Positions 1 to 64,000 of a DNA stretch of 64,000 nucleotides are shown piece after piece. This DNA comes from Malacoraja senta. Taxonomy: Eukaryota. The translations under genes were made by a program, and so were the position numbers. The notes beneath the pieces were generated by a model. It made no database searches, was not told the origin of the DNA, and saw only the letters and a program-made list of their open reading frames with translations. Numbering within the stretch: position 1 is the stretch's first letter; the number at the start of each line of letters is the position of its first letter. The stretch is from assembly GCA_038087875.1 (NCBI GenBank), contig CM075987.1, positions 27,778,001 to 27,842,000 on the forward strand, written 5' to 3'.

Positions 1-827
1 CTATCTATCTCTGCCTTAAAAATATCCGTTGAATCTGCACTGGGTAATTGGTCTAGGGTCCCCTTTGAAGGCAGGTCGCCTGCAAGATGTATCAGACATT
101 GGCTGGGTAAAATATATATATTTTAAATATTTCAAAATATACTTTATTCGAGAAATAAATATATACAATACATGATCCTTACAAAACTCCATCTGACATT
201 CTTTGAGGCTATACATACATTCAATACTGGTAAATATTATTGTTCAGAGGGAAGCCTCAGTTTAACGGGATACTCACGTTGTTCGATGAGTGGAGGTCAG
301 TGACTGTCCTTTATCATCCACTCTGGGCTCCCCCCTCGCCCACAGTTTGGCCCAAGATAGTGGCCAGGATTTGGGAAAGTGGCGCTGGGTTATAGACTGA
401 GACTCTGGTGTGTGGAGTGGCGAGGGTTTGTGACCTTGTTTAAAGGGTGCATCCACACTTCCTTGTGAAGTCCCGGGATGCTAACCCTCCCTCCCTCCCT
501 CGCTCAGGCGTGGCCCGACACACATTCACACAATGGGGCTTTGTGCGGGAACACATTCATTCCCCCGGCGCCCGGTCCCGCTGAAACACGAGAGCGGCGC
601 TTGAATGAAAGAGGAATCCACTTGCAGGCGGCTTTCATTGTTCATGTGGGAGGGAGGGAGGTAGGGAGGTAGGGAGGTAGAGAGACTTTACTCCCCCCCC
701 CCACCGTAGCGCCCCGGACCCTGGTTCCAAACCAGCTTCACCCCGGCTCCACTCTGAGTCGCACCCGGATCACTCACACCCGCAACGCTCTCCCTCTGTA
801 ACTGGGTTAGAACCAGAGGTCCCGCCC

Positions 828-835
828 CACACACA

Positions 836-880
<45 letters not shown>

Positions 881-909
881 ATACACACACACACATACAC
901 ACACACACA

Positions 910-948
<39 letters not shown>

Positions 949-995
949 ACACACACACACATATATATACACACACACATATATACACACACACA

Positions 996-1038
<43 letters not shown>

Positions 1039-1772
1039 GCACACACACATATATACACACACATACACACACACACACATACATATATACACATACACAT
1101 ATATATACACACACACATATATACACACACACACATACACACACACACATATACACACACACACATATATACACACACACATACACACACACACACACAT
1201 ATATATACACACACACATATATACACACACATACACACACATATATACACACACACACACATACACACACATATATACACACACACATATACACACACAC
1301 ACATATACACACACACATACACATATATACACACACACACACATACACACACACACACACATATATACACACATACACACACACACATATACCCACATAC
1401 ACACACACATACCCCCCCACACACACACACACACATATATATACACACACACATACATACACACACATACACCCACATACACACACATACACACATCTAC
1501 CCCCACACACACACACACACATACACACATATACCCACATACACACACACACACACACACACATATACCCACACACACACACATACACACACACACATAC
1601 ACTCACACACATACACTCACGCACATACACACACACACACATATACCCACATACACACACACACACACACACATATACCCACACACACACACATACACAC
1701 ACACACATACACTCACACACATACACTCACACACATACACACACACTCACACACACATATATACACACACAC

Positions 1773-1840
<68 letters not shown>

Positions 1841-2343
1841 ACACACACACATACACTCACACACATACACACACACTCACACACACATACATACACACAC
1901 ACACACACATACACTCACACACATACACACACACTCACACACACATATATACATACACACACACATACACACACACACACACATACATACACATACACTC
2001 ACACACACACACACACATACACACACACACTCACACACATACACACACACTCACACACGCTCACATACGCACACACATACACACATATATACACACATAT
2101 ACACACATACACATACACTCACACACACATACACACTCACACACATACACACTCACACACACACACACTCACACACACACACACACTCACACACATACAC
2201 ACACACTCACACACATACACACACACACTCACACACATACACACACACACTCACACACATACACACTCACACACACACATCTACTCACACACACACACAC
2301 TCACACACACACACATATATACACACATACACACACACACATG

Positions 2344-2374
<31 letters not shown>

Positions 2375-2403
2375 ACTCACACACACACACACACACATAC
2401 ACT

Positions 2404-2434
<31 letters not shown>

Positions 2435-2760
2435 ACACACTCACACACATACACACACACACTCACACACATACACACACACACTCACACACATACACAC
2501 TCACACACACACATCTACTCACACACACACACATACACTCACACACACACACACACACACTCACACACACACACACACACATACACTCACACACACATAC
2601 ACACTCACACACACACACATCTACCCACACACACACACATACACACTCACACACACACATACACACATCTACCCACACACACACACATACACACCCATAC
2701 ATACACATATGTACACACATACACACACACATATATATACACACACACACACACATACAC
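828..2760. repeat. ~1.9 kb compound (CA)n microsatellite with TA/CT interruptions
   Basis: Read directly from the sequence; it accounts for all the HT/VC-repeat ORFs in the track. Confidence 0.99.
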
Positions 2761-2835
2761 CGTCTATCCTCGATGTAAACCGGTATCTGCTGTTCCTTTC
2801 TACACAGATGATGCTGTTCACGTTCATAAATTATA

Positions 2836-3273
2836 TGAGTAAAATTAGGCCATTCGGCCCATCGAACCACTCTGCCATTCTATCATGGCTGATCTCTGCC
2901 TCAAAGTCCCATTTTCCTGCCTTCTCCCCATAACCCTTGACACCTGTTCTAATCAAGAATTTGTCTATCTCTGCCTTAAAAATATCCACTGACTTGGCCT
3001 CCACAGCCCTCTGTGGCAATGAGTTCCACAGATTAACTACCCTCTGACTAAAGAAATTCCTCCTCACCTACTTCCGAAAAGAACATCCTTTAATTCTGAG
3101 GCTGTAACATCTGGTCCTAGACTCTCCCACCAGTGGAAACATCCTCTCCGTATCCACTCTATCCAGGCCTTTCATTGTTCGGTAACTTTCAATGAGGTCC
3201 CCCCTCAACCTTCTAAACTCCAGCGAGTTCAGGCCCAGTTCCGTCAAACGCTCATCATAGGTTAACCCACTCA
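2836..3273 (-). mobile_element. CR1 LINE 3' fragment (decayed ORF2 C-terminus and 3' tail)
   Basis: Translates to GLTYDERLTELGLNSLEFRRLRGDLIE...RRNFFSQRVVNLWNSLP, homologous to the C-terminus of the intact ORF2 at 30990-33950. Confidence 0.9.
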
Positions 3274-3624
3274 CTCGTGTTATTCCCCTGAGAGCTGAAT
3301 CAATTATTCACAGTGTTGGTTACACTTGGATTCCCTGGGGGGGGGACTTAGGTTTTTCCGCATTTCCACAGCTGTACTGCCCTAACTTGCTTTTGAAGTA
3401 AGTTTGGGGTTGTTCATTACAAATTAATGAGTCGGTCATAGAGAGGGGCAGCAGAGAATCAGGCCGTTCAGCCCATCGAGTCTTATGCTGGCCATCAACC
3501 ACTAATCCAACCTTAATCCTGTTTTTTTAATTCTCCCCATCTTCACATCAACCCGCACCAGTGGGAGAAGCAATGGCCAATTAGCACACTGGGCAATTAA
3601 CACGTTGGAAGAAACCAAGTAGAA

Positions 3625-4160
3625 ACAAGGAGATAGACATAGAGTGCTGGAGTAACTCAGCGGGTCAGGCAGCATCTCTGGAGGAGAAGGAATAGGTGAC
3701 GTTTTCGGTCGAGACCCTTCTTCAGATTGAGAGTCAGGGGAAAGGGACATGAGAGATATGAAAAGGTACATAGAACAAATGAATGAAAGGTACGCAAATA
3801 AAATGAAATCCAGCAACGATGATCAAGGAAAGGTAGAGCCCACAATGGCCCATTGTTGGCTGTGGGGAAAGAGACAACGAGTTATGCAGACGGTGAAACT
3901 CAGCAGGATGACAGTGAAACTGTATGATTACTAGCATGGGGAGAGATGGAGAGAGAGGAGAGCAATGGTTACTTGAAGTTAGAGAAGTCAATGTTCATAC
4001 AGCTGGGGTGTAAGCTGCCCAAGAGCGAAATATGAGGTGCTGTTCCTCCAACTTGCGTTTAGCCTCACTCTGACAATGGAGGAGGCCCAGGACAGAATGG
4101 TCAATGTGGGAATGGGAATGGGAGGGGGAGTCAAAGTGTTTGGCAACCGGAAGACCGGAA
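3625..4160 (-). mobile_element. Penelope-like element 3' fragment (endonuclease C-terminus and terminal repeat)
   Basis: PVAKHFDSPSHS...LGLLHCQSEAKRKLEEQHLIFR resembles the C-terminal part of PLE GIY-YIG endonucleases. It is followed by the terminal repeat containing CTGAAGA...GAAA. The same structure occurs at 23770-24290 and 44520-44975. Confidence 0.8.
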
Positions 4161-4596
4161 TGGAATCCTTTATTGTCCCATGTGACAAGGCGCAGTGAGA
4201 TTCTTTGCTGCATACACAATGTATACAAATAACAGCCACCTACGGCGCTGACAAAGTTACAAAGCACGCCGGCTCCCCCTTTGTCCCCCCCCCCCCCTCA
4301 CCATGCACCGCACCCTCACCGACCGCCGACCGTGGGTATCACATGGGAAGATACTGTCCCTGAATCTGGAGGTGTGCGTTTTCACACTTCTGTACCTTTT
4401 GCCTGATGGGAGAGGGGAGAAGAGGGAGTGGCCGGGGTGGATCAGGTAGGCCTAGGCGGACTGAGCGTACGTGTTCATTATTGCATTTACATTATTTGAT
4501 TGCATGTTCTAGTAACGGTTTGTATGGATTTGTATGCACAGTGAGAACGTGCAAACTCCACACAGACAGCACCTGAGGTCAGAATTGAACCCAGGT

Positions 4597-5038
4597 CATA
4601 GAGTCTTACAGCCCTTCGGCCCAACTTGCCCACACCGACCAACATGCCCCATCTACACCAGTTCCACCTGTGTATGTTTGGCCTGTATCCCGTCCTATCC
4701 ATGTACCTGTTCAAATGTTTCAGAAATATTGTGATAGTCCCAGCCTCAACTACCTCCTTCGGCAGCTCGTTCCATACACCCACCACCCTTTGTGTGAAAA
4801 TGTTACCCCTCAGATTCCTATTAAATCTTTCCCCCCCCTCCATAAATCCATGTCCTCCGGTTCTTGATTCATATGTTCTAGGAGCAGAATTAGGCCATTC
4901 GGCCCATCGTCTACTCTGCCATTCAATCTATCTTTCTAATCTATTCTTCAATCTACCTAATTCTGATCTATATCTCTCTCCTAACCCAATTCTCCTGCCT
5001 TGTCCCCATAACCCCTGACACCCGTACTAATCAAGAAT
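4597..5038 (-). mobile_element. Two adjacent CR1 3'-end fragments
   Basis: ERFNRNLRGNIFTQRVVGVWNELP motif plus the conserved CR1 3' tail sequence. Confidence 0.8.
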
Positions 5039-5719
5039 CATCTGTTCCCCTCAAGGTCTTACACACAGGTCTACACAATCATCACTCGTCCTCCTAGGTG
5101 GTGAGGTAGCCTTACGTGGGCTGCTGAAGAGGCTGACATTTGTGACACTGTGTGGAGCCAAGCTGGAACAGGGCAGCCGGTCACAGAGGGAGGAATGCAG
5201 CCCATCCAGCCACACCTACCCACACCGGCAACAAAGAGTGAAGCCGTGCCAAGCGCATCATTGATGCCCAGGAGCTTCTTCCTCCTGTCAATGAGTTGAC
5301 AAAAAGACATTGTCAATTGCAGGTGGACACAAAGTGCTGGAGTAACTCAGCGGGCCAGGCAGCATCTCTGGAGAGAAGGAATGGGTGACGTTTCTGGTCG
5401 AGACCCTTCTCCAGACTGAGAGTCAGGGGAGAGGGAAACGAGAGATATGGCAGGGTTCGGCGTGGAAACGTGAGGTGCAGCGAGAGAGAACGTTGCAGAA
5501 CTCTCCACAACACCAACGCTATCAGTGTGGTTGGTTACAACACGACTTGGATCGGGAACCACTTAAGAGTAACTTTGGAAATTGGCAAGTAGAATAGAAA
5601 GCTGTCTTGATAAAGACCTGTTTCCATGTAACCTGCTGGCAGTAACCAAACACCATTGTCTGAAAAACTACACTGCAGGAGGCCTCTGACAATGGCCAGC
5701 AATCACCCCCTTTGCCACT

Positions 5720-7870
5720 CATATAACCATAACAGCACGGAAACAGGCCATCTCGGCCCTTCAAGTCCGTGCCGAACATTTAAAAAAAATTATTATTAAT
5801 TTTTAAATAAATACTTCCCCCTAGTCCCATCTACCTGCACTCAGACCATAACCCTCCATTCCTTTCCCGTCCATATACCCATCCAATCTATTTTTAAAGG
5901 ATAAAATCGAACCAGCCTCCACCACTTCCACTGGAAGCTCATTCCACACAGCTACCACTCTCTGAGTAAAGAAGTTCCCCCTAATGTTACCCCTAAACTT
6001 CTGTCCCTTAATTCTCAAGTCATGTCCCCTTGTTTGAATCTTCCCTACTCTCAATGGAAAAAGCTTATCCACGTCAACTCTGTTTAAGCCGCTCATAATT
6101 TTAAAGACCTCTATCAAGTCCCCTCTTAACCTTCTGCGCTCCAAAGATTAAAGACCTAACTTGTTCAACCTTTCTCTGTAACTTAGTTGCTGAAACCCAG
6201 GCAACATTCTAGTAAATCTCCTCTGTACTCTCTCTATTTTGTTGACATCCTTCCTATAATTTGGCGACCAAAATTGTACTCCATACTCCAGAATTGGCCT
6301 CACCAATGCCTTGTACAATTTTAACATTACATCCCAACTTCTATATTCAATGCTCTGATTTATAAAGGCCAGCACACCAAAAGCTTTCTTTACCACCCTA
6401 TCTACATTAGATTCCACCTTCAGGGAACTATGCAGTTATTCCTAGATCCCTCTGTTCAACTGCATTCCTCAATTCTCTACCATTTACCATGTCCGTCCTA
6501 TTTTGATTTGTCAACAATTTAATCTTCTTAACCAACCTTCCATGAGGAACCTTGTCAAAGGCCTTACTGAAGTCCATATAGACAACATCCACTGCTTTAC
6601 CCTCATCAATTTCCCTAGTAACGTCTTCGAAAAATTCTAGATTAGTAAAACATGACCATCCAGGCACAAATCCATGTTGACTGTTCCTAATCAGACCCTG
6701 CTTATCCAGATGCTTATATATATTATCTTTAAGTATCCTTTCCATTAATTTGCCCACCACTGACGTCAAACTAACAGGTCTATAATTGCTAGGTTTACTC
6801 TTAGAACCCTTTTTAAACAACGGAACAACATGCGCAGTACGCCAATCCTCCGGCACTATTCCCGTTTCTAATGACATTTGGAATATTTCTGTCATAGCCC
6901 CTGGTATTTCCACACTAACTTCCCTCAATGTCATCGGGAATATCCTGTCAGGACCTGGAGACTTATCCGTTTTCATATTTTTCAAAAGTGTCCGCACCTC
7001 CTCTTTGAATCTCATAGTTTCCATTGCTACTCTGCTTGTTTCCCTTACCTCACATAATTCCATATCCTTCTCCTTGGTGAATACCGAAGAAAAGAAATTG
7101 TTCAATATCTCCCCCATCTCTTTTGGCTCTGCAGATAGCTGTCCACTCTGACTCTCAAATGGACCAATTTTATTCCTTGTTATCCTTTTGCTATTAATAT
7201 AGCTGTAGAAATCCTTTGGATTTACTTTCACCTTACTTGCCAAAGCAACCTCATATCTTCTTTTAGCTTTTCTAATTTCTTTCTTAATATTCTTTTGACA
7301 TTCTTTATACTCCTCAAGCACCTCATTTACTCCATGCTGCCTATAATTATTGTAGATCTCTCTCTTTTTCCGAACCAAGTGTCCAATTTCCCTTGAAAAC
7401 CATGGCTCTTTCCAATTTTTACTATTTCCTTTCAACCGAACAGGGACATAAAGATTCTGTACTCTTAAAATTTCACCTTTAAATGTCCTCCATTTCTCTT
7501 CTACATCCTTCCCTTAAAACAACATATCCCAATTCACTCCTTTTAAATCCTTTCTCATCTCCTCAAAGTTAGCCTTTCTCCAATCAAAAATCTCAACCCT
7601 AGGTCCAGTTCTGACCCTCTCCATAATTATATTGAAACTAATGGTATTGTGATTACTGGACCCGAAGTGCTCCCCAACGCTTACCTCTGCCACCTGCCCT
7701 GTCTCATTTCCTGACAGGAGGTCCAGCACTGCCCCTTCTCTAGTAGGTACCTCTATGTATTACTGCAAAAAACTATCCTGCACACATTTTACAAACTCCA
7801 AACCATCCAGCCCTTTTACAGAATGTGTTTCCCAGTCTATGTGTGGAAAATTGAAATCTCCCACAATCAC
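5720..7870 (-). mobile_element. 5'-truncated, decayed CR1 LINE ORF2 with an internal deletion of the RT core
   Basis: ORFs at 7514-7729, 6428-7435, 6148-6417 and 5821-6144 align in order with CR1 ORF2 (NYRPVSLTSVVGK, DFSKAFDKVPH, FTQRVVAVWNELP). Confidence 0.93.
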
Positions 7871-7989
7871 AATCACTCGACACTAGAACTGTACACAATA
7901 CTCCGCGTGTGGTCTTGCCTGGGGTAGGGAGTGCTGCATAGAGCCCTGCCCTGCAACCACTCCTAATCCCAGGAATGAAGTTTCCAGGA

Positions 7990-8425
7990 ATGATCCCACA
8001 AATCCGTGGGTTAACATACGATGAGCGTTGGGCGGCGCTGGGCCTCGACTCGCTGGAGCTTAGAAGGATGAGGGAGGACCTCATTGAAACTTACTGAATA
8101 ATGAAAAGCCTGGATAGAGTGGATGTGGAGAGGGTGTTTCCAATGGTGGGAGAGTCTCGGACCAGAGGGCACAGCCTTAGAATAAAAGGACATTCCTTTA
8201 GGAAGGAGACGAGGAGGAATTTCTTTAGTCAAAAGGTGGTGAATCTGTGGAATTCTTTGCCACAGAAGGCTGTGGAAGCCAATGGATATGTTTCAGGCAG
8301 AGATAGATAGATTCTCGATTAGTATGGGTGTCAGGGGGTTTGGGGAGAAGGCAGCAGAATGGGGTAGAGAGGGAGAGATAGACCAACCATGATTCAATGG
8401 TGGAGTAGACTTGATGGGCCGAATT
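7990..8425 (+). mobile_element. CR1 3' fragment
   Basis: VDVERVFPMVGESRTRGHSLRIKG...NFFSQKVVNLWNSLP. Confidence 0.88.
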
Positions 8426-10010
8426 GTGTATCTCTAAACTAAACTTCAGCCCAACTCTGCTGATCTTTGGACACCAGGTGCGGAGGGTGGAGGGGTCAGT
8501 CTAGAGATCTCTTGTGGAGGAACTGGTTTACACTGAAGATGGACACAAAATGCTGAAGTAACTCAGTGGGACAGGCAGCATCTCTGGAGAGAAGGAATGG
8601 GTGACGTTTCACTTCGGGACCCTTCTTCAGAAGGATCTCGACCGGAAACGTCACCCATTCCTTCTCTCTAGAGATTCGGCTCAACTTGCCCACACCGGCC
8701 AACATGTCCCATCTACACTAGTCCCACCTGGCTGCATTTGGTCCATATCCCTCCAAACCTGTCCCAGCCTCGACGACCGCCTCTGGCAGCTTGTTCCATA
8801 CACCCACCACTCTTTGTGTGAAAACATTACCCCTCAAATTCCTATTAAATCTCTTCCCTTTCACCTTGAACCAATGTCCTTGATTCCCCTACTCTGTGCA
8901 AGAGACTCTGTGCATCTTAGTATGATGTAATAATGTCTGATATAATTTGCCTGGGTAGCAGGCAAAGCAAAGTTTTTCACTGTGTCTTGGTACACGCAAC
9001 AACATCACACTAGGGGTGAGTTACAATGTGAGTTTGCTAGTCGTTGTTTTACTGGAGAGAAGGTCATTGTGGTCTCTCACGCCTAATCTGCTTGTGGAAG
9101 CAAGGTGAAGACTGCACTGTGTGCATGCCATGATATACACTCCACAAACCGGCCTTACACGCCAGGGCCTCACCTCCAGGCACCATTTATCACAGCCAGA
9201 AGCCGTTGCTAAGTTACTGTTTTATTTTCTGAGCAAAAGGTTCGACCAGCTTCAGAGAATTCCATGACGTGAAAAAAACGTAAACAAGGAAGTTGTGTTT
9301 GCTCTTTAATCAAGCACTGACAATCTTTCCTGGGTACTTGCAGTGTTATATGACTGAACATAGAACAGTACAGCATATGAACAGGCCCTTCGGCCCACAA
9401 TGTCTGTGTCGACATGATGCCAAGTTAAACTAATCTCCTCAGGCTGCCCGTGATCCGTATCCCTCCATAGCCACATGCCTGTATAAAAGCCTCTTAAACA
9501 CCACTATTGTATTTGCCTCCATCACCACCCCTGGCAGCGCATTCCAGGCACCCACCACCCTCCGAGTAAAAACTTGCCCCACACATCTCTGTTAAACTTT
9601 CCCCCTTTCCCCTTATAGCTACGCCCTCTAGTGTTGGAATCTCCACCCTGGGAGAAAGGGTCTGACTGTCTACCATATCTGTGCCTCTGATAATTTCACC
9701 TAGTTCTATCAGGTCTGTCGTTATCCAGTCATTGTTAGATAGGTATACAAGAACACCGGAGAATGGGAGTGCAGCATCAGTCCCCTCAAGCCTGCCCCAC
9801 CATTTAATATAATCATAGATCCACCACACTAGGGTCAATTTACAGAGGCCAATTAACCTACAAACCTGCATGTCTTTGGAGTGTGGTTGGAAATTGGAGC
9901 ACCCGGAGAAACCCGATGGTTTCAGTTTAGTTTACAATGATCCATTGTTGGCTGAGAAGAGGTGATGACGTGTGAAACTAAGCAGGTTCAGATTGGAATC
10001 CTTGGACACA

Positions 10011-10252
10011 ATCTGTGTCTACCCGTGTCTATATGTGTCTACCTGTGTTTATATGTGTCTACCTGTGTTTATATGTGTCTACCTGTGTCTAAGGTACACA
10101 AAAATGCTGGAGAAACTCAGCGGGTGCAGCAGCCTCTAGGAGCGGAAATAGGCAACGTTTTGGGCCAAAACCCTTCTTCAGACCATATCTATATGTGTCT
10201 ACCTGTGTCTATATGTGTCTATCCGTGTCTATTTGTGTCCACCTGTGTCTAC
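10011..10252. repeat. 10/20-bp minisatellite (ATATGTGTCTACCTGTGTCT-like) interrupted by a Penelope terminal-repeat fragment (about 10091-10182)
   Basis: Read directly from the sequence. Confidence 0.85.
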
Positions 10253-10989
10253 CTTCACCAGAAGTGGGTTTTGGTATCCCCTTTGGTGAACATTGAAACC
10301 CGATGAACTGAAGGGAAAGGCGAGTGCACTGGGATTGTGTTACTGTGGAATGTGGGCCACATTCATTACTAACAATCAAAGAGGTTTGTTGTGACAACAG
10401 ACTGAGCAGTGAACAACCTTTTCACACAAAGGGTGCTGGTTGTATGGAACGAGCTGCCCGAGGAGGTAGTTGAGGCAGGGACTATTGCAACATTTAAAAA
10501 ACATTTAGACAGGTACATGGATAGGACAGGTTTAGAGGGATATGGGCCAAATGCAGGCAGGTGGGACTAGTGTAGATGGGCCATGTTGGTCAGTGTGGGC
10601 AAGTTGGGCCGAAGGGCCTGATTCCACACTGTGACTCTATGTCTATGACTAGTGTAGATGGGCCATGTTGGTCAGTGTGGGCAAGTTGGGCCGAAGGGCC
10701 TGTTTCCATGCTGTGTGACTCTGACTGTTGCCTGCACCTTGGATTGATGTTATGCTGGGATTTGTGCTTGTTCATAGCAGCGTTTCTCAGTGAAGAGCAG
10801 CCAGTTTTGCTTCAGTTAATGATACTTTATGGCCTGGTAGTTTGCAATGGCCCACGCTATCAGTGGTGGTGAGGATGAGTGAAGGGGCATTGTATTGGGG
10901 ATGGTTCCGTGGTTGCAAGCTCGGGCGGCTGCCGACAGGTGCCAGGACCACGGACGTGTCTGGGCTTGTGGAGTAATCCCGTATCCCAG

Positions 10990-11365
10990 CACACGTTGCC
11001 AGGATTCTGATACCCCTCCTGTTAAGGTGCAACCCATCCCTCTTGTACAGATCGTGTCTGCCCCAGAAGAGATCCAATGGTCTAGAAATCTGGATCCCTG
11101 CCCCAACTCCTCAGCCACACATTCATGTCCCCTGTCTTCCTGTTCCTACCCTCATTAGAACTTATCACTGGAAGTAATCCTGAGATCACTACCCTGGAAG
11201 TCCCGTTTGTAAGATTTTTACTTAACTCCCTGTAGCCATATTGCAGAACCTCCTTCCTTTTCCAACCGATGTCATTTGGGCCAACATGCACGGCGACTTC
11301 TGGCTGTCCCCCCCCCCCCTTGAGGCTGTCATGCAGCCACTCCAAAACGTCCTGGACCAAGTGTC
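10990..11365 (-). mobile_element. Decayed CR1 ORF1 (SGNH esterase) fragment
   Basis: VAVHVGPNDIG...SRVVISGLLP and DLYKRDGLHLN match the intact ORF1 at 33974-34936. Confidence 0.85.
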
Positions 11366-13275
11366 TATCCTCAGATTCAATCCTGGAAAGGCTGAAATTG
11401 TTGATTAACGATATTTCTTTGTAAAACAAAGGTCATAGCTCTTTTCTGCAGTTCTTAAAATAACTTTTGTTGGACAGAGGCAGGGTGTGAGGTGCACTCA
11501 GTGGACACGGTAGTGGGGGGGGGGGGGTGAAGGGAGGGGGTTCGGGGTGCAATGGGACTGAAGAGGATGAGCTGTAATTTTCACCAAATCACAGCAGTTT
11601 TGCAAAGAAATGCAGAAAATCCAGAATTTCAATCATAGATAAATATTCCTCTACTGCAGCCACCACAAGGCATGGTGTATTTTGTGCCCTTTACTGTTTA
11701 TCGTGTCGGGTATGTTTATCCGCTGTTTTTTCCAAGTGTACTGTACATATTAAGCCCCTTATTTGGTTGTAGCAGAACATCGGCAAAAAGTCACCACCTC
11801 CCTCTCAACCGCCCCCAACCCCCCTTCCACCCCCACCCCCTGCTCACCCGCCCAGTGTGGTTCGTTATAGCAAGGGTTTACTGTAATTCACGCTCCATCC
11901 CCCCCGCCCCCCCCCCCAAAAGAAAACCAAATTCTTGTTTCAACTCAGCAGGATTCAGTGCCTGCGCCCCAGTTACACCATAACCAGATTTCGTTGCTTT
12001 GGTGAGATGTATTGAGTCAAGAATTCCAGAGACACAAAATAAAGAGTCCAATATATAAGATCACAGCTCTTTATCAGTGGCCATTAAAATGACCTTTGTG
12101 GGTCTGATATTGAAAGGGTGGGTGGGATTTGAGTCACCTGCTGCAAAGGAAAGGGAGGTCAGGACTTCAGAACAACTCCTTGGTTGGACAATACTCATGG
12201 CCCCAACAGGTTACATAGACAACCTTTAAAAGGGTTCCTACTGAGTAACGTCCTGCACACTGGAAGAGCAGTATCCAGAGTGGTTACAGAGGGTTTCTGG
12301 TGACATCTGATCTCTCTCTTTGGAACAGGTTGCAGTCCGTAGTGACGAGGCTTCAATGGGCTTCTGCTCGATTTTTCCCTCTGGCACTGTGCAGCAAAAT
12401 GTTGGAGGTAGATCAGCCATGGACTTGAAGGACAGGGCAATGCTGAAGATCCCAGAGGCCCATTGTTTCTCCAAATACTGAGCAACCGTGGAGGCATTAG
12501 TTGCAATCTTTCAAGTATCACTAGAGTCAGGGGTGACCGACTGACTGACCTGACCCTAATCTTAACCCTAACTGTACATTTGTTATTTAACATGTTTATT
12601 TAACAGTTCATATCATAACTTTAAAAAGATAAATCAATTGTAAAACAAAATTATCAGCAAGGTGAGCATTACCTTTATTCCTTGGAAACCTTGCTATTGT
12701 TTTGATGTAATTAGGAGGCAGCCAATGATCCTAGCTACCATGAAACAAAGTGCTTGATTGGTCAATTGGTGCCTGACGCAATGTCAAACGTGCATTGATT
12801 GGACAATTACTACTCGGAAAATTAGAGGTTTTTCTCATATTTTAACAATCTGTGCAGATTTTGTTCTTGACGAGTTTCAGGTATGATTTCTATAATGTAT
12901 TTACACAATATGTTAAAAAATTCAGGTGGTTACGTGATTTGGGTCACGAACTGAAACGAAAAAGCTCCTCGGCCCACAACCTACTTCCCACACATAAAGG
13001 TTAAGAAAGAACTGCAGATGCTGGAAAAATCGAAGGTAGACAAAAGTGTTGGAGAAACTCAGCGGGTGAGACAGCATCTATGGAGCGAAGGAATAGGTGA
13101 AGTTTCATGTCGAGGGTCTGAAGAAGGGTCTCGACCCGAGTCAGAACTGGACGAGTTTGACAAATTTCTTAAACGCCGTGGATTCTCCCAAGCAAGAGAT
13201 CGCTGCCAGTTGTACTGGGAAATGTTGACGATGAAATCTCAAATACAGACGAGAGCGCGGGCGGGGAAGAGGTTG

Positions 13276-13305
13276 CAGCTCTTTCTAGTGGCTCTTAAAA
13301 GGACC
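13276..13305 (-). promoter_or_regulatory. Histone-type 3' stem-loop plus HDE (U7 site) motif, copy 1, degenerate
   Basis: Minus strand reads CAAA-GGTCCT-TTTA-AGAGCC-ACTAG-AAAGAGCTG. Confidence 0.6.
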
Positions 13306-14576
13306 TTTGTTGGCTGGAGTGAGACATTCCAGTGCAGTTCCCAGCGATGTGGCTTCAAATCCAATGGTTTTACACGAACGGCTCTCGGGTTCCTGATGTC
13401 CATTTTCTGTTTCAGTTAAGTTTATTGTCATGTGTACTGAGGTACAGTGAAAGGCTTTTGTTGCGTGCTATCCAATCCCTCTTGGGGTTGCACGGGAGAA
13501 TCCACGGTGTTTGAGAAATTTGTCAAACTCGTCCAGTATATTTTGTGCCCTTTACTGTTTATCGTGTCGTGTATGTTTATCCAGTTTTTTTCCAAGTGTA
13601 CTGTACATATTAAGCCCCTTATTTGGTTGTCGCAGAACATTGGCAATAAGACACCAACTCCCTCTCAACCGCCCCCAACCCCCCTTCCACCCCACCCGCC
13701 CAGTGTGGTTCGTTATAGCACGGGTTTACTGTAATTCATGCTCCCCCCCCCCAAAAGAAAACCAAATTATTGTTTCAACTCAGCAGGATTCAGTGCCTGT
13801 GCCCCAGTAACACCATAACCAGATTTCGTAGCTTTTGTGAGATGTATTGAGTCAAGAATTCCAGAGACACAAAATAAAGAGACCAATATATAAGATCACA
13901 GCTCTTTATCAGTGGCCATTAAAATAACCTTTGTGGGTCTGGTATTGAAAGGGTGGGTGGGATTTGAGTCACCTGCTGCAAAGGAAAGTCAGGACTTCAG
14001 AACTCCTTGGTTGGACAATACTCATGACCCCAAACAGGCTACATAGACAACCTTTAGAAAGGTACCTACTGAGTAATGTCCTGCACACTGGAAGAGCAAT
14101 GTCCAGTGGTTACATCTGATCTCTCTCTGGAACGGGTTGCAGTCCGTAGTGACGAGGCTTCAATGGGCTTCTGCTCGATTTTTCCCTCTGGCACTGTGCA
14201 GCAAAATGTTGGAGGTAGATCATCAGCCATGGACTTGAAGGACAGGGCAACGCTGAAGATCCCAAAGACCAATTGTTTCTCCAAATACTGAGCAACTGTG
14301 GAGGCATTAGTTGCGATCTTTCAAGACCCACTAGTCAGGGATGACTGACCGACTTCTGACTGATTGACCCTAATCCTAACCCTAGCTCAACATTTGTTAT
14401 TTATCATTTTTATTTAACAGTTCACATCATAACTTTATCAAGATGAACTGGACGAGTTTGACAAATTTCTTAAACGCCGTGGATTCTGCCAAGCAACAGA
14501 TCGCCGCCAGTTGTACTGGGAAATGTTGACGATGAAATCCCAAACACAGACGAGAGCGCGGGCGGGGAAGAGGTTG

Positions 14577-14606
14577 CAGCTCTTTCTAGTGGCTCTTAAA
14601 AGGGCC
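14577..14606 (-). promoter_or_regulatory. Histone-type 3' stem-loop plus HDE (U7 site) motif, copy 2
   Basis: Minus strand reads CAAA-GGCCCT-TTTA-AGAGCC-ACTAG-AAAGAGCTG, one stem mismatch from the canonical GGCTCTTTTNAGAGCC. Confidence 0.7.
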
Positions 14607-14949
14607 TTTGTTGGCTGGAGTGAGACATTCCGGTGCGGTCCCCACCGTTGTGGCTTCAAATCCGATGTTTTGTCACGAACGGCACTCGGGTTCCTGACAT
14701 CCATGGGGTTGCTCGGGAGAATCCACGCCGTATAAGAAATCTGTCAAACTCGGACTCATCATCTGCCCCAGTGACATTTCCCTGCAAGTCTACGGAGGGA
14801 AAGTTCCTCACAAACAGCTGGCGGCCACATCATTCGGTAGATGTTTCATGTTTTCCCCTTCACACCTCTGCAGGAGATCCAGGGCCACAAGAAGTCCCAC
14901 CAAGTCCCCTCAACAGCTTCTCCAGCGCCAGATGTGGAAGGTCACAGAG

Positions 14950-15545
14950 AACTTGGCGCCGGTGAGTGTGTAACCGCGAACGCCATCAATGGAGCAGAAT
15001 GACACAAGAGACTCCCCGCCCTCACACCCCTCCACACTCACCCCTCGCTCCTCAAGGGGACCCGACCCGTCGGTCAGCGACTGCGCTCGTTAACAGCCCC
15101 TGAGAGGATATTTTATTAAACTGCGGGAGGGGCGATGTCTTTGACCTTGACCCTTGGTCGTGTCCGGAACGCAGACCCAGTCCGGCCACTGAAGCCTCGC
15201 TGACCAGTGGGATGATCAGAGCGATGGACTGTGTCTTGAAGGCGCGTGTCGAGGTCTCTCTCCGGCCACTCGCTGGCGGACACTGGACTGCAGCGCCGCC
15301 TTTTATAGACACCACCATGTCCCGCCCCCCTCGCTGACCATTGGACCTAGCTCCGGCCACGGCGTTGGGCCATGGGGGGGGACAGTCCGTCCGATTGGCG
15401 GAGACCGCTGTCCGTCTGCGCGAAACCCCGTCAAGCTTCAGCGCGCGAAGGAAAGTTGGTGCGAAGCGATTGCCCGCTCGCTCCGGCCACGACCCCGCGT
15501 CACCCCCCCACTGGCGCCAAGCCGAACACTGGGGGAAATGAGCGA
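14950..15545 (-). promoter_or_regulatory. CpG-rich Pol II promoter-like region facing left
   Basis: Minus-strand TATAAAA 15301-15307, GC box 15321-15328, CCAAT 15340-15344 and 15394-15398, and E2F-like TTTCGCGC 15418-15425. CpG density is high relative to the flanks. Confidence 0.65.
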
Positions 15546-18458
15546 CACTGAGAGAAAATTTTAGCACTCATTTAATCATCCAAAACCTAATTTGGCTGTG
15601 ACATTTGTACAAATTAAATATTTAAATAACTATGATACAGAATGATATTTTTATCTTCTGTTTCTATGTTCTTTAAATGTTGCTTTCAACATTTGTTAGT
15701 GTTACAGGAAAAACAATTTACTTTGGTACCTGCTCCTGGAATACATGTACTACAATGACATGCCGGAATTGTAACCCAACAAGTGAACTACATCTCATAT
15801 AAAGACATTATACACTATCATACACAGTAGATCAGTAGATAGATCCCATACAAGTGGTACACAAGGAGATATTCTTCACATCATGTTGCAGATTCCTGCT
15901 TTGGTGGCATCTCTTCACTAATCTGCAGCAAATATGTACAGGAGACAACTCCAGAACAGGATAGAATGATGGGCCCATTGGAGCCCAGAAGGTCGGTTGT
16001 TTGTTTCAATGAGTCTACTGCCTCTCAGCAGAAAGGTTTGCATAGTTCTAATGTGTAGGAAGGAACCGAAAATAGACACAAAATGCTGGAGTAACTCTAC
16101 GGGACAGGCAGCATCTTGGTTCTTGGTTTCTTGGTCCTCCAAAATATTCCAAATGGAATTTAAACTGGAGGTGGTGGAGGGAGGACTTAAGCCAGAAAGG
16201 GTTTTTGGGAAGAAAGAGCTACCTTAAATTTAGTTGCATCTGGTTGGGTAACTATAGTAGGGTGAAGACTATTCCATGCTTTAATTGTGTGGGGGAAGAA
16301 TGAATTGCTGTACACATCTGTCTTGGTAGCTGGAATCTCTGGAGAGAAGTAATGGGTGACGTTTCAGGTTGAGACCCTTCTTCTCGACCCGCTGCCTGTC
16401 CCGTAGAGTTACTCCAGCATTGTGTGTCTATCTTCATGAATAGTTCTAATTTCTCATCTCACTCTCCCTAACTAAAACTATTAGTGGAGGAAACTTGTGA
16501 AAGCTATTCCAATCAAATGAGTCGTCCTGATGCAAGCTGCCATAATGTTCTACATATATCAATACCATGACTGTGCTAAATAAGGCAACACTGTGCAAAC
16601 ATGGCATTGCCTCACTACACATTGGGAGTTTGCAATAATAAAATGATTGGCCCAAATTATTATAATTGGCCCTCATGACGTCTTTTGGTTCAGCCTTATC
16701 TTATCTATTGCTCCGGGTGTCAGTGGTTTTGGGGAGAAGGCAGGAGAATAGGGTTGAGAGGGAAAGATAGATCAGCCATGATTAAATGGCAGAGTAGAAT
16801 GGCCTGATTCTGCTCCTATACCTTATGAACCCTATCCTTTCAAATAACCAAAGGTTTTTGCCTTCAATGCTAACTATTATCAGACAGGGCAGACACACAG
16901 CTGATGAGTTGCTGCCTCATAGCACCAGGGACCCAGGTCCAAACCAGATCTTTGGAGATGTCTGTGAGGAGCTTGCACATTCTCCCCGTGGCTGCATGGG
17001 ATTTCTTCCACATCCCAAGGACATGCGGGTTAATTGCCTAACATGCCCCCTCTCCCCGGTGTAGGTGAGTGGTAGAATGTACTGTGGGAGAGGTTGATGA
17101 TAATGTGGGGGGAATAAACAGGAACACGCATCACACTGAAAGGCCAGGATTATAACCCAACAAGTGAACTAGGTAGCATATACAGGACTTATACACTATG
17201 ATGCACAATTGATGGATCCCATACAAATGTGTAGGAAGGAATTGCAGATCCTGGTTTAGACCGAAGATAGACACAAAATGCTGGAGTAACTCAGCGGGAC
17301 AGGCAGCATCTCTGGAGAGAAGAACCGTTCCCTCTACCCAGAGATGCTGCCAGTCCCGCTGAGTTACTCCAGCATTTTGAGTTTATCTTTGATCCCATAC
17401 AAATGTTGCATGAAGAACTGATGTAACTGATCAAATGTAACTGATTGTTGATGGTTAGCGTGAAATCGCTGGGTGGAAAAGGGTCTGTTTCCATGCTAAC
17501 TCTCTCTGTCTCTCTGACATGGATACTCCCTTCAATCATGTTAACTTCTCTAAATCAGCCTTAAGCAGGGTTACCGGATAAATTGATTAGGTCAGGGGTT
17601 ATGGAGCGAAGGCATAGCAGGAGAATTGTGGTTGAGAGGGAAAGATAAATCAGCCATGATTGAATGGCAGACTGGACTTGATGGGCCGAATGGCCTGATT
17701 CTGCTTCTAGAGCACGAAAACTATTCTCCATACTCCTATCACCGCTACCAATAATGCTGCAACTGACAGTAAAGTGAAAAGTTCAGAGAACAGGAATGGA
17801 CACAGAGGTGGCTCCAGGCCATCAGTTATGGTGCCTATAGATAAACATCATCAACAGAGTGTTTGTGAATTGACAGTCCCTGGCTCTGTGACCCAGCTCC
17901 CCCACTCCAGGGCCTTGAGGATGCCTGCAACAGTGCTGCTCCTGCCCGGCTCAGCACTGACTGGGAACATTCTCATGTCTGCAGCTCAGTTACTCAATGG
18001 TTAAACAATAGGTATTTACAACAATGCATTCATGATTTAATTCTGCACAATAAATTAAAGTATTCTGACCTATACAGTGCACATTCTGAGGATCTTTGTC
18101 GCATATGGAAATAACTTATGAGAGGAAGCTTTGTTAACAGAGACCGACGTTTCTTTGCATCTTCCATTGCTGCTTTCCTATATGTTGAGGTGTGTAGGAA
18201 CGAACCGCAGATGCTGGTTTACACTGATAGACACAGGATGCTGGAGAAGAACTCTGAAGAAGGGTCTCGTCCCGAAACAACACCCATTCTTTGTCTCCAA
18301 TGATGCTGCTTGTCACGCTGAGATACTCCAGCTTTTTGTGTCCATCTTCAGTGTTGAAGTGTCGGCTCCAGTCTCCGCTTGTGATCCACTGCCGTCCATT
18401 CTACTGAGGGCCTCCCACAAACCAGCTCTTCGGCGAGGAAGCTGCATCCCTGCCTTGC

Positions 18459-18619
18459 TCAGAATCTGGCCACCTCTCTCAGGCTGCAGCCGTTCCAATG
18501 GGTCAGCTGGAGACAGTGAATTCCTGTGTTAAAGCTGCCACACAGGAGGCTAGCAGCGTCACTGGAGACCAACGATGTGAGGGTGCCGGCCCCATCCAGG
18601 CAGAGTGAGCCAACACACA
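18459..18619 (-). CDS. WDR31: WD repeat protein 31, coding exon 9 (last): VCVGSLCLDGAGTLTSLVSSDAASLLCGSFNTGIHCLQLTHWNGCSLREVARF*
   Basis: Matches the WDR31 C-terminus as recalled (SLDGSGPLTSL...SLLCASFNRGIH...LQEVAAF). TAG acceptor, phase 1, TGA stop. Confidence 0.93.
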
Positions 18620-20182
18620 CTACAGTGAAGACACAAAACACTCAGTCAATGTACCTGACTACCATCCCCTCACCCTCTTTACTAACATCAGGGTTAGATT
18701 TAGCTCTTGGGGCTAACGATATCAAAGGATATGGGGAGAAAGCAGGAACGGGGTACTGATTTTGGATGATCAGCCATGATCATATTAAATGGCGGTGCTG
18801 GCTCGAATGGCCAAATGGCCTACTCCTGAACCTATTCTCTATGTTTCTATGTTGCCCATTGGAATCAATGTAATCTTTACTGCATGCTTTTTAAAAATAT
18901 AGTTTCCTTTCTTACAAAATGAATGTTTATTTTCCAAGTGTTCGGGCCTTCCACACTCTCTGGATGATTGCTAATCATGTCTGTGCCCCTGGGAAAAGCA
19001 ACTATGGGCAGTAATAATGAGTAAAACACATTTCCAGACCACCCTTTATATCCTGTGCTTCCTCCATTGCCATGGTGAGGCCACATGCAAACTGGAGGAA
19101 CAGCGCTTCATATTCCACACTGGTGCACAGATACAAAAGGTTTAGCGGGATATGGGCCAAACAAGGGCAGGTGGGACTGGGTCTGGGTCTGGGTCAGAGT
19201 CTGGGTCGGCATGGGTAAGTTGGGCCGATGGGCCAGTTTCCAAGCTGTATGACTCATCATATCTGACCAAAATATGCTGAGAGCAGACTAGTGTAAATTA
19301 AACTCTTGCCCAGGAGTGCCGGCATAGAAAGATAATAAATCTGACAGTGGGGCACTGGTAAAGGAGGTGAAACTCTCAGTTATAGAGTTGGTGACCAGGA
19401 TCTCCTTCATTGATCCACTGTTATCAGGCTGTATCTTTGGAAACGCATATGAAGATGCATGCATGGGCAGCGTCTGAGAACATTAACATATCCAAGCTCA
19501 GTTATAAAGGCAAGCAGCTTGTATTTAAAGTGAACATCTTTTAGGATTTCAGGTATCCCAAAGTAAATTAAATGTTCCAGATAGAATGAAAAACAGAGAC
19601 AATACATCTGATGACTAGCGACTAGTCTTTTGAAATATTTTGCTATGTTTTAACAATGCCACCTTTTGGATAAGACACACCATCTGCTCTCTAGGTTGGA
19701 GAATTAAAAAAAAGTCATGCATTGATTCAAAGAAGAACAGGGTCGTGTTCTGGTCAATATTAATCAATTGATATCACTAAAATAGACCAGCCTAGAAATT
19801 CAGTCAGGCAGAGTTGCTTCAATTAATGCTTCATTTTTCCAGGGTGAGGTATGATTACATTTTGTTTTTAGGCTGAATATCAACATTTTGGAAATTCAAC
19901 CCGGCGCTTTCTTCAACAAATTATGTCAGTGCGATCAGCATTTTTAACGTTTACATTTCTACATTTTACATTCCATTCCTCTTTCATTCCTTTTCTCTCC
20001 TTATTTGACACCCTTTTGTCTCTGTGTCTCCTTTTTGCCTGCTCTTCATATCTAATCTTTGTACTCCCCATCTGCAAATCAAACCCGTCTCACCGGTGTC
20101 CTCCTGTCACTTGCCAGGTTAGATACAAAATGCAGGAGTAACTCAGCGGGACAGGCAGCATCTCTGGAGAGAAGGAATGGGT

Positions 20183-20210
20183 GACGTTTCGGGTCGAGAC
20201 CCTTCTTCAG
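20183..20210 (-). ncRNA. Minimal hammerhead ribozyme motif (Penelope terminal-repeat type), intact core
   Basis: CTGAAGA-A-GGGTC-TC-GACCC-GAAA-CG-TC: CUGANGA and GAAA core, stem II hairpin, palindromic ACGU in place of stem III, GUC triplet. Confidence 0.7.
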
Positions 20211-21258
20211 TCTTTGTGTTCATCTTCGGTTTAAACTAGCATCTGCAGTTCCCTCCTATCACTCGCCCCATCAGTTTCTGAGCTTTCTACCCCCCTATTA
20301 CAATCAGTCTGAAGAAAGGGCCCAACTGAAATGTCATCTGTCCATATCCTCCAGAGATGTAGCCTGACCCACTGAGTTACTCAAGAACTGTGTGATTCAC
20401 ATTCTATCAATATCAGAACAGGCCAAGTATGGTCTGTCATCGATCTATGATATTGGCTCAGTTCTTCTCTCTCATAGGGTCATAAATAATAGCAGAATTT
20501 AGGCCATTCGGCCCATCAAGGCTGCTCCGCCATTCAATCATGGCTGATCTATATCTCCTAACCCCATTCTCATGCCTTCTCCCCATAACCCCTGACACCC
20601 GTACTAATTAAGAATCCATCTATCTCGGCGTTAAAAATATCCATTGACTTGGCCTCCACAGCCTTCTGTGACAAAGAATTCCACAGATTCACCAGCTCTG
20701 ATTGAAGAAATTCCTCCTCATCTCCTTCCAAAAGGAACGTCGTTTAATACTGAGGCTCTAACCTCAAGTCCTAGATTCTCCCACTAGTGAAACATCCTCT
20801 CCACATCCACTCTATCCAAGCCTTTCATTATTCAGTTTCAATGAGGTCCCCCCTCATTCTCTCCAATTGCCCTGCTGGGCATTTCCCATGGCCCTGCTAT
20901 GAGTAACGCATAACACACAGACATGTAATCCCAACTAATTGTCCCCATTAACCCTGTCACAAAAATGTCCTTTGTCCTATCCATCCCTCCATCAACTTCA
21001 CCGAAACTTTCACTCTTTTCCAATTTTAGTTTAGGTTAGTTTAGAGATACAGTGCAGAAACAGGCCTTTTGGCCCGCTAAGTCCTATCAATTCCTTTATA
21101 ATTTGAGTGGTCATCTCTCAAACTTTAGTGAAGAATCCCAGATTATACAATCATTGCGTGCACTCCAGATTTTAGGTTGCTGTGCAGCCGAGGGAGAAGA
21201 GTAGACTGAAACTAGATTCAAATAACTCCAAGTGTAGAATTCAGCACAAGGACAGTAC

Positions 21259-21422
21259 CTGCAGTGTCGCGATTCCAGATCCTCACAGTACAGTCATGTG
21301 CAGAGGTTGCAACCAAAGGGAATGAAGAAGTCCCACTTGGGAGAAAGATGCAGGCCGCAGTACTCTGAAGATGTCCCTTATATTCGCACACCTTAAGTTT
21401 TGCCTGCCTTAAAATCCCACAG
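21259..21422 (-). CDS. WDR31: WDR31 coding exon 8: LWD[+1 nt]LRQAKLKVCEYKGHLQSTAACIFLPSGTSSFPLVATSAHDCTVRIWNRDTA
   Basis: Matches WDR31 LWDLRQ...CEYKGHFQ...ATSSHDCKVKIWNQD. CAG acceptor and GTACTG donor. The exon is 164 nt where 163 is needed. Confidence 0.9.
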
Positions 21423-21799
21423 CTGTAAGAGAGAGGGAAGCTGAGTGATTGGTGATCATATAGCAATCAACTGACTCGATGTTGTCAATAATACTAGTGA
21501 GTCTTGCACTGTAGTGACTTGTTGGATATCATCTAGCAGCTTAAAAAATCTTTTTAAAATCCAAAACACTTCTTGCACTATCAGGTAATTGATAACTTTT
21601 GTTACAATCTGCTTTTGTAGGTAAAATTAAGAGTTTCTGGCAGGGAGGGTGGGGACAGAAATGAGAGTGAGAAATGTCCCCCCCTCCCCCCTCTCCCCCT
21701 CCCCCCCTCCCTTATATCCCCCCATGCTGGGGTGTTTAGAACAGAGACACAGTCCTGCTATAAGGGATTGACCATTAAGGACTGAGATGAGGGGAATGT

Positions 21800-21827
21800 C
21801 TGAAGAAGGGTCTCGACTCGAAACGTC
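21800..21827 (+). ncRNA. Minimal hammerhead ribozyme motif, intact core
   Basis: CTGAAGAAGGGTCTCGACTCGAAACGTC; stem II has one G-U pair. Confidence 0.65.
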
Positions 21828-22560
21828 ACCTATTCCTTCTCTTCAGAGATGCTGCCCGTGAGTTACTCCAGCTTTTTGTGTCTGTCTTCGAGATGAGGAG
21901 AACGGTCTTCAGCTGCTGGGAAGGAAATCCTGGTAAATCTTTTCCCAGGAGTGCTATGCCAGCTCGGTCACCGAATATATATATATATGTATGACAGATA
22001 TTGAGGATCTTTGAGATATTAAGGAATCAAAGTTTATTGCAAAGTAGTGCTGAGAAAAAGATTGGACGTGATCTTATGGAATTGCTGAATAAGGATGAGA
22101 GGTCAATGGCCTACTCTTACTTTGATTTACTTTACTCTTATATTATAAATTATTATTTCAGAATTTGAGAATGAAATCAAACTGGGGTGGAGATAGGGGT
22201 GATTATGAAAGCACCAAAATACAGCACTAATCAACTTGTTATTGGCAAATGTAATGGATTACAGTACAGATAATTATGAGGGGGTGCATTTTAGGTGGAA
22301 TAAAGAGAGGTGATTGGATTACATTTACACGTGTGGCAGAGGTGCAGAGAGAGCTGAGATTAAATCACTAAAGTAGTGATATGTAGAAATGAGGAACTGC
22401 AGATTCCGGTTTACAAAAAAGACAAAGTGCTGGCGTAACTCAGTGGGTCAGGCAGCATCTCTGGAGATCATGAATAGGCAGTGTTCGGGTTTTCAGTGAT
22501 TGCGGGGGGGGGGGGGGGGGGGAAAAGCTGGAAGTGAGGTGGGGGAGACAAAGTCTAAAT

Positions 22561-22845
22561 GGGCGGCAAGGTGGTGCAGCGGTAGAGTTGCTGCCTTACA
22601 GCGCCAGAGACCCAGGTTCGATTCTGACTATGGGTGCTGCCTGTAAGGAGATTGTACGTTCTCCCGTAAACGCGTGGGTTTTCTCCGAGATCTTCGGTTG
22701 CCTCCCACACATACAGGTTTGTAGGTTAATTGGCTTGGTGTTTGTGTTAATTGTCCCTAGTGTGTGAAGGCTAGTGTTAATGTGCAGTGATCTCTGGTCA
22801 GTGTACTCGGTGGGCCTGTTTCCGTGCTTTATCTCTAAAACTAAA
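22561..22845 (+). mobile_element. tRNA-derived V-SINE (HE1-like)
   Basis: A box GGTGCAGCGG, B box GGTTCGATT, V-domain-like GTACGTTCTCCC...GTGGGTTTTCTCCG, and a CTAAA tail. Confidence 0.85.
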
Positions 22846-22860
22846 AAAAATTATCAACTA

Positions 22861-23127
<267 letters not shown>

Positions 23128-23769
23128 TTATTTTCAGTTCCCTTATTTTTTAGTCAAATTCCCTATTCTGGATCTCAACATCAAACTGTGCTCTCAGCGA
23201 CAGAATGAGCAGGAAACTCTGTTTCCTAAATACTTCTAGTTTGTGGCATTATTTGCATATTTTTTCAAAAATGGTTGGGGCATTGCATAATAAATTTTTG
23301 AAATATCAAGCAAATTTATTTGACAAACGACAATCAGGCATTTCACTGTGATGAAATCAAAAATACAAAGTTATTTGTATATCCGAAACAGGAACTTTAC
23401 GCCAAAATAGCTGTAATGCAGAACCAGCAGCAGTCGAGGGCTAAACTAATGTGACTACTAAAATTATAAGAATATAGCACATAAACTAAACCTGAGGCTG
23501 ATTCTTGCTGACAAATGCCAGCAGCTCCACAGCAAACTGACGACATTTTAATCTGTAAACGCTGATAAATTCAGGACATTGGCATATGTGTATTCAAAGA
23601 CAGAAGGTGCAAACCTACTGAAAGATATCAGCCGGTGAACCAGTCTGTTCTCTTTGCAGTGGACCATAGACATGTTGTGCTGGGTGAGCTGCTGTGATCA
23701 ACTGAAACAGGATTTATGTTACTGCTATCATGCCCAAACTGCTTAGTGGAGAGATGTTGACTGATTGCA

Positions 23770-24290
23770 AAGATAGACACACAAAGCTGGAGTAACTCAG
23801 CGGGTCAGACAGCATTTCTGGAGAAAAGGAATAGGTGACGTTTCGGGTCGAGACCCTTCTTCTGACTGAGAATCAGGGGAAAGGGAAACGAGAGATATAG
23901 ACGGTGATGTAGAGAGATATAGAACAAATGAATGAATGATATGCAAATAAGTAACGATGATAAAGGAAACAGGCCAATGTTAGCTGTGGTCTAGGTGAGA
24001 ACAGGTTAGACAATGAGACTCAACAAGACAACTTTGAAGCCAGTATGACTTGGGTGGGGGAGGGATACAAGGGTTACTTGAAGTTAGAGAAATCAACATC
24101 ATACCGCTGGGGTGTAAGCTGCCCAAGCAAAATATGAGGTGCTGTTCCTCCAATTTGCACTGGGCCTCACTCTGACAATGGAGGAGGCCTAGGTCAGAAA
24201 AGTCTGTGTGGGAATGGGAAGGGGAATTAAAGTGTTTGGCAACCAGGAGATCACGTAGGTCCAGGCGGAGTGAGCGAAGGTGTTCAGCGA
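23770..24290 (-). mobile_element. Penelope-like element 3' fragment
   Basis: FAEHLRS...VAKHFNSPSHSHTDFSDLGLLHCQSEAQCKLEEQHLIFCLGSLHPSGM followed by the terminal repeat. Confidence 0.82.
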
Positions 24291-24519
24291 AACTGGAGTG
24301 TGGGAGGGAACTGAAGATTTCAGAGAAATCCCACGTGGTCACGGGGAGAATGTACAAACTCCGTACAGACAGCACCCGTAATTAGGATTGAACCCGGGTC
24401 CCTGTCACTGAAAGCGCTGTAAGGCAGCAACACTACTGCTGCAACATCGTGCCCACTTGATTAATGATTCTTACTGAATATTGGTTCATACTGGTTGAAT
24501 TGGACCATGGTTTACCTAC

Positions 24520-24587
24520 CTGATCATCTTATCCTCTGAAGTCTGAATGACCAGTGATTCTGTGGGGATCCAGCAGATATGTGTCAC
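24520..24587 (-). CDS. WDR31: WDR31 coding exon 6: VTHICWIPTESLVIQTSEDKMIR
   Basis: Hand translation matches VTHLCWVP...QTSEDKTLR. TAG/GTAGGT boundaries, 68 nt, phase 0 to 2. Confidence 0.94.
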
Positions 24588-25669
24588 CTATAAAAGCCAC
24601 ATCAATTAATCAATGCTGCCACATAATCAAACAGCAATAGGTCAACTTGTGACTGTGGCAGTCGTACGCTTGGTGACTGGTTGGCATCAAAGATTATGGG
24701 GAGAAGGCAGGAGAATGGGGCTGAGACGGAAAGATGGATCAGCCATGATTGAATGGCGGAGTAGACTTGATGGGCCGAATGGTCTAATTGCCTAATTCTT
24801 CTCCGATCACTTATGAATCTTCTTGCATTGCTCTTTTTGGGCCATTGAGGGAGAATTTAGACCATGTTGTCTGGAGATGTTCATCATTGGTAAGTCTAGG
24901 TCTTACCTTTGTCAAGCTGTTCTGGGATCTTTACAAGGTGACAGTTATACTTGTCCTCATGGTTCCTCTCCCATAACTAAAATCATTGCTGATCCCAACC
25001 CCTGGATCCATCTTCATATCAGCTGGTGACTTTCTTTGTGCATTGCTCCTAAGCTAAACAGAAGCTTGTGGTGGGAAGGCACATGACTGAATCACTTGTC
25101 GCTAGCTCCCTGCAACTTCTACCTAGCTCACCCTTACTGGTGCACTGCAATTTCAAGCCCTTTGCATGTTAATAAACAGTTATGTAGAGCAAAGAAAAAT
25201 AATAATTGTCATAACAAAGTTGGAAACATAAAAAGAAAATGTTGCACTTTTCATAACCTCAAGATTTCTGTTGTTCAGCAGGGAGTTCCAACATTTTGAC
25301 CCCATCAATGATTAAGGATCAACATTACTTTTCCAAATCAGGATGTCGCACGAATTTGAGGGGAAGCTGCAGGTAGTCAATAGAGGTTGCAGGTTCGACA
25401 GGTGTGGTGGTAGTACCTGGGCAAATAACTGCAGTGCATCTTAGAGATGGTGCCACTGTGCACAAATGGTGGAGAGGGTGAATACGGGTGCCTCCTGTTG
25501 ATGGGATTCCAGTCAAATGGGCTGCTTTGTCCTGAATGTTGCAGTGCCTTTTGCAAGTGAAGACTATTAATTCCATATGCTTCTGACTTGTGCACTGTAG
25601 ATGGAGGAAAGGCCTAGCAGTGGCAGAAATTTAGGGAGAACATAGCTGCTCTCAGGTGCCATGTGACAG

Positions 25670-25945
25670 AGTCATAGAGTGATACAGCATGAAAACAGGC
25701 CCTTCAGCCCAACATGCCCACACCGACCAACATGCTCATTTACACTAGTCCCACCTGCCTGCATTTGACCCATATCCCTCCAAACCTGTCCTATCCATGT
25801 ATCTGTGTAATTGTTTCTTAAACACTGCAATTGTCCCCGTCTCAACTACCTCCTCTGGCAGTTCGTTCCATACACCCACCACCCTTTGTGTGAAAAAGTT
25901 ACCCCTCAGATTCCTATTAAATCTTTCCCCCTTCACCTTAAACCA
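25670..25945 (-). mobile_element. CR1 3' fragment
   Basis: FKVKGERFNRNLRGNFFTQRVVGVWNELP. Confidence 0.85.
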
Positions 25946-26105
25946 TGTCATCTGGTTCTTGATTAAACCCATGTCCTCTAATCTGTACACCTTCCACATT
26001 TATTAGACAGGTCATCTGAAACATGAGACAGCTTGTAGGCTCTCAATATTGCAATCATAAACATTGGGGGAAAAAACCCCATCAATAGTTGTTCATCAGT
26101 CGTAC

Positions 26106-26206
26106 CAGATTCCTGGAAATGGAAGATTTTTGTAGACAGATTCCAGTTTGTACATCCCAGATACGCAAGGAGTTATCCCGGGAGCCCGTACACAATTGGA
26201 AGCCAC
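26106..26206 (-). CDS. WDR31: WDR31 coding exon 5: [34 protein letters not shown]
   Basis: Matches [16 protein letters not shown]...SRN. CAG/GTACGA boundaries, 101 nt, phase 1 to 0. Confidence 0.94.
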
Positions 26207-26791
26207 CTGGAAAAGGAAATAAAACAAAACTGTGGAACACAAAAAAATCATTCTGCAGCATAAATTACGTATTGCCACAAAGAAAGTTCACCTTGGGTAC
26301 AATGCCTTTTCAGTTATGGTCGCAGAACAGTCAGGAAGAGATAAAACATCTGTTAACAATATTATTTTTTAATAATGGTAATTATATATACATGAGATAG
26401 CTCACAGAAATAAATGGTATTCTTCTCTTCCTGCCTCTTTCAATGCATGTTGTCCATCCTGCAACTTGATCCAAAACATCACCAATTTATTTTCTCCAGA
26501 GATGCTGTCTGACCCACTGAGTTACTCCATCTTTTTGTGTCTATCTTTGGTTTAAACCAGAATCTGCAGTTCCTTCCTACACAGTATGCAGTGCTTCACA
26601 TATGGTCTCACTAAGGCAAAACCTCCTAGTTTTGTATTCAATCCCAGTTCGATTCCTTTGTGATCCTTTCTCTCTTTATACCAAATGCATGATTTCACTC
26701 TGCCCTAGTTAAATATATTATAGCAACTACCCTCACGACAGAATATAAATTCTAAGGTGTTACAGAGAACGATAGCTTCCAGTATCCAAAC

Positions 26792-26936
26792 CTGGGCTCA
26801 CAGCTAAGCCTGTCACTCCCAGTTCATGGCCAGTAAACTCCTGCAATGGTCCAGCTTTACTCTTCACGTCCCACATCAGGGCAGTTTTATCACGTGAAGC
26901 ACTGAAGATTCTATTTGATTGAAAGATGCACGTTAC
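26792..26936 (-). CDS. WDR31: WDR31 coding exon 4: VTCIFQSNRIFSASRDKTALMWDVKSKAGPLQEFTGHELGVTGLAVSP
   Basis: Matches FSASRD...MWD...GH..VTGLAVSP. CAG/GTTTGG boundaries, 145 nt, phase 0 to 1. Confidence 0.94.
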
Positions 26937-27857
26937 CTGAAATGAAACAATTTAAAATATCCACATGTAGGTCATCATTTCAATGCAGGAATGGGTTTCA
27001 AACTACCACCCATTCACTACCCACTCTTCCCCCTAATCCCCCAGTGAATAGCTGGAAATAGCCCCAGACACCTTAGAGAATATCACACTATGTGGGTGTT
27101 TCATGCACAACGTATACAGGTGCAAATGATAAGACAAACCACATGCATTAGTTTGGACCTGACCACATTCTCACCTATCATCTTCATCTCTGCAACTCCA
27201 CACCACTGTAATACAATTCCTTCAGGCCAGGTGCTCAAATCTTAACGTTGATATCTATGTTTCTCTGTACGGAGTTTGTCGTGTGTGTAGTGTGTGAGAG
27301 TAGTGTTAAAGTGCAAGGATCACTGGTCGGTGCAGACTCCGTGGGCCGAAGGGCCTGTTTCTGCGCTGTATCTCTAAACTAAACTGACTATGTGAAAGTG
27401 AAGACCACTGTTTTATAAGTTAATTCCATATAAAAGTTTACATTGAGAATCATTTCACTGCTGACAGGAGCTCAGAGCAGGAGATCAGAGGCAACTAAAA
27501 AACTTAGTCACAATTACCCACTACAAGATGACACTGGGAATTTTGTTTCAGTTCATGGTGCAAAATAGTAAATGGAAATGAAAATAGGGAAAAATGTTTA
27601 GAAGTTGGCAAAAATGCAATTCATCTTAGTCAAAATTACTCTTACCACCAATTATAATCTTCACCATACAGTTTGTTTTTGACAATCTATTAAGATTTGA
27701 ACATCAGTGTTTTGAGTTTTATAATTTGCATACATTTTTAAGAGCTTTAACCAGAACAATTTGGCTTAGTTTAGTTCAGAGATACAGAAGGAAACAGTCC
27801 CTTGGTCCACTGGGTTCATGCCGATCACTAATTCTATTCTAGACACCAGAGACAATG

Positions 27858-27993
27858 GGGGTTGGAGATTGCAACCTTCACGTGGTCCACCTTGTTTCGA
27901 CTAATACATTCCACCCAACGTGCACAAACAAAAGATCAAGTAGAACAAGTTGACTTACAACTTTAGGCTGTGCACGCCATACGCCAGAAGAAG
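27858..27993 (+). mobile_element. Short retroposon 3' end with (GAA)n tail, RTE/RTEX-like; second copy at about 40980-41117
   Basis: Two near-identical ~135 bp copies end in CCATACGC(A/C)AGAAGAAGA. This copy interrupts a V-SINE. The clade is inferred from the tail only. Confidence 0.6.
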
Positions 27994-28530
27994 ACCAGAG
28001 ACTATTTATAGAAACCAATTAACGTACAAATCTGTACGTGCTTGGGAATGTGGGAGGAAATTCACACGGTCACAGGGAGAGAACGTACAAATTCTGTACA
28101 GACACACTTGTAGTCAGGATCGAACCCGGGTGTCTGACGCTGTAAGGAAGCCACTCTACCATTGTGCCACTGGGTGTACATTTCCTGTATGGAATTTCAC
28201 AGCTAACAGAAGCAGAATCACATGTGTGCTTATGAAGGCAGCAAAAAGCTGCAGGTCAGCTTTCAGGCCTGTCCAACCTGATATGTCTTTTTACAATAAC
28301 TGGAAACGATCCAAGGTACACCAAAGTGGGAAACAGGACTGGAATAACAGATCACCATTTAATAGAGAATTGTGTTTCTCCACTCAACACAGGTTTGAAC
28401 TCAACACAGGTTTTTGTGTTGAGTTTGAACAACTCAACCCCCTCTGAACGTACAGCACTCTGCTCACTCAGCAACATCCCAACTGTCCGTGCAACATCAA
28501 CCATCTTGACTTCTCCACTCCTGGTAATCC

Positions 28531-28828
28531 CGGGCAGCACGTGGCACAGTGGTAGAGTTGTTGCCTTACACCGCCAGAGACCCAGGTTCAATCCTGACAA
28601 TGGGTGCTGCTGTAAGGAGTTTGTACATTCTCCCCATGACCGCATGGGTTTTCTCCGGCTTCCTCCCACTCTTCAAAGATGTATAGGTCTATAGGTTAAA
28701 TGGCCTTGTTATAATTGTAAAGAATTGTTCCTAGTGTGTAGGATAGTGCTAGTGTATGATGATAGCTGGTCGGCGCGGACTCAGTGGACCAAAGAGCCAA
28801 TCTCTGCCGTGTATCTCTAAACTAAACT
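28531..28828 (+). mobile_element. tRNA-derived V-SINE (HE1-like)
   Basis: Same head, V-domain and CTAAACTAAAC tail as the copy at 22561-22845. Confidence 0.85.
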
Positions 28829-29165
28829 CCTATCTCACCCCCTCTAAATGCACAGCCCTCCTCTCACTCAGCAGCAGGTGAAAATGGGTCGCAACCCGAA
28901 ATATCATCTATCCATGTTCTGATGCTCCAGCATTTCATGTCTTTCCTTGGTAAACCAGCATTTGCAGTTCCTTGGTTCTACATCATTTTGAGAACCATAC
29001 ATCAGAACAAAATACATAATGAAACCTCTGCACCAATCTATTACCAATGAGCAAGTTAAATCCTGGACATTAAAACCTAGCCTGAGATAATAGTTTGTGG
29101 CAGACCTCCAGTTCTCTACTTGTGCATCAAGATTAGTTAGAACACTGCCAATAAATTATTCTTAC

Positions 29166-29240
29166 CTTGGTGACATCACGTTCATGCCCCAGGAATTTTT
29201 GCTGCACACCACCAGACTTCCAGTTATATATGACCACTGT
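29166..29240 (-). CDS. WDR31: WDR31 coding exon 3: TVVIYNWKSGGVQQKFLGHERDVTK
   Basis: Matches TVVAYNWKTG...FKGHEHEITK. TAG/GTAAGA boundaries, 75 nt, phase 0 to 0. Confidence 0.94.
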
Positions 29241-29718
29241 CTATAAAACAGAAAGGTGAGAACATCTCCAGTGACTCCACTATGGAACTAAATTAGTACT
29301 TGAATATCTGCAAATACTTGCACATGTACAATGCAGCTGCCATAACAGTGATACTGTTGGAAAATCCATGTAAAACATGAAATAACACAAAAAGCTGGTT
29401 TAACCCAGCGGGACAGGCAGCATCTCTGGAGAGATGAAATGGGTGACGTTTTATATACGTTTTATAAGATCACCCCTTAGCTTCCTGCACTCCAAGAAAT
29501 AAAGTCCTAGCCTGCTCATCCTCTCCCTGGAGCTCAGGTCCTCGAGTCCCAGCAACGTCCTTATAGATCCTCTGTTCTCTTTCGAGCATAATGACATATT
29601 TCCCACAGTCTGATGTAATACCACAAATCTATCACAATACTGGTGCACAATGGTGTAAAATGGTGATGCTAAAATTCTTTCTCTCCAATTCTTTCCTCTT
29701 GGAAGATAAAAGTCTCAC

Positions 29719-29848
29719 CTTGTCCTTTCCACCAGACACGCATTGTTCAGATGTGAGGGAGGTTATCGATGTCACGGCATCATTATGTGCCGGGCTGTAT
29801 TGTTGCACACTTTGTGTGGAGGAACTGTGGCCTGCAAGCCCATCAATC
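29719..29848 (-). CDS. WDR31: WDR31 coding exon 2: IDGLAGHSSSTQSVQQYSPAHNDAVTSITSLTSEQCVSGGKDK
   Basis: Matches QEYSPAH.D.V......CVSGGKDK. CAG/GTGAGA boundaries, 130 nt, phase 2 to 0. Confidence 0.94.
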
Positions 29849-29960
29849 CTGGAAAAAAATACAACAATTCTAGTAGAAAGCAAATGGCTTGTAACTGCAG
29901 AGTGATGATAGATTTGTTAATTGTTGTTTAAGCTCAGTGGTCTCTGAACTCTCACCGTAC

Positions 29961-30007
29961 CTGTATCGTGATATGTTGCGTTTCTGCTTACTTTGCAGTT
30001 TCCCCAT
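29961..30007 (-). CDS. WDR31: WDR31 coding exon 1: MGKLQSKQKRNISRYR (exon probably starts at 30121 with 5' UTR)
   Basis: Kozak GCCATGG; matches MGKQQSKLKHSTYKY. The AG/GTACGG donor is phase 2 and fits the next exon. A CTCATAG acceptor ends at 30122. Confidence 0.88.
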
Positions 30008-30989
30008 GGCAACAAAGCATCAACTGGAATCATCTGTTAGTCAGGTGGATGGCTTACTTGTCGACATAGCATCAGCTGTAGTTAACCGCACTTTTCATAG
30101 ATACATAGTGATGCTCAGACCCTATGAGAAGAGATAATCATATCGAGCAAAAAAATCACATGGAAGAACCAATTAAGTGAAAGTTTTAAAGTTGTAATTT
30201 CAAAAGGGATAGGAGTAGAATTTGGCCATTTGGCCCATCAAGTCTACTCTGCCATTTGATACATAGTGGGCAGTCAGCATTCAAAAATATTTTGATCAAT
30301 ATTTTGCTTCCACATGTTTGCGCTTATAAGAGCCGGTAAAAATGTCATAACTAGGTGTCGGAGATATATTAAAGGGAGGGAACATTTAATTGAACTATCC
30401 CATAACTCATACACAGTTCAACCTGGACAATCCTGTATCTGAACATTCAGAAATCCCAATAGTTGGGTATTATTGTTCACCAGGTTATGTGTTCCCTTCC
30501 TACTCACCAGGGCACCGCTCCCATGTTCATAAGTGATAAGAGCAGAATTAAGCTCAATTATCCCATCAATTATCGCTGATCCATCTTCCCCTCTTTTTTT
30601 TTACTTTTTTTTTTTTTTAATTTTTTATTTATTAGAAGTACATTACATTAGAAACATAGAAACATAGAAACATAGAAAGTAGGTGCGAGAGCAGACCACC
30701 AGGTCCATCGAGCCCGCACCGCCATTCGCTCATGGCTGAACGCCAAACAAACACCCCTACCCACAAACAGTAGACACAAGACACAGAACACAAGACACTA
30801 CCCTCCCCTTTATACCGCTATCACCCCTCTCCACCCCAAGAACCGCGTGATCTCCTGGGGGAGGCAAAAAAACGGATAAAAACCCAGGTCCAATTCGGGA
30901 AAAAAATCCGGGAAATTCCTCTCCGACCCCAATCCAGGCGATCGACACTTGTCCAGGAGATCACTCAGGTCTTACTATACTAACCCTAC

Positions 30990-33950
30990 CTAGGTCCATA
31001 TCCCTGCCCTCTCCCCGTAGCCCCTTATCCCCTTGGCAGCTAAAAAACCATCTATTTTAGACTTAAATATATTTAATGTTTCTGCTTCCACTGCTCCCTG
31101 GGGCAGTGAATTCCATAAATTAACCACCCTCTGGGTGAAGAAGTTCTTCCTCATCTCAGTTTTAAAAGAGCCCCCCCTTATTCTGCAACTATGTCCCCTA
31201 GTTCTAGTTTCCCCGATCATTGGGAACATCCTCGGTGCATCCACCCGATCAAGGCCCCTCACGATCTTATATGTTTCAATGAGATCGCCTCTCATTCTTC
31301 TAAACTCCAAAGAGTAGAGTTCCAGCCTACTTAACCTTTCCTCATATGTCAATCCCCTCATTGCAGGAATTAATCTTGTAAACCTTCGCTGCACTGCCTC
31401 CAGGGCCAGTACATCCTTTCTTAAGTATGGACCCCAGAACTGTACACAGTATTCCAAATGTGGTCTCACTAATACTGTGTACAGCTGTAGCAAGACCTCC
31501 GTGTTTTTATACTCAATCCCCCTAGCAATAAAGGCCAAAACTCCATTGGCCTTCCTGATAGCTTGCTGCACCTGCATACTAACTTTTAGTGATTCATGTA
31601 CTACTACCCCTAGATCCCTTTGCGTTGCATTACAGCGCAGCTCCTCCTCATTTAGAAAATAACTTGCCCTATCATTTTTTTTCCCAAAGTGAATGACTTC
31701 ACATTTATTAGTATTAAATTTCATCTGCCAAGTTGTTGCCCACTCACCTAGCTTATCTATATCCTTTTGCAGACTCTTCCTATCCTCCTCATCCCCTACT
31801 TTTCTTCCCATTTTTGTATCGTCCGCAAATTTTGATATATTACACTTGGTTCCCTCCTCCAAATCATTTATATAAATTGTGAACAACTGGGGTCCCAGCA
31901 CCGACCCTTGCGGAACCCCGCTAGTTACCGGTTGCCATCCCGAATATGAACCATTTATCCCCACTCTCTGCTTCCTATTTGTTAGCCAATCCTCTACCCA
32001 TGCTAATATATTACCCCCAATCCCATAATTTTTTATTTTTAGCAATAGTCTCTTATGTGGCACCTTGTCAAAAGCCTTTTGGAAGTCCAAGTATACCACA
32101 TCCACCGGTTCCCCTTTATCCACCCGGGTTGTTACTTCCTCAAAGAATTCGAGCAGATTCGTTAAACAGGACTTCCCCTTCACAAAACCATGCTGGTTCT
32201 GTCCGATGAAGTCATGTCCATCCAAGTGCCCCGTTAGTGTTTCTTTAATAATTGTCTCTAACATTTTACCCACCACCGATGTTAGACTAACCGGTCTATA
32301 GTTACCCGCCTTCTGTTTACTTCCTTTTTTAAATATAGGTGTTACATTGGCCATTTTCCAATCCACTGGGACCGTTCCTGCCTCCAGGGAGTTTTGGAAA
32401 ATTATCACCAATGTATCCACAATCCCCACCGCTATCTCCCTCAAGACCCTTGGATGTAATCCATCAGGCCCAGGGGATTTATCCTCCTTCAGTCTCATTA
32501 ATTTCCCTAATACCACCTCCTTGGTGATCTTAATAGTATTTAGCTCCTCCATTCCTACCGCCCCCTGTTTATCCAGCGTTGGAATATTTTTTGTGTCTTC
32601 TATGGTGAAGACTGATACAAAATACTCGTTTAATGCCTTTGCCATTTCCATGTTCCCCACCAACAACTCTCCAGTCTCACCCTCCAATGGACCAACGTTC
32701 ACCTTAGCCACCCTTTTTCTTTTTATATAGCTATAAAAACTCTTACTATTAGTTTTTATGTTGTTCGCTAAATTCCTTTCATAGTCTATTTTCCCCGTCT
32801 TAATTAATCTCTTAGTTATTTTTTGCTGACCTTTAAATGCTTCCCAATCCTCTACCCTCCCACTATCTCTGGCTACCTTATATGCCCTTGCCTTCAGCCG
32901 AATACTATCCTTTATAGTTTTACTGAGCCATGGCTGACTGTTCTTACCCTTACCCCTTTTTTTCTTCATAGGAATACATTTTTCTTGAAGGTTATACAGT
33001 AGATCCTTAAACGTACACCACTGCTCATGTACCGTCTTATTCTTGAGTCTGCTATCCCAGTCAACTTTGATCAGCTCAGTCCTCATACCTTCATAATCCC
33101 CCTTATTTAGACTAAGTACCCTAGCCTGAGTTTCAACCTGCTCCCCTTCTATTTGAATATGGAATTCGACCATATTGTGGTCACTTGTTCCCAACGAGTC
33201 CCTAACTATGACATTTTTAATTAATCCTGCTTCATTACACAGGACCAGATCCAAGATTGCCTCCCCCCTTGTCGGTTCTGTGACATACTGTTCTAGGAAC
33301 CCGTCTCTAATACATTCTATAAACTCTTCCTCTAGTTTACCCTGCCCAGTTTGGTTTGCCCAATTAATATGAAAATTGAAGTCCCCCATGATTACAGCAG
33401 TTCCCTTTTTACATGCGTCAACTATTTGCAGATTTATGTTCTGACTAACAGCGTCACAGCTATTAGGAGGTCTATAAATTACACCCACTAGTGTTTTTTT
33501 CCCCTTGTTATTCTCTATCTGTACCCAAGCTGTTTCACTATCCTGATCCTTCAACGCAATATCCTTCCTCTCTATTGCCGTTATTCCCTCCCTTATTAAA
33601 AGGGCCACCCCTCCTCCCTTTCTTTCCTGTCTATTTTTTCTAATTGTCGAGTACCCCTCTATATTTAACTCCCAGTCCTGATCCCCTTGCAGCCATGTCT
33701 CCGTAATGGCCACGATATCATAACTATATATACTTAATTGCACCGTTAATTCATTTATCTTATTTCGAATACTCCGTGCATTTAGATACAGCACTTTCAG
33801 ATGATTTTTACTACCCTTCCTTTCTGTTTTTGCCTCTTTTACATCTAGAGCTTTATCTTCACACATTCTGGATCCTCCTGTCACATTGTGATTTTCCGTT
33901 TCCCCACTGATACCCTGCTCTAATTCCTCTACCCCTGCCGTTATTACCAC
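30990..33950 (-). CDS. CR1 ORF2: APE endonuclease plus reverse transcriptase (986 aa open frame; true start uncertain)
   Basis: Endonuclease motifs YLNARSI, ITETWL, YRPP, GDFN, SDH. RT motifs NYRPVSLTS, DFQKAFD, GVPQGSVLGP, FADD. Confidence 0.97.
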   Translation of the reverse strand: MVITAGVEELEQGISGETENHNVTGGSRMCEDKALDVKEAKTERKGSKNHLKVLYLNARSIRNKINELTVQLSIYSYDIVAITETWLQGDQDWELNIEGYSTIRKNRQERKGGGVALLIREGITAIERKDIALKDQDSETAWVQIENNKGKKTLVGVIYRPPNSCDAVSQNINLQIVDACKKGTAVIMGDFNFHINWANQTGQGKLEEEFIECIRDGFLEQYVTEPTRGEAILDLVLCNEAGLIKNVIVRDSLGTSDHNMVEFHIQIEGEQVETQARVLSLNKGDYEGMRTELIKVDWDSRLKNKTVHEQWCTFKDLLYNLQEKCIPMKKKRGKGKNSQPWLSKTIKDSIRLKARAYKVARDSGRVEDWEAFKGQQKITKRLIKTGKIDYERNLANNIKTNSKSFYSYIKRKRVAKVNVGPLEGETGELLVGNMEMAKALNEYFVSVFTIEDTKNIPTLDKQGAVGMEELNTIKITKEVVLGKLMRLKEDKSPGPDGLHPRVLREIAVGIVDTLVIIFQNSLEAGTVPVDWKMANVTPIFKKGSKQKAGNYRPVSLTSVVGKMLETIIKETLTGHLDGHDFIGQNQHGFVKGKSCLTNLLEFFEEVTTRVDKGEPVDVVYLDFQKAFDKVPHKRLLLKIKNYGIGGNILAWVEDWLTNRKQRVGINGSYSGWQPVTSGVPQGSVLGPQLFTIYINDLEEGTKCNISKFADDTKMGRKVGDEEDRKSLQKDIDKLGEWATTWQMKFNTNKCEVIHFGKKNDRASYFLNEEELRCNATQRDLGVVVHESLKVSMQVQQAIRKANGVLAFIARGIEYKNTEVLLQLYTVLVRPHLEYCVQFWGPYLRKDVLALEAVQRRFTRLIPAMRGLTYEERLSRLELYSLEFRRMRGDLIETYKIVRGLDRVDAPRMFPMIGETRTRGHSCRIRGGSFKTEMRKNFFTQRVVNLWNSLPQGAVEAETLNIFKSKIDGFLAAKGIRGYGERAGIWT

Positions 33951-33973
33951 CCTTGATACCTCCCCCTCGCTAC

Positions 33974-34936
33974 TTAGTTTAAAGACCTCTCTACTGCCCT
34001 AGTTATATGATTTGCCAGGACCCCAGTCCCAGCACCGTTCAGGTGAAGTCCGTCCTTACAGAACAGATCCCCCCTGTCCCAGTACTGGTGCCAGTGGCCC
34101 AAGAAACCAAACCCATTTTTCCCACACCAGTCTTTGAGCCACGCATTCAGCTTTTTAATTTTACGTACTCTCGCCGATTTGGCCCGTGGCTCAGGTAGCA
34201 ATCCGGAGAACAGTACCCTCGAGGTTCTGCTTTTTAATTTATTCCCTAACTGCTCAAACTCCTTCAGCAGATCCTCCTTCCTCGTCCTTCCTATGTCATT
34301 GGTCCCCACATGGACCACGACCACTGGATCCTCCCCCTCCCTCTGCAAATTTCTCTCCAGCATCGCAGAGATATCCTTAACCCTAGCACCGGGTAGGCAA
34401 CACAGCCTTCGGGACATGTTCTGCTGGCCGCAGAGAACCTTATCTACCCCCCGAATAATACTATCCCCTATCACAACGGCATTTCTTCTAACTCCCCCCT
34501 CTTGAATGTCCCCCTGATCCACGGTGCTGCAGCCAGGTTGCTCATCCCTCCCACAGCCCCTGATCCCGTCCTCACATTGAGTAAGAGCCTCGGTCATGCT
34601 CGTCAGGAACAAGGGCTGTGGCTCCTGCCGCATCTCCTCCTGGTTCCCCCTACCTGCCTCGCTTATGGCCACACCTTCCTTTCCTTGCTCACTCACTACT
34701 GAATTAGTTAAACTGGTCGGTGTGACCATCCCCTGGCACAAAACATCCAGGTAATACTCCCCCTCCCTGATGTACCGCAGCGTATGAAGTTGGGTCTCCA
34801 GCTCGTCAACTCGGAGCTCGAGTTCCGCTAGCCTCAAACACTTACTGCAGCTGTAGGGATCATCCACACCATCTACATCAATGGTGTCGACAAATTCCCA
34901 CATCTCACAGTATTGGCACATCTCCTGGCCGCCCAT
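33974..34936 (-). CDS. CR1 ORF1: CxxC..CxxC zinc finger, leucine zipper, SGNH esterase (320 aa)
   Basis: CQYC...CSKC; LAELELRVDELETQL heptads; GDS, GTND and DGLH esterase blocks. Confidence 0.95.
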   Translation of the reverse strand: MGGQEMCQYCEMWEFVDTIDVDGVDDPYSCSKCLRLAELELRVDELETQLHTLRYIREGEYYLDVLCQGMVTPTSLTNSVVSEQGKEGVAISEAGRGNQEEMRQEPQPLFLTSMTEALTQCEDGIRGCGRDEQPGCSTVDQGDIQEGGVRRNAVVIGDSIIRGVDKVLCGQQNMSRRLCCLPGARVKDISAMLERNLQREGEDPVVVVHVGTNDIGRTRKEDLLKEFEQLGNKLKSRTSRVLFSGLLPEPRAKSARVRKIKKLNAWLKDWCGKNGFGFLGHWHQYWDRGDLFCKDGLHLNGAGTGVLANHITRAVERSLN

Positions 34937-36895
34937 CTTATATAAGTAAATAACTGGTCCTATTTAAGAATCCCCTACCCGGATTACTATATTGATACAC
35001 CCCTTATTTATATAATCCTACCTCCTATTGATACACCCCTTATTTATATAATCCTACCTCCTATAAATGGGAAAGTACTCACCCCAGCCGTAAATTACCT
35101 ACTGGTTTGGCTGTCAAGTAGTAATTCCGTCCGCTCTTCCTGTCTTTCAACTGTTTTCCCCCCTCTGACTCACTTCTCTCCTCCCACTCGGGCTAGAGCC
35201 AATCAGTCGTATCTCTTGCTAAACTCCTACTGCTGTTTCTCCCAAATCTACAGCAGTTACAACCACATACATTAGTACTCGTCACTTATGTCTTCTTACA
35301 ATTAATGTACTCCATTTATTTTTTACACTAGAAAAGGAAAAGATTGAAAGAAAGAAGAAAGTGAAGGAAAAAGTGAGAGTGTAGAAAATGTGACAACAAA
35401 AAAGGACGAAGACCCTATAAGAACAAAATTAAAAACAAAAGAAAAAGAGTTAAGAAATAGACCCTAGAAAAGAAAGAGAAAGAGAAAGAGGAAAAAGAGA
35501 GAAACAAATATTTTTATGAGCATTACGCAAATGGGACATACCAACTCTTAACCCCATTCTCCTCATAACCCCTGACACCCATGCTAATCAAGAATCTATC
35601 TATCGCTGCCTTAAAAATATCCACTGACTGGGCCTTCACAACATTCTGTGAAGACACAATGAATTCATCACCCTCTGACATTTAGGGCCTGGCTTCCCAC
35701 ATGCCCATCCACCTATTGGAGCTAGTGTTCCTGCACTCGCATTAAATTTACTGGGACACCACTTCCCTGGCTCTCATCAAACTGAGCAGGGTCCACCTAC
35801 CCATGCTCCCTTTAAACTTACCTAGTTACAATGAAATGTATTACAACATAATGTATTATTTGCAAAAAAAAAGTTAAAATGGGTGAGTGTAATAATAGAA
35901 ATAGATCCACTAGTGTGGAGAATCTGCTAGCCCAGCACTGCCAAAATCCTGATCATGTGGATTATTGGATTAGGTCACAAAATGGTGGAGTACCTATCAC
36001 CTATCCATGTTCTCCAGAGATGCTGCCTGACCTACTGAGTTACTCCAGTATTTTGTGTCCCTTTGTGTATTAACCTGCATCTGCAGTTCTTTGTTTCCAC
36101 TATTGGACTAGGTGTTGAGAATTTGTAACATATTGCAGAATCAAGACTGTGTGGAGTGCTGTTAAATTAGTTGAGCCTTATTTATTTAATTAATCCAGAA
36201 ACATAAAACTCAGCCACATATGGGTGCAAATTTGATGTAATGTGCCAATATCCTGATAATGCTTTTACATAGGGAGTGAAATTGGCTGATGAACTCTCTT
36301 GTGCAAAAAACACAAAGTTGGAGAGTAACTCCAGAATATATAAACTCTATAAATATAAAACCTCTATATATTTTCAGGACCACAAGAGGGAGATTGTACA
36401 GAAATTTCACAATCTGAAGTAAGGAAAGCATGGTAATTTTAACATTATATTTTCCATGAACTGTATTTGGAGACTAGTGCAAGTTTATTAGGCTGAAGAA
36501 GTAATTGAGTGTGCACTCAGATGCTGGGTTTTGCTTTCAGACTGATGAACTGTGGGAGAATGTCAACAAAAGCAAGTCTTTTGCTTTCTAAGAAATGTGT
36601 GTCATTACAAACCCAATTTACATGGACCAACATCATGTTCAGTGTGTTGTGTTGGGACTGCTCACTGGCTAAATGATGATGGACAATCTCAAAGACATAC
36701 CTGATCTGAGATCTGCGGCCACTTGGTCAAACACATGACCCCATTGAGCTCTCATCTTGCATAGCAATGCTCAAGGCTGTTTACTCTGTTCATGGTCAAC
36801 ATGGGCTGCGTCCTGTTTATGTATTTATTTCCTCTCGAATAATTGCTTCATTCCAATCCCTGTCACCTCTCCAGTCTCCACTCTATTTTTCCACA

Positions 36896-37913
36896 TGCAT
36901 TTACCTTTCCCCCCCTCTCTGCATTCACCTGTCCCCCTCTCTGCATTTACCTGTCCCCCTCTCTGCATTTACCTGTGCTCCCTCTCTGCATTTACCTGTC
37001 CCCCTCTCTGCATTTACCTGTGCTCCCTCTCTGCATTCACCTGTCCCCCTCTCTGCATTTACCTGTCCCCCTCTCTGCATTTACCTGTGCTCCCTCTCTG
37101 CATTTACCTGTGCTCCCTCTCTGCATTTACCTGTGCTCCCTCTCTGCATTTACCTGTGCTCCCTCTCTGCATTCACCTTTGTCCCCCTCTCTGCATTCAC
37201 CTATCCCCCCTCTCTGCATTTACCTGTGCTCCCTCTCTGCATTTACCTGTGCTCCCTCTCTGCATTTACCTGTGCTCCCTCTCTGCATTCACCTGTCCCC
37301 TCTCTGCATTTACCTGTGCTCCCTCTCTGCATTTACCTGTGCTCCCTCTCTGCATTTACCTGTGCTCCCTCTCTGCATTTACCTGTGCTCCCTCTCTGCA
37401 TTCACCTGTCCCCTCTCTGCATTTACCTGTGCTCCCTCTCTGCATTCACCTTTGTCCCCCTCTCTGCATTTACCTGTGCTCCCTCTGTGCGTTCACCTGT
37501 CCCCCTCTCTGCATTTACCTGTCCCCTCTCTGCATTTACCTGTGCTCCCTCTCTGTATTCACCTTTGTCCCCCTCTCTGCATTCACCTGTCCCCTCTCTG
37601 CATTTACCTGTGCTCCCTCTCTGCATTTACCTGTGCTCCCTCTCTGCATTCACCTGTCCCCCTCTCTGCATTTACCTGTGCTCCCTCTCTGCATTTACCT
37701 GTGCTCCCTCTCTGCATTTACCTGTGCTCCCTCTCTGCATTTACCTGTCTCCCTCTCTGCATTTACCTGTCTCCCTCTCTGCATTTACCTGTGCTCCCTC
37801 TCTGCATTTACCTGTGCTCCCTCTCTGCATTTACCTGTGCTCCCTCTCTGCATTTACCTGTCTCCCTCTCTGCATTTACCTGTCTCCCTCTCTGCATTTA
37901 CCTGTGCTCCCTC
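36896..37913. repeat. ~1 kb minisatellite with 21-23 bp units (TGCATTTACCTGTGCTCCCTCTC), about 45 copies
   Basis: Read directly from the sequence; it accounts for the three ~400 aa low-complexity ORFs. Confidence 0.98.
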
Positions 37914-37923
37914 TTGCTCGCAC

Positions 37924-38030
37924 CTGGCAACGCCGCTCCGGTATCCAAGGGGGTCCCTCCCTCTAACCTGTCCCACTCCGCTGCTTCCGGTGCGTCAGTC
38001 TATCTCCTCCCCACCGCGCCCAGGTGGGAG
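37924..38030 (-). promoter_or_regulatory. Candidate WDR31 promoter and non-coding first exon
   Basis: Small CpG cluster with minus-strand TGACG (37993-37997), ETS-type CCGGAAG (37984-37990), an RFX half-site GTTGCC, and a CCAG/GTGCGA donor at 37924/37923. Confidence 0.55.
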
Positions 38031-41000
38031 CCGAGAGGTGAAGGTGAAGGTGTTGTGAACCAGGAGCTGAGACAAAGACGCACAGCCAATTCAAGTACTT
38101 TCAATATTATATATTAAGTTCATGAGAGAAAAAACACAATTAGTTTAGACAGTAATCAGTACTGACTTTCTGGATATTAATCCCGAATGATTTAAAATAG
38201 ATAATTGGGATTTTCCTAATATTGTGTCTAGACCCACATTTTCCTAAATTCAGGCACTTTATTATCAGCACTAATTTCTATAGTAAGTGTCCAACTCCTT
38301 AGTTTTATTTGCCCTGTTTTCCCAGTAAGGTTTGCCGCCACCATAATATTGACTAAATCTTAGTACGTCTGTACTGGTGCTGCTGGAACTATATCAGTGC
38401 CAACCTCACCTCAGTCTGAAGGGTCTCGACCCAAAACATCACCCATTCCTTCTCTCCAGAGATGCTGCCTGTCCCGCTGAGTTACTCCAGCATCTTTGGT
38501 TTAAACCAGCATCTGCAGTTCCTTCCTACACACTACCTCACCTCATATTGATTTTACAAATATTTTTCTAGTTCGCTTTGTTGCCTCTGATCTTTTGCAA
38601 ATCCATGTTGTAAAAATCCATTGTCTTCCGCTTACCATTTAAAATCATCATCCAATTCCTGCCCTACATTTGTATTATTTGCTCATACGCTTGTGGACTA
38701 ATGATGGGCTAACAATGATCCATTCTACATTTCCTTGATCATCGTCTGCTTTTATCTGTCGTTTTCACACCTTGCCCTTCCACATATCTAATCCCTCTAT
38801 CCCCTGACACCCAGTCTCAAGAAGGGTCGTGACCTGAATCATCATCCATTCCTTTTTTCCAGAGATGCTGCCTGCCCTCTGAGTTAATCCAGCATTTTGT
38901 GTCTATCTTCAGTGTAATCCAGCATCTGCAGTTCCATCCTAGACGTTTGTCTTTTTTATTTCCTAATTGCATTGTTTGATGTATGTACAGAAAATGTGGT
39001 GGGTGTTTCTAGCACATTGGTTTTATTTTGCTATCTAGTAGTGTTGTTTTCAAGAGTGTGTCCGGTTATTTACTGTTATTTGTTGTGAGTTATATCATTA
39101 AGCTATCTTCCCTCTCTCTGCACCCTCCCAGGAAACGTATGGGAGAGGTTTTCTGCCTCCCTTGAAGATCAACGTTGCATCTGTGCGTTTATCTGTGAGG
39201 GCATCTCATTCAGCATCTCATTCAGATGTAACATCTCATTCAGAATTCAGCAGATCAGAAGAAGGGTCTCGACCCAAAACGTCACACATTCCTTCTCTCC
39301 AGAGATGCTGCCTGTCCCGCTGAGTTACTCCAGCATTTTGTGTCTATCTTCGATTTAAACCAGCATCTGCGGTTCTTTCCTATACATTCAGCAGATCAGG
39401 CATTGCAACACTCACTGTGGAAACTCTGCCTGGATTTTGTGCTGGTGCACAAATTAAATGTATTACAGAGAAAGTGATAGGAAACTTTTCATGGTGACAA
39501 ATAAAGGCTTTATTTTGGGAAAGGACAGCATTTCAAACAAATTCAGAACCATTTAAAAAAAATCAGAAATGTTATTTTAGGTCCAGTTTGAGCATTTGCT
39601 TAAAGGGTTATGAGAAAAGCATTTAGCAAAGTATATTTTTAACCATTTCTTTGCATACAGTATGTGAAATGTTTGATTTTGAGATGAATCATAATTTCTC
39701 TCTGATTATTATTAAAAATGGTGCATATATCTAATGTCTTTCCCACCAATTGAGATTGTCAGATTCTGCTATAAATAGAATATATTACCCCTTTAAAAGT
39801 AGTTTTGCAAATCTCTTGGAGTGCCGATAACAATCAACTAAGTGCATTGAAAGGATAAATAAACTGGTCATGTGATTGTTTCAGTGTGCAACTTATTAAC
39901 TTCACCAACAAATAATTTGTGTTGATGCAGTTTGATTAACAGTTCCAACTGTGTCGTATTATTTGACCATGTAACAGTGCAGTGTCGCTCGTTTTTAATT
40001 TGATGTACCTTTTGTAGTTCAGTTGAGTTTAGTTTAGCTTATTGTCACGGGTACCATGGTACAGTGAAAATGTTTTTTCTTGCGTGCTAACCAGTCAGCA
40101 GAAAGACGAAACATGATTACAATCAATTACAATTGTAAATGCAGAACTGAGAATGATGTAAATATTGTAAACATTTTAATATTAAATAGAATCATTTAAT
40201 TCAAAGGCTTTTCATCAGCAGATTAGTTAGTAACCAGAGGAAAAAAATTAGTTGAATGGCAAATGAACCGGAAGCAAGATGGGGGTTTAAAAAATAAATT
40301 ATAGTAACCTGCAACCCACGTCTGGAAAGGATGATGATGTAAATTCAGCAGCGACTTTCAAAAGGGATTTGGATCCCCAACTTGAACAAAAGAATTTGTA
40401 CAAATTTGGTGAAAGGAGAAGTGAGATGAACTGAGAGGCAGTTTGGCCTGCCTCTGTATTGCACTATTCTAGCTGTGGTCACTGTGGTCACTGTGGTTCA
40501 CGCTCGTGCTTGTACCCACCAAATAGAAAGAATGGGAGATCTTTGAAGTTTGCCCAAGGCACATGCAAAGTTGGCAGGCAGCTCTCCACTTATCTGCTGG
40601 GTTAGTGTGAAGTAAATTATTGATGCCTGCTGTTCAGAAGGCTAATTGTTCTTGAGACTATTTCTGTTGGCATGCAGTGCGTTCACTTCAGGCTGTAAAT
40701 TTGCTGCAATTGGGTTAGTTGTTTAATAGTTAAGTTAAATGAATGATACTTTATTATCCTTTAGCATAAGAAGCAATTACTGACTGGAATGTGAGAGTTT
40801 CAATCCATCAATACAATCAACAATTGTTCCTCTGATGAATAGAATAAGGAAAACCGTATTACTGAGACTAGCTTTTTGATTTTGCCAGGTCTCTGTTCAA
40901 ATTTGGAGCAGCACTAGTGTAATGCAGAACATCACTAGAATGTTATGCTTGTGATGTTGGGAGATGGTTATGCTTGTGATGGTGGGAGATTGCAACCTTC

Positions 41001-41879
41001 ACGTGGTCCACCCTGTTTCAACGAATGCAATCAACCTGGCGTGCACAAACAGAAGATCAAACAGAACAAGTTGTCTTACAACTTTAGGCTGTGCACGCCA
41101 TACGCAAGAAGAAGAAGACAAGAATGTTGTGAGTTTAGAAAACTCTCTCTTCATCTGTACACTGCCTACTGTCCTTATGGAATTTAACCCAAACCTTAAA
41201 TAATGAGGTTTGTAAGAGGAGACCAATAATGGCAAATCTATTTCAAATGGATCTGATAACCTGAGGATTTCAATACACATTTTGCAACACAAAAACAACC
41301 AGCCGTTCGAAATTATCAATGTTCCTGTTTATAGCTCATCATGGTCTTAGGACATTGAAGAAGAAATCAGAATAAAGATGACAACTGATAAGAAAATTCC
41401 CATTAGATGAAGTGTGTGTGTTTTCTGTGCTTAAGAGAGAGTTTTCGCCACCTTTATATTTTGGACAGAATTAGTAAATTAAGAGTAGACCCACCCTTCC
41501 CCTGTTTCCACCCACCCACCAGAGAGAGGAATGTTTCTCAGTACAGAAGCTAACTTGCTGGATCATTATCTGGGACATGAAAGTCACACACCTCAGCACT
41601 TGTGACTTTACTCTGAGACTGGGACAGATTATTTTCTTAACTACTACCTTTTTTACACACTGAAAGAAACTCACTGGACGAAAAAGAAAAGAAGCAACAT
41701 ATTTTAAACTGAAATAGTGTTTTTGTGGCAGCAGTTCATAGTTGGAAAAAAATGAGCATTAGTTTTTCAGACATGATTGCTCTTGCAACACTAAGCAGAT
41801 GGAGGCAATTTGTTATTTCTTGTTCTGTGGTTCCAAGCAGCTGCAGTTTATGAACAGGAAAGATGCAGGCTTGATCTGA

Positions 41880-42035
41880 TCATTCACTCTTCAGGGAGAA
41901 GGTGAGTTTGACACATGCCAGCTGCTCTTCGTTGCTGGTCAGGATTACCTTAGCCTTGTAGTTCCCATTGGTCATCCAGTACGGAAATTCAACATAAGGG
42001 ATGTAGAAGTTGGTATTTGGCAGAGAGTACTTACC
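41880..42035 (-). CDS. GM2A: GM2 ganglioside activator-like, last exon: GKYSLPNTNFYIPYVEFPYWMTNGNYKAKVILTSNEEQLACVKLTFSLKSE*
   Basis: Matches the GM2A C-terminus as recalled (GTYSLP...LPSWLTTGNY...LGCIKI..SLK). CAG acceptor, 156 nt, phase 0. Confidence 0.9.
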   Translation of the reverse strand, partial: GKYSLPNTNFYIPYVEFPYWMTNGNYKAKVILTSNEEQLACVKLTFSLKSE

Positions 42036-43257
42036 CTGGTTATCAAAGAAAGAAAACAATGTTAAGCAGGAAATGCTCATCCCTCTGACTGCAACCACCA
42101 GTTCCTTCTTGGAGTGATTATTTTTTGTTTTTTTCCTCATACTACATCCTGCTCTAGGTTTCCTTCCTCTTTTTGTTCTCTTCCTTCCCTGACTGAGTAG
42201 GCTGGCTTCTTAAGTTCATAAGGTATAGGAGTAGAATTAGGCCATTCGGCCCATCAAGTCTACTCTGCCGTTCAATCATGGCTGATCTATCTCTCCCTCC
42301 CAACCCCATTCTCCTGCCTTCTCCCCATAATCCTTGACACCCATACTAATCAAGAATTTATCTCTGACTTGGCCTCCACAACTGTCTATGGGAATGAATT
42401 CCACAGATTCACCACCCTCTGACTAAAGATATTCCTCCTCATCTCCGTTCTAAAGGTACGTCCTTTTATTCTGAGGCTATGACCTCTGGTTCTAGACTTT
42501 CCCACTAGTGGATACATCCTCTCCACACCCACTCTATCCAGGCCTTTCACTTTTCAGTAAGTTTCATCATTCATTATCAAACAAAATTAGTTTGAATTAG
42601 TGGGGGTTTAACATGTGGAACCTGCAGCCAGATTGTTACACTATTGTGACAGCATTTTAGAAGTTTCTAATTGGCTCGAGAGTGCTTTGTGATGAACCAA
42701 ACACACTCAAAATAGATGAATCTCTGAGCATGTAGACCACGGATCCAGGAAGATGTGTGTATACAAGAGTTGTGGATGGATAAAATCACGAATTTGTGTC
42801 CTAATTGCTTAGCTAATGCAGCAAAGATACTATGTAAATGATCACAGTTCCTGCATTCATATGGCTGAAGATAGGCACAAAATGCTGGAGTAACTCAGCA
42901 GGACAGGCAGCATCTCCGGATAGTTGGAATGGGTGATGTTTTGGGTCGAGACCCTTCTTCAGACAGAGTCAGGGGAGAGGGAGACAGAAATAAGGAAGGG
43001 TAAGGTGTGAAAACGAGACATCAAAAGGGGATGAGATCATTGTTAGCTAGGGGAAGGTGACAACAAAGCATACAAAGATAAAATTTATTCAGGAGGACAG
43101 TCAGACTGGTCAGAGAACTAGGATGGGGAGGGATGGAGAGAGAGGATCAGCAAGGGTTACATGATGTTAGAGAAGTCATATCGCTGATCCTGTGATTAGG
43201 ATAACATTTCAGATTGCGCTGTTACTTTGCCTGTGGAAAGAGAGAAGAGCCTCTTAC

Positions 43258-43437
43258 CGCTTTAAAGGGACAGTGACATGGAAGCCCGTATGTAAACAGT
43301 GGTTCTGGGCAGGTCTGTCCAGGAGGGATCAACATGTTCAGCAGTTCACAGACATCATTGTACGTGCAGCTTCCAATTTCATCAACACACGGAATTTTCA
43401 CCCATATTCCAACTTCCTTATACAACGTTACATTAGC
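43258..43437 (-). CDS. GM2A: GM2 activator-like exon: [60 protein letters not shown]
   Basis: Contains the distinctive WxKIPC...GSCT...[25 protein letters not shown] boundaries, 180 nt, phase 0 to 0. Confidence 0.95.
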
Positions 43438-43471
43438 CTGTCAAACAAAAACTTATTTATATAACTTGTTT

Positions 43472-43934
43472 GTTTTTTTAAAATATTTTAATTTTATTAG
43501 AAGTACAATTGTATACAATCATATTTTCATAATACCTTTTATGTACAGCTTCTTATTTTTTTAAATTTTTTGTAGTAAAGAAGAAAAAGAAAAAAGTTAG
43601 ATAATGAAAAATAGAAAAATGTGAAATATATAGTGTGTGAAAAAGAAAAATAAAGAATGAAAAAAGAAAGTTGAGACATAAAAAATAGAAGAAAGAGAAT
43701 AAAAGAAGAGAAGAGAAGAAAAGAAAATAGAAGGAGATCATTTATAATCTTGACCATCCGCAGTCACGGATTAGCTTTTACACCTGTTTTGCACCATATG
43801 TTTCCAAAAAGACGACAAATGGAGACCAACTCGTTATGAAATGGTCAAATTTATCTATTAGGAGGAATCGCATTTCCTCAAGATGTGCGGTATCCAACAT
43901 ACTTGCAATCCACATTTTGAGCGTTGGTATTGGT
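43472..43934 (-). mobile_element. 5'-truncated L1/Tx1-clade LINE 3' end with 12-bp TSD TATAACTTGTTT
   Basis: TSD at 43460-43471 and 43935-43946. Encodes PIPTLKMWIASMLDTAHLEEMRFLL...WSPF, homologous to the end of the ORF at 49058-49790. AATAAA plus A-tail. Confidence 0.85.
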
Positions 43935-44337
43935 TATAACTTGTTTATATAAGAATTTATATAACCATTGCAACATCAAATATCCTAAGGGACTTGTCTT
44001 TGAGACAAAAAGTTCATAAGTGATAGGAGCAGAATTAGGCCATTCGGCCCATCAGGTCAACGGCCATTCAATCATGGCTGATCTATCTTTCCCTCTCAAC
44101 CCCATTCTCCTATCTTCTCCCCATAACCCCCGACACCCGTACTGATTAAAAATGACATCGGCTCAACTAAGAGGTAAGTAGGAAGGTGACAAAAATAAAA
44201 TAATGTAGAAACAAGGAACCGCAGAGGCTGGTTCTACATTAAAAAAGACACAAAGTGCATCAGTAACTTTGTTCTCTTGCCTGGAGCAGGGCAGAGGAAC
44301 CTCGCTGACTGCTTGCAGGGAAGGGATTGATTCTTAC

Positions 44338-44487
44338 CGTGAGAGGTGTTGTAAGAATAACGCTGGAGGAACCTGTTGCACTGGCCTGAAGGTCCCCAGG
44401 AAGTACGATTGGATCGGGTTGAATTGAAAGAGCCTCAAGGACTGCAGGTGCTGTCTCACTCCCACAGTTAGCCCAGGAAAACGTGGC
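44338..44487 (-). CDS. GM2A: GM2 activator-like exon: ATFSWANCGSETAPAVLEALSIQPDPIVLPGDLQASATGSSSVILTTPLT
   Basis: Matches FSWDNC...PAV..L.L.PDPIVVPG. CAG/GTAAGA boundaries, 150 nt, phase 0 to 0. Confidence 0.93.
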
Positions 44488-44519
44488 CTGAATAACATAA
44501 AAATGAACATATTTCTGAA

Positions 44520-44975
44520 CACCTCCGCTCACTCCTCCTAAACCTACAAAATCTCCCCGTTGCTAAACACTTTAACTCCCCCTCCCATTCCCACACTGAC
44601 CTTTCTGTCCTGGGCCTCCTCCACTGTCAGAGTGAAGGCCAACGCAAATTTGAGAAACAGCACCTCATATTTTGCCTGGGCAACTTACACCCCAGCGGTA
44701 TGAATTATGACTTCCCTAACTTCAAGTAACCCTTGCTTTTCCTCTCTCTCCATCCCTCCCCCATCCTAGTTCTCCAACCAGTCTGACTGTCCTCCTGATT
44801 AAATTGTATCTTTGTATGCTTCATTGTCACATTCCCCAAGCTTTAATGTCTCGTTTTCACACCTCACCCTTCCACATCTCTGTCTCCCGCTCCCCCGACT
44901 CTTAGTCTGAAGAATGGTCTCGTCCCGAAACGTCAGCCATTCCTTCCCTCCAGAGATGCTGCCTGTCCCGCTGAG
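44520..44975 (+). mobile_element. Penelope-like element 3' fragment
   Basis: Same PVAKHFNSPSHS...QHLIFCLG segment and terminal repeat as 3625-4160, in the opposite orientation. Confidence 0.82.
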
Positions 44976-46109
44976 ATACTCACTGGATAGGATGGATAGG
45001 TGACGTATCAGGTCGGAACCTTCTTCAGTCCGAGGAAGGGTCCCGACCCAAAACGTCACCTAACCATGTTCTCCAGAGATGCTGCTTGATCTGCTGAGTT
45101 ACTCCAGCACTTTATATCTTTCCTGTAGTGTGGTGCTCAGTACAGACACGTTACGGTGCTGCCAATGTTTTATACAATGGTCAACATGACTTCTTAACCT
45201 TGCACTGGGGTGGGATCATGACAGAAGCCTCCTCGTGGCGATCCCCGGAAACGACGACACGATGTACTCTGTGACACGTCGGGTGACCAATTCTGTCAAT
45301 ATGTTGGATGACGACAGAAGCCAACAGCGAGCTACACGTCGCCTGACACACGAGTGAACGAACCTTGAACTAAACTCCTGTTAATAAAGCCAGGCACTCA
45401 TATGCGTTTCTTAGCCTTCATCTCAACCTGCTATCAATGAAATAACTAAAGGTACCATTAGATCTCTAAGTTTTTGTAGGCCTTTTAGAATTATGTCCTA
45501 CAGTTTATATTGACACTTCTTATTCTTTCCAGCAAAATATAAAAGTTCCAATTTCTCAGCATTAAATTCCATCTCCTGCCCATCCTGCTTAACTTCTTGT
45601 GTTCTTAAAGTCTATTGTTATCCACTTCAGGATTCACCACACTTCTAGATTTGTGCTATCTACACATTTGGATATTTTGTTCATCATTCACTGATCTGAA
45701 TCGCCTTTTCCATTTAAGCAGAACCTTAAATATTGATACCATCAAACAGAACCAGCCAGAGAATTAGTTACATTTCTACTGCAAGGACGGAGCTTGTATT
45801 GCTGATTAAGGCTTTTGATTTCACAATAACTAGAATGGACTTGTTGGCATCTAGCACAGTGTGTGTAAGTCACATTGTGCAAACATTAACCTTGAGAGAT
45901 ATGGGATGCATGTCCTTGATCGGACTCAGCATTTTCTTATGTGAGGGATCGTAAGCAGTCCTGCCAAAGCCCTGTTAATATTTGATGTTTACTCAACATC
46001 TCCCACAGCTTGAGGAGATCAACTAACACATTTTTGGATAAGTCACTACTTTTGAAACTTATGAAACAAGGCAGTCAGTAAATACTGTAGAAAGTATAGG
46101 GTAGTACTA

Positions 46110-46432
46110 TGGGGCGCAACGTTAGAGTTGCTGCCTTACTGCACCAGAGACCAGGGTTCGATCCTGACTACGGGGGCTGTCTGTACAGCGATCACACTAA
46201 CACTATCCTACACTCACAAAGGACAATTTACATCTTTACCGAAGACAATTGACCTACAAACCTGCACGCCTTTGGAGTGTAGGAAGAAACCGGGGTTCCC
46301 GAGGAAAACCCACGCAGGTCACGGGGAGAACATACAAACTCCGTATAGTCAGCACTCGCAGACAGGATCGAACCTGGGTCTCTGGCGCTGTGAGGCAGCA
46401 ACTCTCCCCGCTGCGCCACCGTGCCGCCCGAC
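46110..46432. mobile_element. Inverted pair of V-SINEs (plus-strand head about 46110-46187, minus-strand copy about 46188-46432)
   Basis: tRNA-like heads with a B box GGTTCGATCC at both ends, facing inward. Confidence 0.8.
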
Positions 46433-47356
46433 TGAATGGGTTCATACTCTCCAGGGTAGACTGTTTGAACTCTCACCTGGAAACTGCATCCCATATCTCC
46501 TGCACAATGTAACCCACACACACTCCGCTAGATGCCAACAAGTCAGTTGTAAAATGCCATTGTAAAATCAAAAGCCTTATTCAGCAATTCAGATTCTGTT
46601 CTTGCAGTAAAGTCGGAGTAATTATCTCGCTGGCTCTGTCCGGTGCTATCAAAGGATTCAGTAAGGTTCCAATTATATGGAAATGGCAGTTTTCAGATCA
46701 GAGAATGATGATCAAAGTTTCCAAATCTACAGGGCACAAATTTAGAAATGTGATGAAGCCAGAGGCTGATAATAATAGACTTCAAGAACACATTTGGGAG
46801 TGTGGGTGCCGCTAGATGAAATTTAATGCTGAGAAATAAGGATTTTTTTACATTTTGACAAAAAGAGGAGACAATGGGACACAATTCCAAACGGGCTGCG
46901 AAAGGCGGAGAGAAATGGCAAAACACATATATTTCACTGAATGATAGGTTGAGAAAATGGCTTAAGGAAAGCATGTGGGGCCTCACTATATAACCTTGCG
47001 TTATTGCAGCAAGACTACTACTTCTCTTCACCCACTAACATCCATGGGACTGCCTCAGCCCTTGCTTGTTCTCTGTGACACCACGTTAGTATTAGCTGAA
47101 AGATATTAACCAAAAGAGGTCCCATCACCCTGTATACGTTGACCTACACTGACTCCATGTCCAACAATGCGTGCATTGTGAAAGGACACAAAATGCTTGA
47201 GTAACTCAGCAGTCATTGGGTCCGGCAGCATCTCTGGAGAAAATGGGTAGGCAACGTTTTGAGTCAGGACCCTTCTGGGGGTGTGAAGGAGACAGCTAGC
47301 CACTACAATCAGTCTGAAGAAGGGTCTCGACCCGAAACGATCCCTATCCACATTCT

Positions 47357-47530
47357 CCGGAGATGCTGCCTGACCTGCTGAGTTACTCCAGCACTCTGTG
47401 AAACGTCACCTATCCATGTTCTCCAGAGATGCTGCCTGACCCGCTGAGTTCCTCCAGCACTCTGTGAAACGTCACCTATCCATGTTCTCCAGAGATGCTG
47501 CCTGTCCCGCTGAGTTACTCCAGCATTTTG
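47357..47530 (+). repeat. 66-bp tandem array of the Penelope terminal repeat (about 2.5 units)
   Basis: GAAACGTC recurs at 47400 and 47466. Confidence 0.92.
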
Positions 47531-48033
47531 TGTCTATCTTCGGTGTAAACCAGCATCTGCACTTCCTTCCCACACACCCCTCCCTTGCTCTTCACCAGTC
47601 TTGGAGATTTCTTTCCTCCTCTAATTATGGGTTTGGGCTCGATGTTCATTTATCCAGTTGCAGCTTGCTCAGCTCTGAATTCCCCTCCTACTGAATTTAA
47701 TTGCCTCAACTTCCACTTTTCAGAATTTCCATAAATATCACCAATGTGTTCGAGTTTCGGTCACCTGACCGAATATCTTCTGAAGAAGGGTCTCGACCCC
47801 CAGAAACGATACCCATTCCTTCTCTCCAGAGATGCTGCCTGTCCTGCTGAGTTACTCCAGCATTTTGTGTCTATCTGCTGTTCCTTCCTGCACTACCATC
47901 TTCTGCGACATTTGGTAATACTCTTTCACTGAATAACAGGAAATACAGGAGATACAAAATGGATTGCAAATGTCTGTTTACAATCACAAGAGCAAAATGT
48001 CTCGACCACAGTAAGAGGGGAAGACATACATAC

Positions 48034-48147
48034 CAGCGACCGGCTCTCAGCATTCTGCGACCGGTCCACTTGAGACGTCGAGCCACATCCCAAACCAAAG
48101 ACGATTGCAAAAATAACTTTAATTGCACTGAATTTTGTCTTAAAGAT
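48034..48147 (-). CDS. Candidate GM2A-like signal-peptide exon: IFKTKFSAIKVIFAIVFGLGCGSTSQVDRSQNAESRSL
   Basis: Polypyrimidine-CACAG acceptor, CTG/GTATGT donor, 114 nt, phase 0, basic-then-hydrophobic profile. It contains no Met, so an upstream exon is required. Confidence 0.55.
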
Positions 48148-48582
48148 CTGTGGGAGGGCAAAGTGTGCAGAGAGTGAAGGAGATGATAAAACTCTAAAAT
48201 TACAACAACAACAAAAATCCTCGGTTGCATCAATATCGCTGTAATTGGTGTTTTTGTTAAAATATAAGAGGTACTTGCGTGCATCATCGTTGCAGTGGAG
48301 GGCTCACACTGAAAGAAAGAAAGCAGCGTCGGTTCTACAGCGCGTCTACTACCCAGTAAATCAGGAAGCTACAGTCACAGACTAGGGCTGAGGCAAGGTA
48401 ATGAATGGTTCAAGATGTGCTGGTTCACCACAAATAACATGAGCAGAGACACTTCCTCGCCCTCTGTGGGCTGGATGGCCATGTGTCTGGCTAGAATCAG
48501 CTGGAGAACTGGCTTGAGTCAAGAGTCTTTTATCGTCAGATTTGAGGACATTTTTTACAATCACTTAAAAAAATTAATTAGG

Positions 48583-50122
48583 ATGGCAAAGTGGTAGAGC
48601 GGTAGAGTTGCTGCCTCACCGCGCCAGAGACTTGGGTTCCATCCTGACTACAGATGCTGACTGTGTGGAGTTTTTTTTTTTTTAATTTGTATTTTATTAG
48701 AAGTACATTACAACCACATACATTAGTACTTGTCATTTATATCTTCTTACAATTAATGTACTCCATTTATTTTTTACACTAGAAAAGGAAAAGATTGAAA
48801 GAAAGAAGAAAGTGAAGGAAAAAGTGGAAGTGTAGGAAATGTGACAACAAAAAAGGACAAAGACCCTATAAGAGCAAAATTAAAAACAAAAGAAAAAGAG
48901 TTAAGAAATAGACCCTAGGAAAAAAAGAAAGAGAGAAAGAGGAAAAAGAGAGAAACAAATATTTTTATGAGCATTACGTAAATTGGACATACCAACTCTT
49001 CAACTATCATCCCCCCTTACCTGACCTCAATTTTTTTTTTTTAAGTACTTTTGCACCTTATGTTTGTAATAATTCTATAAATGCAGACCACGTCAGGTGG
49101 AAATGATCTGGTTTACCTGCTAGGAGGAGTCTTATCTCTTCTAGGTGTAATGTTTCAAACATATTTGAAATCCACATATTTATAGTTGGTATTGGAGCCT
49201 TCTTCCAAAATTTTAGAATTAGCTTTTTTCCAGTTATTAACCCATAGTCCATTAGTTTCTTTTGAAACACATTTAGTTCTGGACCATCTTCCGTTATACC
49301 GAAGATAATCCATTCTGCTTTGGGTATCAGTCTTGTTTTAAATAACTTTGTAAAGATTTCAAAAATTTCATTCCAAAATTTTTGAATTTTTGTACAAGAA
49401 ACGAATGAGTGCGTTATAGTAGCTTCTTGGGATTGACATTTATCACAAATAGATGATATATTTGGGAAAATTTTATGAATTTTAGTTTTCGAATAATATA
49501 ATCTATGTAAAATTTTAAATTGTATTAAAGTGTGTCTTACATTAATCGAGCATTTATGCACGTTTAATAAGTATTCATTCCAACTTTCCTTTGAAATTTT
49601 AATAGCTAACTCTTGTTCCCAGTCTCTTCTGATACCCTCCGTAGATGGTATTTGTGCATTTAAGATAATATTATACAAATATGATATTAAGTTTGCTGAT
49701 TCCGCTTTTATCTGCATTGCCTCGTCCAGTACATCTGCTGGGTTATTATGATGATCTTTTGTATATTTTTTCAAATAGTCGCATATTTGAAGACTGTGTG
49801 GAGTTTGTACCTTCTCCCTTTGACCGTGTGGGTTTTCTCCAGGTGAAACATAGAAACATAGAAAATAGTTGCAGGAGTAGGCCATTTGGCCCTTCGAGCC
49901 AGCACCGCCATTCAATATGATCATGGCTGCTCTGGTTTCCTCCCACATTCCAAAGACGTGCAGGTTTGTAGATTAATTGGCTTCTGTAAATTGTACCTAG
50001 TGTGTAGGATGTGAAAGTGGGATAGCATAGAACTAGTGTACGGGTGATTGATGGTCGGCGTGGACTCGTTGGGCCAAAGGGCCTGTTTCCACTCTGTATC
50101 TCGAAGCTAAACTAAACTAAAC
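48583..50122 (+). mobile_element. V-SINE split by an L1-like insertion (48671-49791) and a CR1 tail insertion (about 49846-49927)
   Basis: The SINE head, V-domain and tail rejoin cleanly when the two inserts are removed. Confidence 0.85.
48671..49791 (-). mobile_element. 5'-truncated L1/Tx1-clade LINE (ORF2 C-terminus with CCHC knuckle, poly(A) tail, TSD GACTGTGTGGAG)
   Basis: TSD at 48659-48670 and 49792-49803. Open frame to the stop at 49058 includes QFKILHRLYY...CDKC...THSFVSC.KIQKFW. Confidence 0.92.
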
Positions 50123-51562
50123 TGTTTTAATTTCTATCCCTGAATGGTGTTTAAAATAGTTGTTCAACGATTTAAATCATTTTGCATTGTTTTAGATCTC
50201 CCTGCTCAATAGAAACATTTAACAGCAGTTCAAAGTTGTTTAACAGCAATGAGACAATAGGCAATAGGTGCAGGAGTAGGCCATTTGGCCCTTCGAGCCA
50301 GCTCCACCATTCAATGTGATCATGGCTGATCATCCACAATCAGTACCCCGTTCCTGCCTTCTCCCCATATCCCCTGACTCCGCTATCTTTAAGAGGCCTA
50401 TCTAGCTCTCTCTTGAAAGTATCCAGAGAACCGGCCTCCACCGCCCTCTGACTCACAACTCTCTGGATGAAAAAGCCATCAGGGCAGTCAAGCAGGACTT
50501 GGCCTCACTTTCCACCAGCTGCAACCGAGATGTTCTTGTGGCCTGTCCTCTTCACTCTGGGAAGCTGCATCAGTAACTCCAGCAAATTCGAGCAAATAGA
50601 ACTAACTTAGGTGGGGCATGGGAGAGTTAGGCCGAAAGGCCTGTAATTGTGCTGTGTGATTCTAAGACTCCAGAAGCTGCATCTCCAGTATCTGTACACT
50701 GTGGATGGCTTGATCGTTATCATGCATTGTCTTTCCGCAAAAGCTTTTCACTATACCTCGGTACACGTGACCATAAACTAAACTCAAACTCAAACTCAAA
50801 GCATTAACTGTTTCTCTTTCTACAAATGTTGCCTGACGTGCTGACTGTTCCTAGTATTTTTTCATGTTCATGCGTTGTAGGAGTAGAATTAGGCCATTCG
50901 GCCCATCAAATCTACTCTGCTGTTCAATCATGGCTGATCTATCTCTCCTTCCTAACCCCATTCTCCTGCCCTCTCCTCATAACCCCTGTCACCTGTACTA
51001 ATCAATAAAAAATACCAATTGATTGGACTTCACAACCGTCTGTAGCAATGAATTCCACAGATGCACCACCTTCTGACTAAAGAAATTCCTCCTCACCTAC
51101 TTTCTAAAGGCATGTCCTTTTATTCTGAGGTGGCTATGGCCTCTGGTCCTAGACTCTCCCACCAGTGGAAACATCCTCTCCACATCAACATGTTTTGTTT
51201 TCGTTTCTGGTGACTTAGTCCCAGATTATTATTTAATTCTCCTAACATATGGTGTTCACCCACCCTCTCTGTGCCCCTCCCTTGTCTCTTAGGTTTCGCT
51301 GCGTGCGTTCACTCTGAGGCTGCCCATCCTTTGCCTTTGCTGGTGAGGGCACACTTCATTGGCAGCCTGGGGGACAAGTGGTGGGAGAGGCAGGCTCCAA
51401 TCTGTCTCTGTTGTGTGCATGTAGAATAGAGGTGACACACTGGATCAACAGGTTCAGCAAGGCGTCACTTTATCCAGAGTGCTTGAGATTTTGTGCACCA
51501 ATCTACTCTTTGTATTATGTAGAAACAAGGAACTGCAGATGTTGGTTTACAAAAAAAGACAC

Positions 51563-51826
51563 AAAGTGCTGGAGTAACACAGCGGGTCAGGCAGCATCTG
51601 TGGAGAACATGGATAGGTGACGTTTCACAGAGTGCTGGAGTAACTCAGCAGGTCAGGCAGCATCTGTGGAGAACATGGATAGGTGACGTTTCACAGAGTG
51701 CTGGAGTAACTCAGTGGGTCAGGCAGCATCTCTGGAGAACATGGATAGGTGATGTTTCACAGAGTGCTGGAGTAACTCAGCGGGTCAGGCAGCATCTCTG
51801 GAGAACATGGATAGGTGACGTTTCGG
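51563..51826 (-). repeat. 66-bp tandem array of the Penelope terminal repeat (4 units)
   Basis: GAYGTTTC recurs at 51619, 51685, 51751 and 51817. Confidence 0.95.
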
Positions 51827-52989
51827 ATGGGGTCCCTTCTTCGGACCGCGGGGAGAGGAGGAGATGTTCTTCAAAATAGGCATATCATGAGATTTTGCGG
51901 TGGGGCAGTCAAAATGACGGAACAAGGAACTGCAGATGCTGGTTTATAAAAAAAGACACAAAGTGCTGGAGTAACTCAGCAGATCAAGCAGCATCCTTGG
52001 AGAACATGGATAGGTGACGTAGGTAAATGGAAGAAGGGTCCCGACCTGAAATATCATCTATCCATTTTCTCTACAGATGCTGCCTGACCTGCCGAGTTAC
52101 TCCAGCACTTTGTGTCTTTTTTCATAAACCAGTATATACCAATTTTTTCTCTCTTTGCATAATTACTGAATGCTTCTGGCATTACCATCAGGGAGTTAAC
52201 TGTTTACATGCTGGGCTTGTTATTTCTCACTGAGTTGTGTTCTCCTATTACCTACACAATGACTTACCTATCACCCCCCCACCATTCTTCAGCTTCATTG
52301 TCGATAATTCAGAAACCCACGCTCATGGTTCACCCTCTACCTGCAACAAACAACAAAGCGCAGGAGGAACTTAAATGTTTAAGAAAGAACTGCACATGCT
52401 GGAAAAATCGAAGGTAGACAAAAATGCTGGAGAAACTCAGCGGGTGAGGCAGCATCTATGGAGCGAAGGAATAGGTGACGTTTCGGGACGAGACCCTTCT
52501 TAAATAATATTTTTCTTACAACAAATGGATAATCTCCCATTTTCCCCACTGCAATGTTTTGAGCACTTGCTTTAGCTCGTTATATCACTTGTGTTGTCCT
52601 CACTGCTTACTTCCCCATTACGTTTGTATCATCAGCAAACGGGTGCTGCAGACTCATTCCCTTCATAAACACAAAGTGCTGGAGTAACTCAGTGGGACAG
52701 GCAGCATCTCTAGAGAGAAGGAATGGGTGACGTTTCGGATCGAGACCTTTCTTCAGAGGGTCAGGAGGAAGGCTCAGGGTAGAGGGAGATTAGAGATATG
52801 GAAGGGTAAGGTGTGAAAAGGAGAGATTAAAGGGGGTGAAGTCAAGGAAAATGTAGAATGTTTCATGGTGAGCTGAGGGGAATGTGACAAGGAGGGAAAT
52901 GTGACAAGGAGGCATCCAATCAGTAAAATGTAATCAGGAGGACAGTGAGGACGACTATTCGGAGAACTTGGATGGGAGAGCGATTGTCC

Positions 52990-53195
52990 GGGATGGTGGA
53001 AGAGGGAGTGACCGCTGTGAGTCTGGTCCTTGATTATGCTGCTGGCCTTGCCGAGACAGCATGACGTGTAGATCGAGTCAATGGAAGGGAGGTTGGTTTG
53101 TGTGATGGTCTGGCCTGCACGCACAATTCTCTGTAAACATCTTGTGGTCTTGGATAGAGCTGTTCGCAAACCATGCTGTGATCATCCCGATACGA
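52990..53195 (-). mobile_element. Rex1/Babar- or L2-type LINE C-terminal fragment; related pieces at about 4330-4440, 60100-60690 and 63845-64000
   Basis: LQRIVRA.QTITQTNLPSIDSIYTS.CLGKASSIIKD.TH.GHSLF motif. Confidence 0.7.
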
Positions 53196-53229
53196 CATGT
53201 AAAAATATCCAACATATTTCAGTATTAGT

Positions 53230-53502
53230 TCTCAGTTTTAGAGATACAGCATGGAAACATGCCCTTCAGCCTATCGAATCCATGCTGACCACCGCTCCCC
53301 ATACACTAGCACTTATCCTACACACTAGGGACAATTTACAATTTTACCAAAGCGAGTTACCCTACAAACCTGGACATCCTTGTAGTGTGGGAGAAAACCC
53401 ACGCGGTCACGGGGAGAACGTACAAACTCCGTACAGACGCACCCATAGTCGGGATCAAACCCGGGTCTCTGGCGCTGTGAGGCAGCAACTCTACCGCTGC
53501 CC
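53230..53502 (-). mobile_element. tRNA-derived V-SINE
   Basis: Reverse complement of the family at 22561; a further copy lies at about 60840-61120. Confidence 0.8.
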
Positions 53503-54014
53503 ATTGAATTAGGTTAATGCGTTAAGTGGGGCAAGACATGATAAGCAAGCTCAAATTTGTGAAAAAAACATTAAAATCCTTATTGGTTTCCTCCTTACTA
53601 TAGAGTCTTGTTACCACCCATTGTGGGTGTCAGAGTGAATGTCGCTGTTTGCTGAACTGTTGTAGCATCAAATGAATGTGAGGACTAGCCCTAATTAGAT
53701 CACGGAATCTGCTGAATAACAACCTTCCCAATGAGATGTTTGAGATAAGTATCCATCCACGCAGGCTGCCTGGGGCACATACCATCCAGTTTGATGCTGT
53801 GAATGGCTGAGACTCATTGCACTTTCAAGGAGGATAACCTCAAGTGGTTACTGAACAGAATGAGTATTTGTACGGGATAGAATTTATAAATAGTATGTGC
53901 GCGTATTCAATCGCTCTCTGATCATGGGGGTGCTGCTATTTTATGCTTTGTACATGATTTCCTGCCTGAATCTGGCCTTAACGTACCCACTTAATTATGA
54001 CTCAGATCAGGACA

Positions 54015-54450
54015 ATCACTGGGCCTGTAGTCGCTGGAGTTTGGAAGGATGAGGGGACACTTCATTGAAACGTATTGAATAGTGAAAGGCCAGGATAGAG
54101 TGACTGTGGAAAGGATGTTTCCACTAGTGGCAGAGTCTAGGACCAGAGGCCAAAGCCTCAGACTGAGAGGACAAACCTCTAGAAGGGAGAGGAGAAGAAA
54201 TTTCTTTTTGTCAGAGGGTGGTGAATCTGTGGCATTCATTGCCACGGACGACTGTGGAGGCCAAGTCAGTGGTTATTTTTGAGGCTGAGATTGATAGATT
54301 TTTGACTAGAACGGGTGTCAGGGGTTATGGGGAGAAAGCAGGAAAATGGGGTTGAGAGAGAAAGATAGATCAGCCATGATTTAATGGTGGAGTACACTTG
54401 ATGGGCCGAATGGCCTTTTTCTGTTCCTAAAAAGTTATGAACTTATGACA
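54015..54450 (+). mobile_element. CR1 3' fragment; similar pieces at about 20478-20860, 42215-42565, 50875-51185, 54735-55028, 55715-55930, 58690-59155 and 61235-61785
   Basis: ERMFPLVAESRTRGQSLR...RNFF motif and conserved tail. Confidence 0.85.
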
Positions 54451-56483
54451 GCACACAAAGAAAATCTCATACAGCAGGGTAACATTTAGAACGTAAAATC
54501 TAGAACAGTACAGCACGGGAATAGGCCCTTCAGCTCACAATGTCCGTGCCCAACATGATGCCAAGTTAAACCAATTTCCTCTGCCTGCACGTGATCCACA
54601 TCGCTCCATTTCTCGAACAAATCAGGTTATTAAGGCCTTATTGACGTACATACTGGAAAGTACCCGAGAGAGAGCTAAAAAATATGCTGTTTGCCAGAAA
54701 TCTTCCAGAACTTTCCAGTATTTGTGTTACAATAGTTATAGAGTGATACAGCATAGGAATAGGCCCAATAGCGCAAGTTGCCCACACCGACCAACATGTC
54801 CCAGCTACACTAGTCTGCGTTTGGCCCATATCCCTCTAAACCTGTCCTATCCATATACCTGTCCAAATATTACTTAAACGTTGCGATAGTCCCAGCCTCA
54901 ACTACCTCCTCCGGCAACTCGTTCCATACACCCACCACCCTCTGTGTGAAAAAGTTACCCCTCGGATTCCTATTAAATTTTCTCCCTTCACCTTGAACCT
55001 ATGTCCTCTGGTCCTCGATTTCCCTACTAACATTGACTATTTTCTTCTGATTTCTGTGTATTCCTTCATCGCTGCTGCCTGCTGCTCTCTAGATAAAGGA
55101 ACGGAGATGAAACACCTTCCCTGTGAGCAAGGAGATTTTGTGACATAAAATGAGCCCAAGGCCCGGAGCTGAGTGACGATGAAGAAGTGGCTGAGATATG
55201 CAGCCTTGGGGCAGCTCTGCCTCCCGATAGTGGCTGAGATAAATGACCAGCTTGGAGAGGTTTAACTGCCAGGTGGCACAACAGTAGAGTTGCTGCCTCA
55301 CAGCGCCAGAGGTCCAGGTTCAATCCCGACTATGATATGGGCCAAGCTTGGAGAGCTAGGACTGGTGTAGATGGAGCATGTTTGTCGCATGGGCAAGTTG
55401 GGCCGAAGGGCCTGTTTCCACACTGTCTCTGTGACTCTATGATAGATTCCTGGTGAGTTTACCATGAAGGGTGTGTAAGAGATGCCCTTTGTGAGTTTTC
55501 CACTCACCCTCCCACAGCTGTTCAAGGCACCAATTGGCAGATGTCTCAGCCTTCTCCCCATGTCATCTCTCTTAGGTCTTGCCCCAAGAACAACAACGAT
55601 CTGGTTGCAAATATGTAAGATCACAGATGGCTGGAGATGTAGCCGTTAAGAGGAGATGAATTAACCGATTTATTTTTGAAGAGATCGTAGTTTAAGTCGA
55701 AGGGGAAAACGGATTTAATATGAATCTTTTTCACACAAAGGGTGGTGGGTGTATGGAACGAGCTGCCAGGGGAGGTAGTTGAGGCAGGGACTATCGCTAC
55801 GTTTGAGAATCATTTAGACAGGCACATGAATAGGACAGGTTTAGAGGGAAATGGGCCAAACGCAGGCAGGTGGGACTAGTGTAGATGGGGCATGTTGGGC
55901 CGAAGGGCCTGTTTCCGCACGGTATCACTGTGACTGGGAGATGTTTCGGATGTTCATTGGTAATATCAAACCTCGTGGACTGACGGGTAACCCGGAGCCG
56001 CGAGTTCTCTGTGAAGCAAAGGTACAAAATGCTGGAGTAACATAGCGGGAAAGGCTGCATCTGTGAATGAAGGGAAGGAATGGGTGAAGAAGCTTCGGAA
56101 AGGTCTGAATTCAGACAGTCTGAAGAAGAGTCTCGACCCGATACATCACCCATTCCTTCTCTCCAGAGATGCTGCCTGTCCCGCTGAGTTACTCCAGCTT
56201 TTTGTGTCTATCTTCGGTGTAAACCAGCACCTGCAGTTCCTTCCCACACATCTCTGTGAAGGGAGTTTGGACGTCTTGGAGGGGTTATTAACACAAATAG
56301 TCTTCCATTAAATCAGGACAGACAGACCCTTGCTTTATTCGTACAGGACCAGCTGAGGGTTTAAGAGTGAGGACCTCGCTAGATCTCTCGTTACTTTTCC
56401 ACCCATCAGGACGGAGGGTGCGTGTGAGTAAAATGTCCAGGCTGGGCGCGCCTCGGTATTTCCTGTATTACTCGCCCGCCATG

Positions 56484-56773
56484 TCCTCTCCCTCTCTCTC
56501 ATCCCCTCCCTCTCTCCCACTCCCCCCCCCTCCCTCTCTCCCACTCCCCCCCCTCCCTCTCCCCATCTCTCTCTCTCCCTCCCCCCCTCCCTCCCCTCCC
56601 TCTTCCCCCCTCCCCTCTCCCCATCTCTCTCTCCCTCTCTCCCTCTCTCTCTCTCCACCCACTTCTCTTCCTCTCCACCTGCCTTTCAACCTCCCTCCCC
56701 CCACCCACTCACCTCTACAGTTTCCGCGTTCACCTGTTACCGGCCGCTCCGCCCTCTCTCTCCCCCTCCCCCT

Positions 56774-56814
<41 letters not shown>

Positions 56815-56903
56815 TCTGTCTCTCTCTCCATCTCTGTCTCTCTCTCCATCTCTGTCTCTCTCTCTCCCTCTCTCCCTCTCTCCCACTCTCCCTCTCTCTG
56901 CCC
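56484..56903. repeat. ~420 bp polypyrimidine/(CT)n low-complexity tract inside a CpG-rich promoter region
   Basis: Read directly from the sequence. Confidence 0.95.
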
Positions 56904-56905
56904 CC

Positions 56906-57076
56906 ATGTCCGAGCCCGGACCCGCTGCCCCCACCTGCCCGGCCGCTGGAGTCCAGGATGGGGATCGCGATGCCGCAGGGAGCGGCGCCTGTCCCATCCA
57001 CGGAGCCCCGACCGGCAGCGAACAGCTCGGCACCGGCACCGGCACCGGCACCGGGCAGGCGGCGGAGCGCATGAGG
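56906..57076 (+). CDS. BSPRY: Probable BSPRY first coding exon: MSEPGPAAPTC...GACPIHGAPTGSEQLGTGTGTGTGQAAERMR
   Basis: CpG-rich exon, 57 codons, ending in AGG/GTGAGT at phase 0. EPGP, CPIHG and AERMR resemble human BSPRY EPGP, CPEHG and AEELR as recalled. BSPRY is the divergent neighbour of WDR31 in human. No downstream exon was found in the window. Confidence 0.6.
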
Positions 57077-57424
57077 GTGAGTGTGAGTGGAGGGGGCAGG
57101 TGTGGGCACAGAGAGGGCAGGGCAACAGGCAACAGGTGCAGAGTGTTGGGTTTGGGTACAGCGACAGTGTAGTACAGGTAGCAGGTATGACTGTGGGACA
57201 GGGAGCAGGTACAGTGACACTGTTACACACAACAGGTACCAAGACCACCCCCCACCCTCCGGTACAGGTGAGGGGTACCAGGATAATGGGGCAGAGGCTG
57301 AATGGGGTGGAGCGGGATTAGGGTTCAAGTATCGGGGCCAGGTACATTGGGTACAGGGGGACTGGGATACAGGGTACAGGGAGCAATGTACACGGAAGGT
57401 TCAGGGCATCGGTTACAGGGAAAT

Positions 57425-58360
57425 ATAGACAATAGATGCAGGAGCAGGCCATTCGGCCCTTCGAGCCAGCACCGCCATTCAATGTGATCATGACTGATCA
57501 TCCCCAATCAGTACCCCGTTCCTGCCTTCTCTCCATATCCCTGACTCTGCTATTTTTAAGAGCCCTATCTAGCTCTCTCTCGAAAGCATCCAGAGAACTG
57601 GCCTCCACCGCCCTCTGAGGCAGAGAATTCCACAGACTCACAACTCTCTGTGAGAAAAAGTGTTTCCTGGTCTCCGTTCTAAATGCCTTACCCCTTATTC
57701 TTAAACTGTGGCCCCTGGTTCTGGACTCCCCCAACATCGGGAACATGTTTCCTGCCTCTAGCGTGTCCCAACCCTTAACAATCTTATATGTTTTAATAAG
57801 ATCCCTTCTCATCCTTCTAAACTCCAGAGTGTACAAGCCCAGCTGCTCCATTCTCTCAGCATATGACAGTCCCACCATCCCGGGAATTAACCTTGTAAAC
57901 CTATGCTGCACTCCCTCAATAGCAAGAATGTCCTTCCTCAAATTAGGGGACCAAAACTGCACACAATACTCCAGGTGTGGTCTCACTAGGGCCCTGTACA
58001 ACTGCAGAAGGACCTCTTTGCTCCTATACTTGACTCCTCTTGTTATAACGGCCAACATGCCATTTGCTTTCTTCACTGCCTGCTGTACCTGCATGCTTAC
58101 TTTCATAGACTGATGAACAAGGACCCTCAGATCCGGTTGTACTTCCCCTTTTCCCAACTTGACGCCATTTAGATAGTATTCTGCCTTCCTGTTTTTTATA
58201 CCAAAGTGGATAACCTCACATTTATCCACATTAAACTTCATCTGCCATGCATCTGCCCACTCCCCCGACTTGTCCAAGTCACCCTGCATTCTCATAGCAT
58301 CCTCCTCACAGTTCACACTGCCACCCAGCTTTGTGTCATCTGCAAATTTGCTAATGTTGC
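57425..58360 (-). mobile_element. 5'-truncated CR1 LINE (RT C-terminus still open)
   Basis: NISKFADDTKLGG...RRMRRDLI...FSQRVVSLWNSLP. Confidence 0.93.
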
Positions 58361-59567
58361 TTTGAAATTTAGAGAGTACCAGGGGAAGTGGGGGCATCAA
58401 GAGAAGAGTGTGCAGGCATTCAGGCAGAGGTCTGAAGGCAGAGGGAGTGCACGGGCGTCTCAGCCTATTTTTGGAAACTGCAACTGCATGAACCTGTTCT
58501 CAGGAGAAAGGTTAAAAATGTACACCGTGTGTTCAACCTCAGTTGTGAAACGTGACTCCTGGATCGACAGGAGTTGCTTTGGGAATGATCAGTGCTTTTG
58601 GTCCTTGTAGAACCTAAATCAGGTCACGCTGGTAAACACTGCCATTCTTCAGCTCTGTCCCCTCCCCTCCCCCCTCCCCCCAGCCTCTCAACAGAGAAGA
58701 TTTACGAGGATGTTTCCAGGACTCGAGGCCCTGAGCTATAGGGAGAGGTTGAGTAGGCTGGGACTCTATTCCTTAGAGCGCAGGAGGATGAGGGGGGATC
58801 TTATAGAGGTGTATAAAATCATGAGAGGAATAGATCGGATGGATGCACAGAGTCTCTTGCCCAGAGTGGGGGAATTGAGAACCAGAGGACATAGGTTTAA
58901 GGTGAAGGGGGAAAGATTTAATAGTAATCTGAGGGGTAACATTTTCACGCAAAGGGTGGTGGGTGTATGGAACGAGCTGCCAGAGGAGGTAGTTGAGGCA
59001 GGTACTATCTCAACAGTTAGGAAGCAATTAGGTACAGGACACGTTTAGAGGGATATGGACCAAACGCAGGCAGGTGGGATTAGTGTAGATGGGACATGTA
59101 TGTCGGTGTAAGCAAGTTGGGCTGAGGCCCTGTTTCCACACTGTATCACTCTATGACGCTCTCCCTGAAGCTGGCATTGGTGTGTGAGTTGGTTCTGAGC
59201 CCTGAACTGATTGATGATGCATCTGTGGCACTGGGAGCAGAGCGTTCAAACGAGACGTTTCTGGGCTAGACTGGGATGTGCAGCTCACTAACTGCTCATT
59301 TGACCAATGGTTCTCTGTCAGTATCTATATTAGTCTTCTCCCAATCTATTTCATCTCATGAAAGGACACAAAGTACTGGAGTAGTTTAGTTCAGTTTAGT
59401 TTATTGTCACGTGTACTGAGGGACAGTGAAAAGCTTTTGTTATGTGCTAACCAGTCAGCGGAAAGACAATACATGATTACAATTGAACTGTCCACAGTGT
59501 ACTGAGTAATTCAGCTGGTCAGGCAGCATCTCTGGAGAACATGGATTGGACACGTTTCAGATCCAGT

Positions 59568-59595
59568 CTGAAGAAGGGTCTAGACCCGAAACGTC
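59568..59595 (+). ncRNA. Minimal hammerhead ribozyme motif, intact core
   Basis: CTGAAGAAGGGTCTAGACCCGAAACGTC. Confidence 0.68.
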
Positions 59596-61334
59596 ACCGA
59601 ATCCATGTTCTCCAGAGATGCTGCCTGACCTGCTGAGTTAATCCAGCACTTTGTGTCCTTTTGCGTATTAACCGGCATCTGTAGTTCCTTGTTTCTACTA
59701 TTTCATTCCATTCTTTTTGTCTATCTTTTTTGAAAGATGGGATCCTCTAGGCTGCAGAAATAGCAGGTCTGGGAAACCGATAAACCAGCTTAAAAACCAG
59801 TTGCTCTGTGCAGCAATCTCCACCCAAGGTCCTCGAGGCAAAGGGGAGGACTCCTGGATAGAGAGACCTCCACAGGCAATCAACCTCACTGCTGGGGCCT
59901 CATCGCCTTTACACAGTATGAATAAAGAACTGCAGATGCCGGTTAATACACAAAAGGACACAAAGTGCTGGAGTAACTCAACGGGTCAGGCAGCATCCCC
60001 GGAGAACATGGATAAGTGACCTTTCGGGTCGAGACCTTTCTTCAGACTCACAGGGTCTTCAGAAGAAAGGTCTCAATCTAAAACATCACCTATTTTTAGT
60101 TTCCATGAATTTAGTTTAATGTCACGTGTTCTTAGGTAAAGTGAAAAGCTTTTGTTGCGTGCTAACCAGTCAGTGGAAAGACAATATATGATTATAATCG
60201 AGCCGTCCACAGTGTACAGATAAGGAAATAACGCTTAGTACAAGGTCCACCAAAGATAGTCCAAGTTACCAACGAGGTAGATAATAGTTCAGGACCGCTC
60301 TTTAGTTATGGAAGGATGGTTCATTTGCCTGATAACCAGCTGGGAAGGAACTGTCCCTGAATCTGGTGTGCATTTTCATACTTCTATATCTTTTTCCTGA
60401 TGGGAGAAGAGGGAGTGGCCGGTTAGACTGGTCCTTGATTATGCTGCTGGCCTTGCCGAGGCAGCGTGACATGACATGTGACATGAGCGTGAGGTGTAAA
60501 TGGAGTCAATGGAAGGGAGGTTGGTTTGTGTGACGGTCTGGGCTGCGTCCACAATTCGCTGCAATTTCTTGCGGTCTTGGATGGAGCTGTTCCCAAACCG
60601 CGCTGTGATGCATCCTGATAAAATGCTTTATACGGCGCATCTGTGGAAGTTGGTGAGAGTTGTTCGGGACATGCCGAACTTCCTAAGCCCGCCCACTGTA
60701 AGCTTTTACAATGTGTTGAAAATAAGATGTTAAAAATTGTTTGACATATTTGGAATAGTTTCTTGGAACACTGTTGTTGAGCCAACAAGTGAACATTTTT
60801 AGATCTGGACATGAAGAATTAGTTAATTTAGAAAAACAATGTGGAATCAGGTCTTTCGGCCTACCAAGTCTACGCCACCTATTTATCGTCCGTACACAAG
60901 TTCTATCCTACCCATTAGGGACAATTTACAGAAGCCAAGTAATCTACAAACCTGTACGTCTTTGGGATATGGGAGGAAACCGGAGCACCCGGAGAAAACC
61001 CACGCGGTCACAGGAAGAACGTACAAACTCTATACAGACAGCACCTGTAGTCAGGATCGACCCCGGGTCTCTGGCGCTGCAAGCGCTGTAAGGCAGCAAC
61101 TCTACCGCTGGGTCACCGTGTCAACGGTACATGTCACTGATGATGCTGTCAGGAGACATTTACTGACCAGTGACCACCTTGGGTTTCCACTTGGCTCCAT
61201 CTTCATCAGCCTTGGTCTGGCCAAAGGCCAAAGGACTTGGATGTGGAGAGGATGTTTCCACTAGTAGGTGAGTCTAGGACGAGAGGTTATAGCCGCAGAA
61301 TTAAAGGACATTGCTTTAGAAAGGAGATGAGGAG

Positions 61335-61534
61335 NNNNNNNNNNNNNNNNNNNNNNNNNNNNNNNNNNNNNNNNNNNNNNNNNNNNNNNNNNNNNNNNNN
61401 NNNNNNNNNNNNNNNNNNNNNNNNNNNNNNNNNNNNNNNNNNNNNNNNNNNNNNNNNNNNNNNNNNNNNNNNNNNNNNNNNNNNNNNNNNNNNNNNNNNN
61501 NNNNNNNNNNNNNNNNNNNNNNNNNNNNNNNNNN
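61335..61534. other. Assembly gap, 200 N
   Basis: Read directly from the sequence. Confidence 1.
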
Positions 61535-62515
61535 AGATGAGGAGGAATTCCTTTAGTGCTGAATTTGTGGAATTCTTTGCCACAGAAGACTGCAGAGGTC
61601 AAGTCAGTGGATATTTTTAAGGCAGAGATGGATAGGTTCTTGATTAGTACAGGTGTCAGAGGTTATGGGGAGAAGTCAGGGGAATGGGGTTAGGAGGGAG
61701 AGAGAGAGATCGACCATGATTGAATGGCAGAGCAGAGTTGATGGGCCGAATAGCCTAATTCTACTCCTATCACATGACTTATGACTGAATTGTAGAGATA
61801 AGGCGTGAGTGACTGACCTCGGCGTTCAGATGATGGAATGCGGCATCAGTTGTATGTTGACGGAGTTTGAACGTTTTCCCTGTGACCCCATGGTTTTCTC
61901 CGGGTACTCCGGCTTCCTCCCACACCCCAAAGAGGTGCAGGATTGCTGTAAATTGTCCCTGGTGTGTGTGGGATCACGCTAATGTATGGGCTGATCACCG
62001 GTCAGTGTTGACTCGGTGGGCAGAAGGGTCTGTTTCCGCACTATATCTCCAAACTAAACTAAACTTTTAAGTAAGTCAGGTCGTACATAAGTTGGAGCCA
62101 CCATCGTCATCCCATGAGTGAACTGACTCACTGAGAGTATTAACCATCTCAGAGGCGTCTGGCTGCATATAGGGCACTTTCTGCAGGGCCTGACCTTCTG
62201 GGTAAGCACCACCGCCATTGCAGGCTTGTTTCCAGCCAGTAGACGTACAAAGGGTCTCCATAAACATTTACTGATCTCTTCCTTTTTACAGAACTGTCGA
62301 AGGTTTCACATCCCTTTTTATGTTTCATGATCAGTTACTCTTGTAATCTACCTTCCCTTTTCCTTGTCAATATTTGCTCCCCCTTTGCTGAATTCTGAAA
62401 TAATCTCAATCCTCAGCCCTTGTGCCATTTCCCTCCAGCTGAACACCAGCTTTAACCTGTTCATGACAACAGCTAGACAACTTCTCCCTCTGTGCTTGTG
62501 TGCCTCAAAGTAATA

Positions 62516-62543
62516 CTGAAGAAGGGCCTCTACCCGAAACGTC
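62516..62543 (+). ncRNA. Minimal hammerhead ribozyme motif, core intact, stem II weakened
   Basis: CTGAAGAAGGGCCTCTACCCGAAACGTC. Confidence 0.55.
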
Positions 62544-63502
62544 ACCCATTCCTTCTCTCCAGGGATGCTGCCTGTCCCGCTGAGTTACTCCAGCTTTTTG
62601 TGTCTATCTTCGGTTTAAACCAGCATCTGCAGTTCCTTTCTACACACTTAAAGTAATACATGTTTGTCGTAAACTTTAGTTTAGTTTAGAGTTACAGCGT
62701 GGAAACAGGCCATTCGGCCCACCGAGTCCATGCAGACCAGCGATCCCCGCACACTAACATTATCTCCTAAGGACACTAGGAACAATTTATTCTTTAAATA
62801 TTAGTCATTGCTTATTTACTATTGGATCTTTTATGAAGTTTCCCAATGTACCAGTGACTCCTGGCTTCATCCTATTATAGTTGTGAATAATCCAAATCCT
62901 TAAATTGCCTCCTGAATATTACAAATGAAATAATATATAATCAGTCTGAAGAAAGGTCCCAACCCGAAATATTATCTATGCATGTTCTCCAGTGATGCTG
63001 CCTGACCCGTTGATTTACTCCAGCACATTGTGTCTGTCTTTGGCATGAACCAGCATCTGCAGTTCCTTCTTACAACGTAGGGTGGATCTGTATAGTGGTT
63101 TGCCCAGACTATTTCCAGATTAAAGTCTCCAATGATTTAAATTATGCCCTCTATGTAACTTTTATTAGTTCTTCCTGAGCACAATCAAAAGGGGAAGTTT
63201 TCTAACAACTACTGTATATAAATAATTAAAGTTGGAATTTGCTTCCAGTAGAACTGTGAAATGGATGTTGTAATTATTCTTAATCAGTTGGCAATACCTG
63301 GTTTAGGTTTGATGTATTATAGTCACATATACCCAGATACAGAGAAAAGGGTTAATTTGCAGGCTGTCAAAACAAATCAGATAAGTTTGTTAAATCAGTT
63401 TGATGATGGGTCTCGACCTGAAACGTCACCCATTCCATTTGTCCAGAGATGCTGCCGGTCCCGCTGAGTTACTCCAGCTTTTTGTGTCTATTTTCAGATA
63501 AT

Positions 63503-63833
63503 ACGGTGTACCCTGGTTATTACGGACTTCATTATAACGGATTTTGGTTATAGCGGATAAAATCTGTAGCAACCGAGGCATCTTGCGTATCGGGAACAAA
63601 TGACTGAGTTTGTTGTATCATGTTGTGACCGCAATGTGGTTGGAGCGAATCTTGTCTGTCTGTGTTTACTGTTCCCATTTATTGTGTGTCTTGTTTAGTG
63701 TATGTTTATTGGCTGTTTTTCCAATACTGGAAATATTTACCCCCCCCTCCTTACTTGGTTATAGCAGACAATCGGCAATAATGGACACCATTCCCCCCCC
63801 CCCCCCGTAGCCAGTTCTAATAAGGGTTATCTG
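63503..63833. mobile_element. Decayed Tc1/mariner (Tigger/pogo-like) MITE; right halves also at about 11679-11883 and 13538-13731
   Basis: TA-flanked imperfect TIRs (CGGTGTACCC...GGGTTATCTG). The internal TATGTTTAT...TTGGTT(A/G)TAGCAGA..ATCGGCAA segment is shared with the copies that end in AGGGTTTACTG-TA. Confidence 0.55.
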
Positions 63834-64000
63834 TACTACGTTGCACCACGGCCATTCCCTCTACTTCACTCTCCCACCGGGCAAAAGGTACAGAAGTGTG
63901 AAAACGCACACCTCCAGATTCAGGGACAGTTTGTTCCCAGCTGTTGTCAGGCAACTGAATCATTCTACCACAACCCGAGAGCAGTGCTGAACTATTATCT

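What the first reader, a model, noticed from the sequence alone, without database searches (positions are those of the whole stretch)
20183..62543. Penelope terminal repeats scatter minimal hammerhead ribozyme cores across the window
Seen: the most abundant short repeat contains CTGAAGA-A-GGGTCTCGACCC-GAAACGTC. Intact cores are at 20183-20210 (-), 21800-21827 (+), 59568-59595 (+) and 62516-62543 (+), with more than 15 degenerate copies. Three copies are attached to GIY-YIG-like coding remnants. Established: Penelope-like elements carry minimal type I hammerheads in their terminal repeats, with a palindromic stem III (here ACGU) thought to act as dimers. Inference: this genome probably has very many such motifs. 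The intact copy at 20183 is in the sense strand of the last WDR31 intron and could in principle cut the pre-mRNA. Stem I looks very short, so activity is uncertain.
Basis: partly seen in the sequence, partly recalled or inferred. Interest (0 to 1): 0.7.

Follow-up and report, generated by a model that had tools for sequence, protein, structure and literature searches.

The report
Penelope-element minimal hammerheads in skate introns
The window holds dozens of short, broken tail-ends of a Penelope-like jumping gene, many carrying a minimal hammerhead ribozyme motif of a kind described in 2014; the copy in the WDR31 intron lacks one of the three helices, so it likely cannot cut the host RNA.

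Summary
The motif is real. It matches 7 times against 0.04 expected, and the repeat has 56 fragments covering 8% of the window. Three copies lie about 200 nt behind the C-terminal half of a GIY-YIG endonuclease that matches RT+GIY-YIG proteins. The repeat is therefore the 3' end (pseudo-LTR) of a Penelope-like element, likely Neptune-type, in a skate-like genome. This is the known minimal-hammerhead arrangement (PMC4209133), and the scan reported it before in four shark-like windows.

'Intact' is overstated. Only 2 of 26 positions scored have the full core, stem II, the ACGU palindrome and any stem I, and that stem I is 2 bp. Copy 20183 is indeed sense in the last WDR31 intron but has no stem I. 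Copy 21800 is antisense, 59568 is locked in a hairpin, and 62516 has no stem I. Once subfamily-diagnostic columns are set aside, single copies conserve the core no better than the tail.

Open points: very high copy number, 5' ends clustered just before the core (21 of 28), and a CAG resembling a splice acceptor.

The parts
20183..20210 (-). minimal hammerhead core with stem II and ACGU; no stem I; sense in the last WDR31 intron
20212..20254 (+). inverted piece of the repeat tail that replaces the normal 5' flank of the 20183 copy
21800..21827 (+). minimal hammerhead core, stem II with one G-U pair, 2-bp stem I; antisense to WDR31
59568..59595 (+). minimal hammerhead core with 2-bp stem I, preceded by an inverted copy (59469-59568) predicted to pair over its cut site
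   Evidence: -75.7 kcal/mol, z -11.7
62516..62543 (+). core with 3 of 4 stem II pairs and no stem I; full tail to 62639
23770..24297 (-). 5'-truncated Penelope-like element: endonuclease C-terminal half, about 200 nt pyrimidine-rich spacer, hammerhead motif (U4 changed), tail; sense in a WDR31 intron
44502..44981 (+). second endonuclease-linked copy; 44% identical over 70 aa to the C terminus of the RT+GIY-YIG protein P0069; stem II damaged
3608..4162 (-). third endonuclease-linked copy, frameshifted; G12 lost
47304..47568 (+). core-bearing copy followed by two extra 66-nt units that start at GAAACGUC
51526..51848 (-). core-bearing copy followed by three extra 66-nt units with the same junction
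2762..63506 (.). span of all 56 fragments of the roughly 130-nt repeat (at least three or four subfamilies by tail sequence)
18459..30007 (-). host gene WDR31, coding span; last intron 18620-21258

Best explanation
The repeats are 5'-truncated copies of the 3' end (pseudo-LTR) of a Penelope-like retrotransposon family, likely Neptune-type, and they carry a minimal hammerhead motif that likely mattered only in the RNA of the source elements and is likely inert in these scattered copies. Shown: the link to the endonuclease end, the motif anatomy, inverted and tandem junctions, and the lack of stem I at 20183. Inferred: the element's reverse transcriptase starts about 60-100 nt downstream of the cut site (two clusters of 3' ends) and usually stops just past the core, so most insertions are about 130 nt long. 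In a tandem source transcript two motifs would pair through ACGU and, probably with protein help, cut after GUC. Once inserted alone, a copy has no partner in cis, often loses its stem I 5' strand, and decays like the rest of the repeat, fastest at CpG.
For: Three copies follow a GIY-YIG C-terminal half. Its relatives P0069, P0070 and P0027 are RT+GIY-YIG proteins with a C-x4-CxxC linker, and P0069 and P0070 show the DKG motif; PMC8557442 gives such a linker for Neptune and Nematis. 13 adjacent opposite-strand pairs among 56 fragments fit the inverted 5'-truncated copies typical of these elements (PMC8557442). 22 of 56 fragments end at model columns 136-139 and 23 of 56 at columns 101-125 (five of those are tandem units), which fits the optional 30-40 bp tail (PMC11167929). 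The motif has the extra base after A9, G10.1-C11.1 and palindromic 15.2-16.2, as in PMC4209133. No subfamily-diagnostic column falls in the core (0 of 10) against 9 of 60 in the tail (P 0.34, weak). Copy-level decay is alike in core and tail (4.8% against 6.0%, P 0.55), and G12, in a CpG, is changed in 6 of 25 copies. No strand bias in WDR31 introns: 4 sense, 5 antisense (low power). None of 8 monomers folds as a hammerhead, and the double hammerhead lies 4-31 kcal/mol above two free monomers in 8 of 8 copies.
Against: No cleavage was measured. Nearest-neighbour energies ignore core tertiary contacts and protein help. No full-length element or RT remnant of this family lies in the window, so the tandem source and the clade are inferred from distant proteins (44% identity). 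Against the whole tail the core is better conserved (P 0.005), though cells are not independent. The clustering of 5' ends just before the core (21 of 28) is not explained by random truncation and could mean a separate short RNA. No genome was available for a genome-wide count.
Confidence: 0.85

Rival explanations
1. The 130-nt unit is a non-autonomous SINE-like or retrozyme-like element with its own short RNA that begins just before the core and is copied by the Penelope-like enzyme.
For: 21 of 28 core-bearing copies share at most about a dozen bases upstream of C3 with the pseudo-LTR, and only 7 extend further. Loose ends at 20210 agree for about five letters and are then mixed, agreement 0.35-0.43, in 4 of 4 runs. 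Two 66-nt tandem arrays share one junction. bioRxiv 10.64898/2026.07.22.740005 derives animal retrozymes from pseudo-LTRs.
Against: Retrozymes are tandem repeats with a complete hammerhead in consecutive units; here the extra units lack the 5' half of the core. Long and short copies share the same tails. A ribozyme-made 5' end would lie after GUC, but only 4 of 56 fragments start at model columns 36-45. Mixed loose ends are also what several subfamilies would give. A reverse-transcriptase stop or template switch at the structured core explains the same clustering.
Confidence: 0.2
2. The ribozyme is switched by splicing: the CAG just before U2.1 is a 3' splice site, and the upstream exon supplies the missing stem I pairs, as drawn for Drosophila virilis Penelope.
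For: CAGT is the commonest sequence at positions 2.4-2.1 (10 of 28) and follows a pyrimidine tract, although A2.3 and C2.4 do not pair with 1.3 and 1.4. Loose-end consensus at 20210 starts with the complement of TCAGT in 4 of 4 runs. Three copies with GGT upstream form 3 pairs (one of them is truncated, so its pairing is chance). PMC4209133 maps an intron end to the 5' end of a 2-bp helix I in D. virilis.
Against: The whole spacer is pyrimidine-rich, so a CAG there can be incidental. None of the 15 joints shown ends at this CAG, but 8218 were not shown, so this is inconclusive. The donor-like sites I could see by eye in the endonuclease remnant would not extend stem I.
Confidence: 0.1
3. Intronic sense copies cut host pre-mRNA, in trans-dimers formed among the very many transcribed copies, and so affect host genes such as WDR31.
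For: 20183 is sense in a WDR31 intron with all 11 core bases. The family is abundant in RNA-guess contigs. The Anolis motif cleaves in vitro with protein help (PMC11167929).
Against: No stem I at 20183; competing fold; no sense-strand depletion in 9 WDR31 intron fragments; no reads ending at the cut site in Anolis RNA-seq (PMC11167929). One caveat: 20183 keeps GUC-ACC and could serve as the substrate half for another copy's 2-bp stem I, which is predicted to be unstable.
Confidence: 0.04
4. The motif is a vestige with no catalytic role even in the source elements, serving at most as a protein-binding or priming landmark.
For: The family-typical stem I is only 2 bp against 4-5 bp in most minimal hammerheads (PMC4209133). 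Core mutants did not affect Anolis insertion in vitro (PMC11167929). Naiad elements thrive without canonical hammerheads (PMC8557442).
Against: All catalytic positions are the majority base in 25 spanning copies across subfamilies, and the same core is kept across animal phyla (PMC4209133).
Confidence: 0.25

Closest known systems
Minimal hammerheads (min-HHR) in pseudo-LTRs of metazoan Penelope-like elements (Cervera and de la Pena 2014, PMC4209133)
   Same: CUGANGA and GAAA core, extra base after A9, G10.1-C11.1, no loop III with palindromic ACGU, GUC cut site, mostly solitary truncated copies, opposite-strand neighbours.
   Different: Stem II is 4 bp and stem I 2 bp, against 7-8 and 4-5 bp in the Schistosoma families. 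Density is far higher than the 4,000-9,000 per genome reported for coelacanth and Xenopus, though the counts use different criteria. No cartilaginous fish appears in the parts I read or in the two supplements searched (file 1 not searchable, figures not seen).
Drosophila virilis Penelope hammerhead variant (PMC4209133)
   Same: 2-bp helix I with an intron end at its 5' side; here a CAG after a pyrimidine tract sits at the same place.
   Different: D. virilis has a small helix III insertion and a 6-bp bulged helix II; an intron is shown there and only suspected here.
Anolis Poseidon element PAc (Frangieh et al. 2024, PMC11167929)
   Same: Hammerhead in the pseudo-LTR, and 3' ends of insertions at two sites downstream of the cut site (tail).
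   Different: Penelope/Poseidon clade with the ORF starting in stem II; no such start codon is seen in stem II here, and the skate relatives carry the Zn-finger linker.
Animal non-LTR retrozymes (bioRxiv 10.64898/2026.07.22.740005; PMC7229834, listing only)
   Same: Type I hammerhead motif, pseudo-LTR origin, non-coding.
   Different: Retrozymes have two or more consecutive units with a complete hammerhead; the arrays here repeat only the cut-site half.

Membership tests
Minimal type I hammerhead (min-HHR) | Conserved core C3 U4 G5 A6 G8 A9, G12 A13 A14 A15.1, U16.1 H17 | tested here: met
   Majority base at every position in 25 spanning copies; all 11 present in 9 of 26 ungapped positions
Minimal type I hammerhead (min-HHR) | Helix II with G10.1-C11.1 and an unpaired base after A9 | tested here: met
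   GGGU/ACCC with A after A9 in 24 of 25 copies; little covariation within the window, one U-G variant at 10181
Minimal type I hammerhead (min-HHR) | Palindromic 15.1-16.1 without loop III | tested here: met
   ACGU is the majority; a palindrome in 17 of 26 ungapped positions
Minimal type I hammerhead (min-HHR) | Helix I of 4-5 bp (2 bp in the D. virilis variant) | tested here: inconclusive
   2 bp in family-typical copies, 3 bp in GGT-led copies, 0 at 20183 and 62516, 6 at 60045 where the palindrome is broken
Minimal type I hammerhead (min-HHR) | Self-cleavage as dimer or with protein | not testable with these tools
   Only contigs were available, which show no RNA ends
Canonical hammerhead families in Rfam | Match to a curated covariance model | tested here: not met
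   0 matches at gathering score in the window; no hammerhead among 36 matches up to E 10 in 20000-22000
Endonuclease-bearing Penelope-like elements | RT with C-terminal GIY-YIG endonuclease upstream of the repeat | tested here: met
   Endonuclease C-terminal half next to three copies, homologous to the ends of RT+GIY-YIG proteins; the RT itself is absent from the window
Endonuclease-bearing Penelope-like elements | 5' truncation, inverted adjacent copies, optional 30-40 bp tail | tested here: met
   13 adjacent opposite-strand pairs and two clusters of 3' ends among 56 fragments
Endonuclease-bearing Penelope-like elements | ORF flanked by two pseudo-LTRs (full-length tandem) | not testable with these tools
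   No genome held; no full-length copy in the window
Neptune clade | Zn-finger-like CX2-5CxxC linker between RT and endonuclease, and RT phylogeny | tested here: inconclusive
   Linker present in skate relatives P0002 and P0003 and in P0069; Nematis shares a linker (PMC8557442); no tree was built
Non-LTR retrozymes | At least two consecutive tandem units each with a complete hammerhead | tested here: not met
   Both arrays repeat a 66-nt unit lacking CUGAAGA and stem II

The most novel reading that the evidence does not exclude
Skates carry on the order of 100,000 or more hammerhead cores from a Penelope-derived short element whose ribozyme is switched on by splicing at the CAG just before the core, or by a cis-duplicated cut-site arm (66-nt arrays). 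That would be a far larger ribozyme load than the thousands per genome reported for other vertebrates, and one able to cut some host transcripts.
Probability: 0.08. Interest if true: 0.65.

Novelty: new member of a known kind. Interest (0 to 1): 0.24.

Why it matters
The association itself has been known since 2014, so the finding mainly extends it to skates. What hammerheads do for Penelope-like elements is still open (PMC8557442, PMC11167929). A family this dense gives statistical power for two tests: sense-strand depletion in introns and cyclic-phosphate ends at the cut site. The clustering of 5' ends at the edge of the core, not at the cut site, is a clue to how these elements are copied.

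Tried and rejected
Whole-genome count: no genome is held. Rfam gave no hammerhead match. The direct-repeat finder was swamped by a CA-rich array. Pfam on the three endonuclease remnants found no GIY-YIG; the link came through relatives. Sequencing runs: no RNA holder listed, and only contigs were available, so RNA ends, strand and level could not be read; the table of starts and ends was empty, which is no evidence. No splice joint at the CAG among the 15 joints shown, with 8218 not shown. The first dimer comparison with long flanks kept the tails unfolded and is unfair; one search replaces it, and crashed. A cis hammerhead from the 66-nt arrays lies 8 and 18 kcal/mol above the free fold, and both lead copies are damaged, so it is not supported. 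A conserved tail hairpin as a special structure: z-scores from -0.74 to 0.97 in 8 of 8 copies, so no support. An open frame through the repeat was seen but the subfamily differences do not look synonymous (by eye); dropped. Papers on hammerheads or Penelope elements in skates or sharks: searches listed none on the subject (listings only; subscription papers are not covered). A sequence look-up in the scan's own notes found nothing.
Full report
Observation. The pattern CTGANGA-N{0,30}-GAAACGT occurs 7 times in the window against 0.04 by chance, and the 28-base motif occurs 16 times within 3 mismatches against 0.00. All four named copies are at the stated places. A profile built from 15 seed copies and iterated once finds 56 fragments, 5192 bases or 8.1% of the window, 28 per strand. 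The unit is about 130 nt: the core followed by a tail of about 100 nt, in at least three or four subfamilies. Rfam has no match at gathering score and no hammerhead among 36 weak matches in 20000-22000. I did not count other repeat families, so 'most abundant' is untested within the window.

Host context. The exon at 21259-21413 is 96% identical to WDR31 of the skate Rhinoraja longicauda, and that protein maps in nine pieces from 30007 to 18462 on the minus strand. A contig of run X1 joins the exons at 22904-23053 and 21259-21413, and contigs of X3 and X6 stop at 18619, where an AG acceptor lies. These runs are only guessed to be RNA and come from related organisms.

What the repeat is. Three copies lie about 200 nt behind a short coding remnant. 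The remnant has 429 relatives among the protein representatives. Of 17 scanned against Pfam, 10 show GIY-YIG, one of them above the curated cut-off together with RT (P0069), and P0070 and P0027 also show RT. The window piece aligns with the last 70 residues of P0069 at 44% identity. P0069 and the skate proteins P0002 and P0003 carry a cysteine linker before the endonuclease, which PMC8557442 (passages read) gives for Neptune and Nematis; Neptune is my inference, with no tree built. No RT of this family lies in the window. Four more copies carry 35 to about 230 nt of the same spacer. There are 13 adjacent opposite-strand pairs, and 3' ends cluster at model columns 136-139 (22 of 56) and 101-125 (23 of 56, five of them tandem units). 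Inverted truncated neighbours and an optional 30-40 bp tail are hallmarks of these elements (PMC8557442; PMC11167929, parts 1-2 of 4 read).

Ribozyme anatomy. The majority sequence has all core bases, an extra A after A9, a 4-bp stem II, ACGU without loop III and a GUC site. This matches the minimal hammerheads of PMC4209133 (parts 1-2 of 4 read; figures not seen; two supplements searched, file 1 not searchable). Stem I is the weak part: the usual flank gives two pairs. Of 26 positions scored without gaps, 9 have all 11 core bases, 3 also have stem II and the palindrome, and 2 have stem I (about five rows are out of register, indel-bearing or truncated). At 20183 the 5' flank is an inverted piece of tail and no stem I forms. 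Loose ends in 4 of 4 runs show that the family normally has TCAGT there. Copy 59568 is predicted to be buried in a hairpin with its inverted neighbour (-75.7 kcal/mol). None of 8 monomers folds as a hammerhead, and the double hammerhead is 4-31 kcal/mol above two free monomers in 8 of 8; these energies ignore tertiary contacts and proteins.

Conservation and strand. In 25 copies chosen by span, non-CpG core cells differ from the majority in 12 of 248 and tail cells in 153 of 1462 (P 0.005). Without the 9 subfamily-diagnostic tail columns the tail figure is 75 of 1245 (P 0.55). Diagnostic columns number 0 of 10 in the core and 9 of 60 in the tail (P 0.34) (cells are not independent). G12, in a CpG, is changed in 6 of 25. 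I read this as constraint in the source elements and neutral decay afterwards. WDR31 introns hold 4 sense and 5 antisense fragments, too few to test depletion.

Copy number. Nine full cores in 64 kb is about 140 per Mb. With a genome of roughly 2 Gb (recalled, not from a call) that would be a few hundred thousand, if this window is typical. In run X9 the bin holding copy 20183 has a summed depth of 20.6 million against 33-54 in most unique bins; the tool warns that this is no copy number, so it is only a hint in the same direction. PMC4209133 reports about 4,000 and 9,000 for coelacanth and Xenopus with a stricter descriptor.

Mechanism. Most likely the element's RT-endonuclease starts cDNA in the tail and usually stops just past the core, leaving solitary copies of about 130 nt. 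In tandem source transcripts two motifs would pair through ACGU and cut after GUC, weakly or with protein help: monomers were inactive and dimers weak in PMC4209133, and the Anolis motif cut only with protein, was dispensable for insertion in vitro and left no ends in RNA-seq (PMC11167929). Solitary copies are likely inert, and cutting of WDR31 pre-mRNA by 20183 is unlikely.

Unexplained. Twenty-one of 28 core-bearing copies begin within about a dozen bases of C3 (long matches that are only inverted neighbours were set aside), while only 4 of 56 fragments begin near the cut site. An earlier scan note (e1-7789301) mentioned such short copies in a shark, and I quantified it here after reading that note. 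CAGT is the commonest flank (10 of 28) and resembles a splice acceptor at the place where the D. virilis intron ends; contigs could not test this. Two arrays repeat a 66-nt unit that carries only the cut-site half; a cis hammerhead is predicted to be unfavourable.

Novelty. This is a new member of a known kind. Searches listed no paper on this motif in skates, within a library that lacks most subscription journals. The 2026 preprint (parts 1-2 of 5 and passages read; supplements closed) found retrozymes in its one cartilaginous fish. Four earlier scan reports gave the same reading on shark-like genomes; they are not independent support.

Noticed in passing
window 30990-34963, minus strand: A near-intact LINE of CR1/L2 type just upstream of the WDR31 start codon: an SGNH/GDSL esterase-like ORF1 (329 aa frame) and an endonuclease-RT ORF2 (1002 aa frame). 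The clade name is my recall.
   Followed up: partly
window 47304-47568 (+) and 51526-51848 (-): Two separate arrays share the same 66-nt unit and junction starting at G12, which suggests a subfamily with a built-in duplication of the cut-site arm.
   Followed up: partly
window 41880-44562, minus strand: Three exons with ML-domain matches, likely the GM2 ganglioside activator gene (name recalled); a pseudo-LTR copy at 42869-43180 starts about 40 nt from one exon frame.
   Followed up: partly
P0001, P0002, P0003, P0004: The same endonuclease end appears as the last part of several predicted skate proteins (for example one named receptor-transporting protein 3-like and one SAC2-like), either exonised or mis-annotated.
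   Followed up: no
window 11675-12633 and 13536-14447: A direct duplication of about 970 nt at 88% identity, with related frames at 12955-13419 and 14433-14735; element not identified.
   Followed up: no
window 690-2780 and 36710-38100: A CA-rich array of about 2 kb and a minisatellite of about 1.3 kb.
   Followed up: no
window 19029-19114, plus strand: A fourth endonuclease-end fragment with no pseudo-LTR attached, in the last WDR31 intron.
   Followed up: no
window 49058-49972, minus strand: A frame with a weak zf-RVT match, probably the 3' end of another LINE.
   Followed up: no
window 61335-61534: A run of 200 N, an assembly gap.
   Followed up: no
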